Source: Mobula hypostoma
Lineage: Eukaryota
Direction of reading: 5' to 3'
Assembly: GCF_963921235.1 (NCBI RefSeq)
Contig: NC_086108.1
Span: 63,614,001-63,678,000 of the forward strand
Length of the DNA stretch: 64,000 nt
Position numbers and translations under genes: made by a program. This document shows, in pieces, positions 1 through 64,000 of this stretch. The notes beneath the pieces are model-generated. The model searched no databases, had not been told where the DNA came from, and saw nothing but the letters and a program-made list of their open reading frames with translations. Every line of letters begins with the position of its first letter. Position 1 is the stretch's first letter.

Positions 1-43
1 ATAAGGTTGTCCTAATCTTTTCATTTAATGTTCCTTTCTACAG

Positions 44-220
44 CTATATAATTCATTGCCAAAATTAGTGAGACATCTGCCAGGCCCACATAATGATCTA
101 TTTGCCTCAATGAAAAGTTTAGAGGACCTTTTCCAAAAGAACACCAAGCAGCACCAGGAGAGTTTGAACCCAACAGAACAAAGGGATTTCATTGACTGCT
201 TCCTATCACAAATGCAAAAG
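44..220 (+). CDS. CYP2 copy A exon 5 (LYNSLPKLVRHLPGPHNDLF...RDFIDCFLSQMQK)
   Basis: ttctacag acceptor, gtgaag donor, 177 bp, LPGPH and RDFIDCFL motifs of CYP2 exon 5. Confidence 0.95.
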
Positions 221-1081
221 GTGAAGTTTTATGTAAACTTAAATTTTGAGATAGGAGGAATAGAAAGGGTGAATATTGTTTAAAGAGGGTGAGTAAAGGA
301 CACTATTACAGAGGAATTCTGGGTGTCCTCAGGTAGGACACGCAGGTTGTCAGTGAGTAGTTAAGAAGGCATTTATAATTCCTATTTTTGTGGCAAAGGT
401 GCTGAAGTACAGAAATTAAGAGGTCTTGCTAGAACTGTACAGGATGTTGGTAAAATCATGCTTGACGTACCCTTTATTATGTATGGATATGTTTACATCA
501 ACATAGTTTTAAGAAGTTGAACTGGGTGCATCTCTGGGTGGAAATAAATCTTTTATGTGGAAAGGTTGAAGTACTGATGAGACTTCAGGAGAATAAATAT
601 GGGGCATCATTTCAGAATAAGTGTCACCTATTTAAGATTGAGGTGAGGTGGATTTTCTGCTCTGTGAATCAGGAATATTTAGAATATTTACAGCCAAGAC
701 AGGATAATATTAGGTTGATAAGGCAGTTGAGGATCATGTGGAATTGGCAGAGCTGGACTCAACATTAGATTGTACCTAGTTTGTACCCAGTGTCTGGGGG
801 GTTTATATGACCGACTCCTATTGCTCTGTTCTCATGCCCCTATTTCCGACTTTCTTGATTCTGTTATAAAACTTTTGCTGGCCTTTATCAGGAGTGTTAT
901 CCTAACCAGGATGATCACAAAGAGTATACCTATGGCATTGTTTCAGAAATGCGAAAATTAAAAAAAAACAAATGCTAGAAAGCTGAAGGAAAATCACAGA
1001 AGGCGGGAACCTCTCAGCAAGTCAGGCAGTATTTATAGAAAGAAAAACTGTTAACATTTCAGCCAAAGATCAATCATCAGG

Positions 1082-1465
1082 GTTACGTGGTATTTTGGAT
1101 TGCGGGGTGTAGATATGTCTCTATCATAGGAGGTGTGAGGTGCCCCTTCCCTCTGCTAGCATGTAGGTCACCTTTGGGCATGGTGAAGCCTCTGCTTAGC
1201 TCCACAATCAGGGTCACGTGAGGCCATGGGACCAAGTGGTGGATGGTCGTATGAGCAGCTGGTGCATATATCAAGTCTCAGTTATAGGATTACTGACGCC
1301 AGGCAAATAATCTCTGAAGAGTATTGGTAATGGCTGGGGTCACGTTTCTTGTAAAGACACTGTCCAGACGGCAATGGCAAACCACTTCTGTAGAATATGC
1401 CAAGAATAATAATGGTCACAGACTATGATCGCCTACGTCATGCAACATGGCACATAATAATGATG
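1082..1465 (+). mobile_element. RTE-related non-autonomous retroelement/SINE (paralog about 57965-58350)
   Basis: ggcaatggcaaaccacttctgtag...gccaag motif resembling RTE-partner SINE 3' ends, and a (taa/tga)n tail. Confidence 0.45.
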
Positions 1466-2804
1466 AGGACAAGGAATTAGAAATAATGACATGAACAATT
1501 CTGATCAAGGTCATAGAACTGAGAAGTTTATAGTGTTTCTCCTTTGACAAATTCTGAGTACTTCCAACATTTTTGGGTTTGTTTTAGAAGCATGTCTTGC
1601 AGTGGTGTCTGGAAAAGCTATTTCCCATGGTAGGGAATTCCAGGGCAAGAGGGCATGACTTCAGGATTGAAGGATGTCCTTTTAGAACTGAGATGTGGAG
1701 AAATTACTTTGGTCAGAGGGTGCTAAATCTGTGGAATTTGTTGCCATGAGTGGCTGTGGAAGCCAAGTCATTGAGTGTATTTAAGGCAGAGATAGATAGG
1801 TTCTTGATTAGCCAGAGCATCAAAGGGTATGGGGAGAAGGCAGGGGAGTGGGGATGACTGGAAGAATTGGATCAGCCCATGATTGAATGGTGGAGCAGAC
1901 TCAATGGGCCGAATGGCCTACCTTCACTCCTATATCTTATGGTCTTATGGTCTAAGCAAAGGGAAAGTTATCACCTTCTAGTTGTCCTTAAATATTTTGA
2001 TTTCCTATTGTCCTTTAAAACAAACATACAAGGCTTTCTTTCACAATAAAGCTCCCAGTGTGAATCTTTGTTCAAAGGTGCTAAAGATTGAGGTTGTGGA
2101 AAGGGGAGCAGCAAGTTTAAAAGTACTGATACATCAGATTTTGGAAGCAAAAATCCTCAAAGCATTCTGAGAATTTTAAGGTAGCTTATTTTTCTGATAT
2201 TAATCGCAGAATGCCCCTAATTTCCTGAAAACCTATTTTTGAGTTAGTTGTGAAATATTCACATTCCCTTGCATCAAAATGCAGAGAATTTCTGTTTGTT
2301 AATAAATCTATTCACAACCAACAAATAATGTTGGTTTAATTCCACTACTCTTCAGATTTACTATGTTTTCTGTTAAAACAAGCTTAGAATGAGTCATAGT
2401 TAATCCACCTATTTACTCCAAGACACCAATTCTAGAACCATATTGACCCAGCAAACTTCCTATTACCAGAGCAGGCATTGGTTAAGCTAGTGGCAAACTG
2501 ATCCAAACACCTTATTAGTCTGCAAACAGGCACTGGATTCCACTCAAATCAAAAGAATGAGTGGAGCTGTGACTTTGCACTCTTGTTGATCATTGAGAGA
2601 ACAGACACACAGGGTGGGTTTGCCATCTTTGCTCAAACAACCAGCAGTTTATTATAGCCAGCTGTAATCACCCACTCTCATTAACTCCTGGTACAATAGG
2701 CTCAGTGGGTGAGGTTGCGCCATGTAACCAGGAAAGCTAAAGCTGAAACTCATTACATATCACTTAAATCTGTTGTCACTTTAATATATTTCTTGCTGTT
2801 TAAG

Positions 2805-2940
2805 GCTGCTCCTAACTCTAGTTTTGATGACCAAAATCTGCTGTATACATCATTGGATCTTTTCTTTGCTGGATCTGAGACGACAGCTACCACATTACTT
2901 TGGGCACTGCTGTACATGGCAGGGTATCCAGACATTCAAG
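2805..2940 (+). CDS. CYP2 copy A exon 6 (I-helix, DLFFAGSETTATTLLWALLYM)
   Basis: taag acceptor, gtgagt donor, AGxETT oxygen-activation motif, phase-1 end. Confidence 0.95.
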
Positions 2941-3951
2941 GTGAGTAACTCAGGAGAAATTTAGGAAGTTCTCGATTTCTGCCTATGATTTCTGAATTTC
3001 TGTGATTATATTTAATGAAGCTATGGTCTTCCCAGTGCAACCTAGTCTACATTGGTGAAACCCGACGTGGATTTGGGGGGACCACTTGGCCGAGCACCTT
3101 CACTCCACCGGCAACAGGGAGGATTTCCCATTGTCCATCCATTTTAATTCCACTCCTCATTCCCATTCCAACACACTGGTCCAGGGCCTCCTTTCCTGCC
3201 ATGATGAGGCCACTCTGAGGTTGGAGTAGTAACACCATTTGGATAGCCACCAACCCTTCGGTATAAACATTGATTTCTCCCCCCTCCTCCTCTTCCATTC
3301 CCAATCCTAGCTCCCCTCTTACTCCTCTTCTTCTCACCTGCCCATCACCTCCCCCTGGTGCCCGTCCTCCTTCCACTTCTCCCATGGAATCTGTTCTCGT
3401 ATCAGATTCCTCCTTCTTCAACCCTTCAGCCATTCTGTCTCTCACATCCAGGCTTCTCATTTGATCTGTCCTCCCTCTCCACCTACCTTCCCCTCAGCTG
3501 GATTTACCTATCATCTGCCCCACCAAAATTATACCTGCATACCCTTGTCCCACCAACATTATATCTGCAGACCTCTGCCTACTGAAATCATATTTGTATA
3601 CCTCATCTCTGTTTTATCTCTTCCCCCCAACCCAGTTTAATCTCTTCCTACCTACATCTGTGACACTTCACACACTCTGGATCTTTTCAACGGCTTCAAG
3701 TTCCCTGGCTCTGATCATCTTATTTTCACAATGGATGTCTAGATCCTATACACCCCCACCCCTCATCAGGAGGGCCTCACAGCTCTCTGACAACAGACCT
3801 AACTTGTTGCCTCCTCCACCTGGCAAAAACGGTCCTCTCTCAATAATTTCTCCTTTGGCTCCTCCCACTTCCTTCAAATCAAAGGTATAGCCATGGGCGT
3901 TCGTATGGGTCCCAGCTATGACCGCCTGTTTGTCTGCTACATGGAACAGTA

Positions 3952-4471
3952 CGAGGGGTGATTGATAAGTTCGTGGCCTGAGGTAGAAGGAGTCAATTTT
4001 AGAAAACCGAGCACATTTATTTCCTACATAGTCCCCTCCTACATTTACACACTTAGTCCAGCAGTTGTGGAGCATACGGATCTCTTTGAAGAAGTCGGCG
4101 TCTTGGACCTCCAGAAAGTGGTCCACAGCAGGGGTGATTGATAAGTTTGTTGCCTAAGGTAGAAGGAGATGAGTTATACAGCTCTCCTTATGTGCATGTG
4201 CAGTTCAACTCTCTGAGTGACAATGCAGAAAGTTTGAAGTTAATAACTCATCCCCTTCTATCTTAGGTGACAAACTTATCAATCACCCCTGCTGTGGACC
4301 ACTATCTGGAGGTCCAAGATGCCGACTTCTACATGAAGGGATCCGTATGCTCCAGGACCACTGGACTAAGTGTGTAAATGTAGGAGGGGATTATGTTGAA
4401 AAATAAATGTGCTAGGTTTTCTAAAATTGACTCCTTCTACCCTGGGCCACGAACTTATCAATCACCCCTCA
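3952..4471. mobile_element. Palindromic mariner-type MITE (520 bp) with TA target duplication
   Basis: TA|CGAGGGGTGATTGATAAGTTCGTGGCC...GGCCACGAACTTATCAATCACCCCTC(A)|TA with long inverted arms. Confidence 0.9.
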
Positions 4472-4730
4472 TATGTTGCAAACCTACACCAATATCACTG
4501 CCCAACTTTTCCTATGCTAGATCAATGACTGCATTGGGGCTGCTTCCTGCACCATGCTGAGCTTGTCAACTTCATCAACTTTGCCTCCAACTTCCAACCT
4601 GCCTTCAAATTTACCTGGTTCATTTCTGACATTTTTCTTCCCCTTCTCGATCTCTCTGTCTCTATCTCAGGAAACAGTTTATGTACTGATGTCTTTTATA
4701 AATCCACTGATTCTCAAATCTTACTGAACT

Positions 4731-5010
4731 ACTTTATACTTTATTGTCGCCAAACAGTTGATACTAGAACGTACAATTATCACAGCGATATTTGATTCTG
4801 CGCTTCCTGCTCCCTGGATTACAAATTGATAGTAAATATTAAAAATTTAAATTATAAATCATAATTAGAAAATAGAAGAATGGAAAGTAAGGTAGTGCAA
4901 AAAAACCGAGAGGCAGGTTTGGATATTTGGAGGGTACGGCCTCGATCCGGGTCATGATCCATTCAGTAGTCTTATCACAGTTGGAAAGAAGCTGTTCCCA
5001 AATCTGGCCA
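4731..5010 (-). mobile_element. Short LINE 3'-end fragment (Rex1-like) inserted into the Penelope relic
   Basis: Interrupts Penelope RT-region sequence, has AATAAA on the minus strand and 'acta' on both flanks. Confidence 0.5.
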
Positions 5011-7464
5011 TACTATACCTCTTCCCACCATGTCACTTGTAAAAATGCCATCCACTTCTCTCAGTCCAATTACCACTGCATCTGCTCTTAGCTTACGATA
5101 AGGTATTTCATTCCAGGACTTAATAAATATCCTCCTTCTTCAAAGAAAAGGGCTTTCTTTCCTTCACCATCAATGCTGCTCTCACCCACGTCTCTTCTAT
5201 TTTGCGCATATCTGCCATACCACCAGGGATAGGGTCCTCACCTACCACCCCACTAGCTTCTCTGCCCAGCACATAATTCTCCGTAACCTCTGCCATCTCC
5301 AATGAGATTCCACCACCAAGCACATCTTTGCTCTCCCCCAACTTTCTACTTCCCACAGGGATTGTTCCATACGTGACTCCCTTGTCCATTTGTCCCTCCA
5401 CACTGATCTCCTTCATAGTACTTACCTTTGCAAGTGGACAAGTGCCACACCTGCCCCTACACTTCCTTCCTCACTACCACTGAGGGTCCCAAACAGTCCT
5501 TCCAGGTGAAGTGACATTTCACCTGTGAGTCTGTTGTGGTCATCTGCTGTATCCGGTGTTCCCAGTGTGGCCGCCTCTCCATCGGTGGGACCCAACATAG
5601 ATTGGGAGACCGCTTCGCCCAGCACCTGTGCTTCATCCACCTGAAAAAGCAGCATCTCTCAGTGGCAACCCATTTCAGTTCATCTTCCCATTCCCATTCT
5701 GACATGTCAGTCCATAGCCTTCTCTTCTGCCATGATGAGCCCACACTCAGATTGAAGGAGCAACTCTTTTTAGCCAGACGGTGATGAACCTGTGGAATTT
5801 TTTTCCCATGGGCAGCTGTGGAAGCCAATTCTTTATGTATATTTAAGGCAGAGGTTGATAGATTCTTGATCGGTCAGGGCATGAAGAGATATGGGGAGGG
5901 GACAGGAGATTTGGCTGAGAGGAAAATTAGATCAACCATGATGAAATGGCAGAGCAGACTCGATAGGCCAAATAGCCTAATTCTGCTCCTATATTTTATC
6001 GTCTTATGGTCTTATAGTCTGTCTGGGAAGCCTCCAACCTGATGGTGTGCATTTCCAGGAATTGCACCCACTCTCTCCTTCACCATTCCCCATTCCTGTT
6101 TCTCTCTCTCACCTTTTCTTCTTACTTGGCAGTCACCTCCCTCTGGTGCTCCTCCCCTTTCCCTTTCTTCCGTGGTCTTCTGTCCTCTCCTATCCATCCG
6201 ATTACCCCTTCTCCAGCGCTTTATCTCTTACACCAATCAACTTCGCAGCTCTTTACTTTGCCCACTCCCCACTGCCAGTTTCACCTATAACCTACCACCT
6301 TGGGCTTCTACCACCCCCACTTGCTCTGATTTCTCATCTTTTTTTTGCAGTCCTGACGAAGGGTCTCGGCCCAATCATCAACTGTTCACCCTTTTCCGTT
6401 GATACTGCCTGGCCCGTGTGTGTTGCTTGGATTTCCAGCATCAGCAGATTTTCTTGCATTTTTGGTTTCCGTATCACCTTCGAGCTTGTACTCCTTCTCC
6501 TCACCCCAACGCTTTCCTTTCCAGTTCTGTTGAAGTGCCTCAGCCCCAAAACAGCAGCTCTTTATTCCCCCCCATAAATGCTGCCTGACCTGCTGAGTTC
6601 CTTGAGTATTTTGTGTGTGTTACTAGGATCTTGCCTGATTTTAAATTGGTGAACAGTGATGATTTGTACCAAGATACCATATGTACTAACATATTGGTGC
6701 TGTGAGATATTGATACTTAGAATGATCTAAGAAACATAATTTGGAAAATTAACACTAAAGAAAAATGTTATGACGAATCACCCATTGTTTCAATACTTTT
6801 GAGAATAATGAGTGGCCAGATCAATTTGATAGCTATTGTAGTTTCCATTTTGATAATACTAGCCATCTCATTTACACCATGGATATCCAAACTTTCCATA
6901 TATCCACATGTCCACCTCCTACCAGAACAGACTGCTGACCCTTCACTTCCTGAATGGAGGCAAATCTGGTCCTTATCCTCCATCATTGCCATTCTCCTGT
7001 GCCTCATCTTTGTTACACATTGAACAACTCCTCACTATCTCCAAATAAAGGCTGTTGCAATGCAAATTTGTGTAGTTCATGAATATAGCTACCTTTTTTG
7101 TGGAATACAAGTTTGTTTTTGCTAGCATCTTCCAACCCATCAGTTTTAACATTCAATGAATCCACTATCTCCTCCATACTGCTTCCACTATCCTTTTTAT
7201 CTTTCCTTTCAAAATTATAATTGTCTCTCTCCCTTCAGGATACCCCAATTCACTTCTCAATCCTTCCTGCTCACAATGCATTCACTTCCCACAGCACCTT
7301 AATATCCTATTCATTTTATCTCCTTGTTTCCAGCCATTCAGATCTTTTACAAGTGAAATTTTCATTTTCTTGCACTGCACTTGCCAGCGTTATTGTATAT
7401 ATTTTCTATTTAAATGGCTGTGGAGCCTCATTCATTGGGTATATTTAAAGCAGAGGTTGATAGA

Positions 7465-8530
7465 AACCATAAGACTATAAAATATAGGAGGAGAATTAGG
7501 CCATTTGGCCCATCGAGTCTGTTCCGTCATTTCATCATGGCTGATCCAATTTTCCTCTCAGCGTCAATCTCCTGCCTTCTCTCCATATCTCTTCATGCCC
7601 TGACCAATCGGGAATCTATCAGCCTCTGCCTTAAATATATATAAAGAGTTGACCACAAGTGCTACAGATTCACCACTTTCTGGCTGAAAGAATTCCTCCT
7701 CATCTCCATTCTAAAAGGACGCCCCTCTATCCTGAGCCTATGTCCTCTGGCCCTAGACTCTCCCACCATAGGAAACATACTCTCTACATCCACTCTTCAC
7801 CATTCGAAGGGTTTCAATGAGGTCACCCCCTCAATCTTCTGAATTCCAGTGAATACAGCCCTAGAGCCATCAAACATTCTTCATACGACAAGCTATTCAA
7901 TCCTGGAATCATTTTCGTGGAGCTCCTTTGAACCCTCTCCAGTTTCAACACATCCTTTCTAACATAAGGGGCCCAAAACTGCTCACAGAATTCCAAATGA
8001 GGTCTCATCAGTGGTTTTATATTCTAGACTCTTGAAATGAATGCAAACATCCCATTTGCCTTCCTCACCACAGTCTCAACCTGCAAATTAACCTTTAGAT
8101 AATCCTGCACAAGGATTCCCAAATTCCTTTGCACCTCAGTTTTTTGTATTTTCTCTCCATTCAGAAAGTAGTCAACCTTCTCATTTCTTCTACCAAAGTG
8201 CATGACCATACACTTCCCGACACTGTATTCCATCTGCCATTTTTTTGCCCATTCTCCTAATCTGTCTAAATCCTTCTGTACCTCTCTACTTCACAAAACA
8301 ACCTACCCTTTCTCTTATCTTCATATCACCTGCAAACTTTGCAACAAAGCCATCAATTCCACCATCTAAATCATTGAATTTACCGTAAAAAGAATCGGTC
8401 CCAACACAGAACCCTGTGGACCACCACCAGTCACCGTCAGACAACCAGATAAGGCTTCCTTTATTCCCACTCTTTGCCACCTGTCAATCAGCCCCTGCCT
8501 TATCCATGCTAGAATATTTCCTGTAATAAG
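7465..8530 (-). mobile_element. CR1 LINE ORF2 3' fragment
   Basis: PQGSVLGP, FVAKFAGD and RPHLEFCEQFWAPY motifs in broken frames. Confidence 0.85.
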
Positions 8531-9086
8531 GTTCTTGATAAGTAAGGATGTTGAAGGTTGTAGAAGCAAGGCAGGAGAATAGGGTTGAAAGGGAATAATA
8601 GATCAGCCATGATGAAATGGTGGAGTAGACTTGAATGGCCTAATTGTGCTCCTGTGTCTTATATTCTTTTGGCCTAAAACACATTACCATTAACAAGGTG
8701 CTTATGTAGAACTTAACACAATAGCCATTTATGTAGCTGTTGTTAAGGTTTCACAAATCCTAGCCCATGGAAAACTAAGTAATGGCCTAGAAATTCTGCT
8801 CTGTGGGATAAGGATCCATGACTGTGTACTCTGTGGTGAGCTCTGCATGCTTTATCTAAATGTTTTCTGTTGTAAAATTGTCCTGTGCACAAGGCATTGT
8901 ATGCAACTTAACTAGTCTTACAAGCTTAATGCAAGAATATTTGTCTGCTCACTTTCTTTTCAAAATGAGTGAAGCAGGTAGGTATTGGGACAAGGGAGGG
9001 AAGAATAGGGAAATGTTCCAGGGAGGAATAGTAAAGTAAAGTTTGTGATGTCAGACGAGCTAAACCTATTTTTTTAAGATTAGCTT

Positions 9087-9091
<5 letters not shown>

Positions 9092-9133
<42 letters not shown>
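9092..9133. repeat. (TA)n microsatellite
   Basis: About 21 TA units. Confidence 0.95.
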
Positions 9134-9137
<4 letters not shown>

Positions 9138-9254
9138 AACATAAAAACATTCCCTGAAATGTGTCATTTACACCAACAAACATTGCAGTACAAGAACGTG
9201 GTAGGGGAAGCCTGCAAGTTTTGCCATTTCCTGGCAGCTACATATCATGTCCAC

Positions 9255-9385
9255 AACCTACTAATCCTAATCTTTGCAATGTGGGAGGAAACTGGATCAC
9301 CTGGAAGAAACCGACATGGTCATGGGGAAAACAAACAAGCAGCAGGAATTGAACCTGGATTGCTGGTTCACCACACTACGGTGGT
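9255..9385 (-). mobile_element. tRNA-derived V-SINE-like remnant
   Basis: tgtgggaggaaac..gaaacc..catggtcatgggga core and ggaattgaacc (reverse B box). Confidence 0.55.
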
Positions 9386-10823
9386 GTCCAAAGAGAGTTG
9401 GTTGTCTTAGATCAGAATGGGCATGTGTGTGAAGACAGGTGGAGGGGGAGGATTGGAGGAAACGAGAAGAGATGAGATGGTAAAGTTTATGAGATTGTGA
9501 TTTGTTGGATGTAGGAGTTGGAAGCTTGGAGGTAGTTTTTACCTTAAAGGTACCTCCATACAGCTGGTTCCCATGGTTTGGATCCCTGGGCATGTTTGCT
9601 CAACTAGGTCCCTCCTGAGCATTGCCGAAGTAGGCTTCACCTTGGCAATCACTCATGAGTTCTAAACTAAATTCATCAAGTGATAAGCTTTCCTATGAAA
9701 TTCTACCACATAGAATACAAATATCTTATCCTACAAAACTGTGCCTTCAGAATTCAACATACCGTATGAGGTCATTTAAACTGTAAGATCCCTGCATGAA
9801 AGGTTTGGTGTGGTAGTAGGGCCACATGGCAAGGTAACAGGGCCACTCAGCCCACCACCCCTGTGCCAAGTAGATGGGTGTCTCATATGAGAATGGGCAT
9901 CTTGCTGTCATGCTCACACTCTGTAACTGGAAATGATTACCATAGTTGTCTTTAATTACAGATCAATATTTCCTTTCACATAATGAGAATCCGAGATAAG
10001 AATCACAACATGCTGGAGATTTTCAGCAAGTCAGATAACATTTATGGAAGGGGAAAGTTAATATTTCAGGTTCCCAAGAGCCGAAACGTTGTGTCCCACT
10101 CTCACAGCTGGAATATTGTACACTTGTTTGCAGTTCTAGTCACCACACCATAGGACGGAATAGAATTGGAGGGAATGCAGAAGAAATTCACTAAGAAGTT
10201 GCCTTGGAGCAGAGAAATCTGAGGTGGACGAAAGAGAAACACAAAATCATGAGAAGCAGAGATATGGTAGATAGTAAGACATTTTTCCCCATGGCAGAGG
10301 TGTTTGAGACCATAGGACAAAGGTTTAAGATGAGGTGTAGGATGTTCAGAGGAAATCTGAGGAAAATTTTCATCAATAGGATCATTACAATTTGCAACAC
10401 TGCCTGAGAAGGTGACAAAGGCAAATACATTCACAATATCAAAGAAGCATTTGAATAATTACTTCAATCACTGAAGCTGGTAGGCCATGGACGAAGCACT
10501 GATAAAAGGGATTAATATTGATAGGACCTGATGATCAATATGACCTTGCTGGGCCAAGGCCTTCTTCTTTGCTGTATGGCTCTGAGCACATGACCATCAG
10601 ATCTCCCTTTTGTAATGTTAACCCTTCTTTCCACTGAGACTGCCTAATGGACTGAGCGTTGCCTGTCTGTTAAGATACTCTTCTATGTTGTTTTTTTTTT
10701 CCCATATCTACTGGAGCATTGCTTGGGGCACAGTGGCATGTTAAAAGCTTAATTCTTATTGTTTAAAAAGTAGCATTGTGATGGTCATCTGGATCCTTCT
10801 GTACCCTTTCTCTTTCTTTGCAG

Positions 10824-11008
10824 AGAAAGTCCATGATGAGATTGTGAGTGTAATTGGCCAGCAAGATCCTGTGATGGATGATCGAATCAATCTTCCTTAC
10901 ACCAATGCAGTTGTTCATGAAATACAGTGAAAGGGCTTCATAGTCCCATTTACTCTTAACAGGGAAACTACTCGAGATACAACAGTGGGAAAATACTTCA
11001 TACCAAAG
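10824..11008 (+). CDS. CYP2 copy A exon 7 (EKVHDEI...[13 protein letters not shown]...GKYFIPK), contains a premature stop
   Basis: ttgcag acceptor, gtaatt donor, 185 bp. Hand translation gives [12 protein letters not shown] then TGA. Absent from the ORF track. Confidence 0.93.
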
Positions 11009-12335
11009 GTAATTGAAACACAGGTTTTCAACATGAAATCGTAATGAACGAACACAGAATATAATATAAATAAGATGACAGAATCAAGAAAGATGATTAT
11101 AAGAGCTGGGTGCTGTGAATATTCACAGTTTGAGAGATTTGCTAAAGCTAGGGTGTGTTTTGATATGAATAATTCATTTCTTGAAGCCTTTTGAGGACTT
11201 TCCTTCCTTTTTACTATTCTGACAAATACTTGTGTTGTGGATTAAATCTACAAATCTATCAAGATATCACGAGAGCCTCACAGGTAAGAAATATATTCAT
11301 AATCAGTCCATCTTAATTTATTTGTTTAAACAAATCTCCACTGTTTCCATTGCTCCTGTCAAAATATTTCTTTAATAATTCTCTTTTTTATTTGGCTCCA
11401 TGCAAACTTTTTGTTATTCACTATGATTAAAAACTGCTTTATGTTTTAGAACTGGCTTTTGCTGACTTGAATCCCTCTCCTTGTTCCATTCTCAAAGTCC
11501 ACTCTTTATCTTTAGCTTTCCTCGGACCATGATGTGAAAAATGGATTAACACCACATATCCTTTCAGGAGTAAAACATAGGTGCCACAAACAAACTAGGA
11601 TGTGATGAAGACCACAAGGACAATTTGCTTGTTATTGCCTTGCATCTTAGAAAAATTGGTTGAGAACAGCCAGAGCTTGCATTTTTCAAGCTACAATGAC
11701 CTCATCCAGCTCTGCAGCAGAAGAAGCATACTGATGGGTTTCACATTAACACCTTAATTTACAATTTGGGGGAAGCGAAATACTGCTTCTTCCTACTCCC
11801 TACATAAACCATTAATTTGCACCATCCACCCCTATACTGACAGCCATAGAAGCATCCTCTCTTGCTCAGCAGGGAGGTTGATTCCAACTTGATAAAACAT
11901 TGGTTGTACCTTAGCTGGAGCATTACACACAGTTCTGGTCGCCACACTATATGAAAGATGTGACATTGCTGGAGAGAGTGCAGAGGAAATTCACCCGGAT
12001 GTTCCCCAGGATGGGATGTTTCAGTAATGAGGAGAGATTGCAGAGTCTGTGTCTGTTCTTTCTGGAACAAAGGAGGTTCAGAAGTGACACGATTGAGATA
12101 TATAAAACTACAAAAGGTGTAGATAGGGTAGTCTCCAGGAAACTATTCTCCATATCAGTGATAGACACCCTTAAGTTCATAAATTTAGGAAGGGATCACT
12201 GATTTAGAGGAGATCTGAGAGTGATTTTTTTCACGTAGTGAGTGGTATCTCTTCACTCAATGAATGATGAAAACATTGCCTGAGAGAGTGCAGGAAGTAG
12301 AGCAATTTAAGTGCTCACCCAGGCACTTCTAAAAT

Positions 12336-13340
12336 GTCAAGTCAAGTCAAGTCAAGTTGCTTTTATTGTCATTTCAACCATAACTGCTGGTACAGTACAC
12401 AGTAAAGACGCAACAACAATTCTCCAGGACCATGGTGCTACATGAAACAACACAAAACTACCCTAGACTATCTGAAACAACACTAAACTACACTAGACTA
12501 TGTGAAACAACACAAAACTACATTAGACTTCAGGCCTACACGGGACTACATGAAGTGCAAGACAGTACAATAATTAATAAACAAGACAATAGGCACAGTA
12601 AAGGACAAATTACAATATAATAATAAATGATGTAAACGTAAGCAATGTAAACAATGTTTCAGCAGGAATTGAGAAAGAAATGAGCGAAAATTGCAAAGGG
12701 AGTGGAGTGGTGTTCAGTTGTGTGTGTGTGTGTGTGTGTGTGTGTTGGTGTCAGACTGGACTCTGGGAATTAAAGATTCTAATGGCTTGGGGGAAGAAAC
12801 TGTTACACAGTCTGGTCATGAGAGCCCGAATGCTTCATTACCTTTTTCCAGATGGCAGGAGGGAGAAGAGTTTGTATGAGGGGTGCATGGGGTCTTTCAC
12901 AATGTTGTTAGCTTTACGGATGCAGCATGTGGTGTAAATGTCTGTAATGGCGGTAAGAGAGACCCCGATGATCCCTTCAGCTGACCTCACTATCCACTGC
13001 AGAGTCTTGCAATCCGAGACGGTGCAATTTCCGAACCAGGCAGTAATGCAGCCGCTCAGGATGCTCTTGATACATACCCTGTAGAATGTGGTGAGGATGT
13101 GGGGTGGAAGATGGACTTCTTTCAGCCTTCGCAAAAAGTAGAGACGCTGCTGGGCACTTTTGGCTATGGAGCTGGTGTTGAGGGACCAGGTGAGATTCTC
13201 CGCCAGGTGAACATCAAGAAATTTCGTGCTCTTAATGATCTCTACGGAGGAGCCGTCAATGTTCAGCAGAGAGTGGTCGCTCGGTGCTCTCCTGAAGCCA
13301 ACAACCATCTCTTTTGTTTAGTTCACATTCAGATACAGTT
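12336..13340 (-). mobile_element. Rex1/Babar-like LINE 3' portion inserted in a CR1 relic
   Basis: ORF 12838-13308 (KFLDVHLAENLTWS...AQQRLYFLRRL...CITAWFGN), (CTTGA)n tail, internal 3x30-bp repeat at 12438-12527 and (GT)n at 12719-12745. Confidence 0.85.
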
Positions 13341-13429
13341 AAGTGCTGACAGCATTTAAGAAGCACCTGGATGAGCATTGAATTGTTTGGGCATAGGAGA
13401 ATATTGGTCATGCTGGAGAATGGGATTAA

Positions 13430-15830
13430 GGCATAGAAGAAGAATTAGGCCATTCAGCCCACTGAGTCTGCTCCACCATTTCATAAAGGCTGATCCCTTT
13501 CCCTCTCAACCCCTATTTTCCTGCCTTTTCCCCAGAACCTTTCACCTCTCACTAATCAAGAACCTATCAACCTCAACCTTAAATGCACTCAGTGACCTGG
13601 CCTCCATAGCCACCTGTGGCAACAAATTCCACACATTCTCCACCCTCTGGCAAAAGAAATTTCACTTTATCTCTGTTCTAAATGGATATCCCTCTAAGTT
13701 GAGGCTATGCTCTCTGGTCGTTGATGCGCCCTACCAAAGGAAACATCCACTTCATATCCACTCTATCTAGGCCTTTCAGCATTTGATAGGTTTCAATGAG
13801 ATCCCCTCCCCCTCATTCTTCAAAACTGCAGTGAGCACTGGCCCAGAACCTTCAATCACTGCTCATATGATGACCCGTTCATTCCTGGAATCATTCTCGT
13901 GAGCCTCCTCTGAGCCTTCTCCAATGTCAGCATATCCTTTCTTAAATAAGGGACCAAAACTGCTCCCAATGCTCCATGAGGTTTCACCAGTGCCTTATAC
14001 AGCCCCAGCATTATATCCTTGCTTTTATATTCTAGTCTTCTTGAAATGAATATTAATATTGCATTTGCCTTCCTCACCACCAATTCAACCTACAAACTAA
14101 TGTTTAGAGAATCCTGTGTGAGTACTGCCCAATCTGTTTGCACCTCACATTTTTGAATTTTCTCCCCATTTAGAAGATAGTCTAATAGAAAATTGTTTGC
14201 CTGATCAAACACTTCCTAACACTGTATCCATCTGCCACCTCTTTGCCCATTCTCTTAATCTGTCTAAGTCCTTCTCAGCCTCTCTTCTTCCTCAACCCTA
14301 CGTGCCCTTGCACCAGTCTTAGCTTTGTCTGCAAACCTGACCACAAAGCCATCAATTTCATCATCTAAATCGTTGACATATTGTACAATGTAAAAAGAAG
14401 CAGCTCAATACATACCCCTTGGAATGTCTCTAGTCACTGGCAGCCAATCTGAAAAGGATCCTTTTATTCTCACTCTTTGTCTCCTGCCAATCAGCCAATG
14501 CTGTATCCATGCTAGTATTTTTCCTGTGCTCTTATCTTGTTAAGCAGCCTTGGTGCAGCACCTTATCAAAGCCTTTTGAAAATCCAACTACAGAACATCC
14601 ACTGATTTTCCTTTGTCTATCCTGCTTGTTATTTATTCAATGAATTCCAATGGATTTGTCCGACAAGGTTTTCCCTCAAGGAAATCATGCTGACTTTGGC
14701 TTATTTTGTCATGTACCTCCAAGTACCCCAAAACCACATCCTTAATAATCAACTTCAACATCTTCCCAACCACTGAGGTCTGGCTAACTTGCCTAAAAGT
14801 CCTTTGCAACACACACAAAATACTGGAGGAACTCAGCAGGCCAGGCAGCATCAATGGAAAAGAGTAAACAGCCGACGTTTCAAGCTGAGACCCTTCATCA
14901 GTACTGATTTTGTGTGTGTGTTTGGATTTCCAGCATCTGCTGATTTTCTTGTGTCTATAAATTCCTTTCTTCTGCCTTCCTCACTTCTTGAAAGAGTGTA
15001 ATGACATTTGCAATTTTCCAGTCCTCTGGAACCATGCCAGAATCTATTGATTCTTGAAAGATCATCACTAATGCCTCCACAATCTCTTCAGCTACCTCTT
15101 TTAGAACCCTTGGGTGTAGTCCATCAGGGTCCAGGTGGCTTCTCTATCTTTATCTTTCACCATCTCCCTAGGGAAAGCAACTGCACTCACTTCTGTCCCT
15201 TGATACTGTGAAACTTCCAGCATACTACTAGTGAAGATTGATGCAAAATACAAATTCAGTTCGTCTGCCATTTATTGGCTAGCTTACTTTCATAGTTCAT
15301 CTTCTCTCCACCTCCCCCCCCACCACCACCAATGATTTCTTACTCACTCTTCCTTCAGTTAGTCCTGACGAAGGGTCTCGGCCTGAAACGTCGACTGCGC
15401 TTCTTCCTATAGATGCTGCCTGGCCTGCTGCGTTCACCAGCAACTTTGATGTATGTTGCAATGATTTCTTTAGTTGCCTACTGGTCATTTTTAAAAAATT
15501 CCCAATCCTTTAACTTTCTGCTGATTTTTACTCTATTATATGCCCTCCTCTTTCGCTTTGACTTCCCTTATCAGCAACAGTTGTGTTATCCTGCCTTTAG
15601 AATACTTTCTCTTCTTTGAAGTGCATCTATTCTGTGCCTTCTGAATTGCTCCCAGAAACTCTAGCCATTAAAATTCTGCCATCGTCCCTGCAAGTGTCCC
15701 CTTCCAGTCAAGTTTGGCCAGCTCCTCTCTCATGCCTCTGTAGAGCTGATACATTTAACTTTAGCTTCTATGTTTCAAATTGTAGGGTAAATTTTATCAC
15801 AGTTTCCTAATGGTTCCATTACCTTAAGCT
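13430..15830 (-). mobile_element. Decayed CR1 LINE ORF2 with inserted Penelope pseudo-LTR pieces
   Basis: LYKALVKPH, LEKAQRRLTRMIPG and ISQSQHDF motifs. Confidence 0.75.
15361..15396 (+). ncRNA. Minimal hammerhead ribozyme motif (Penelope pLTR type)
   Basis: AGUC-CUGACGA-A-GGG(UCUCGG)CCU-GAAAC-GUC-GACU: full core, helix I AGUC/GACU, GUC cleavage triplet. Confidence 0.75.
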
Positions 15831-16217
15831 CAAGTTCATTTCACAACACCCAATTAATATGGGTGGATGCCCAGAGGTCTTGTTGGTCATTGTGGGCCAG
15901 ATGGCTGTTTATGTCTCCTTCTCACCCGGACTCACCCTGGGACTATTGCTGGCTCCTGAGCAGAACAGACTTGTATAGAACTCAACTAGTGAATGTTGTT
16001 GATTTGCATATTTATTTAACTTTTGCAACATGCAGGGGTAATGATGAAACTCAGCAACCATATTAAGATGGTCCCTTGGGCTTCTGTTCAGTTGTATTTT
16101 GGTTTTTAATGAGTTGAATACCGATATATCTTCTAGCCTTTCCTCACATCCAAGCTTAGATATAGAAGATTGAAACTTTCTATTTCATTTGACATGTATT
16201 TCTTGTTTGGTCATTAG

Positions 16218-16359
16218 GGCACACAAGTAATTGCAAACCTCTACTCAGTGTTGATGGACAAATCAGAATGGGAAACACCTGAGGAATTTAATCCTGAACA
16301 CTTCCTGGACAAAAATGGGAAATTTGTGAGAAAGGAAGCATTTGTCCCTTTCTCTGGAG
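16218..16359 (+). CDS. CYP2 copy A exon 8 ([47 protein letters not shown])
   Basis: cattag acceptor, gtaaat donor, 142 bp, meander/PERF-equivalent FNPEHFLD motif. Confidence 0.95.
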
Positions 16360-17435
16360 GTAAATAGTTTCATTTATGTCACAGTATATGGCAGAAATTA
16401 GTAATTAGTTGAATATTTTAGGAGTGAATGAAAGAAAGAAAGCAGCTTCCTTGCTATTTATTTGGTTCAAGTTACTCGGATTGTACTGTATATCATGTCC
16501 ATTTCTGTCGACCTGACAGATTAACCTTTTACATGTGGGTCCTTCAATAGTTTTGATAGAATGGATACTACAATTTGGAGAATCTTTTAAAACAATCGAA
16601 TGAACAGAAGTTCGTAATCTTTATGGGGAAAGTGACTACAAACTTTTAGCTTCTTCATAATGCTATTTTGTACTAATAAGTAACACAAAAGAAAATCTTC
16701 ATATTCACCATCATTATTCTGACATTTTTATTTTATCTAGCCAACTATAAAGGCAACTTGCATCTCATTTCTGAATATATTATTTATTTTCTAAGATGAG
16801 AGCTTGAAAATATTGAGGGAACAGATTATTTTGAAAAAGGATCTAGTGCTTTCCTGGTGTATGTGACAAATAAACTCTTTTTGGGTTTCCCTGTACAGTT
16901 AATGATAATAACTGATATTTCAATGACAGACTCTGCCATCTTCATCAGGGATGATACCTGGGCTTGTCTTGTCCCGTGGTATTTATGTTGTTTATTAAAT
17001 AGATTATTTTTGCTAGATCATTTACCAACTTCTTTGGTTTGTTATGATATTATCCAATTGATATAATCCTTCCAGGAAGTGCTCTACATGAATAGTCTTT
17101 GGCCTTCTAGGTACCAGGTGGTGTTCCAGAAAGTGGAACCATTTCACTTTCCCCAATACCGTGACTGTAATATGCCTGCTGTGCTGTTCAAACCACATAC
17201 CTCCTTCCAATACACTCTGGATATGGTCAGATATGAGCTGCCATTATATATGAAGCATTTGATCATGCTTATTTATCTGTGTTGTATTAGTTCCTTCAGG
17301 ATAATGGATACAAATTAGAATGAATGTGTATTAAAAATTAAGTTAAACCAACTTTCAGCATTTGCAGTAAGATACATCCATTCATGTTTTTAAATGGTGT
17401 TCATAGTGGAAACCAAGCAAATTACTTCTAGGCTC

Positions 17436-17662
17436 ACATCAAAGTTTCTGGTGAACGCAGCAGGCCAGGCAGCATCTCTAGGAAGAGGTACAGTCGACGT
17501 TTCAGGCCGAGATCCTTCGTCTGGACCCTGAGTCCTGACGAAGGGTCTCGGCCTGAAACGTTGACTGTACCTCTTCCTAGAGATGCTGCCTGGCCTGCTG
17601 CGTTCACCAGAAACTTTGATGTGTGTTGCTTGAATTTCCAGCATCTGCAGAATTCCTGTTAT
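17436..17662. mobile_element. Fold-back Penelope-derived mini-element with 10-bp TSD
   Basis: 92-bp inverted arms (17435-17526 and 17532-17623, 3 mismatches), TSD ttct(a/g)ggctc at 17426-17435 and 17663-17672. Confidence 0.85.
17531..17567 (+). ncRNA. Minimal hammerhead ribozyme motif
   Basis: AGUC-CUGACGA-AGGGUCUCGGCCU-GAAAC-GUU-GACUG. Confidence 0.7.
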
Positions 17663-17984
17663 TTCTGGGCTCCATTCCTTTCTAATCTAAGTAATGTATT
17701 CTGACAGAATTGCTGATCCAGTTGATTCAAATCCAGACTAAGGTCAGCCAATGAAAGAAACTCTTCTCCATTTGTGAAGATATTTTCTGAATCTTATTCA
17801 GGAACCACTGATTGCAAAGATTATACTTCAGCCCCAAAAATTATGTTATGATCGGCAGATAAAGAGAAGATTGTGCTGGGTATTTATACTCGGGGTGCTT
17901 CAATATTTATTCTCGATGCCGGTGAATAGAAAGATTATTTCACATGCCTGTAATTGTATAACGCATATGTCTATTCATTTGCAG

Positions 17985-18160
17985 GAAAATGCAACTGCAT
18001 GGGAGAACCACTGGCTAGAATGCAATTGTTCCTTTTCTTCACTTCTTTAATGCAGAAGTTCAAATTTGTTTTTCCCGTGGGTGTCAAGCCAAGTTTTGAT
18101 GCTGTAATACATCTATTATGCAGCCCTCAGCCATACAAGATATGCGCAGTTCCACGCTGA
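17985..18160 (+). CDS. CYP2 copy A exon 9 (GKCNCMGEPLARMQLFLFFTSLMQKF...AVPR*), carries the heme-thiolate Cys
   Basis: ttgcag acceptor, heme-binding loop, stop TGA at 18158-18160. Confidence 0.95.
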
Positions 18161-18298
18161 ACCAGGAGAGCAGTAGTATCTATTGTATGACACAATACCT
18201 TGGCTCCTTGGACCAGCTTTCTATCTTTCCTCTTTGCAACTCTGAATCCTCTTTAATTCAAGATCACTAAGAAATCTGCCTTTTAAAATCAATATTTC

Positions 18299-18304
18299 AA
18301 TAAA
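18299..18304 (+). terminator. Candidate polyadenylation signal of CYP2 copy A
   Basis: AATAAA about 140 bp after the stop, followed by TG/T-rich sequence. Confidence 0.5.
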
Positions 18305-19841
18305 TGTGTTATTCTAATGCTTTGTGGAAACACGAGGAAAGGAAGCATTCAATTGTAAAGAAGATCAGAACATTCCCTCGATTTAACACTTCTGAAGTAA
18401 CTAAGTATCTCTTTCTGGGTCAGCTCTTCCTGCTAATCAAGGCTAAGAACAACCATCTAACTTCTCTTTAGTCTCTCCCTCACATCTTTCCATCCAACAA
18501 CTGTTCATTGACAGCATCATCTGAAGGCATAAGCCAGTTTTTGCGCAGAAGCCCATGACACATTACAATATCTCTAAATACTCATATCTTCTGTATGTCC
18601 TGATAAAGGATGTTAGTCCATTAACTCTTTATTCCTCTTCATAGATGCTGCCCGGCCTGCTGAGTTCCTTCAGCATTTTCTGTGTGTTACTCTGGATTTC
18701 CAGCATCTGCAGAATCTCTTGTATTTAGTTGTTCCTTCACTACTGTATAAGCAGAAATTTCACAATTTCACAAATCAGTCTTGCTACAAGTTCTTCAGCC
18801 AATGCCAATTCCACTTACTTCTCTAATACTTGTCTGAATTAGACCATTTTTTAAACCTTCGAATAGATTACTTAGATGTTCCTAAGCAAAAATACTTACT
18901 TCTCCTGTAGAACAATAATACTGAGGCCAACAGAGAAGATTTGAATAACTCACAATTGACCAGAGTCATTACTAGAATCATAAACTAACTTGAAGCCATT
19001 AGAAGCTAAACATCTCTACCCTGATTCTTGCCCGGAACTGAATCAGGGGAATGTTTTGGGTGTAAACATCTTCAAATGCTTAATTCTTAATCATCCTTAC
19101 ATGCAAATTCAAATTGCATTTGCATCCTCTGAGATTACTGTAGTGTGTATGTGCTTGCATAAACTTGGACAGCATTCAGCTCTGGGCAGGTATGTAGCAT
19201 GTTATATTCACAATGCACAAACTTGTGGCTATAAAAATCTACAAGAGAAAGTCTCACCACTGTTCTTTGACTTTCAACAAAATCAATACTGTTAAATCCC
19301 CAATTATCAAGATACTTGGAAATACAGATTGGATTGGTTAAAACTTAACTGGATTGGTTAACTAAATACTGTGGTTACAACAATAGATGAAAGGCAGGTT
19401 ATGTTATGATGCATGACTCCCATTTTGGTTCCCTCAAGACACAACTCAGGGGAGCAATAGAAGGCAAAATTAGTGCATCTCCTCCATCATTAAGACATTT
19501 AAAACCATCCCATATATGCAACTCATTTGCTTGTCACCACATCCCCCACTCTTGTACATTTATTCTCTCCACTATCAGCAAACACATCTTGACTATAATG
19601 TGCATCATTACAAAATCATTATTCTGACTTACTTGTTTGGTAACACTTACCATATCCCTAGCTTCTATCTACCTCAAAAGAGAAAATTAGGTGACTTCCG
19701 GCGTCGAGTATGGAGTGAGTTGGTGCGTGTGAGTGTGGCTCCCGATTTTTATTGAAAATCTACCTGTTTATCTTTGCCGTATGCTCGAGATAACTGGATA
19801 CTTACCATTGTGAACAACGCGGGACATAGCTGGACATTGAA

Positions 19842-20736
19842 ATGGCAAGTAGAATGTACCTTCGAAGTAAAGCTGGGGAAAAAGATAGCGAGCCTCGAGC
19901 AAGAAGGCGGATGTTACAGTAATGGCGCCGTTGCTAGTCCCGGACCTGCCCTACCCGATGACTTGGAGAGGCTTCGTTTAGTGCTTATTACTGACATGAC
20001 GCAAGCGGTGCATTCTGCCCTAAAAAGGGAACTTGAAAATGCTTTATCACCAGTGACTGCTACCATGGAACAAATTATGTCTGCTTACGAGACACACGAC
20101 GAACGCATTCGTGAGGTTGAAGACGGCCTGAATGATTACAGTGACCGACTGGTGAGCGCCGAAGCCGCCATTGCAGCGTTGCAGAGCGAAAACGCAGTTC
20201 TGAAGGGAAAGCTAGATGACCTCGAAAATCGGTCGCGGAGATCTAATTTGAGAGTGGTCGGCATTCCTGAAAATTTGGAAGGTTCGGACCCTGTTAAATT
20301 TATGACCGAGTTTTTTGACGAAGTGCTGGGGGCAGATTTTTTCCCAAATCCTCTCGTACTTTCGCGTGCTCACCGAGTCGATGTAAACCATCCGGTGTCT
20401 CTGGAGCCAAGCAAACGAGACCAAGGACGTTCCTGGTTTGCTTTCACTCCTTTCAAGATAAGCAACGCATCACCAACAGACGGAAGCAGGAGCTGTATTT
20501 CCGCGGACACCGCGTGTTTTTTTAATGAAGATTTTAGTGCGGAGCTGGGTAAAAAAGGAGCAGCTTTCAAGGGGGTGAAATCCCTGCTTTACGGGAAAGG
20601 GGTCAGGTTCGGCCTCTTGTATCCCGCCCAGCTCCGGATCATGCATGAAGGTAAAAAGCATTATTTCGATACACCAGAGGCGGCCAAAGAGTTTTACCAT
20701 TCGCGCTGGGGAGAACAAGAACGAGAAGAGCAATGA
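19842..20736 (+). CDS. L1 ORF1p (coiled coil plus RRM/CTD), frameshifted
   Basis: LDDLENRSRRSNLRVVGIPE, RAHR and LLYPAQLRI motifs. The likely ATG at 19842 is out of frame with the main ORF. Confidence 0.85.
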
Positions 20737-21343
20737 CTTTTTTTTAGGTTATTCGTGCAGCATTGAAGGGGCCTCATGCCGAAGCAAACTGTTAATTTTC
20801 ACAATCCACTTCTTTGTTCATTTTTTCCAGTTTAATTTGTGGAACGCGATCGGGTCGAACTGCTATGCTGCCGAAACTGATTAACAAAAACTTTCAACCA
20901 GCAAGATGTAAAAATTTGGGATTTATATCTCGGGTGTTTAAGTTGCCCAGTGTGTTTTTTTTTGTTTTTAATGCTTAGCTTGACCTGTGTTATCTTTAGC
21001 CTATATGTTATATTAAAGGTAGTAAAAGTGATAGGATAAATTTTAAGGAGGGGAGCCACCCTAGATTAGATTGAAAGTTGGGTTGTATGGGGGACGCCTT
21101 GTAAGTTTTTTGTTGGGTACTGCCTGCGATCATCCTCAATTGGGGAGGTAGATCTAGGCTTCGGGGGTTAATTGGGTTTTTTTGTTTGTGTAAAGGGGTG
21201 GGGGGAGTGTTTTGGGGGATTACCATGACAGTTTATTCTTTTGTGTGTTACAGATTGATCAGACTTTCTTTTCATTGTGCGTTATTGTGTGCAACTTATA
21301 CCCTCGCACTGTTTTGGATTGTAGGCCCTGTGTGTCTTTTGAA

Positions 21344-24300
21344 ATGGTTAACATGAGTGCAGCTGATGGAGGCCACCCTGTGAGGTTTATTTCTTGGAAT
21401 GTAAAGGGGCTCAATGGTCCGGTTAAAAGAGCTAAAGTTTTCTCTCATCTGAAACAATTAAAAGCTGATATACTATTTCTACAAGAGACACATTTAAGAG
21501 TGGAGGACCATAATAGACTTCGTAAAGCATGGATTAGTCAGGTTTTTCATTCCAGATTTAATAGTAGGTCCAGGGGGGTGGCAATATTAATCACCAAAAG
21601 AATGCAGTTCACACCATCTGATGTAATCAGTGACCCTAATGGTCGCTTTATTATAGTCTCTGGCTCTCTCTTTCAGATACCTGTTATTTTGGTAAATGTT
21701 TATGCTCCTAATTGGGACGATGTCCAATTTGCAAATAGGGTTTTGTCATTAATACCTAACCTGAATACACATAAGCTAATCTTTTCCGGAGATTTGAACT
21801 GTGCTATTGACCCACTGCTTGATAGGTCTTGCCCTAGGGGAACATTTTCTGGTATGGCAAAGGCCTTCTCGATGTTTATGCAACAAAATGGTTATATGGA
21901 TCCTTGGAGATTTTTGAATCCATCAGTTAGGCAATTCTCTTTCTTCTCTCATGTTCACCACTCCTATTCCAGGCTAGACTATTTCTTTATAGATAATTCC
22001 TTGATACCTGTGATTAGACAAATTGAATACACTGCTATAGTTATATCTGATCACTCGCCCGTGAAACTGGACCTATGTTTTCCTTTAAACGTTAGAGAAC
22101 GGCCTCTGTGGAGACTTAACCCCCTTTTGCTTTCTAATGAGAAATTTTGTAGTTATATATCGGCTAACATTGACACATTCTTCGAGACTAACAAAACTGA
22201 GTCGGTATCGTACTCTTTACTTTGGGAAACTTTAAAAGCTTACTTGAGGGGTCAAATAATATCTTATACTTCACATGCCAATAAAGAGCGTAGGAAGGAA
22301 ATGCAAGTGTTATTGAAATCTATTTGGGACCTGGATAGAAAATACTCTGAGGCACCCACTGTGGAATTATATAAAAGCCGGGTTGATTTGCAAGCGAAGT
22401 TTAATCTTCTATCTACAAACCTATCAGAACAATTAATTCTTAAGACACATGGCCTGTATTATGAATATGGTGACAAGGCAAGCCGGCTTATGGCTCATCA
22501 GTTGAAACGTCAAGCTGCATCACGACTTATTCCTCAGGTAAGAGACATGCACCAGAACTTGACAAGCAATCCAAAAGAGATTAATAACATCTTTGCAACT
22601 TTTTATTCCTCTCTGTATGCCTCAGAGTTCCCCTCAGATAAAACAAATATGGAACGTTTTTTAGATAATTTGGAAATACCAACTCTTGAACCAGAGGAAG
22701 TGGAGAACCTAGATCGGGCTCTTGGGCAGGAAGAGATTAATAATGCCATTATGGCTATGCAGAGTGGTAAGTCCCCAGGTCCTGATGGTTATCCAATAGA
22801 ATTTTATAAGAAATTTAAGGATAAGCTCACACCGGTCCTTCTAGAAGTGTTTCAGGAATCTTTGGAGAATGGCTCCTTACCCCCTTCTCTTTCACAGGCA
22901 GCTATTTCACTACTTCTTAAAAAGGACAAGGACCCGACTCAATGTGGATCATATCGCCCCATTTCACTTTTGAATGTAGATGTGAAAATTTTGGCTAAAG
23001 TGCTTGCATGTCGTTTAGAACATCCCCTTCCCAAGATAATTTCAGATGATCAAACAGGTTTTATTAAAAATCGCTATTCTTTTTTTAATATCCGTCGACT
23101 GGCTGATGTGGTTTATTCACTGAGTGATTCTCCAAGTCCAGAGGTTGTTATCGCCTTGGACGCGGAGAAGGCATTTGATAGAGTGGAATGGGTATACTTA
23201 TTTAGTGTTTTGGAGAAATTTGGATTTGGCAGGATATTTATAGCTTGGGTTAAGCTATTATACCACTCGCCTTCAGCGTGTATACAGACAAATTATTTTC
23301 GATCTGGCTATTTCCCATTAAAACGTGGCACTCGCCAAGGCTGCCCACTGTCCCCTCTTCTTTTTGCAATTGCAATTGAGCCTCTTTCTATTGCAATTAA
23401 GTCAACTACATTATTTCAAGGTGTTATAAGAGGGGACATGGAACACCGTGTTTCCCTATATGCTGATGACCTCTTACTTTATGTTAGCGACCCTATAGGT
23501 AGTAGTCCTGCTATTGTGTCATTATTAGGTCAATTCGGAGCCTTCTCTGGCTGTAAACTGAACTTTCAAAAAAGCAAATGCTTTCCCATTAATAACTTGG
23601 CCCTACAGATCCGACAGGAATCTTTGCCCTTTCCTTTATCTCAAGATGGTTTTGTATACCTAGGAATGCATATTACTCGCTCTTTTACATCTCTGTTTGA
23701 AGCTAACCACAGGCCTCAGGTTAGCCAAATGAAGGCTGATTTCGAGAGATGGCGCAGTTTACCCCTTACTATAGCTGGGAGAATTCAGTCAGTGAAAATG
23801 ACTATACTTCCTAGATTTCTCTATTTGTTTCAGTGTTTGCCAGTTTTCTTATCTAAGTTATTTTTTAAATCAGTTGATCAAGCTATAACCTCCTTTGTTT
23901 GGGAAAATAAGGTCCCAAGGGTTAATAAGCGCATTCTTCAAAGAGGTCGTGAGATAGGTGGAATGGGTCTTCCCAGCTTTATTCATTATTACTGGGCATC
24001 GAACATTCAAAAAGTATTATTTTGGCTTCACCGGCCAGATATAATCTGGTGCCTGCTTGAGTCACGATCTTGCCACTCCTCGTCTCTCCCAGCTTTGGTG
24101 TATTCTTCCTTACCATTGAAATCCTCTCAATTCACATCTAACCCGGTCGTGCTCTCTACCCTCAAAATTTTTAATCAATTTCACTGCCACTATAAGTTCA
24201 TATCAGCTTCAGTTTTGGGCCCCATTCATAAAAACCATTTATTTCCTCCCTCCACATTCGATTCAGCTTTTAGACAATGGGGTTTGAACGGTCTTATGCG

Positions 24301-25143
24301 CATTAAGGATTTGTATACTGATTACATATTTGATAGTTTTGATAACCTGCGCAGTAAGTATGGCCTTCCGCATAATCATTTTTTTTAATATCTGCAGATT
24401 CGCCACTTTGTCAAGGGAAAAATTTCCCTCTTTTCCTGTTCTACCACCTGCTATGTTATGGGAAAAATTCACTCTTAGCTTTAACAATAAGGGGCTGATT
24501 TCTGAACTATACTCTCAGCTGATGTCTTTGGGAGTTCAAGATCTAAACAAAACTAAGAGTAGGTGGGAGGACGACCTCGGTATGGACCTTGCAGAAGAAT
24601 ATTGGGCAAAAGTATTGAATAGGGTTCATTTCTCATCATCATGTGCTAGACTGGGGCTCATACAATTCAAAGTTTTACACAGGGTACATTTAAGTAAAGC
24701 CAGACTGGCAGACATATACCCTGGGACAGACGCTGGCTGTGACAGGTGTTCCTTCTCTCCGGCTGGTTTAATACATGCATTTTGGTCATGCCCTCGGCTT
24801 GATGACTATTGGGCACTGGTTTTTAAAATTATCAGTGAGGTTTTGGGGGTGACAGACCTTGCCCACTTATAGCTGTATTTGGTGTGGCAGATGATGATTT
24901 GGGTTTAAATGCAAGCCAGTCGGATATCATTGCATTTACATCGCTATTGGCCCGTAGGAGAATTTTGCTGGTTTGGAAATCTGCCGCTCCCCCAACTGCT
25001 GCTGCTTGGTTAAAGATGTAATGTTTTTTCTGAAATTAGAAAAGATTAAATCCACTTTGAGGGGGTCTGTGAAAAAGTTCTATTTGAAATGGGGACCTTT
25101 CTTATCATATTTTGGGAGTCTTAAGGAATTACCTACTAGTTGA
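21344..25143 (+). CDS. L1 ORF2p (APE endonuclease, reverse transcriptase, C-terminal CCHC), frameshifted near 24385
   Basis: SWNVKGLN, LQETH, SDH, GTRQGCPLSP and YADD motifs; CDRC...HAFWSC in the downstream frame. Confidence 0.93.
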
Positions 25144-25639
25144 GGGCATTTGATTGTACTTAGGAAGTTGCCTCCCATTTAACACACTTATAATTTACCT
25201 CACAGGGTGGTTGATGAATTGTAAATACGAGTGTATTTTGGATCATCTGACATGTTGCAGATGTGTATGAGCTGTCGTATTGAAGTAGTGTGGGGGTACG
25301 GTTGTGAAATGTCCATACTTGTATTTGTGAATTGTTGTGTTGTAGATATATTAGCTGCCATGATATGTTCGGGGAGGGTGGGTGGGGGGGAGGTTTGTTT
25401 TGGGGGTACGATACTAAAGCAAAATGGAGGAAAATGTAATCCATTATATATTCTGTATTGTGTCATTCCTTCAATAAAAATAAATATATTAGAAAAGAGA
25501 AAATTAGAGATTTTATAAGAATATCAACACCAAGTAGCTTCCCATCAAGTTTCATGTCATTCTGATTCAGAAAGTTTTTTTATGTTCCCTGGTTCGTCAA
25601 AATTCTGAACTCCCTACCTGACAGTACAGTTGGTAAACA

Positions 25640-27240
25640 CAAGAAATTCTGCAGATGTGGGAAATCCAAAGCAATGTACACAATGCTGGGAGGAACTCAG
25701 TAGGTCAGGCAGCATCAATGGAAATGAACAAACAATCAACATTTTGGGCTGAGACTCTTCTTCAGGACTGGAAAGGAATGAGGAAGATATTGGTTGGGGC
25801 AGTTTGTTTCTAGAGGTTGAGACAGAAATTGAGAAAGGGCAAGGAGATATCAGAAATATATCAGGTGAATTTAAGAGTAGGGTGGAAGCTGAAGACGAAG
25901 TTGGTGAACTTGACGAGCTCAGCACGGGCACATGAAGCAGCCCAAAGCAGGTATCAACGTAGTGGAGGAAGAGTTGGGGAATGTTACCAGGGAAGGCATG
26001 GAACATTGACTGTTCTACATAGCCAATTAAAAAGCAGGGAAAGCTGGGGCCCATGTGGGTGCCCATGGTCACACCTCAAGTCTAGAGAAAATGGAAGGAG
26101 CTGAAGGAGAAATTGTTGAAGACGAAGACAGTTCTGCCTGATGAAGGAGAGTGGTGATAGAGTGAAACTAGTTGGTCCTTTTATTGACAAAGAAGCAGAA
26201 AGTTTTAAGGCCTTCTTGTTGGGGAATAGAAGTGTATAGGGACTGGACACCCATGGTGGAAATGAGGTGGTCAGGGCAAGGGAATTGAAAGTTAGTGAGA
26301 AGAGCGGGAGCATGAGAAATATCATGGATGTTGGTGGGAAGGGACTGAACCAAGGATGATAGAATGGTGTTGAGGTATGAGGACATAAGTTCAGTGGGGC
26401 AGGAGCTTGATGAGATCTGTGATGGTCTTGCAGACAGTTTTCTGATGGTTCTGAGTGGAGTCCTCTTCAAGGGGTAGGCATGAGGAGGTGGCTGAGAATT
26501 GTTGCCAGGTTTCATCAAGATAGAGTTCAGTGTGCCACACTGCAGTGTAACCCTTTTCACTGCAGGTTTGATGGCAAGGTTAGGACTGGTGTATAGAGAG
26601 TGGAGAACAGTGTATTCAGAGGGAGTAAGTTTTGAGGAGGAGAGAGGAGTGCTGAGGTTGAGCCGGCTGATATCTTATTGGCAATTAGAGACTAAAAGAT
26701 GCAGTGAAGGCAGGGAACCAATGTGGGGAATTCAAGAAGAGGAGGAGCATCGGAAATGGGAGAAGTGTGGGGTGGGAAATTCTTGCCGAAGAAGTGGGCT
26801 TGGAGGTGGAGGTGATGGAAAAGCAGCTTGGTGTTGGGGGACAAAGTCAAGGCCTTTGCTGAGGTCATCTCAGAGAAGGAAATGGTGAAGGCACAGCAGA
26901 GATTAGATGTGGCATGAGAATTGGAGGTGTCATAGGAGAAGGGAATTTTGTGGTGTTCAGGGAAGGTAGGGTGGGACGAAGATGGTGGCTCCGAGGACCC
27001 AAGAAGTGACCTTGGATCCTGAGGGACCTGGAATTGGAGGGTGGTGGTGGTGGTGGGGGAAGGGGAGACGGGAGGCCCAGCAGCAGCGAGGTAGGTTGAG
27101 GCTGGAGCAAGATCGAAACACTGCACGTTTTGCAGTCTGATAGCATCTAGGGTCACAGGAACCAGCATTGGTGATGAGAGAATCTGAGCTCTGGATCCCC
27201 TTCGATCCAGTACAATCGGTATATTTTTATCACAATTCAA
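25640..27240 (-). mobile_element. Decayed Penelope-like retroelement (N-terminal and RT remnants, pLTR end)
   Basis: VQSLYTSIP and MGTHMGPSF...LHYVD RT remnants, degenerate hammerhead-type motif near 25733-25770. Confidence 0.75.
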
Positions 27241-28744
27241 TTATGGGATATGGTTCAAAACCATGCATTACCATCACTTTCTCAAACGTCTCTCTGGGGT
27301 AAGCATGATATGCTGGACCTGCTGTCAATACCCATATCCCATAACTGCATTTTAAAGAAGAATGGCTTCATCACTTGCATATTTATCCACTTTACTTAAT
27401 GCTGTCCTGCCCCTTCTTTCACCAACTCCAATATGCAATGTGTTGCCATGTGCATCTTGTCTACTTGAGCACTCAGTCATTGTGATTCAGTCCCAATAAT
27501 CCACATCAGCTCATGGCATATTGAATAAATAGCCTTAAATCTTCTTGCGCTTTCCCCCTGCCCTGTTCCTGCATCCCACTCCACCTGTCTGCCCTCTCCA
27601 TCCTCTGTTTCTTTAGTTCCCACATTTTATACATCCAGTCCACTCTTGGTATTAGCCATCCAGGCCCAAATATGTGGAATTTTCTTTCTTAATGCCTACA
27701 ATTCCTTCTCCAATCTGTTATAAAAATAAATATTGCTGTTCCTCTGTTCTGAGAATTCTTTGGTCACTCTCAATCTCTTCTGCAAGAGCATCATATTCTT
27801 GATGACAATCAGTGAAGCAATTCCAGACACTTAACTGGAAACAAATATTATAAGTTTCAGCATATCACCCTTATTACGTTATAACATTTAACTAGTCACA
27901 TGAAGGATCTTTTTTAATTGTTGTGAGTAGATTTTAAAATGTAGCATTCCTAACATAAGGACTACAGTAGAAACTTTGAATTTGGGTATGGAAATCATGT
28001 TTAATGTATAAGCATACAATTTCTGAGGAGAGTATGCATTACATTCCAAGTATTCACTTCAGTATGTAATGAATCCCATGTCTGGCTTCCAGCTGCAATG
28101 TGGAATCTGGTTTTGAAAACCCTGACATTTAAAATGTAGCTGATATTGTGTTCTGAAGAATTTATGTTAACAATAAGTGCCAATAGAACAGAATACAGCT
28201 TATTTTGGATGAATCTTTTTGTCTACATGTTAAATGAGAACAAAAGCAAAGCTAATTCCTGTGAATAAGGTAGCTATCTATAGAATGGGAAAACATTACT
28301 ATAAAGAATCAACCATCATACCAGCAGTGTTTCCCATTGCTGTGTGAAAATTGGACAACAGCTTTTGAGCACAACATTTGACAATTAAATGCATAAATCA
28401 AAAAATTATGTGTAGGCTTTTCTCAAAACTTGAATCTAGTTCTTCACATACTGTATATTGAATCATGTGAAGTCGTAGATATTGCCTTGCAGATTGAACG
28501 TATTAGTATATTTGAGGTTTTGTAAGTACCCATATAATATTATTATGAGGTGTCATTAATAAAAGTGAAATAATCTCTCTGGCAATGAAAATCAAATTTT
28601 CATCTGTGTAGACTTATTTTTCAGGTTTTAACAATTGTGTGTGATTAAAAAAAACATAAAAGAAGCAAAAAGCCTCAAATTTACATTTTATCAGTTAATT
28701 TTAAATAACTTGTTCTTTCTTTACCACTCTTCAAGGGCAAGAGG

Positions 28745-30810
28745 TAGAAGAAAGGAAACTATAGTTAGTCTGACCTCATTGATGGAGTCAATTATTAAGG
28801 ACGGGGTTTCAGGGTACTTGGAAGCACATCATAAAATAAGCCATAGTCAGCATGGTTTCCTCAAGGGGTAATCTTGCCTGACAAATCTGTTGGAATTCTT
28901 TAAAGAAATAACAAGCAGGAACATCGGTTGATTTTGTATCCTTGAATTTTCTGAAGGCCTTTGACAAGGTGCCACACATGAGGCTGCTTAACGAGGAAAG
29001 ATTCTAGCATGGATAAAGCGGTAGCTGATTGACAGGAGGCAAAGAGTGGAAATAAAGGGAGTCTTTTCTGGCTGACTGGCAGTGACTGGTGGTGCTCCAC
29101 AGGGTCTGTACCGGGACTGATTTATTTATTTTGTATGTCAATGATTTGGATGATGGAATTGATGGCTTTGCTGCAAAGTTTGTAGATGATATGAAGGTAG
29201 AGTGCCAATAAAAAGTACTGACACCCCCCTGGAAGTTTTCATGTCTTATTGTTTTACAACATTGAATCAGTGGATTTAATTTGGCTTTTTAGACACTGAT
29301 CAACAGAAAAGATTCTTTTGTGTCAAAATGAAAACAAATTTCTGCAAATTGGTCTAATTATTAAACCCACACTAATTGATTGTATAATTACTCAACCCCT
29401 TCAAGTCAGTATTTAGTAGATGCACCTTTGGCAGCAATTGCAGCTTTGAGTTTGTGTGGATAGGTCTCCCTCTGGACACTGCAATGTTTCCCCATTCTTT
29501 ACAAAACTGCTCAAGCTCTGTTAGATTGCTTAGGGATCGTGAGTGAACAGCCGTTTTCAAGTCCATCCACAAGTTGTCAATTGGATTGAGGTATGGACTC
29601 TGACTTGGCCACTCCAGGATATTAACTTTGTTGTTTTTAAGCAATTCCTGTGTAGCTGTGGCTTTATACTTGGAGTCATTGTCTTGCTGGAAAATAAATC
29701 TCCTCCCAAGTCGCAGTTCGCTTGCAGATTGCATCATGTTTTCCTCCAGCATTTCCAGGAATTTTGCTGCATTGATGTTACCCTCAAGTTTCACAAGCCT
29801 TCCTGGGCCTGCTGCTGTGAAGCATCCCCACAGCATGATGCAGCCACCACCTTCCTTCTACGGTAGAGATGGTGCATCCTTCTGCAGACTCATGCTTCCT
29901 CAGAACTACTTGTCCCTCCCCCTATGTTTGTATTATCCGCAAAGATGGCCACACATCATCAATTCTGTCTTCCAGATCGCTGACATATAATATGAAAAGT
30001 AGCGACCCAACACCAGCGACTACAGAAGTCTTCATCAGCAGGCAAACAGAAATGTTTATTTACACTCTTTGCATTCTGCCAGGCAGCCAATTTTGTGTCC
30101 ATGGTAGTATCTTTGCTGTAGAGAATGGGCAAAGAAATGGCAGATGGAAGACACTGTAAGGTAATGTATGGCCATGCATTTTGATACAAAGAATAAAGGC
30201 ATAGATAATTATCTAAATGGGCAGCGTATTCTGAAATCAGAGGTGCAAAGGGACTTGAGAGACCTGGTACAGGATTACCTAAAGGTTAACTTGACTTGCA
30301 GGTTGAGTCAGTAGCAAGGAAGACAAATTGAAGAGGACCAGAATATGAAAACAATGATGCAATGCTGAGGCTTTATAAGGCATTGGCCAAACCACATATG
30401 GAGTATTGTGAGCATGTTTAGGCCCCATTTCTAATACTGGCACTGGAGAGGGTCCAGAGGAGGTTTATGAAAATTATCATGGGAATGAAAGGGTTAATGT
30501 ATGAGACGTATTTAATAGCTGTTGGCCCATATTCACTGGATTTCAGAAGAATGAGGGGAATCTCTTTTAAACCTACTGAATACTGAAAGGCCTAAATAGA
30601 GTAATGGGAGAGCTGAGGACCGGAAGACACAGCATCAGAATATGAGGACATAACTTTACAACAAAGGTGAGGAGGGATTTCTTTAGCCTGAAGGTTGTGA
30701 ATCTGTGGAATTTTTTGCCACGGACAGCTGTACAGGCCAAGTCATTGAGTATATTTATAATCACAAGTCAATAGGTCCTTGATTACTAGGGGTTTCAAAA
30801 GTAATGGGAA
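28745..30810 (+). mobile_element. CR1 ORF2 relic interrupted by a Tc1 fragment
   Basis: SLTSLMESIIKD...SQHGFLKG and the downstream CR1 3' sequence. Confidence 0.7.
29200..29865 (-). mobile_element. Tc1-family transposon fragment (transposase C-terminus plus one TIR)
   Basis: ORF 29372-29836 with WGCF, FQQDND and WPSQSPYLNPI motifs; TA followed by a gagtgccaataaaaagta TIR-like end. Confidence 0.9.
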
Positions 30811-30819
30811 GAAGTGGAG

Positions 30820-32269
30820 AACAACAGGAATTCTGCAGATGCTGGAAATTCAAGCAACATACATCAAAGTTGCTGGTGAACGCAGCAGGCCAAGCAGCAT
30901 CTGTAGGAAGAGGTGCAGTCGACGTTTCAGGCCGAGACCCTTCGTCAGGACTAACTGAAGGAAGAGTGAGTAAGGGATTTGAAAGTTGGAGGGGGAGGGG
31001 GAGGGGGAGATCCAAAATGATAGGAGAAGACAGGAGGGGGAGGGATGGAGCCAAGAGCTGGACAGGTGATAGGCAAAAGGGGATACGAGAGGATCATGGC
31101 ACAGGAGGTCCGGGAAGAAAGACAAGGAGGAGGGGGGGTGACCCAGAGGATGGGCGAGAGGTATATTCAGAGGGACAGAGGGAGAAAAAGGAGAGTGAGA
31201 GAAAGAATGTGTGCATAAAAATGAGTAACAGATGGGGTACGAGGGGGAGGTGGGGCCTAGCGGAAGTTAGAGAAGTCAATGTTCATGCCATCAGGTTGGA
31301 GGCTACCCAGACGGAATATAAGGTGGTGTTCCTCCAACCTGAGTGTGGCTTCATCTTTACAGTAGAGGAGGCCATGGATAGACATGTCAGAATGGGAATG
31401 GGATGTGGAATTAAAATGTGTGGCCACTGGGAGATCCTGCTTTCTCTGGCGGACAGAGCGTAGATGTTCAGCAAAGCGGTCTCCCAGTCTGCGTCGGGTC
31501 TCGCCAATATATAAAAGGCCACATCGGGAGCACCGGACGCAGTACATCACCCCAGTCCACTCACAGGTGAAGTGATGCCTCAGCTGGAAGGACTGTTTGG
31601 GGCCCTGAATGGTGGTAAGGGAGGAAGTGTAAGGGCATGTGTAGCACTTGTTCCGCTTACATGGATAAGTACCAGGAGGGAGATCAGTGGGGAGGGATGG
31701 GGGGGACGAATGGACAAGGGAGTTGTGTAGGGAGCGATCCCTGCGGAATGCAGAGAGGGGGGGGAGGGAAAGATGTGCTTAGTGGTGGGATCCCGTTGGA
31801 GGTGGCGGAAGTTACGGAGAATAATATGTTGGACCCGGAGGCTGGTGGGGTGGTAGGTGAGGACCAGGGGAACCCTATTCCTAGTGGGGTGGTGGGAGGA
31901 TGGAGTGAGAGCAGATGTACGTGAAATGGGGGAGATGCGTTTAAGAGCAGAGTTGATAGTGGAGGAAGGGAAGCCCCTTTCTTTAAAAAAGGAAGACATC
32001 TCCCTCGTCCTAGAATGAAAAGCCTCATCCTGAGAGCAGATTAACTTTGCCTCCAACTTTCACCCTGCCCTCAAGTTTACCTGGTCCATTTCTGACACCT
32101 CCCTCCCCTTTCTAGATCTTTATGTCTCTGGCTCTGAAGACAGCTTATCCACTGATGTCTACTATAAGCCTACTGACTCTCACAGCTATCTGGACTATTC
32201 CTCTTCTCACCCTGTCTCTTGCAAAAACGCCATCCCCTTCTCGCAATTCCTCCGTTTCCGCCGCATCTG
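30820..32269 (-). mobile_element. Penelope-like retroelement 3' part with intact GIY-YIG endonuclease domain and an inverted 5' segment
   Basis: ORF 31257-31550 YCVRCSRCGLLYIGETRRRLGDRFAEH, pLTR with hammerhead, and 32041-32269 is upstream RT sequence in the opposite orientation. Confidence 0.9.
30917..30952 (-). ncRNA. Minimal hammerhead ribozyme motif in Penelope pLTR
   Basis: Reverse complement reads AGUCCUGACGAAGGGUCUCGGCCUGAAACGUCGACU. Confidence 0.75.
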
Positions 32270-32339
32270 ATCTGTTCATTGCAATTATTTTCATTGACGT
32301 GGATCTTGCAAGGACACAGAATGAGAGGGAAGCTGCAGA

Positions 32340-32873
32340 ACCTAGTCATGGAAACTTGTTCATTGAATATTTTTTAAATTGTTTGAGGATGTGACTAAAC
32401 GCATTGATGGAGTTTGAGCAATAGATGTAGTGCATATGGATTTCAGCAAGGCATTTGATAAGGTACACCATGCAAGGCTTATTGAGAAAGTAAGGAGGCA
32501 TAGCATCCAAGGGGATATTGCTTTGTGGATCCAGAACTGGCTTACCACAGAAGGCAAAGAGTGGTTGTAGACGTGTCATATTCTGTTTGCAGGTTGGTGA
32601 CCAGTGGTGTGCCTCAGCGATCAGTTCTGGGACCCCTACTCTTCGTAATTTTTCTAAATGACCTGGATGAGGAAGTGGACGGATGCGTTAGTAAATTTGC
32701 TGATGACACAAAGGTTGGGGGTGTTGTGGATAGTGTGGAGGGCTGTCAGAGGTTACAGCAGGACAATGATAGGATGCAAAACTGGACTGAGAAGTGGCAG
32801 ATGGAGTTCAACCCAGATAAGTGTGAGGTGGTTCAATTTGGTAGGACAAATATGACGGCAGAATATAGTACTA
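32340..32873 (+). mobile_element. CR1 RT fragment
   Basis: [24 protein letters not shown] and SKFADD motifs. Confidence 0.8.
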
Positions 32874-35800
32874 ATAGAACATAGAACATAGAATAGTACA
32901 GCACAGTACAGGCCCTTCAGCCCACAATGTTGTGCCGACCTTCAAACCCTGCCTCCCATATAAGTCCCCAACTTAAATTCCTCCATATACTTGTCCAGTA
33001 GTCTCTTAAACTTCACTAGTGTATCTGCCTCCACCACTGATTCAGGCAGTGCATTCCACGCACCAACCACTCTCTGAGTCAAAAAACCTTCCTCTAATAT
33101 CACCCTTGAATTTCCCACCCCTTACCTTAAAGCCATGTCCTCTTGTATTGAGCAGTGGTGCCCTGGGGAAGAGGCGCTGGCTATCCGCTCTATCTATTCC
33201 TCTTATTATCTTGTACACATCTATCATGTCTCCTCTCATCCTCCTTCTCTCCAAAGAGTAAAGCCCTAGCTCCCTTAATCTCTGATCATAATCCATACTC
33301 TCTAAACCAGGCAGCATCCTGGTAAATCTCCTCTGTACCCTTCCCAATGCTTCCACATCCTTCCTATAGTGAGGCGACCAGAACTGGACACAGTACTCCA
33401 AGTGTGGCCCAACCAGAGTTTTATAGAGATGCATCATTACATCGCGACTCTTAAACTCTGTCCCTCGTCTTATGAAAGCTAACACCCCATAAGCTTTCTT
33501 AACTACCCTATCCACCTGTGAGGCAACTTTCAGGGATCTGTGGACATGTACCCCCAGATCCCTCTGCTCCTCCACACTACCAAGTATCCTGCCATTTACT
33601 TTGTACTCTGCCTTGGAGTTTGTCCTCCCAAAGTGTACCACCTTACACTTCTCCGGGTTGAACTCCATCTGCCACTTCTCAGCCCACTTCTGCATCCTAT
33701 CAATGTCTCTCTGCAATCTTTGACAATCCTCTACAATATCTACAACACCACCAGCCTTTGTGTCATCTGCAAACTCGCAAACCCACCCTTCTACCCCAAC
33801 ATCCAGGTCGTTAATAAAAATCACGAAAAGTAGAGGTCCCAAAACAGATCCTTGTGGAACACCACTAGTCACAATCCTCCAATCTGAATGTACTCCCTCC
33901 ACCATGGCCCTCTGCCTTCTGCAGGCAAGCCAATTCTGAATCCACCTGGCCAAACTTCCCTAGAACCCATGCCTTCTGACTTTCTGAATAAGCCTACCAT
34001 GTGGAACCTTGTCAAATGCCTGACTAAAATCCATATAGATCACATCCACTGCACTGCCCTCATCTATATGCCTGGTCACCTCCTCAAAGAACTCTATCAG
34101 GCTTGTTAGACACGATCTGCCTTTCACAAAGCCATGCTGACTGTCCCTGATCAGACCATGATTCTCTAAATGCCCATAAATCCTATCTCTAAGAATCTTT
34201 TCCAACAGCTTTCCCACCACAGACATAAGGCTCACTGGTCTATAATTACCCGGACTACCCCGACTACCTTTTTTGAACAAGGGGACAACATTCGCCTCCC
34301 TCCAAACCTCCAGTACCAGTCTCGTGGACAACGAGGAAATAAAGATCCTAGCCAGAGGCTCAGCAATCTCTTCTCTCGCCTCGTGGAGCAACCTGGGGAA
34401 TATTCCGTCAGGCCCCAGGGACTTATCCGTCCTAATGTATTTTAACAACTCCAACACCTCCTCTCCCTTAATATCAACATGTTCCAGAACATCAACCTCA
34501 CTCATATTGTCCTCACCTCCATCAAGGTACCTCTCATTGGTGAATACCGAAGAGAAGTATTCATTGAGGACCTCGCTCATTTCCAAAGCCTCCAGGCACA
34601 TCTTCCCACCTTTATCTCTGATTGGTCCTACGTTCACTCCTGACATCCTTTTTTTCTTCACATAATTGAAGAATGCCTTGGGGTTTTCCTTTACCCTACT
34701 CGCCAAGGCCTTCTCATGCCCCCTTGCTCTTCTCAGCCCCTTCTTAAGCTCCTTTCTTGCTTCCCTATATTGCTCAATAGACCCATCTGATCCTTGCTTG
34801 CTAAACCTCATGTACGCTGCCTTCTTCCACCTGACTAGATTTTCCACGTCACTTGTCACCCATGGTTCCTTCACCCTACCATTCTTTATCTTCCTCACCG
34901 GGACAAATTTATCCCTAACATTCTGCAAGAGATCTCTAAACATCGACCACATGTCCATAGTGCCTTTCCCTGCAAAAACATCATCCCAATTCACACCCAC
35001 AAGTTCTAGCCTTATAGCCTCATAATTTGCCCTTCCCCAATCAAAAATTTTCCTGTCCTCTCTGATTCCATCTGTCCTTTTCCATGATAATGCTAAAGGC
35101 CAGGGAGCGGTGGTCACTATCCGCAAGTTGCTCACCCACTGAGAGATCTGTGAGTGACCCGGTTAATTACCTAGTACTAGATCTAGTATGGCATTCCCTC
35201 TAGTCGGCCTGTCCACATACTGTGACAGGAATCCATCCTGGACACACTTAACAAACTCTGCCAATTCTAAACACTGGGAACTAATCAGGTGCCAATCAAT
35301 ATTAGGGAAGTTAAAGTCACCCATGATAACAACGCTGTTATTTTTGCACCTTTCCAAAATCTGCCTCCCAATCTGCTCCTCTGTATCTTTGCTGCTACCA
35401 GGGGGCCTATAGAATACCCCCAGTAGAGTAACTGCTCCCTTCCTGTTCCTGACTTCCACCCATGTTGACGCAAAAGAGGATCCTGCTACATTACCCACCC
35501 TTTCTGTAGCTGTAATAGTATCCCTGACCAGTAATGCCACCCCTCCTCCCCTTTTTCCGCCCTCTCTATCCCTTTTAAAGCTCTGAAATCCAGGGATATT
35601 GAGAATCCATTCCTGCCCTGGCGCTAGCCAACTCTCTGTAATGGCCACTACATCATAATTCCATGTATGTATCCAAGCTCCCAGTTCATCACCTTTGCTC
35701 CTGATGCTTCTTGCACTGAGGTACACACATTTCAGCCCTTCTACCTTACTGTCTTTACACCGTTTATTCTGTTTCTCTTTCCTCAAAGCCTCTCTATATG

Positions 35801-36915
35801 TTAGATCTGGCTTTTCTCCATGCACTTCGTTCACTGCTCTATCGCTCTGGGTCCCATACCCCTTGCAAATTAGTTTAAACCCTCTCGAACCATGCTGGCA
35901 AACCTACTTGCAAGGATATTGGTCCCCCTAGAGTTCAGGTGCAACCCATCCAATCTGTACAGGTCCTACCTTCCCCAGAAGAGATCCCAATGATCCAAAA
36001 ATCTAAAACCCTGCTCCCTGCACCAACTGCTCAGCCACGCATTCAACTGCCATCTCCTCCAATTCTTACTATCACTGTCACGTAGCACTGGCAGCAATCC
36101 TGAGAATGCCACCCTTGAGGTCCTGTTCTTCAGCCTTCTGCCTAATTCCCGAAACTCACACTTCAGGACCTCATCCCTCTTCCTGCCTATGTTGTTGGTC
36201 CCAACATGTATCACGACTTCTGGTTGCTTTCCCTCTCGTACCAGGATGTCATGCACCCGGTCAGAGACATCCCGGACCCTGGCACCCGGGAGGCAACAAA
36301 CCGTGCGGGTGTCCTTCTCACGTCCACAAAATCTCCTGTCTGCTCCCCTGACTATAGAGTCTCCAGTAACGACAGCTCTCCTCTTCTCCATCCCACCCTT
36401 CTGCACCACAGGGTCAGACTCAGTGCCGGAGGCCCTGCCACCGTGGCTCACACCTGGTCGGTCATCCCCACCAACAGTATCCAGGACGGTAAACTTATTA
36501 TTCAGGGGAATGGCTACAGGGGTGCTCTGCACTACCTGTCTGCTCACCTTCACTTTCCCCCCTCTGACTGTCACCCAACGACCTGCTTCCAACAGCCTAG
36601 GTGTGACTACCTCCCTGTAGCTCTCATCTATGACTGCCTCATTCTCCCTTATGAGTCGAAGGTCATCCAGCTGCTGCTCCAGATTCCTTACACGGTCTTC
36701 CAGATTGCCCAGCCGTATGCACTTCTGGCAGATGTGACTCTGCGGGAGAGGGGAGTTCCCCCAAAACTGCCACATCTCACATGAGAGGCACATCACCATC
36801 TCAGGAGACATTGTAAAAACTAACTGCGATCTAGCTTGTCCTCCACCTCTTCTCGTCGAAGCCTCTCGAGTCAAAGCCTCAAAACTCCACTCCTTCACTG
36901 GCCCACTCACGCACT
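32874..36915 (-). mobile_element. Near full-length CR1 LINE (ORF1 zinc finger plus SGNH esterase, ORF2 APE-RT), with stops and frameshifts
   Basis: ORF1 35966-36910 (CLSC..CQKC, GDSIVR, HVGTN), ORF2 pieces 35163-35834, 33960-35135 and 33042-33953 (FADD), short TTCTATG-type tail. Confidence 0.93.
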
Positions 36916-37349
36916 CAAACAGTCAATGTTTTGGGTCTTGGACTGAAATATCAACAATTTTTCCATAGATGCTGCCTGGCCTGCTGAATTCCTCCAGCAT
37001 TTTGTGTGTGTGGTGCTTACCAGGAAGCAGCTCACCAGTACCCTCTCAAGAGTAACTTCAGATAGACAATAAATATGGTTCATAGCCAGAAAATGGTTTG
37101 TTTGTACTCAACCTTGGAACTGGATTATCAGTCTCATTGTAGTCACTGGAACTGTTCTCCAATATTTTTTACAGGTGATATCCCAGGGCAGTGAAACATG
37201 AATTTTAAAATAATCCGACTATGAAGCAGCAAATCTTGAATGAATTTGAGTAATAACTTCAGCAAAAGTAATTTCAATCAAGTTCATTTCCATTTTTAAA
37301 TAATAGGTATTTTTGAAAACTATCACAAATATTAAAAATATCTGAAGTG

Positions 37350-39335
37350 ATAGGTCTATGGCAGATGCTATCTCATTGCCTCTTTACACAACCCTGGAAC
37401 ATCTGGACAGCAAAAATGCATATATCAGGATGCTATTTATCGATTACAGCTCGGCATTTTACACCATCATCCTCTCAAAACTAATCAGTAAACTCCAAGA
37501 CCTGGGCCTCAATAGCCCCTTGTGCAATTGGATCCTGGATTTCCTCATTTGTAGACCCCAGTCAGTTCAGATTAGCAAAATCTTCTTCACCACACAATCT
37601 CCATCTGTACAGGAGCACTGCGGGGATGTGTACTTACCCCACCTCACCCCCGCTGCATTCCACTTACGCCTATGACGGTGTGGTTAATTACGCCATGTAC
37701 TAGTTTGCTGACAACACCACTGTTGTAGGCTGTATCAAGGGGGTGATGATCAGTATACAGGAGGGCAATTGAAAACTTGGCTGAGTGGTGTATTAACAAC
37801 AACCTCTCACTCAATGTCAATAAGTCCAAGGAACTGATTGTAGAATTCAGGAGAGGGAAACCAGAGGTCCATGAGCCAGTAATCATCGGAGGATTATAGG
37901 AGGAGAGTGTCAGTAACTTTAAGTCCCTGGGTGTCACTATTTCAGAAGACCTGTCCTGGACCAATCATATAAATATTATTGTGAAGCAAGCATGGCAGTC
38001 CCTCTAATTCCTCAGGAGTCTGCTGAGGTTTGGCATGTCATCAAAAACCTTGGCAAATTCCTTTCAGATGTGTGGTGGAAAGTGTGCTGACTGGCTGTAT
38101 TACAGACTGGTATGGGAACACCAATGCCTTGTGAGCAGAAAATCCCACAAAAGGTAATGGATTCAGCCCAGTACATCACAGGTAAAACCCTCCCAACTAT
38201 TGAGCATATCTATGTGAAATGTTGCTGTAGAAAAGCAGCATCCATCATCAAGGATCCTCACCACCAAGGCCATGCTCTTTTCTTGCTGCTGCCATCAGGT
38301 AGAAGGTACAGGTGATTCAGAACTTGCACCACCAGGTTCAAGAACAGTTACTACCCCCCAACCATCAGGGTCTTGAAAAAAAGGGATAGCTACACTCATT
38401 TAAGGGCTTTGTTATATTGTTATTTCATGCTCGTTATTTATTGCTATTTATTTGTATCTGCATTTGCACAGTTTGTTTACAGTTAACAGTTCCTGATGTT
38501 TATGGTTTACAGTTACCATTCCGTAGATTTACAAAGTATGCCTGCAGAAAAAAGAATCCCAGGGTTGAATGTGGTGATGTGTAGCCCCCTGGTAAGCCTC
38601 AGGCTTGCTCGGCTCGCTTTCGTCTGGGGGGGCAGTCCTCAGCCCTGCCAAACTGGGTAATCAAGTTTGCGTAAATGCTGTGTGATGTACCCCAGCATAC
38701 CAAATAACAGACAGTACACCATATGCAATTAAATGATTATACTTTATAAGTGATTCTTGGTGATGGGTAGTAGAAACAAATATAATGAAGGCACCAAGTC
38801 AGTAACTCTATCAGTTTTGTGCACAAATAATTCATTGGCGCTCTTACAGAACCAGGTCTCCCTTTCTCCAGTTGATGTCCTCCTTACTCCAGTTGACCCA
38901 CGAATGGGACCACCCTCGGTGCTCGACCAATCGCTCCACAGGAGTCTGTCCTCGTCTCCCCTCCTCGCCGAAGACCCTGGGCCTTGGACTCCCGCTCGGG
39001 GTCTGTTCCGTCACCCAGCTTACAGCATCGCGTCTCCTCTGTCTTACCCCATCGCGCATTCTCCTTAAAGCCCGCAAAAACAATAGCTTGCAGACACACG
39101 AGTAAGAATAACATCTATTTCAATTGGTTAGCAAATGAATACAGTTCTTGTTATCAGTAGTTATAACCCAAACAAGCTGCTAGAGAGAGAAACACTGTCT
39201 CAGCAGTTAACATCACAGAGAAGCCATTTTATTTTTAACATAACAAAGAAGCCATTTTATTAGCCTTTGCAATAACATAAAAGAAGAAACCCCTTACACA
39301 TGTATGTACTCTGGAAATAAATTTTACTTGGAACA
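37350..39335 (+). mobile_element. Rex1-like LINE RT/3' fragment whose 3' UTR is split by a solo LTR
   Basis: DAISLPLYTTLEHLD...LFIDYSSAF and ASIIKDPHH...LLPSGRRYR motifs. Confidence 0.8.
38580..39298 (-). mobile_element. Solo LTR (719 bp), probably Gypsy-type
   Basis: TGTA...TACA termini, 4-bp flanks gatg/catg, and the host LINE 3' UTR resumes after it. Confidence 0.7.
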
Positions 39336-39349
39336 TTACTTTTTACTTT

Positions 39350-40630
39350 GTCTGAATGACTGATGTCCTGTCGCATTCACCTCAATAATAAACAAATGCT
39401 TTGAGAGGCTGGATAAGGATTACATCTGCAGTATGCTACCACCCACCCTGGACCCCCTACAATTCTCCTAACGACACAACCAGTTGACAGATGACGCAGT
39501 AGCCACAGCTCTACACACATCTGGAGAAGAAGGATACTTATGTGAGAATGCTGTTCTTGGACTACAGTTCTGCACTCAACACCGTAATTGCCTTCAGCCT
39601 AGACAAGAAGTTCAGAGACCTCGGCCTTCACCCTGCCTTGTGCAGCTGATCCTGGATTTCTGTCAGATTGCTGGCAGGCGGTAAGAGTGGGCTCCCTCAC
39701 CTCTGACCCTCAACACCGCTGTCCCTCAGGGTTGTGTCCTAAGCCCCTTCCTTTACTCTGTATCCATGACTGTGTCTCCACCCACAGCTCCAATCTGCTA
39801 ATTAAATTTGCTGACGATACTACACTGATTGACCTTATCTCAAATAATAAAAGGCAGCCTACAGAGAGGAAGTTATCACCCTGACACAGTGGTGTCAAGA
39901 GAACCATTATCTCCCTCAATGTCACAAAAGCAAAGGAGCTGGTTGTGGACTACAGGAGGAATGGAGACAGGCTAACCCTTATTGAAATCAATGGATCTGG
40001 GGTTGAGAGAGTGAACAGCTTTAAGTTCCTCAGCATACACATCACTAAGGATCTCACGTGGTCTGTACATACTGGCTGTGTGGTGAAAAAGCACAACAGC
40101 ACCTCTTTCACGTCAGACAATTGAAGAAGTTTGGCATGAGTCCCCAAATCCTAAGGACTTTCTACAGGAGCAAAATTGAGAGCATCCTGACTGACTGCAT
40201 CACTGCCTGGAAGGGGAACTGTACTTCCCTCAATCGCAGGACTCTGCAGAGAGTGGTGCAGACAATCCAGCACATCTGTAGATGTGAACTTCCCATTATT
40301 CAGGAAATTTACAGAGACAGGAGTGTAAAATGGGGCCGAAGGATCATTGGTGACCTGAGTCATCCCAACCACAAACTGTTGCAGCTGCTACCATCCGGGG
40401 ATGGTACCACAGCATAAGAGCCAGGACCAACAGGCTCCGGTACAGCTTCTTCCACCAGGCCATCAGACTGATTAATTCACACTGATACAATTGTATTTCT
40501 ATGCTCTATTGACTGTCCTGTTGTACATACTATTTATTACAAATTGCACATTTAGACAAGAGATGTAACTTAAACATTTTTACTCTTTATGTATCTGAAG
40601 AATGTAAGAAATAAAGTCAATTCAATGCAA
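39350..40630 (+). mobile_element. Second Rex1-like LINE fragment
   Basis: TDDAVATALH, LIKFADDTTLI and AQQHLFHVRQLKKF motifs, ending aataaagtcaattcaat. Confidence 0.8.
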
Positions 40631-40779
40631 TAATCTTTGAAAATATCCAATTAATTAATGGTGGGTGCCTTGTATTGCCATTTTAATGACATGTTATATC
40701 TTCATAAACCTTTTAACTTTGCAGAGTTTCAGCAGCATTCCATTTTTCTTGGCATTAGTTTTTGCCAAGTCAAATCAAG

Positions 40780-41071
40780 AATGCTGATTGGACAGTGTCA
40801 AAGGGAAACAAGTTCAGCCTCATTTTAATTCATGGAAAATGACCAGAAAGTACAATTATCTGTGAAAGGACTTCCAGTTTAAGCCTGGATCTCATCACAA
40901 TAGTTGCAGTCTTCTGGAATTCACAAAGGCTCTTGAGTCTCTCTTGCTTTCTGCATGATCTAAAACAGTTAATAACTGAGTGATCTTGTAAATTGGGTAA
41001 TCTGAGTTTGGCAGTTTTTCTGAACAGCTTTTTAATCTGTTGGAGAGACTGTACAACGGTGCTAGCCTAGA
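40780..41071 (+). promoter_or_regulatory. Putative proximal promoter/5' UTR of CYP2 copy B
   Basis: Non-repetitive sequence upstream of the ATG, inverted CCAAT (ATTGG about 40787) and an HNF1-like gttaataactg (about 40968). Motif matches are weak. Confidence 0.3.
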
Positions 41072-41275
41072 ATGGAAGTTCAGAATCTTTCCTTTTTAAA
41101 TCTGTTCTCAAGAGAGGTGTGGACCGTTGCAGTGTTTTTATTTGTTTTCTTGATTGTGTTTGATGTTCTCCACACTCGTGTTCCCAAGAATTTTCCACCT
41201 GGTCCCTTCGGACTGCCGTTTTTCGGTAATATCTTTCAGCTGGACCTAAAGAATCCTCATCTCCAGTTTTGCAAG
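41072..41275 (+). CDS. CYP2 copy B exon 1 (membrane anchor plus NFPPGPFGLPFFGNIFQL)
   Basis: ATG, hydrophobic ER anchor, PPGP hinge, gtaatg donor. Confidence 0.95.
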
Positions 41276-41483
41276 GTAATGTACAGCATCGAGGAAATTT
41301 GTTCAGAAATGTAACTGTGCTTGTACTGCTGCCACAAGACAGCAAATTTCACATTATGTGTCAGTGGTAATAAATCTGTTTCGTTTTCCAAAAGTATTTA
41401 GTAGTTATAAGATAATTGCAATAAAAATGGTGACAATGTTGCCAGTCTGTCAACACCTGTTAGGAATATACCATTTTATTTAA

Positions 41484-42550
41484 ACACAAAATAATCTGCA
41501 GATGCTGGGGTCAAAGCAACACTCACAACATGCTGGAGGAACTCAGCAGGTCGGGCAGCATCCGTGGAAATGATCAGTCAACGTTTCAGGCCGGAACCCT
41601 TCGTCAGGACTGAAGAGGGAAGGGGCAGAGGCCCTATAAAGAAGGTGGGGAGAGGGTGGGAAGGAGAAGGCTGGTAGGTACCAGGTGAAAAACCAGTAAG
41701 GTGAAAGATAAAGGGGTGGGGGAGGGGAAGCAGGCAGGTGATAGGCAGGAAAGGTGAAGAAGGAATAGGGGAAAACACAATGGGTAGTAGAAGGAGGCGG
41801 AACCATGAGGGAGATGATAGGCAGCTGGGGGAGGGGGCAGAGTGAAATAGGGATAGGGGAAGGGAGGGGGAGGGAATAACCAGAAGTTGGAGAATTCTAT
41901 GTTCATACCAAGGGGCTGGAGACTACCTAGACGGTACATGAGGTGTTGCTCCTCCAACCTGAGTTTAGCCTCATCATGGCAGTAGAGGAGGCCATGTATG
42001 GACATATCTGAACGGGAATGGGAAGCAGAGTTGAAGTGGTTGCCTACCGGGACATATGTGAATGGGAATTTTATTTTGTGAAACACATACTTAGCTGATG
42101 GTATGAACCTCAATTTCTCAAATTTCCAAAATTTCCAGTAACGTGCCCCCTGCCTTCACCATTCCCCATTACCCACTCCCTGTTCACCATTCCCTTTTCC
42201 CTCTCTCACCTTATCTCCTTGGTGCCCATTACCTCTCTCTGATGCTCTGATGTTCCTCCCCACTTTTCTTTCTTCCATGGCCTTCTGTCCTCTCTTATTA
42301 GATTTCCTCTTCTCCAGCCCTGTATGCCTTTCATCAATCAACTTCACAGCTCTTTACTTCACCCCTCCAACTCCCAGTTTCACCTATCATGTTGTTTCTC
42401 TGTCCCCTTCCCCCACCTTTTAAATCTACTCCTCATCTTTTTTTTCTCCACTGCTGCTGAAGGGTCTTGATCCAAATCATTGACTGCACTCTTTGCCATA
42501 GCTGCTGAATAGCCTGCTGAGTTCCTCCAGCATTTTATGTGTGTTATTTC
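41484..42550. mobile_element. Two oppositely oriented Penelope 3'/pLTR fragments in intron 1 of copy B
   Basis: HFNSASHSRSDMSIHGLLYC on the minus strand (41484-42050) and a plus-strand pLTR at 42115-42550. Confidence 0.8.
41575..41612 (-). ncRNA. Minimal hammerhead ribozyme motif
   Basis: Reverse complement reads CAGUC-CUGACGA-AGGGUUCCGGCCU-GAAAC-GUU-GACUG, with a 5-bp helix I. Confidence 0.75.
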
Positions 42551-43027
42551 CAAGAATATATCATTTTGTTTTGTGACACACATATTTGCCATTTACTATA
42601 AATTGTAATTCACAAGTGTAGAACGTGTAGATTATTGGGTACCTCACTACGAATAAACAAAAATACGGCAATTATTTTTAAGCTATGTGTAGGTCTTTTT
42701 TATTTTTCTCCATGTTTGAGTTTAGCTGTTGAGCAATTAGATCTTTGTGTCATTTCATTAATTTGAGGATTGAAGAAGAGTAGCAATAACAGATGAAGAT
42801 CAAGATGTTTCAATTTTCAATAGTAGATTAACTCATTAATAACTTGCTGAATAAAATCTGGGCCCAGTGTTTTCAAGTGTTTAAAGATTGGTTTAAAATT
42901 ACACATCTTACAAAATAATGTTCAGAACTATTTTCATTTGGGACATGTAAGCTCTTCCTCGCAAGTATACCCAAAATTTTGTGACTGACATAACAAGCCA
43001 AATACTAATAGAGTATATCTTTTACAG

Positions 43028-43190
43028 TTTGCAGAGAAGTATGGAGATATTTTTAGCCTGAGGATTGGATATTCTTACCTTGTTGTCATAAATGGTTTAA
43101 ATGCTTTTAAAGAGGCTGTGGTTCACCAGACAGATGATTTTGCGGGAACAGCAACATTTCCAGTTTTTGATGATCTTGTCAAGGGACACG
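43028..43190 (+). CDS. CYP2 copy B exon 2 (FAEKYGDIFSLRIG...KEAVVHQTDDFAGTATFPVFDDLVKGH)
   Basis: tttacag acceptor, gtaagt donor, 163 bp, KYGDIFSL motif. Hand-translated. Confidence 0.95.
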
Positions 43191-44627
43191 GTAAGTAATT
43201 TGTTTAATTGTTTTATTTCTTTGCTCAGAATTGGATAATTGTAGGACCTTCTAATTTATGAAATATGTTATCTGTTATAGAATGATGTAAGCAGGATTTT
43301 CACCAAAAGGTAAAATGAAAATCTTTATACTTGAGGAGTATTCTAGTTCTTCAGTGTGCATATTTTTAACACAGCAATGAAACCTTTAGAGACAGGAAAG
43401 TATGTGTTCACATCTCCAAGAGCAGTACTGAGTTGCAAATAATGTTTGGCTGCTTTGACTTGTTTTAGGCATCAGAGTTGTTTCTTTCAGTTTTTGACAT
43501 TGTACTACAAGATTCAATTTCTATTTTATCGAAATTCACAAAGTACTGTGGTCAAATATCAAGACTGTGTCAAAGAAGAAATGAAAGGATGAAATAGAAA
43601 ATCAGTTGATTCTTAAGTCTCTTTCACAAAGATGTCAACAAAAAAAAATTTGCAATTATGAAGGAACACATGTTGCACATAAATGAATTGGTCTCCTTGG
43701 TGATGCAGGGGAGTGAAAAGAATGCTTGTGTGTGAATCTAAAAGCACACAACAAAGGTTTCAATTGCAAACATTATTTTCTGGTATAAACAAGGAAGTGG
43801 AATAATTCAAAAATGCTAAAAACAACAGATGCTTGAAATCTGACATAAGAATGGACAATGTTGGAACTATACCGCATGCTAGAGAACATCTGTGCAGAGA
43901 GAAAGGACTGTGATGAATCATGTTGAAGACCTGTTATCAGAACTCAGAAATGATGCAAGTTGAACAAGTTTGAGTCACACATGAACAGGAGTGATGGAGA
44001 CATGGAAAAGACTGCCTGAGATAAGAGTGGAAATTGAGGAAATAAACAATGAACAATCTCTCTTGCTCTTATCCCTTTGTTCACTCTGCTCATTCTCTGC
44101 AACTAAAAACATGTTCAACTTATGGTATTTCCTAATTCTGTTGTTTAGGTCTACAAAGTAAAATGTTAATGCCATTTTTTTCCCACAAATTTTGCATAAT
44201 TCCCATGTTTTCTGGTTTTTACTTACAGTGAGTGGAATTATTCCACATGAAGTTGAAATGAGTGTGCTATATATACTTTCTCCATGCTGGGATATGCAGA
44301 TAATTCCTTATGCTTTTCAGAACTCACTCAGCAAGTGAAGATTTTTGAAGCAAGTTTCTACAGACCTCATAAAATCCATTGTTTTTTCATAATATTTTAA
44401 TATGTTATGAAGTTGAACAGCAAATTGAAAATAAGAAATTTCGTCCATCCCAGGATTGTGAATCTCTGCAGTTTTCTACCCAAGAAGCAGTAGAAGCAAA
44501 GTTACTAAGTATATTCCAGAAAAAGATTAATAGATCTTTGCAGGCAAAGTGAATCAAAAAAATAAGACTTCAGTGAAGGAAAGAAACACTGGTTCTCGAA
44601 CAAGAGCTCATTGTTTAGAAATGAGAT

Positions 44628-47600
44628 CTTGAAAATTGTTCAGGAAGACAAAACTTACGTATAATTCGTCTACCCGAGGATGTTGAGGATGGAGACCCTT
44701 TAATATTCTTTGCTCAAATTTTAAAGGATAGGTTCAGTTGTTTTTCCCAACGAGCCTCCATTACTTGACCGTGCGCACCGTATACCGCGGCCAAAGTCAG
44801 CATCGGCTGTATCCAAACCGAGACCAATTATTCTTCATTTCCATTATGTTAATGTTAAAGAACAGCTTCTCCAAACTGCTCCTCGGCAAGGGATGATCAG
44901 TTATCGCCAGCATTCCTTCAGGATAGTTCAAGATTACAGTCCCGAAGTGATGAAAGAGCGACTGACTTTTAAACCTCTGATGTCGGAATGTTATCAAAAA
45001 AATCTCAAACCGGCATTATTGTACCCTGCATGTCTAAGAATTTCTCTTCCTGATGGATCTCGTCGCATCTTCCATTCCATAACCGCCGCTCGAGGGTTTT
45101 TGGAAGATAACTACCCATCTGATACGGACACCGCCCTTTAACTAATGTTCTGTGCTCTCAGTATCAGCTTCTTTTTCTGGTGTTTTTTAAAAAAAAAATA
45201 AACCTTCTACTACCGTACGATGAAGGTTTTTAATAAGCTCAAGATTTTTGTTTTGTGCTTACTACTATAGTTATGACTTTACAACTTATATAAAATAGTT
45301 ATTTCTTGCAAATAACGTTACTTTCTTTTAGTTAATTTTTCCTTAACTTTTTGTTTTCCGATATTATTACTAACGATTTGATCTGACGATCATTTTCCGT
45401 TATATGTTCTTTATTTTTGTTTCTGTACAATTAAAATGGCGATTTGTTTTTTTTGCATAATCTCCTTTGTTCTTTTTGGGACGCCGTGTTCTTATGTTTC
45501 TTCTTCCCATAATCCCCTTTTTTGGAAGAAGTATTTTATTTACTCTCATTTGTAATTAACTAATCATACATATTGATGCTAACTTTTCCTTATTTATGTA
45601 TCTTAGTGATTATACTATGTAGATTATTTTAGTATAGTGTTTAATTTTTTATATATATATCAATTTCCAGGGGGTCAGCTATATAACATATATCTTTGGA
45701 GTTGCCTCCTGCAGAAATGGGGTTAGATTCAGTGTTAGTTAGTTCTTTCTTCAGCCTTTTCTGGCTTAGTTCGGGGTTCTTGGGGATGGAGGGTGGGGTA
45801 GTCTTTTTCTTTTTAATTTTTTTCTATTGGCCTGATTTAGTACTACAAAGATGTCTGCCGTGTCGGGATTTCCGGTTCCTCTCTGAACATGTATTCCTCT
45901 TCCAATTTCATGAGCTCACATTATGGTTAACCCTTTACTCACCAAAGGGTTAATCTTAAATTATGGCTGACATTATTAATTTTGTCTCTTGGAATACAAA
46001 TGGTTTAAACCATCCAATAAAACGGAAAAAGATTTTCAAAGTATTCCAAAGACTGAATGCTCATATTATTTTTGCACAAGAAACTCATGTAAGGAAAGTG
46101 GATAATGAACGCCTCTTTAAGTTCGGGAAGGGTAACTCAATACCAGTCAAACTCCCAAGCCAAAGTTTAAGGTGTTTCAATTTTTATAGATCCCTCAATT
46201 ACATTTATTCATCAAGACATTATCTCAGATCTTAATGGTAGATTTTTGTTAATCACTGGGTTACTTTTTAATAAAAAGATTGCTATGGTTAATGTTTATG
46301 CTCCGAATGTGGATTACCCTGAATTTTTTAAACACATATTCACTTCCTTTCCTATCTTAAACGAGTATATGTTGATAATGGGCAGTGACTTTAATTTATG
46401 TTTGAATCCCATGTTGGACAGATCCATAGGTAGTCCAGCTTTACCAAATAAGTCGGCTACTTTTATTAACTCTTTTATTAACTCTTTTATGTTTGATTCT
46501 GGGATTTCAGAAATTTGGAGATTTCTACACCCAAAGGATAAAGAATTCTCATTCTTTTCACATGTTCATCGTTCTTATTCTCGAATTGATTATTTTTTTA
46601 TTGACTCTCGATTAATCCCATCTGTAACGGATTGTAATTATGACATTATCGCCATTTCAGATCATGCTCCAATGAAACTTTCTATCAAGTTAATGGATAC
46701 TTCTTGTACTAATAGACAATGGCAATATAACTCTATTTTGCTTCAAGACTTGGACTTTGTCAAGTTTGTAAAGGGGCAGATTGATTTCTTTTTTTCAGTT
46801 AATACTACGGAAGAAGTTTCCAATGAAACAGTTTGGGACGCTTTTAAAGCTTATATCCGTGGTCAGATTATTTCCTATTCGGCTGGTTTGAAAAAACGTG
46901 CTAAGAATGAAATACTCTTGTTGGTTGATAAAATTAAAGAAATTGATTTAAAAAATACACTATTTCTCCCAGTACGGTGCTGTACAAACACAGAGTTGAA
47001 CTTCAATTGGAACATAGCTTACCATTAACATCCTCGATTGAAAATCAATTAATGAGAACTAAAAGTGATTTTTATATTCAGAGTGATAAATCGGGTAAAT
47101 TATTGGATAATCAATTGAAATTTGTTTCAGTTAAAAGTCAAATTACTAAGATTCGCAAACACTGATACTTTGTCAGTTGATCATGACAGGATAAACAAAA
47201 CCTTTCAAGAATTTTATACCTCTTTATATCACACTAATTTTCCTCATGATTTTAATACCATGCATGATTTTTTAAGTAAACTGAATTTTCCGAAATTATC
47301 ACCCGAAGATTGCTTATCATTAGAAACTCCTGTTACAGAGGAAGAAATAATAACTGTAATCTCATCATTGAATTCTGGTAAAGCACCCGGCCCAGACGGG
47401 TTTACAGTGGAATTTTTAAAATCCTTTTCCTCTACTCTCTCTCCATGGTTGTCTAGAATATTCAAAGAAGCAATCAGATTAGGTAAATTACCACAATCAT
47501 TTTATGAAGCCTTTTATTTCCTTAATTCTTAAAAAGAATAAACATCCTACTGATTGTACATCATACAGACCGATATCTCTTTTGAATGTAGATTCAAAAA

Positions 47601-50146
47601 TTTTTTCAAAAATTTTAGCAACTAGGTTAGAGAAGGTATTACATCAAATTATATCTATGGACCAAACTGCGTTTATTAAAAATCGTTATTCATCCTTTAA
47701 TATTAGGAGGTTAATGAATATTGTTTATACTCCTTCACTTATTACCCCGGAATGTATTATCTCATTAGATGCTGAGAAAGCCTTTGACAGAGTTGAATGG
47801 CCTTATTTATTTAGTGTGCTTGAGAAATTTAATTTTAGTTTGATATTTATATCTTGGATTAAATTGCTATATTATTCCCCAGTAGCTTCGGTTTGTACTA
47901 ATAATCAAAGATCTCCCTTTTTTCGTCTATTTCGTGGTACTAGGCAAGGATGCCTTCTTAGTCCTTTACTATTTAATATCGCCCTTGAACCTTTAGCAAT
48001 TGCTATCCGTGACTCGCCCAGTAGTTTTCGTATTACCCGCAGAAGCAAAATACAGAAATTATCACTATATGCAGATGATTTGTTATTGTATATCTCTAAT
48101 CCAGAGAAGTCAATGCCTGCTATTCTAGCTTTGTTGGCTCAATTTAGTAATTTTTCTAGCTACAAATTAAATCTTAATAAGAGTGAATTATTTCCCCTTA
48201 AAAAGCAGGTACCTATTTATGGATGTTTACCATTTAAATTGGTTACTGACTCATTTATATATTTAGGGATTATAGTTATGAAGAAGTATAAAGATTTATT
48301 TAAAGCTAATTTTTTTACCTTTAATTGATCAGATTAAACTTTTGTTTACTAAATGGTCACCAATATCTTTGTCTTTGATTGGTCGGATTAATGCTATTAA
48401 GATGATTATTTTGCCTAAATTTCCATATGTATTTCAATCGGTTCCAATTTTTATCCCAAAATCTTTTTTCGATAATGTTGATTCAAAAATTTCCTTATAT
48501 GTATGGCAGAACAAAAATCCTAGGCTAGGTAAAAGATATTTACAGAAATCTAAAAAAGAGAAGGGGCTCACCCTCTCGAATTTTAGATTTTATTATTGGG
48601 CAATTAATAATCGATACTTAAAATTTTGGTTACGAGATTTGGATGTATCTTTAAATCCACATTGGGTAAATCTTCAATGTAATTCATTATAAGGATCTCC
48701 TTTGGGTTCGGTTTTAGGAACTTCGCTTCCTTTTATTTCTTCTCAATTGTATAAACAAAAGAGTAATCCAATAGTTAAGCATACTTTACGTATATGGCTT
48801 CAATTCCAAAGATTTTTGGGTTTATTCAATTTATTTTAGCAAGTCCTATTATATCTGATTTCCTTTTTCAACCTTCCACTATGGATCAAGCTTACTTTGA
48901 TTGGAAAACCAAAAGTATAGTACGTTTTCGTGATTTATTTTTGGATAATTGTTTTATGTCTTTTGATCAACTTTCTAATAAATATAATTTACCCAGATCT
49001 CACTTTTTTAGATACCTGCAGATTAAAAGCTTTTTAATTACTGCTTCTCCTAATTTTCCACACTCATATCCAATGGATACTTTGGAAAAATTTTTAGATC
49101 TAAATCTCTCTCAGAAAAGTGTTGTAGCAATTATTTATAACATAATTATGAATTTATGTCCTGATGTTTCCAATAAAATTAAAACTGATTGGGAAAGAGA
49201 ACTTAAAATTATTATACCGATCGAAAAATGGGAAAAAATTCTTCAATTGGTTAACTCATCCTCTATATGTGCTAAACATGTGTTGATACAGTTTAAAGCA
49301 GTACACAGGGCTCATATGTCCAAAGGTAAACTATCTCATTATTATTCTTATATTAATCCTATATGTGATAGATGTCATTCCGAGATAGCTTCTTTAACTC
49401 ACATGTTTTGGTCATGTCCTTTGTTGGAAAAATATTGGAAAGATATTTTTGATATTATTTCAACGGTTTTGAATACAGACTTACAACCTCACCCAATTAC
49501 TGCTATTTTTGGATTACCAATGATAGACTCAAATAATTTAACCTCTTCAGCTCGTCGGATGATTGCATTTCTTACTTTAATGGCTAGAAGATCCATTTTG
49601 CTGAATTGGAAAGAGATTAATCCTCCTACTGTATTTCACTGGTTTTCACAAACTATGTTGTGTTTAAATTTGGAAAAAATTAGAAGTGTGGTTTACGACC
49701 CTTCCATTAAATTTGAAAAAACTTGGAGGCCATTTATTCAGCATTTTCATATGATGTAATTTGACCATTTCCAAACTTATTTTACTTCTCTGTAGTGTTG
49801 GCTGAGAGGAATGGAGTCGTCGACACTAAGGTTTTCTTTTCTTTCATTTTTACGTTGTTAAAATTGCCCAAGTCTTTTTAGCTTAGTTGACTAATTCTGT
49901 TTAGATTAGTTTTTTTGGGGGGTGGGGATTGTTTTTTTTTTCTTTTTCATGATTTTTCTCCAGTTATTTTTTTTTGTCTTGTATTATTCATTGTTACCCT
50001 ACATGATTGGGAGTTTTGTCAATTTATACTATTTGGTTTTATAATTACTCATCTTAAGTATAACAATGTATTTCCAACAATTTTATATTATTGCTATGTT
50101 ATGTTTATATTTTATGAAACTAATAAAAGGATTAAAAAAGAAAGAA
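44628..50146 (+). mobile_element. 5'-truncated L1-clade LINE of a second family in CYP2 intron 2, with multiple frameshifts
   Basis: ORF1 remnant (RAHR, LLYPACLRI), ORF2 45963-49759 (SWNTNGLN, YADD, CDRC..HMFWSC), (AAAG)n tail, TSD agaaat(g/a)agat at 44617-44627 and 50147-50157. Confidence 0.93.
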
Positions 50147-50821
50147 AGAAATAAGATGTTCACCCATTTATGACGGGCAAAGTTTTCTCTATTAGAGTCA
50201 TGAGTGTTTAGACATCTTTTTCTCAAAGCAGAGTGAAAGCAGTATCATTGAATGAACAGATGCCTGATGAGTAATGGAATAGAAGGGAATACCATATTGA
50301 AGTTTTAATCAGCACAGCATTGATCTTAATAAATATCAAGAGTGGACCAGAGGCATAGTGGTTTTTTGGTTTTAATTCATATGTTTGCCTGAGGAATCCT
50401 CTATGAATGGTATCTCCCCTCTATGATGGTAGAGCATGGCATGTGCCAGCGGGTAAGGTTTAAAATGTGTTAGGATAGTTTTTGGCATGATTTTTTGTGT
50501 CCTAAAGATGATGTCATATACAGACGTTTGGTTCCAATGGTGGCAGATACTGTTTGTGCTGATCTCAGAGATGAACTTAACAATGAATGAGTTTTGAAGC
50601 CAACAATTAGTTGTCACCAGCAAAATCAGAACACAGCCAAGAAAACACATCACTCAGCTGGGTTAATTATAATCAAATATAAGATGACTTTACCCACTAG
50701 TTTGTTGGGAAGGTTTACTATCCATATCAATTTCTTTACAAGGAATTCTCTTATTTTTCCATCCAGGCTACATGGACCACTCATAAATCATTACAAATGC
50801 CACCTGTATTTCACTGCACAG

Positions 50822-50971
50822 GTATACAGTTCTCGAATGGAAACGTATGGAAAGAGCAACGGAAGTTTGCACAAATGACATTAAGAAGATTTGGTGTTGG
50901 GCAAAAGTCTTTGGAAGCACAAATTCTTGAGAAAATTAAAGATCTTCAAGATGCATTCAAACGAGAAAAGG
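50822..50971 (+). CDS. CYP2 copy B exon 3 (GIQFSNGNVWKEQRKFAQMTLRRFGVGQKSLEAQI...)
   Basis: cacag acceptor, gtaagt donor, 150 bp, WxxxR C-helix motif. Confidence 0.95.
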
Positions 50972-51085
50972 GTAAGTTTATTCTACTTTTTGTTTTGGAT
51001 ATAACGCCATTGGACTGAATTTTGTGTAATGATGCAAAGTAATTTTTTTTGTAGTGCAGGATGTAGTGTAGTGCAAATTGTAGTG

Positions 51086-54000
51086 CAGGATGATAAACTT
51101 ATGGTACACGTGCCCAAGATGGCACATGCAAAATTTTTGTTAGCATGTGACATTCAGTGCCATTCCTCTATCCTTTAAACCCCACCCATTATAAAAAGAT
51201 ACATAATGATTATCTTTACCACCAAATGAAGTAGCAAAATATTTTTTACAACCAAAGAGAAACCATAGAAACACTACAGCACAGAAACAGGCATTTTGGC
51301 CCTTCTTGGCTGTGCCGAACTATTTTCTGCCTAGTCCCACTGACCTGCACACGGACCATATCCCTCCATACACCTCCCATCCATTTATCTGTCCAATTTA
51401 TTCTTAAATGTTAAAAAAGAACCCGCATTTACCACCTCGTCTGGCAGCACATTCCATACTCCCACCATTCTCTGTGTGAAGAAGCACCCCCAATGTTCCC
51501 TTTAAACTTTTCCCCCCTCACCCTCAAGCCATGTCCTCTGTTTTTTTTTCTACCCTTTTGTCAGTGGACAAAGCCTGCTTGCATTCTCTCTGTCGAAACC
51601 CATCATAATTTTATATACCTCTATCAAATCTCCACTCATTCTTCTACGCTCCAGGGGATAAAGACCTAACCTATTCAACCTTTCTCTGTAACTGTGTTTC
51701 TCAAGTCCCGGCAACATCCTTGTAAACCTTCTCTGCACTCTTTCAACTTTATTAATATTCTTCCTGTAATTTGGTGACCAAAACTGAACACAGTACTCCA
51801 GTTTCGGCCTCACCAATGCCTTATACAACCTCATCATAACATTCCAGCTCTTATACTCAAAACATTGATTACTAAAGGCCAATCTACCAAAAGCTCTCTT
51901 TATGACCCTATCTACCTGTGACGCCACTTTTAGGGAATTTTGTATCTGTATTCCCAGATCCCTCTGTTCTACTGCACTCCTCACTGCCTTACCTTTTACC
52001 CTGTATGTTCTAGCTTGGTTTGTCTTTCCAAAGTGCAATACCTCACACTTGTCTGTATTAAACTCAATCTGCCATTTTTCAGCCCATTTTTCCAGCTGGT
52101 CCAAGTCCCTCTGCAGGCTCTGAAAACCTTACTCACTGTCCACTACACCTCCAATCTTTGTATCATCAGCAAATTTGCTGATCTAATTTACCACATTATC
52201 ATCCAGATCATTGATACAGATGACAAATAACAATGGACCCAGCACTGATCCCTGTGACACACCACTAGGCACAGGCCTCCACTCTGAGAAGCAATTCTCT
52301 ACTACCACTCTTTGGCTTCTTCCATTGAGTCAATGTCTAATCCAATTTACCACCTCTCCATGTATACCTCGCGACTGAATTTTCCTAACTAACCTTCCAT
52401 GCAGGACCTTGTCAAAGACCTTACTGATGTCCATGTAGACAACATCCACTGCCTTCCCTTCATCCAATTTCCGGGTAACCTCCTCGAAAAACTCAATAGA
52501 TTGGTCAAACATGACCTACCACGCACAAAGCCATGTTGACTCTCCCTAATAAGTCCCTGTCTATCCAAATGCTTGTAGATTCTGTCTCTTAGTACTCCCT
52601 CCAAAAACTTACCCACTACTGACGTCAAACTTACCCGTCTATAATTTCCGGGATTACTTTTCGATCCTTTTTTAAACAACGGAAAAACATGAGCTACTCT
52701 CCAATCCTCCAGCACCTCACCCGTAGACACCGACTTTTTAAATATATCTGCTAGGGCCCCTGCAATTTCAACACTAGTCTCCTTCAATGTCCGCGGGAAT
52801 ACCCTGTCAGGTCCTGGGGATTTATCCACTTTAATTTGCCTCAAGATAGCAAGCACTTCCTCCTTTTCAATCTGTACAGTTTCCATGATCTCACTACTTC
52901 TTTCCCTTAATTCCATAGACTTCATGCCAGTTTCCTTAGTAAATACAGATGAAAAAAACCCACTTAAGATCTCCCCCACTTCTTTTGGTTCCGCACATAG
53001 CCGACCACTCTGATCTTCAAGAGGACCAATTTTATCCCTTACAATCCTTTTATTCTTAATATATCTGTGAAAGCTCTTTGGATTATCCTTCACTTTGACT
53101 GCAAAGGCAACCTCATGTCTTCTTCTAGCCGTCCTGATTTCTTTCTTAAGTATTTTCTTGCACTTTTTGTACTCCTCAAGCACCTTATTTACTCCCTGTT
53201 TCCTATACATCATGCAACTTCCTTCTTCTTTATCAGAGTTGCAATATCCCTTGAGAACCAAGGTTCCTTATTCCTATTCACTTTGCCTTTAATGCTAACA
53301 GGAACATACAAGCTCTGCACTCTGAAAATTTCTCCTTGGAAGGCTTCCCACTTACCGATCACATCCGTGCCAGAGAACAACCTGTCCCAATCCACGCTTT
53401 TTCGATCCTTTCTCATTTCTTCAAATTTGGCCTTCTTCCAGTTCAGAACCTCAACCCTAGGACCAGATCTAACCTTGTCCATGATCAAGTTGAAACTAAT
53501 GGTGTTATGATCGTTGGAACCACAGTGCTCCCCTACACACACTTCCGTCACTTGTCCTAACTTGTTTCCTAACAGGAGATCCAATATTGTATGCCCTCTA
53601 GTTGGTACCTCTATATATTGATTTAGAAAACTTTCCTGAACACATGTTACAAACTCTAAACCATCTAGATCCCTAGCAGTATGGGAGTCCCAATCAATAT
53701 ATGGAAAATTAAAATCCTCGACCACCGCAACTTTATGTTTCCTGCAGTTGCCTGCTATCTCTCTGCAGATTTGCTCCTCCAATTCTCGCTGACTATTGGG
53801 TGGTCTATAATACAACCCCACTAATGTGGCCATACCTTTCCTGTTTCTCAGCTCCACCCATAAGGACTCAGTAGACAAGCCCTCTAATCTGTCCTGCCTG
53901 AGCACTGCTGTAAGATTTTCCTTGACAAGCAATTCTAGCCCCCCAACCTTTCATTCCTCTGCCTCTATCACATCTGAAACATCGGAACCCTGGAATATTA

Positions 54001-55162
54001 AGCTGCCAGTCCTGCCCCTCCTGTAGCCAAGTTTCACTAATTGCTATAACGTCATAATTCCACGTGTCAATCCACGCCCTCAACTCATTTGCCTTCCCCA
54101 CAATACTCCAAGCACCTCAGAAGATTTTTACCACCACCCACAATCTTTCTATTTTTTTTGCTTGAATTTTTAACATCATTCATTTTCACCCCAGCTACAC
54201 TGTCAGCTCTGGCACTCTGGTTCCCATCCCCCAGCAAATCTAGTTTAAAGCCTCCCAAACAGCACTAACAAACCTCCCTGAAAGGATATTGGTCCCCTTG
54301 TATTTCAATTGTAACCCATCTCTCATGTACGGGTCCCACCTGCCCCAGAAGAGGTCCCAATGATCCTGAAATCTGAAACCCTGCCCCCTACACCAGTTCC
54401 TCAGCCACTTGTTCATCCTCCAGAGCATCCTATTCCTACCCTCACTGGCATGTAGCACAGGTAGCAATCCTGAGATTACCACCCTCATGGTCCTGCTTTT
54501 CAACTTCCTACCAAGCTCTCTATACTCACGTGGAAGTGAGATGTATTCACAGGAAATGCCTGATTTCACACTGGTTGCAAGAGCAGGTAACATTGAATGG
54601 TAGGTTTTGAAATACCTACAAATCGGGTGGACACACCAGTATTCGATTGGTAAATGATTGGACCAATTGGCATAGGTTCTGGTTTGCTTATAGTTTTTCT
54701 TCTGCCACTTGTGAGTGAACACTGGATATTTGGTGATAATAATGGTAAATACTGCATGAGATTTAGTGACTCCATGAATATTTGTTTTATCAGAATAACA
54801 TATTTACATTAGTAAAACTATGCTATTTAAGTTTATTGATGAAATATTTTTAAATTGTGCTTACTCTTCTTGACATGTTCAGAACGTCAGATACACCAGC
54901 AAAGAAAGTAAAACATTCAAACGATGAGAGAGGCAGCAGAGATTTTCAAGAGTGGTAGAGTGAAGGATTTGGCATAATTAAAAATGGTGATAAAGCACAT
55001 GAATATGCCACAAGACTCATCCTTTTCCTTTAAGAATTTCATAATTATTGTTAGCAATTCAGTAATCAATGATTATCTCTGCTGAAAATTACCTTGGTTT
55101 GCAAGAGAACTTTCTAGATTAGATTAGTGCCAACACAGTCTCTGAAAGGGTTGCCACCCCTA
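51086..55162 (+). mobile_element. Decayed hAT/Charlie-type DNA transposon split by a CR1 insertion
   Basis: Left end caggatgataaacttatggtacacgtgcccaagatggcac, right end agggttgccacccct, and a transposase-like N-terminal remnant near 54900-55000. Confidence 0.55.
51258..54529 (-). mobile_element. CR1 LINE (ORF1 esterase C-terminus plus frameshifted ORF2), 5'-truncated
   Basis: ORFs 53868-54101, 53210-53932, 52389-53261 and 51550-52104 carry APE and RT motifs; the tail is at about 51258. Confidence 0.92.
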
Positions 55163-56128
55163 AAGATTTATACAGGACAACATTGTGTTCAGTGTATCTT
55201 GTTGATGACAATCAGGGTGTCTTCATGAGCTGATCCCATTTGTCTGCATTTGACTCATATTTCTTGAAGTCTTTCCTATCCACATACCTGTCCAACTGTC
55301 TTTTAATCATTGTAATTATACCTGCATACATCACATCATTGGCTGCTCATTCTATATAACCCCCACCTTGCCTCTCAAACCATTAAAACAGTCGACATTT
55401 CGGGCCAAGACCCTTCCTCAGGACTGGAGAAAAAAGATGAGGTTCGAGCAAGAAGGTGGCGTGGTGGGGGAGGGGGCATGTAGCGGGGGAGGATGGAAGA
55501 AGAGGAAGAAATACAAGGTCGTAGGTGATAGATGAAACTTGGACAGAAGGAGGGGAACTCTTTCACCAATCAACAATCAACTTCCCAGCTCTTTATTTCA
55601 CCCCTCCCCTGCTTCTGGTAAACATAAAATACAAATAGATACATGTTTACTAATGTTCTTAAGGTGTATTTGCCAGGTCCAGGTGGAGGTCAAAATAGAT
55701 CTATTAATTGCCAAGTAATTCGAATGGATCAGGCAAAAAAATAGTGACAAATGAAAAACATACATTCATTTCACACCTGAAATAAATAGAACAGAAGATC
55801 TTCTAAATTATAAAAGCCTTACATGAATGGAAGTGCAGACAGATGCACAGAGATTATTAGAATCTTATGTATAGGTAAAGAAAGGAATCCAGCAGCCTAC
55901 TGAAATGCTGGATTTTACTTATGAATAATTAGTCACAAGTATGTGTAAGTAATGGATGTCCAGACCCTATACCCCTCCACTGTCCATCAGGAGGACTTCA
56001 AATAATACAATGTTTATTTCAAAGCATCCTACTTCAGCAGGGAAATATTGACCGTGAAGCAAAGAATGTAGTGTAGATTTATGATGACGATAGCTGAGTT
56101 CCAAGGTTTAAAACATAAGGAGAGATTA

Positions 56129-56630
56129 GGCTCAGTGGCCAGTTTATCAGATACAGGATTAGAACCCAGTGTTGTCTTCTGCTGCTGTAGCCTATCAACT
56201 TCAAGATTCAACATGGTTATTTGAGTTACTGCTGCCTTCCTGTCAGCTTGAAACAGTTGGACATTCTCCTCTGACCTCTCTGATTAACAAGTTGTTTTTA
56301 CCTACAGAATTGCCACTCACTGAGTGATTTTTGTTTTGATTTTTGCACCATTCTCTGTAAATTCTAGAGACTGTTGTGTGTTAAAATCCCAGGCAATCAG
56401 CAGTTTCTGAGATACTCAAACCACCCTGTTTGGCACCAACAATCATTCCACGGTTAAAGTCACTTAGATCATATTTTTTCCGCATTCTGATGTTTGGTCT
56501 GCACAACAACTGAATCTCTCGATCATGTACGCATGCTTTTGTGAATTGAGTTGGTGCCACATGATTGGCTGATTAAATATTTGTATTAATGAGCAGGTGT
56601 ATATCTGCATCTAATAGTGTGGCCGCCTAG
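56129..56630. mobile_element. Non-autonomous Tc1-type element inside an old CR1 relic
   Basis: Imperfect inverted ends ctcagtggccagtttatcagataca and tgcatctaatagtgtggccgcctag. Confidence 0.55.
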
Positions 56631-56929
56631 TCTATGTTGTATTTATCAAAGTTTTCACATAATAAAGAAATTGTCAGGGGCATGGGAGAAACAATATCTG
56701 CTGTTCGGGGAGCTTTTTGGTTGGAAGAATAATTTAAAAGTTTGATCTTGAAAAAATGAAGTTAGGAAACACTTCAAAGTGAAAAGTGTAGTGAAAGTGT
56801 AAAACTCTCTTGTGATGCTGGGTCAGGTAAGCTCTGCTCACTTTGGATGAAATAAGATTTGTTTGCTGCTTAAATCAGTCAAGGCTATAAGGTTGTCCTA
56901 ATCTTTTCATTTAATGTTCCTTTCTACAG

Positions 56930-57106
56930 CTATATAATTCATTTCCAAAATTAGTGAGACATCTGCCAGGCCCACATAATGATCTATTTGCCTCAATGAA
57001 AAGTTTAGAGGACCTTTTCCAAAAGAACATCAAGCAGCACCAGGAGAGTTTGAACCCAACAGAACAAAGGGATTTCATTGACTGCTTCCTTTTACAAATG
57101 CAAAAG
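56930..57106 (+). CDS. CYP2 copy B exon 5
   Basis: Paralog of 44-220 with 4 substitutions and intact splice sites. Confidence 0.95.
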
Positions 57107-59686
57107 GTGAAGTTTTATGTAAACTTAAATTTTGAGATAGGAGGAATAGAAAGGGTGAATATTGTTTAAAGAGAGTGAGTAAAGGACACTATTACAGAGG
57201 AATTCTGGGTGTTCTCAGATAGGCCACGTAGCTTGTCAGTGAGTAGTTAAGAAGGCATTTATAATTCCTATTTTTGTGGCAAAGGTGCTGAAGTACAGAA
57301 ATTAAGAAGTCTTGCTAGAACTGTACAGGATGTTGGTAAAATCATGCTTGACATACCCTTTATTATGTACGGATATGCTTACATCAACATAGTTTTAAGA
57401 AGTTGAACTGGGTGCATCTCTGGGTGGAAATAAATCTGTTATGTGGAAAGGTTGAAGTACTGATGAGACTTCAGGAGAATAAATATGGGGCATCATTTCA
57501 GAATAAGTGTCACCTATTTAAGATTGAGGTGAGGTGGATTTTCTGCTCTGTGAATCAGGAATATTTAGAACATTCACAGCCAAGGCAGCCTAATATTAGA
57601 TTGATAAGGCAGTTGAGGATCATGTGGAATTGGCAGAGCTGGACTATTAGATCAGCCTAGTTTGTAGCCAGTGTCTGGAGGGTTCATAGGACCGACTCCT
57701 ATTGCTCTGTTCTCATGCCCCTATTTCCAACTTTCTTGATTCTGTTATAAAATTTTTGTTGACCTTTATCAGGACTCTCATCCTAACCAGGACGATCACA
57801 AAGAGTATATCTATGGCATTGTTTCAGAAATGCGAAAATTAAAAAAAAATCCAGATGCTAGAAAGCTGAAGAAAAATCTCAGAAGGCGGGAACCTCTCAG
57901 CAGGTCAGGCGGTATTTGTAGAAAGAGAAACTGTTAACATTTCAGCCAAAGATCAATCATCAGGGTTACGTGGTATTTTGGATTGCGGGGTGTAGATATG
58001 TCTCTATCATAAGAGGTATGAGGTGCTCCTTCCCTCTGCCAGCCTGCAGCTCACCTTTGGGCATGGTGAAACATCTGCTTAGCTCCACAATCAGGGTCAC
58101 GTGAGGCCATGGGACCAAGTGATGGATGGTCGTATGAGCAGCTGGTGCGTATATCAAGTCTCAGTTATAGGATTACTGACACCAGGCAAATAATCTCTGA
58201 AGAGTATTGGTAATGGCTGGGGTCACGTTTCTTGTAAAGACGCTGTCCAGAAGGCAATGGCAAACCATTTCTGTAGAATATGCCAAGAAGAATAATGGTC
58301 ACAGACTATGATCGCCCACGTCATACAACATGGCACATAATAATGATAATGACAAGGAATTAAAAATAATGACATGACCAATTCTGATAAAGGTCATAGA
58401 ACTGAGAATTTTATAGTGTTTCTGTTTTGACATATTCTGAGTACTTCCAACATTTTTGGATTTGTTTTAGAAGCATGTCTTGCAGTGGTGTCTGGCAAAG
58501 CTATTTCCCATGGTAGGGGATTCTAGGACAAGAGGGCATGACTCCAGGATTGAAGGATGTCCTTTTAGAACTGAGATGTGGAGAAATTACTTTAGTCAGA
58601 GGGTGCTAAATCTGTGGAATTTGTTGCCATGAGCGGCTGTGGAGGCCAAGTCATTGAGTGTATTTAAGGCAGAGATAGACAGGTTCTTGATTAGCCAGAG
58701 CATCAAAGAGTATGGGGAGAAGGCAGAGGAGTGGGGATGACTGGAAGAGTTGGATCAGCCCATGATTGAATGGTGGAGCAGATTCAATGGGCTGAATGGC
58801 CTACTTCTACTCCTATATCTTATGGTTTATGGTCTAAGCAAAGGGAAAGTTATCACCTTCTAGTTGTCCTTAAATATTTTGATTTCCTATTGTCCTTTAA
58901 AACAGACATACAAGGCTTTCTTTCACAATAAAACTCCCAGTGTGAATCTTTGTTCAAAGGTGCTAAAGATTGAGGTTGTGGAATAGGGAGCAGTAAGTTT
59001 AAAAGTACTGATACATCAGATTTTGGAAGCAAAAATCCTCAAAGCATTCTGAGAATTTTAAAGTCGCTTATTTTTCTGATATTAATCGCACAATGTCCCT
59101 TAACTTCCTGAAAACCTAATTTTGAGTTAGTTGTGAAATATTCACATTCCCTTGCATCAAAATGCAGAGAATTTCTGTTTGTTAATAAATCTACTCACAA
59201 CTAACAAATACTTTGGTTTAACTCCACTACTCTTCAGATTTACTATGTTTTCTGTTAAAACAAGCTTAGAATGAGTCCTAGTTAATCCACCTATTTACTC
59301 CAAGACACCAATTCTAGAACCATATTGACCCAGCAAACTTCCTATTACCAGAGCAGGCATCGGTTAAGCTAGTGGCAAACTGATCCAAACACCTTATTAG
59401 TCTGCAAGCAGGCACTGGATTCCACTCAAATCAAAAGAATGAGTGGAGCTGTGACTTTGCACCCTTGTTGATCATTGAGAGAACAGACACACAGGGTGGG
59501 TTTGCCATCTTTGCTCAAACAACCAGCAGTTTATTATAGCCAGCTGTAATCACCCACTCTCATTAACTCCTGGTACAACAGGCTCAGTGGGTGAGGTTGC
59601 GCCATGTAACCAGGAAAGCTAAAGCTGAAACTCATTACATATCACTTAAATCTGTTGTCACTTTAATATATTTCTTGCTGTTTAAG

Positions 59687-59822
59687 GCTGCTCCTAACTC
59701 TAGTTTTGATGACCAAAATCTGCTGTATACATCATTGGATCTTTTCTTTGCTGGATCTGAGACGACAGCTACCACATTACTTTGGGCACTGCTGTACATG
59801 GCAGGGTATCCAGACATTCAAG
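59687..59822 (+). CDS. CYP2 copy B exon 6 (I-helix)
   Basis: Identical to 2805-2940, splice sites intact. Confidence 0.95.
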
Positions 59823-60833
59823 GTGAGTAACTCAGGAGAAATTTAGGAAGTTCTCGATTTCTGCCTATGATTTTTGAATTTCTGTGATTATACTTAATGA
59901 AGCTATGGTCTTCCCAGTGCAACCTAGTCTACATTGGTGAAACCCGACGTGGATTTGGGGGGACCACTTGACCGAGCACCTTCACTCCACCGGCAACAGG
60001 GAGGATTTCCCATTGTCCATCCATTTTAATTCCACTCCCCATTCCCATTCCAACACACTGGTCCAGGGCCTCCTTTCCTGCCATGATGAGGCCACTCTGA
60101 GGTTGGAGTAGTAACACCATTTGGATAGCCACCAACCCTTCGGTATAAACATTGATTTCTCCCCCCTCCTCCTCTTCCATTCCCAATCCTAGCTCCCCTC
60201 TTACTCCTCTTCTTCTCACCTGCCCATCACCTCCCCCTGGTGCCCGTCCTCCTTCCACTTCTCCCATGGGATCTGTTCTCGTATCAGATTCCTCCTTCTT
60301 CAACCCTTCAGCCATTCTGTCTCTCACGTCCAGGCTTCTCATTTGATCTGTCCTCCCTCTCCACCTACCTTCCCCTCAGCTGGATTTACCTATCATCTGC
60401 CCCACCAAAATTATACCTGCATACCCTTGTCCCACCAACATTATATCTGCAGACCTCTGCCTACTGAAATCATATTTGTATACCTCACCTCTGTTTTATC
60501 TCTTCCCCCCAACCCAGTTTAATCTCTTCCTACCTACATATGTGACACTTTACACACTCTGGATCTTTTCAACGGCTTCAAGTTCCCTGGCTCTGATCAT
60601 CTTATTTTCACAATGGATGTCTCGATTCTATACACCCCCACCCCTCATCAGGAGGGCCTCAAAGCTCTCTGACAACAGACCTAACTTATTGCCTCCTCCA
60701 TCTGACAAAAACGGTCCTCTCTCAATAATTTCTCCTTTGGCTCCTCCCACTTCCTTCAAACCAAAGGTATAGCCATGAGCGTTCGTATGGGTCCCAGCTA
60801 TGACCGCCTGTTTGTCCGCGACACGGAACAGTA

Positions 60834-61353
60834 CGAGGGGTGATTGATAAGTTAGTGGCCTGAGGCAGAAGGAGTCAATTTTAGAAAACCTAGCACATTT
60901 ATTTTCAACATAGTCCCCTCCTACATTTACACACTTAGTCCAGCAGTTGTGGAGCATACAGATCCCTTGAAGAAGTCGGCGTCTTGGACCTCCAGAAAGT
61001 GGTCCACAGCAGGGGTGATTGATAAGTTCGTGGCCTAAGGTAGAAGGAGATGAGTTATACAGCTCTCCTTACATGCACGTGCAGTTCCACTCTCTGAGTG
61101 ATAATGCAGAAAGTTTGAAGTTAATAACTCATCCCCTTCTAACTTAGGGCACAAACTTATCAATCACCCCTGCTGTGGACCACTATCTGGAGGTCCAAGA
61201 TGCCGACTTCTACAAAGAAGGGATCCATATGCTCCAGGACCACTGGACTAAGTGTGTAAATGTAGGAGGGGATTATGTTGAAAAATAGATGTGCTTGGTT
61301 TTCTAAAATTGACTCCTTCTATCATGGGCCACGAACTTATCAATCACCCCTCG
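60834..61353. mobile_element. Paralogous copy of the palindromic mariner-type MITE
   Basis: Same TIRs, with perfect CGAGGGG/CCCCTCG ends and TA flanks. Confidence 0.9.
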
Positions 61354-63656
61354 TATGTTCCAGACCTACACCAATATCACTGCCCAACTTTTCCTATGCT
61401 GGATCAATGACTGCATTGGGGCTGCTTCCTGCACCATGCTGAGCTTGTCAACTTCATCAACTTTGCCTCCAACTTCCACCCTGCCTTCAAATTTACCTGG
61501 TTCATTTCTGACATTTTTCTTCCCCTTCTCGATCTCTCTGTCTCTGTCTCAGGAAACAGTTTATCTACTGATGTCTTTTATAAATCCACTGATTCTCACA
61601 GCTTACTGAACTACTTTATACTTTATTGTCGCCAAACAGTTGATACTAGAACGTACAATTATCACAGCGATATTTGATTCTGCGCTTCCTGCTCCCTGGA
61701 TTACAAATTGATAGTAAATATTAAAAATTTAAATTATAAATCATAATTAGAAAATAGAAGAATGGAAAGTAAGGTAGTGCAAAAAAACCGAGAGGCAGGT
61801 TTGGATATTTGGAGGGTACGGCCTCGATCCGGGTCATGATCCATTCAGTAGTCTTATCACAGTTGGAAAGAAGCTGTTCCCAAATCTGGCCATACTATAC
61901 CTCTTCCCACCATGTCACTTGTAAAAATGCCATCCACTTCTCTCAGTCCAATTACCACTGCATCTGCTCTTAGCTCACGATAAGGTTTTTCATTCCAGAA
62001 CTAATTAAATGTCCTCCTTCTTCAAAGAAAGGGGCTTTCTTTCCTTCACCAAAAATGCTGCTCTCACCCACGTCTCTTCTATTTTGCGCATATCTGCCAT
62101 ACCACCAGGGATAGGGTCCTCACCTACCACCCCACTAGCTTCTCTGCCCAGCACATAATTCTCCGTAACCTCTGCCATCTCCAATGAGATTCCACCACCA
62201 AGCACATCTTTGCTCTCCCCCAACTTTCTACTTCCCACAGGGATTGTTCCATACGTGACTCCCTTGTCCATTTGTCCCTCCACACTGATCTCCTTCATAG
62301 TACTTACCTTTGCAAGTGGACAAGTGCCACACCTGCCCCTACACCTCCTTCCTCATTACCATTGAGGGTCCCAAACAGTCCTTCCAGGTGAAGTGATATT
62401 TCACCTGTGAGTCTGTTGTGGTCATCTGCTGTATCCGGTGTTCCCAATGTGGCTGCCTCTACATCGGTGGGATCCAACATAGATTGGGAGACCGCTTCGC
62501 CCAGCACCTGTGCTTCATCCGCCTGAAAAAGCAGGATCTCTCAGTGGCAACCCATTTCAGTTCACCTTCCCATTCCTATTCTGACATGTCAGTCCATGGC
62601 CTTCTCTTCTGCCACGATGAGCCCACACTCAGATTGGAGGAGCAACTCCTTTTAGCCAGACGGTGATGAACCTGTGGAATTTTTTTCCCATGGGCAGCTG
62701 TGAAAGCCAATTCTTTATGTATATTTAAGGCAGAGGTTGATAGATTCTTGATTAGTCAGGGCATGAAGAGATACGGGGAGGAGGCAGGAGATTTGGCTGA
62801 GAGGAAAATTGGATCAACCATGATGAAATGGCAGAGCAGACTCGATGGGCCAAATAGCCTAATTCTGCTCCTATATCTTATCGTCTTATGGTCTTCTAGT
62901 CTGTCTTGGTAGCCTCCAACCTGATGGTGTGAATTTCCAGGAATTGCACCCACCCTCTCCTTCACCATTCCCCACTCCTGTTTCTCTCTCTCACCTTTTC
63001 TTCTTACCTGGCAGTCACCTCCCTCTGGTGCTCCTCCCCCTTCCCTTTCTTCCGTGGTCTTCTGTCCTCTCCTATCCGATTACCCCTTCTCTAGCGCTTT
63101 ATCTCTTACACCAATCAACTTCGCAGCTCTTTACTTTGCCCACTCCCCACTGCCAGTTTCACCTATAACCTACCACCTTGTGCTTCTACCTCCCCCACTT
63201 GCTCTGACTTCTCATCTCTTTTTTGCAGTCCTGACGAAGGGTCTCGGCCCAATCATCAACTGTTCACTCTTTTCCGCTGATACTGCCTGGCCTGTGTGTG
63301 TTGCTTGGATTTCCAGTATCAGCAGATTTTCTTGCATTTTTGGTTTCCGTATCACCTTCGAGCTTGTACTCCTTCTCCTCACCCCACTGCTTTCCTTTCC
63401 AGTTCTGTTGAAGTGCCTCAGCCCCAAAACAGCAGCTCTTTATTCCCCCCCATAAATGCTGCCTGACCTGCTGAGTTCCTTGAGTATTTTGTGTGTGTTA
63501 CTATGATCTTGCCTGATTTTAAATTGGTGAACAGTGATGATTTGTACCAAGATACCATATGTACTAACGTATTGGTGCTGTGAGATATTGATACTTAGAA
63601 TGATCTAAGAAACATAATTTGGAAAATTAACACTAAAGAAAAATGTTATGAAGAAT

Positions 63657-64000
63657 GCCTGCAATCACCGTTTTTTTGACTTTGTCATGTTAGGCAAAGA
63701 TCGCAAGATCTTACATCTACGGACTCCAGAGCCTGCCGGCCCCGATGCTAGCAGGCATGAACTTTCAATTGCGGTTTCTGCCATTGATCTCGGCGGCTCC
63801 AACACCTCAGGACATATTCAAAACCCGGACTCCAGCAACGACCATGGACACATTCGAAGTGATTACGCAACCACCAACTGCAACTCCAGCCTTGAACTCC
63901 AGGCCGGGTCTTCATGTGCTGCTGTTGTGACTCCCGTCTCCCCTTCCCCCACCACCACTCCGCAGCCCCGTCTTCCTCAGATCCCACCGTCAACTCCTGA
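63657..64000 (+). mobile_element. Copy-B-specific Penelope-like insertion (runs off the window)
   Basis: Breaks the duplication alignment. Open frame ACNHRFFDF...PVSPSPTTT shares a motif with the Penelope relic at 26692-27240. Confidence 0.65.

Follow-up and report, generated by a model that had tools for sequence, protein, structure and literature searches.

The 64-kb stretch of ray DNA analysed here (the window) carries dispersed hammerhead ribozyme motifs, and the question it raises is whether these form a retrozyme-like, non-autonomous family of their own or belong to a Penelope-like element (PLE). We consider it very probable that the motifs represent the minimal type I hammerhead of the 3' pseudo-LTR (pLTR) in an abundant ray Neptune-type PLE, every copy in the window being an insertion product of that element. 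What was observed directly is that the hammerhead is linked to an RT/GIY-YIG ORF, that 3' ends fall into two classes, that copies form head-to-head pairs, that one copy has a 5' inversion, and that copies have decayed after insertion.

Detection of hammerhead cores

The four intact cores of the original prediction were all recovered, at 15361-15396 (+), 17531-17566 (+), 30917-30952 (-) and 41574-41613 (-). Each has AGUC/GACU as helix I, the CUGACGA motif and one additional A, a helix II of 4 bp, and GAAAC with GUC or GUU immediately after it. A strict pattern derived from the family matched these four and 55391-55424, that is, 5 matches in the window and 0 in 100 shuffles. The Rfam covariance models, at E<=5, gave no hammerhead and 3 weak hits, all unrelated. 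A generic core pattern gave 10 matches against 1.68 expected, 8 of them family members. Moreover, a profile search (21 rows, 18 at E<1e-7 including 6 seeds; best E among 10 shuffles 0.55) revealed 14 hammerhead remnants at 11 loci, the segmental duplicate being left out. Viral contigs searched with the pLTR motif gave 0 matches, and all 12 metagenome matches were chance, with no ribozyme upstream.

Degenerate copies had been reported near 6350, 14870, 25735, 55390 and 63230, and all five are present. The one at 55390 is nevertheless nearly intact, with the canonical G10.1-C11.1 pair and ACGU to AUGU as its sole change, while that at 63230 is the segmental duplicate of 6350 (1-6778 equals 56887-63656, 96.6%). 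Further copies, absent from that account, lie at 17491-17526 (-), 1081/57964, 6523/63401, 18596, 36925 and 42450.

The motifs have the make-up of minimal hammerheads: CUGANGA and GAAA with an NUH triplet, helices I and II, and no helix III loop. Cells across the helices are paired in 82% of cases, compared with 17-44% with slid partners. An extra A between A9 and 10.1 occurs in 7/7 folded copies and the ACGU palindrome (15.2-16.2) in 6/7; the suggestion that this palindrome could allow an intermolecular helix III agrees with the published dimer model. Over 15 aligned rows the pair 10.1-11.1 is G-C in 7, G-U in 7 and other in 1, and all four copies named as intact have G10.1-U11.1 in place of the conserved G10.1-C11.1.

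The probable parent element

The hammerhead at 30917-30952 (-; predicted cut 30921/30920), whose pLTR runs to ~30823 (long end), lies 305 nt downstream of an ORF encoding RT, a zinc linker and GIY-YIG, the interval from ORF stop to hammerhead being a pyrimidine-rich 3' UTR (30953..31256, -). The ORF portion is the 3' part of a Penelope-like ORF (31257..32041, -) with the RT end, a CX4CxxC linker and a GIY-YIG endonuclease, and has a frameshift near 31760; the linker, C-x4-C-x2-C, stands between RT and endonuclease in 31257-31778. Its best hit is a Mobula protein (89%), its relatives have RT plus GIY-YIG, and the Pfam GIY-YIG match (E=3.7e-4) is just under the cutoff. In the excerpts of PMC8557442, a CX2-5CxxC linker defines Neptune and is common to Nematis; the element would accordingly be classed as a Neptune-type PLE, a placement by linker motif, not by tree. 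The same insertion includes a 5'-inverted RT segment (32040..32269, +), with a 2-nt shared AT at the junction and 5 nt duplicated at the breakpoint.

The order RT then C-terminal GIY-YIG is seen, the window holding ORF fragments only, and a search for a full-length ray ORF found none. The zebra-shark relative P0008 extends into the peptide LMKGLRPKRQ, close to the translated core of the window copy. RT or GIY-YIG remains are joined to the hammerhead at 4 of the 11 loci, which bears out the assignment of these minimal type I hammerheads to a PLE pseudo-LTR; another 2 of the 11 retain 3' UTR.

Structure and ends of the copies

Around the core at 15361..15396 (+, predicted cut 15392/15393) lies a 5'-truncated copy (~15305-15459, +) which has the short 3' end and ~55 nt of 3' UTR and lies in sense orientation within intron 7 of CYP2. 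CYP2 intron 8 holds a head-to-head palindromic insertion with two pLTR ends (17436..17658), only the right arm having a tail, which is flanked by a candidate 14-bp target duplication (17422-17435 / 17659-17672) and predicted to fold into a single hairpin of -191.5 kcal/mol. Its right arm carries the hammerhead at 17531..17566 (+; GUU triplet, predicted cut 17562/17563) and its left arm a twin at 17491..17526 (-), with U4 replaced by A and a single pair of helix II broken. The core at 41574..41613 (-), of another subfamily, has a 6-bp helix I, a GUU triplet and a predicted cut at 41580/41579. It sits in a composite head-to-head insertion (41482..42553) flanked by an 18-bp target duplication (41464-41481 / 42554-42571), in which the left arm comprises a pLTR with tail, 3' UTR and endonuclease end, and the right arm an ORF end, 3' UTR, a decayed hammerhead near 42450 and a short end. 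These arms are just 67% alike, so the event needs two templates or two steps.

The remaining copies are more decayed or incomplete. The head-to-head insertion at 14806..14958 joins a decayed hammerhead (14870-14905, -) to a tail-only piece, with a candidate 10-bp target duplication. In an internally deleted copy (25636..27207, -) an RT region is followed by ~30 nt of UTR; its hammerhead at 25734-25769 is decayed, and the copy has a candidate 14-bp target duplication. At 55389..55426 (-) the near-intact hammerhead has 3' UTR upstream, and homology stops ~8 nt past the cut site. An old partial-tandem remnant (3047..6630, +; second copy by duplication at 59930-63510) consists of an endonuclease piece and UTR, followed by RT to endonuclease, UTR and decayed hammerheads at 6349 and 6523; these two are a single decayed pair ending an ORF-bearing copy. 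We also found a decayed inverted unit (36917..37020) with its junction on GGG of helix II, a decayed pLTR copy with tail (18596..18732, +) and an old divergent pLTR copy (969..1084, -; duplicate at 57833-57967).

All 9 mapped copies span the cut site. Past it, the 3' ends of 8 of the 9, chosen by eye on alignment A1, fall at +61, +64, +67 and +68 or at +98, +98, +98 and +102, two classes that agree with the known optional 30-40 bp Penelope tail. Outside both are the 55425 copy and the 36917 left arm, which stop ~8 nt past the cut site. In three of four head-to-head pairs the tail is confined to one arm. Contigs from sequencing runs show loose ends at the two borders of the ribozyme, 369 at 30916 and 363 at 30952. 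Of the 10 boundary pairs tried, 4 have repeats of 10-18 bp adjoining both ends; one alone (score 12) exceeds the random background, and among 200 random pairs scores of 7-8 came up 64 and 20 times. Except for 41464/42554, the target duplications are candidates, and none was found at 15361, 18596, 30952, 36925 or 55389. Three of the 11 loci begin at or within the ribozyme, above the expectation of smooth truncation.

Apparent neutrality of the inserted copies

Covariation among the copies was 0.214, compared with 0.208 when shuffled, and 184 of 500 shuffles were as high (15 rows from one genome, including the duplicate pair). The conservation and covariation check gave a divided answer: no covariation is seen in these rows, but the ribozyme is common to subfamilies with differing flanks. 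Between the twin arms of 17436..17658, 4 of 94 sites differ, 3 of them within the ribozyme. Nearest-neighbour energies for five whole-core copies predict the active dimer fold to be 5-11 kcal/mol less stable than two monomers, and as monomers the short pieces folded no better than shuffles in 7/7 cases (z -1.2 to +0.3). With no covariation seen, core differences between twin arms and a dimer fold predicted to be unfavourable, the inserted copies look neutral.

Alternative explanations

A retrozyme-like family would consist of short, pLTR-derived, non-coding units cut out by the ribozyme, circularised and re-inserted by the Penelope protein. Seven of the 11 loci are without ORF remains, pLTR-derived retrozymes have been published, one cartilaginous fish included, and a joint in sequencing run X1 from 30952 to 30842 (depth 310) could be a head-to-tail repeat. 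However, the window holds no tandem repeat of period >30 (6 TRF rows, longest 30), whereas in published retrozymes canonical hammerheads stand in tandem; with all nine mapped copies running through the cut site, the units are not bounded by cleavage, and the three short inverted units each have a junction of their own. In X1 the pLTR depth is just 2.4x the ORF mean and 1.06x the last ORF bin, contig depth not being copy number, and joint depth among the 15 best-supported joints listed is <=698 against a summed depth of ~2e7. Since there are no tandem monomers, the ends fall at Penelope tail positions and not at the cut site, ORF or UTR remains occur and pLTR depth is modest, the retrozyme family originally proposed is unsupported, and we regard it as very unlikely; the short copies have the look of ordinary PLE insertions that were truncated and are decaying. 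Small derived sublineages are possible given the three loci starting at or in the ribozyme and the deleted or inverted junctions at depths of 170-700 in X1.

Two further proposals give the ribozyme another role. In the one, which we judge unlikely, the 3' UTR would be spliced out as an intron, with the AG that opens helix I as acceptor, on the pattern of Drosophila virilis Penelope; splicing would thereby reshape helix I and act as a switch for the ribozyme. The D. virilis intron does end at helix I, and the long copies have a pyrimidine tract and AG before UCCUGA, but the entire UTR is pyrimidine-rich and helix I itself needs AG. When the translated ribozyme region was used as query, 6 candidates yielded 2 gene models: P0020, which enters near the ribozyme, favours the idea, and P0019, which retains homology upstream of the AG, goes against it. 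Another gene model, P0004, exits the ORF at its last codon, in favour of the idea. One contig of run X17 omits 30952-31270, although this skip lacks GT..AG ends and is a single contig; UTR depth dips, relative to X1, in runs that are RNA by guess, and expression level cannot be read from contigs. Sequencing run X21 was unrelated, with only 2 reads placed. In the other proposal, which is extremely improbable, some intronic copies are functional host elements cutting CYP2 pre-mRNA as an in-cis dimer of 15361 with 17531, which lie 2.2 kb apart, both sense, in a single CYP2 copy (introns 7 and 8). Against it, 17531 is trapped by its antisense twin in a 92-bp hairpin, the active dimer is predicted to fall 5-11 kcal/mol below monomer stability, exon 7 of this CYP2 copy contains a stop, and the copies are without sign of selection.

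Proposed mechanism and significance

By analogy with Anolis Poseidon (PMC11167929), insertion of the ray PLE could start with the element protein cutting both strands of an AT-rich target. Reverse transcription would then start at an internal position of the RNA, either ~65 or ~100 nt beyond the cut site, and read through the uncut ribozyme; synthesis would mostly stop early, and the cDNAs of the two target ends would be linked head-to-head. Where the element is active, slow cleavage by the ribozyme is probable, in a strand-swapped dimer, with the element protein, or both, and would trim a tandem precursor RNA; the inserted copies would mostly be silent relics.

An addition to this explanation, not a replacement, is that the 5' edge and stems of the ribozyme are a hot spot for RT stopping or joining, so that short head-to-head copies begin there; we see this as a real possibility, if somewhat short of an even chance. 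Of five inversion junctions in the window, three fall within or at the 36-nt ribozyme, including one on GGG/CCC of helix II, and 4 of the 27 joints listed touch 30951-30952, 2 of them opposite-strand (X1, X17), where a uniform expectation is 0.11 (P=5e-6). However, the 27 joints come from several hundred rows, and joints at 30952 are inflated because the alignment of other subfamilies stops there; besides, five junctions are a small sample, short truncations are favoured in any case and palindromes at pLTR 5' ends have already been described.

The density of 5 per 64 kb extrapolates, from one window, to ~10^5 copies per genome. It is a speculative and rather doubtful proposal that rays hold ~10^5 near-intact minimal hammerheads, denser than in the vertebrates compared, with head-to-head insertions joining preferentially at ribozyme stems and sometimes using two RNA templates. 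If true, the ACGU palindrome would be an RNA pairing site bringing two templates to two cut target ends, and the junctions, a very large natural collection, would allow a direct test of what the ribozyme does in Penelope integration. What hammerheads do in endonuclease-bearing PLEs is an open question of the field (PMC8557442, PMC11167929), and the abundance, two tail classes and many head-to-head junctions are good material for studying the integration mechanism from genome data. The analysis also extends the 2014 PLE hammerhead observation to rays, removes a false lead to a retrozyme family, and cautions that ray gene models (P0004, P0019, P0020) include pLTR ends as spurious exons.

Comparison with known systems

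Minimal hammerheads of metazoan PLEs, including Xena, Poseidon and Neptune of fishes, were described by Cervera and De la Pena (2014, PMC4209133). The ray motifs share with them the type I form, the lack of helix III, the palindromic 15.1-16.1, the extra nucleotide after A9, the pLTR location and the occurrence mostly as single dispersed copies with some close opposite-strand pairs; they differ in the 4-bp helix II and in G10.1-U11.1 of the youngest ray subfamily. Ray or shark was not found in the excerpts of that paper, which give ~9,000 for Xenopus and ~4,000 for coelacanth per genome, compared with a ray density of ~78 per Mb (95% 25-182, one window). A literature search for ray or shark hammerheads gave none among the matches listed; one cartilaginous fish was sampled in bioRxiv 10.64898/2026.07.22.740005.

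Like the Poseidon of Anolis carolinensis (Frangieh et al. 2024, PMC11167929), the ray element has two 3' end positions defining a tail past the ribozyme. In Poseidon, whose ORF starts inside the ribozyme, uncut RNA is the template and both target strands are extended, which would yield head-to-head arms; the ray element, with its Neptune-type linker, is placed in another clade. It also recalls the endonuclease-bearing PLEs of PMC3846280 (Adineta) and PMC8557442 (Craig et al.) in that copies are 5'-truncated or partly tandem, have an inverted arm lacking its 5' part, carry the tail at one end, are flanked by target duplications or occur as solo pLTRs; in those PLEs duplications are 8-10 bp against the candidate 10-18 bp of the ray. 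One ray copy has an L1-style 5' inversion, of which none is described for PLEs among the matches listed. With animal non-LTR retrozymes (PMC7229834; bioRxiv 10.64898/2026.07.22.740005) the ray copies share a type I hammerhead, short non-coding pieces and pLTR origin; unlike these, they have no tandem arrays and no helix III, and their ends lie off the cut site.

Hammerhead copies and their genomic setting

Four minimal hammerhead cores had been named in the original prediction, at 15361-15396 (+), 17531-17566 (+), 30917-30952 (-) and 41574-41613 (-); all are present in the sequence, and a strict family pattern recovered each of them plus a further hammerhead at 55391-55424, with 0 matches in 100 shuffles. 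A generic core pattern gave 10 matches against 1.68 expected, family members making up 8 of the 10. A profile built on six copies returned 21 rows, 18 with E<1e-7 (best E=0.55 over ten shuffled windows); three weak rows and three copies within a segmental duplication were left out, and the 15 rows kept lie at 11 loci, and all but one tail-only piece are hammerhead remnants (14). Searching the window with Rfam gave no hammerhead match, probably because the motif lacks helix III.

The copies are located in a tandem cluster of CYP2 cytochrome P450 genes on the + strand (2800-18200 and 41140-59900). The 15361 hammerhead lies in intron 7 and the palindrome 17436-17658 in intron 8 of a CYP2 copy whose exon 7 contains a stop; the 41611 hammerhead is antisense within intron 1 of the copy that follows. 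Exon labels are assigned by motif. The first CYP2 copy may be a pseudogene: near 10928, in exon 7, a TGA stands where ExxR has its arginine, and near 17995 the exon 9 heme motif has a cysteine where arginine is usual. There is no indication that the hammerhead copies serve the host. A segmental duplication (1-6778 and 56887-63656, 96.6% identity) takes in CYP2 exon 6 and several repeats.

Other repeats include a near-complete LINE at 19756-24872 (+), whose ORF1 is coiled-coil and whose ORF2, roughly 1,000 aa long, is of endonuclease-RT type, and its broken relative at 44725-49759; two long fragmented elements, 33042-36922 (-) and 51550-54803 (-), with RT frames and an esterase-like frame upstream, which we take to be CR1-like; an insert of 540 bp (3942-4480 / 60825-61362), palindromic and MITE-like, that contains internal repeats and splits an old Penelope RT; and a fragment of a Tc1-type DDE_3 transposase at 29372-29857 (-).

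Identity of the element

The ORF piece 31257-31778 (-) matches GIY-YIG weakly (E=3.7e-4, 21.2 bits, below the cutoff of 22.6). It is most similar to a Mobula protein (89%), with Hypanus and then sharks next in order, which makes a ray the most likely host; its relatives carry both RT and GIY-YIG. The ORF linker contains C-x4-C-x2-C, a type of linker described as marking Neptune and Nematis (PMC8557442), and a survey of vertebrate Penelope-like elements (PLEs) is reported to have found only Neptune and Poseidon (bioRxiv 10.64898/2026.07.22.740005). The 30952 ribozyme begins 305 nt beyond the ORF stop. The C-terminal peptide of zebra-shark protein P0008 near-matches the translated core of the window copy, therefore the link between ORF and ribozyme holds beyond rays. 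Ray gene models named after host genes (P0004, P0012, P0019 and P0020) have exons made of Penelope ORF or pseudo-LTR (pLTR) sequence. Assignment of the hammerheads to Penelope pLTRs, as originally proposed, is supported.

Structure of the insertions

In nine copies mapped by eye on an alignment, homology stops either 61, 64, 67 and 68 nt or 98, 98, 98 and 102 nt beyond the predicted cut site, with one at +8. The gap between the two classes equals the optional 30-40 bp tail of PLEs, which in Anolis is reported as the spacing of two internal RT start sites; there the main template is uncut RNA and the ribozyme requires protein (PMC11167929). Head-to-head pairs occur at four loci, the tail being limited to one arm in three, the same arrangement as in PLE insertions already described (PMC3846280).

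Repeats of 18, 14, 14 and 10 bp adjoin both ends in 4/10 boundary pairs tried and are candidate target duplications, only the 18-bp one scoring above 200 random pairs; at five loci none was found at the copy boundaries. The two arms at 41482-42553 have one target duplication in common, yet they are 67% alike, as if two templates or two steps had been involved. In the copy at 30952 the 5' segment 32040-32269 is inverted, with 2 nt of microhomology at the junction and a breakpoint at which 5 nt are duplicated, resembling L1 twin priming (PMC2837659).

Fold and conservation of the ribozyme

Two features of the window copies, an additional A behind A9 and the palindrome, agree with the consensus published for PLE minimal hammerheads (PMC4209133). 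All four named copies have G10.1-U11.1 instead of G-C; over the 15 rows this pair is G-C in 7, G-U in 7 and other in 1. Helix cells are paired in 82% of cases, and covariation across these rows shows no excess, being equal to the shuffled value. Between the two arms of 17436-17658 there are differences at 4/94 sites, three inside the ribozyme, including U4 and GUC vs GUU; the GUU triplet is probably CpG decay after insertion. RNA of this palindrome would be one long hairpin, therefore the pair cannot be a dimer.

For the five whole-core copies the strand-swapped active dimer is predicted at -11 to -20 kcal/mol, whereas two monomers come to -20 to -27 and the most stable dimer fold to -27 to -33, tertiary contacts lying outside the model; GACG of the core is prone to pairing with CGUC. 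An unfavourable active dimer is in line with the low activity that has been reported for motifs of this kind (PMC4209133).

Among contigs aligned to 30796-31800, loose ends fall at the two ribozyme borders (369 contigs at 30916, 363 at 30952), therefore other subfamilies share the ribozyme and differ in their flanks. At the family level the ribozyme does look to be under selection; the block immediately 3' of it is likewise well conserved.

Retrozyme-like units, junctions and abundance

The suggestion that the short pLTR pieces form a retrozyme-like non-autonomous family is not supported. In its favour, ORF remains are absent from 7/11 loci: two have the 3' UTR alone, three begin at or in the ribozyme and two are undecided in upstream extent, the other four being joined to RT or endonuclease remains. 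Moreover, among the joints listed for DNA run X1, one from 30952 to 30842 (depth 310) may be head-to-tail. Animal retrozymes, however, are described as tandem repeats carrying hammerheads (PMC7229834), and the 64-kb window has no tandem repeat of period above 30, while the predicted cut site is spanned by 9/9 mapped copies. In X1 (239,604 contigs on 30796-31800) the summed pLTR depth is 2.4x the ORF mean and 1.06x the last ORF bin, which, depth not being copy number, gives no sign that units lacking the ORF are in large excess.

The ribozyme as a junction hot spot is a lead: of the five inversion junctions that the window contains, three lie within or at it, and 4/27 of the joints listed touch 30951-30952 (P=5e-6 under a uniform model, inflated since subfamilies diverge at this border). 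Support is mixed for the idea that helix I of the window hammerhead coincides with a splice acceptor, as reported for D. virilis (PMC4209133; PMC2377424). At 31670-31800 the depth of X17 and X9, presumably RNA runs, relative to X1 drops several-fold to tenfold upstream of ~31680; this could mean that transcription starts internally, within the linker region, a feature that contigs cannot show.

Strict hammerheads number 5 per 64 kb, or 78 per Mb (95% 25-182) in this one window. Extrapolated with a 4.3-Gb stingray genome (PMC12946260) as yardstick, this single-window density gives a tentative 1-8 x 10^5 copies per genome, compared with the 126,247 hammerheads reported for axolotl (PMC7229834) and about 9,000 for Xenopus (PMC4209133).
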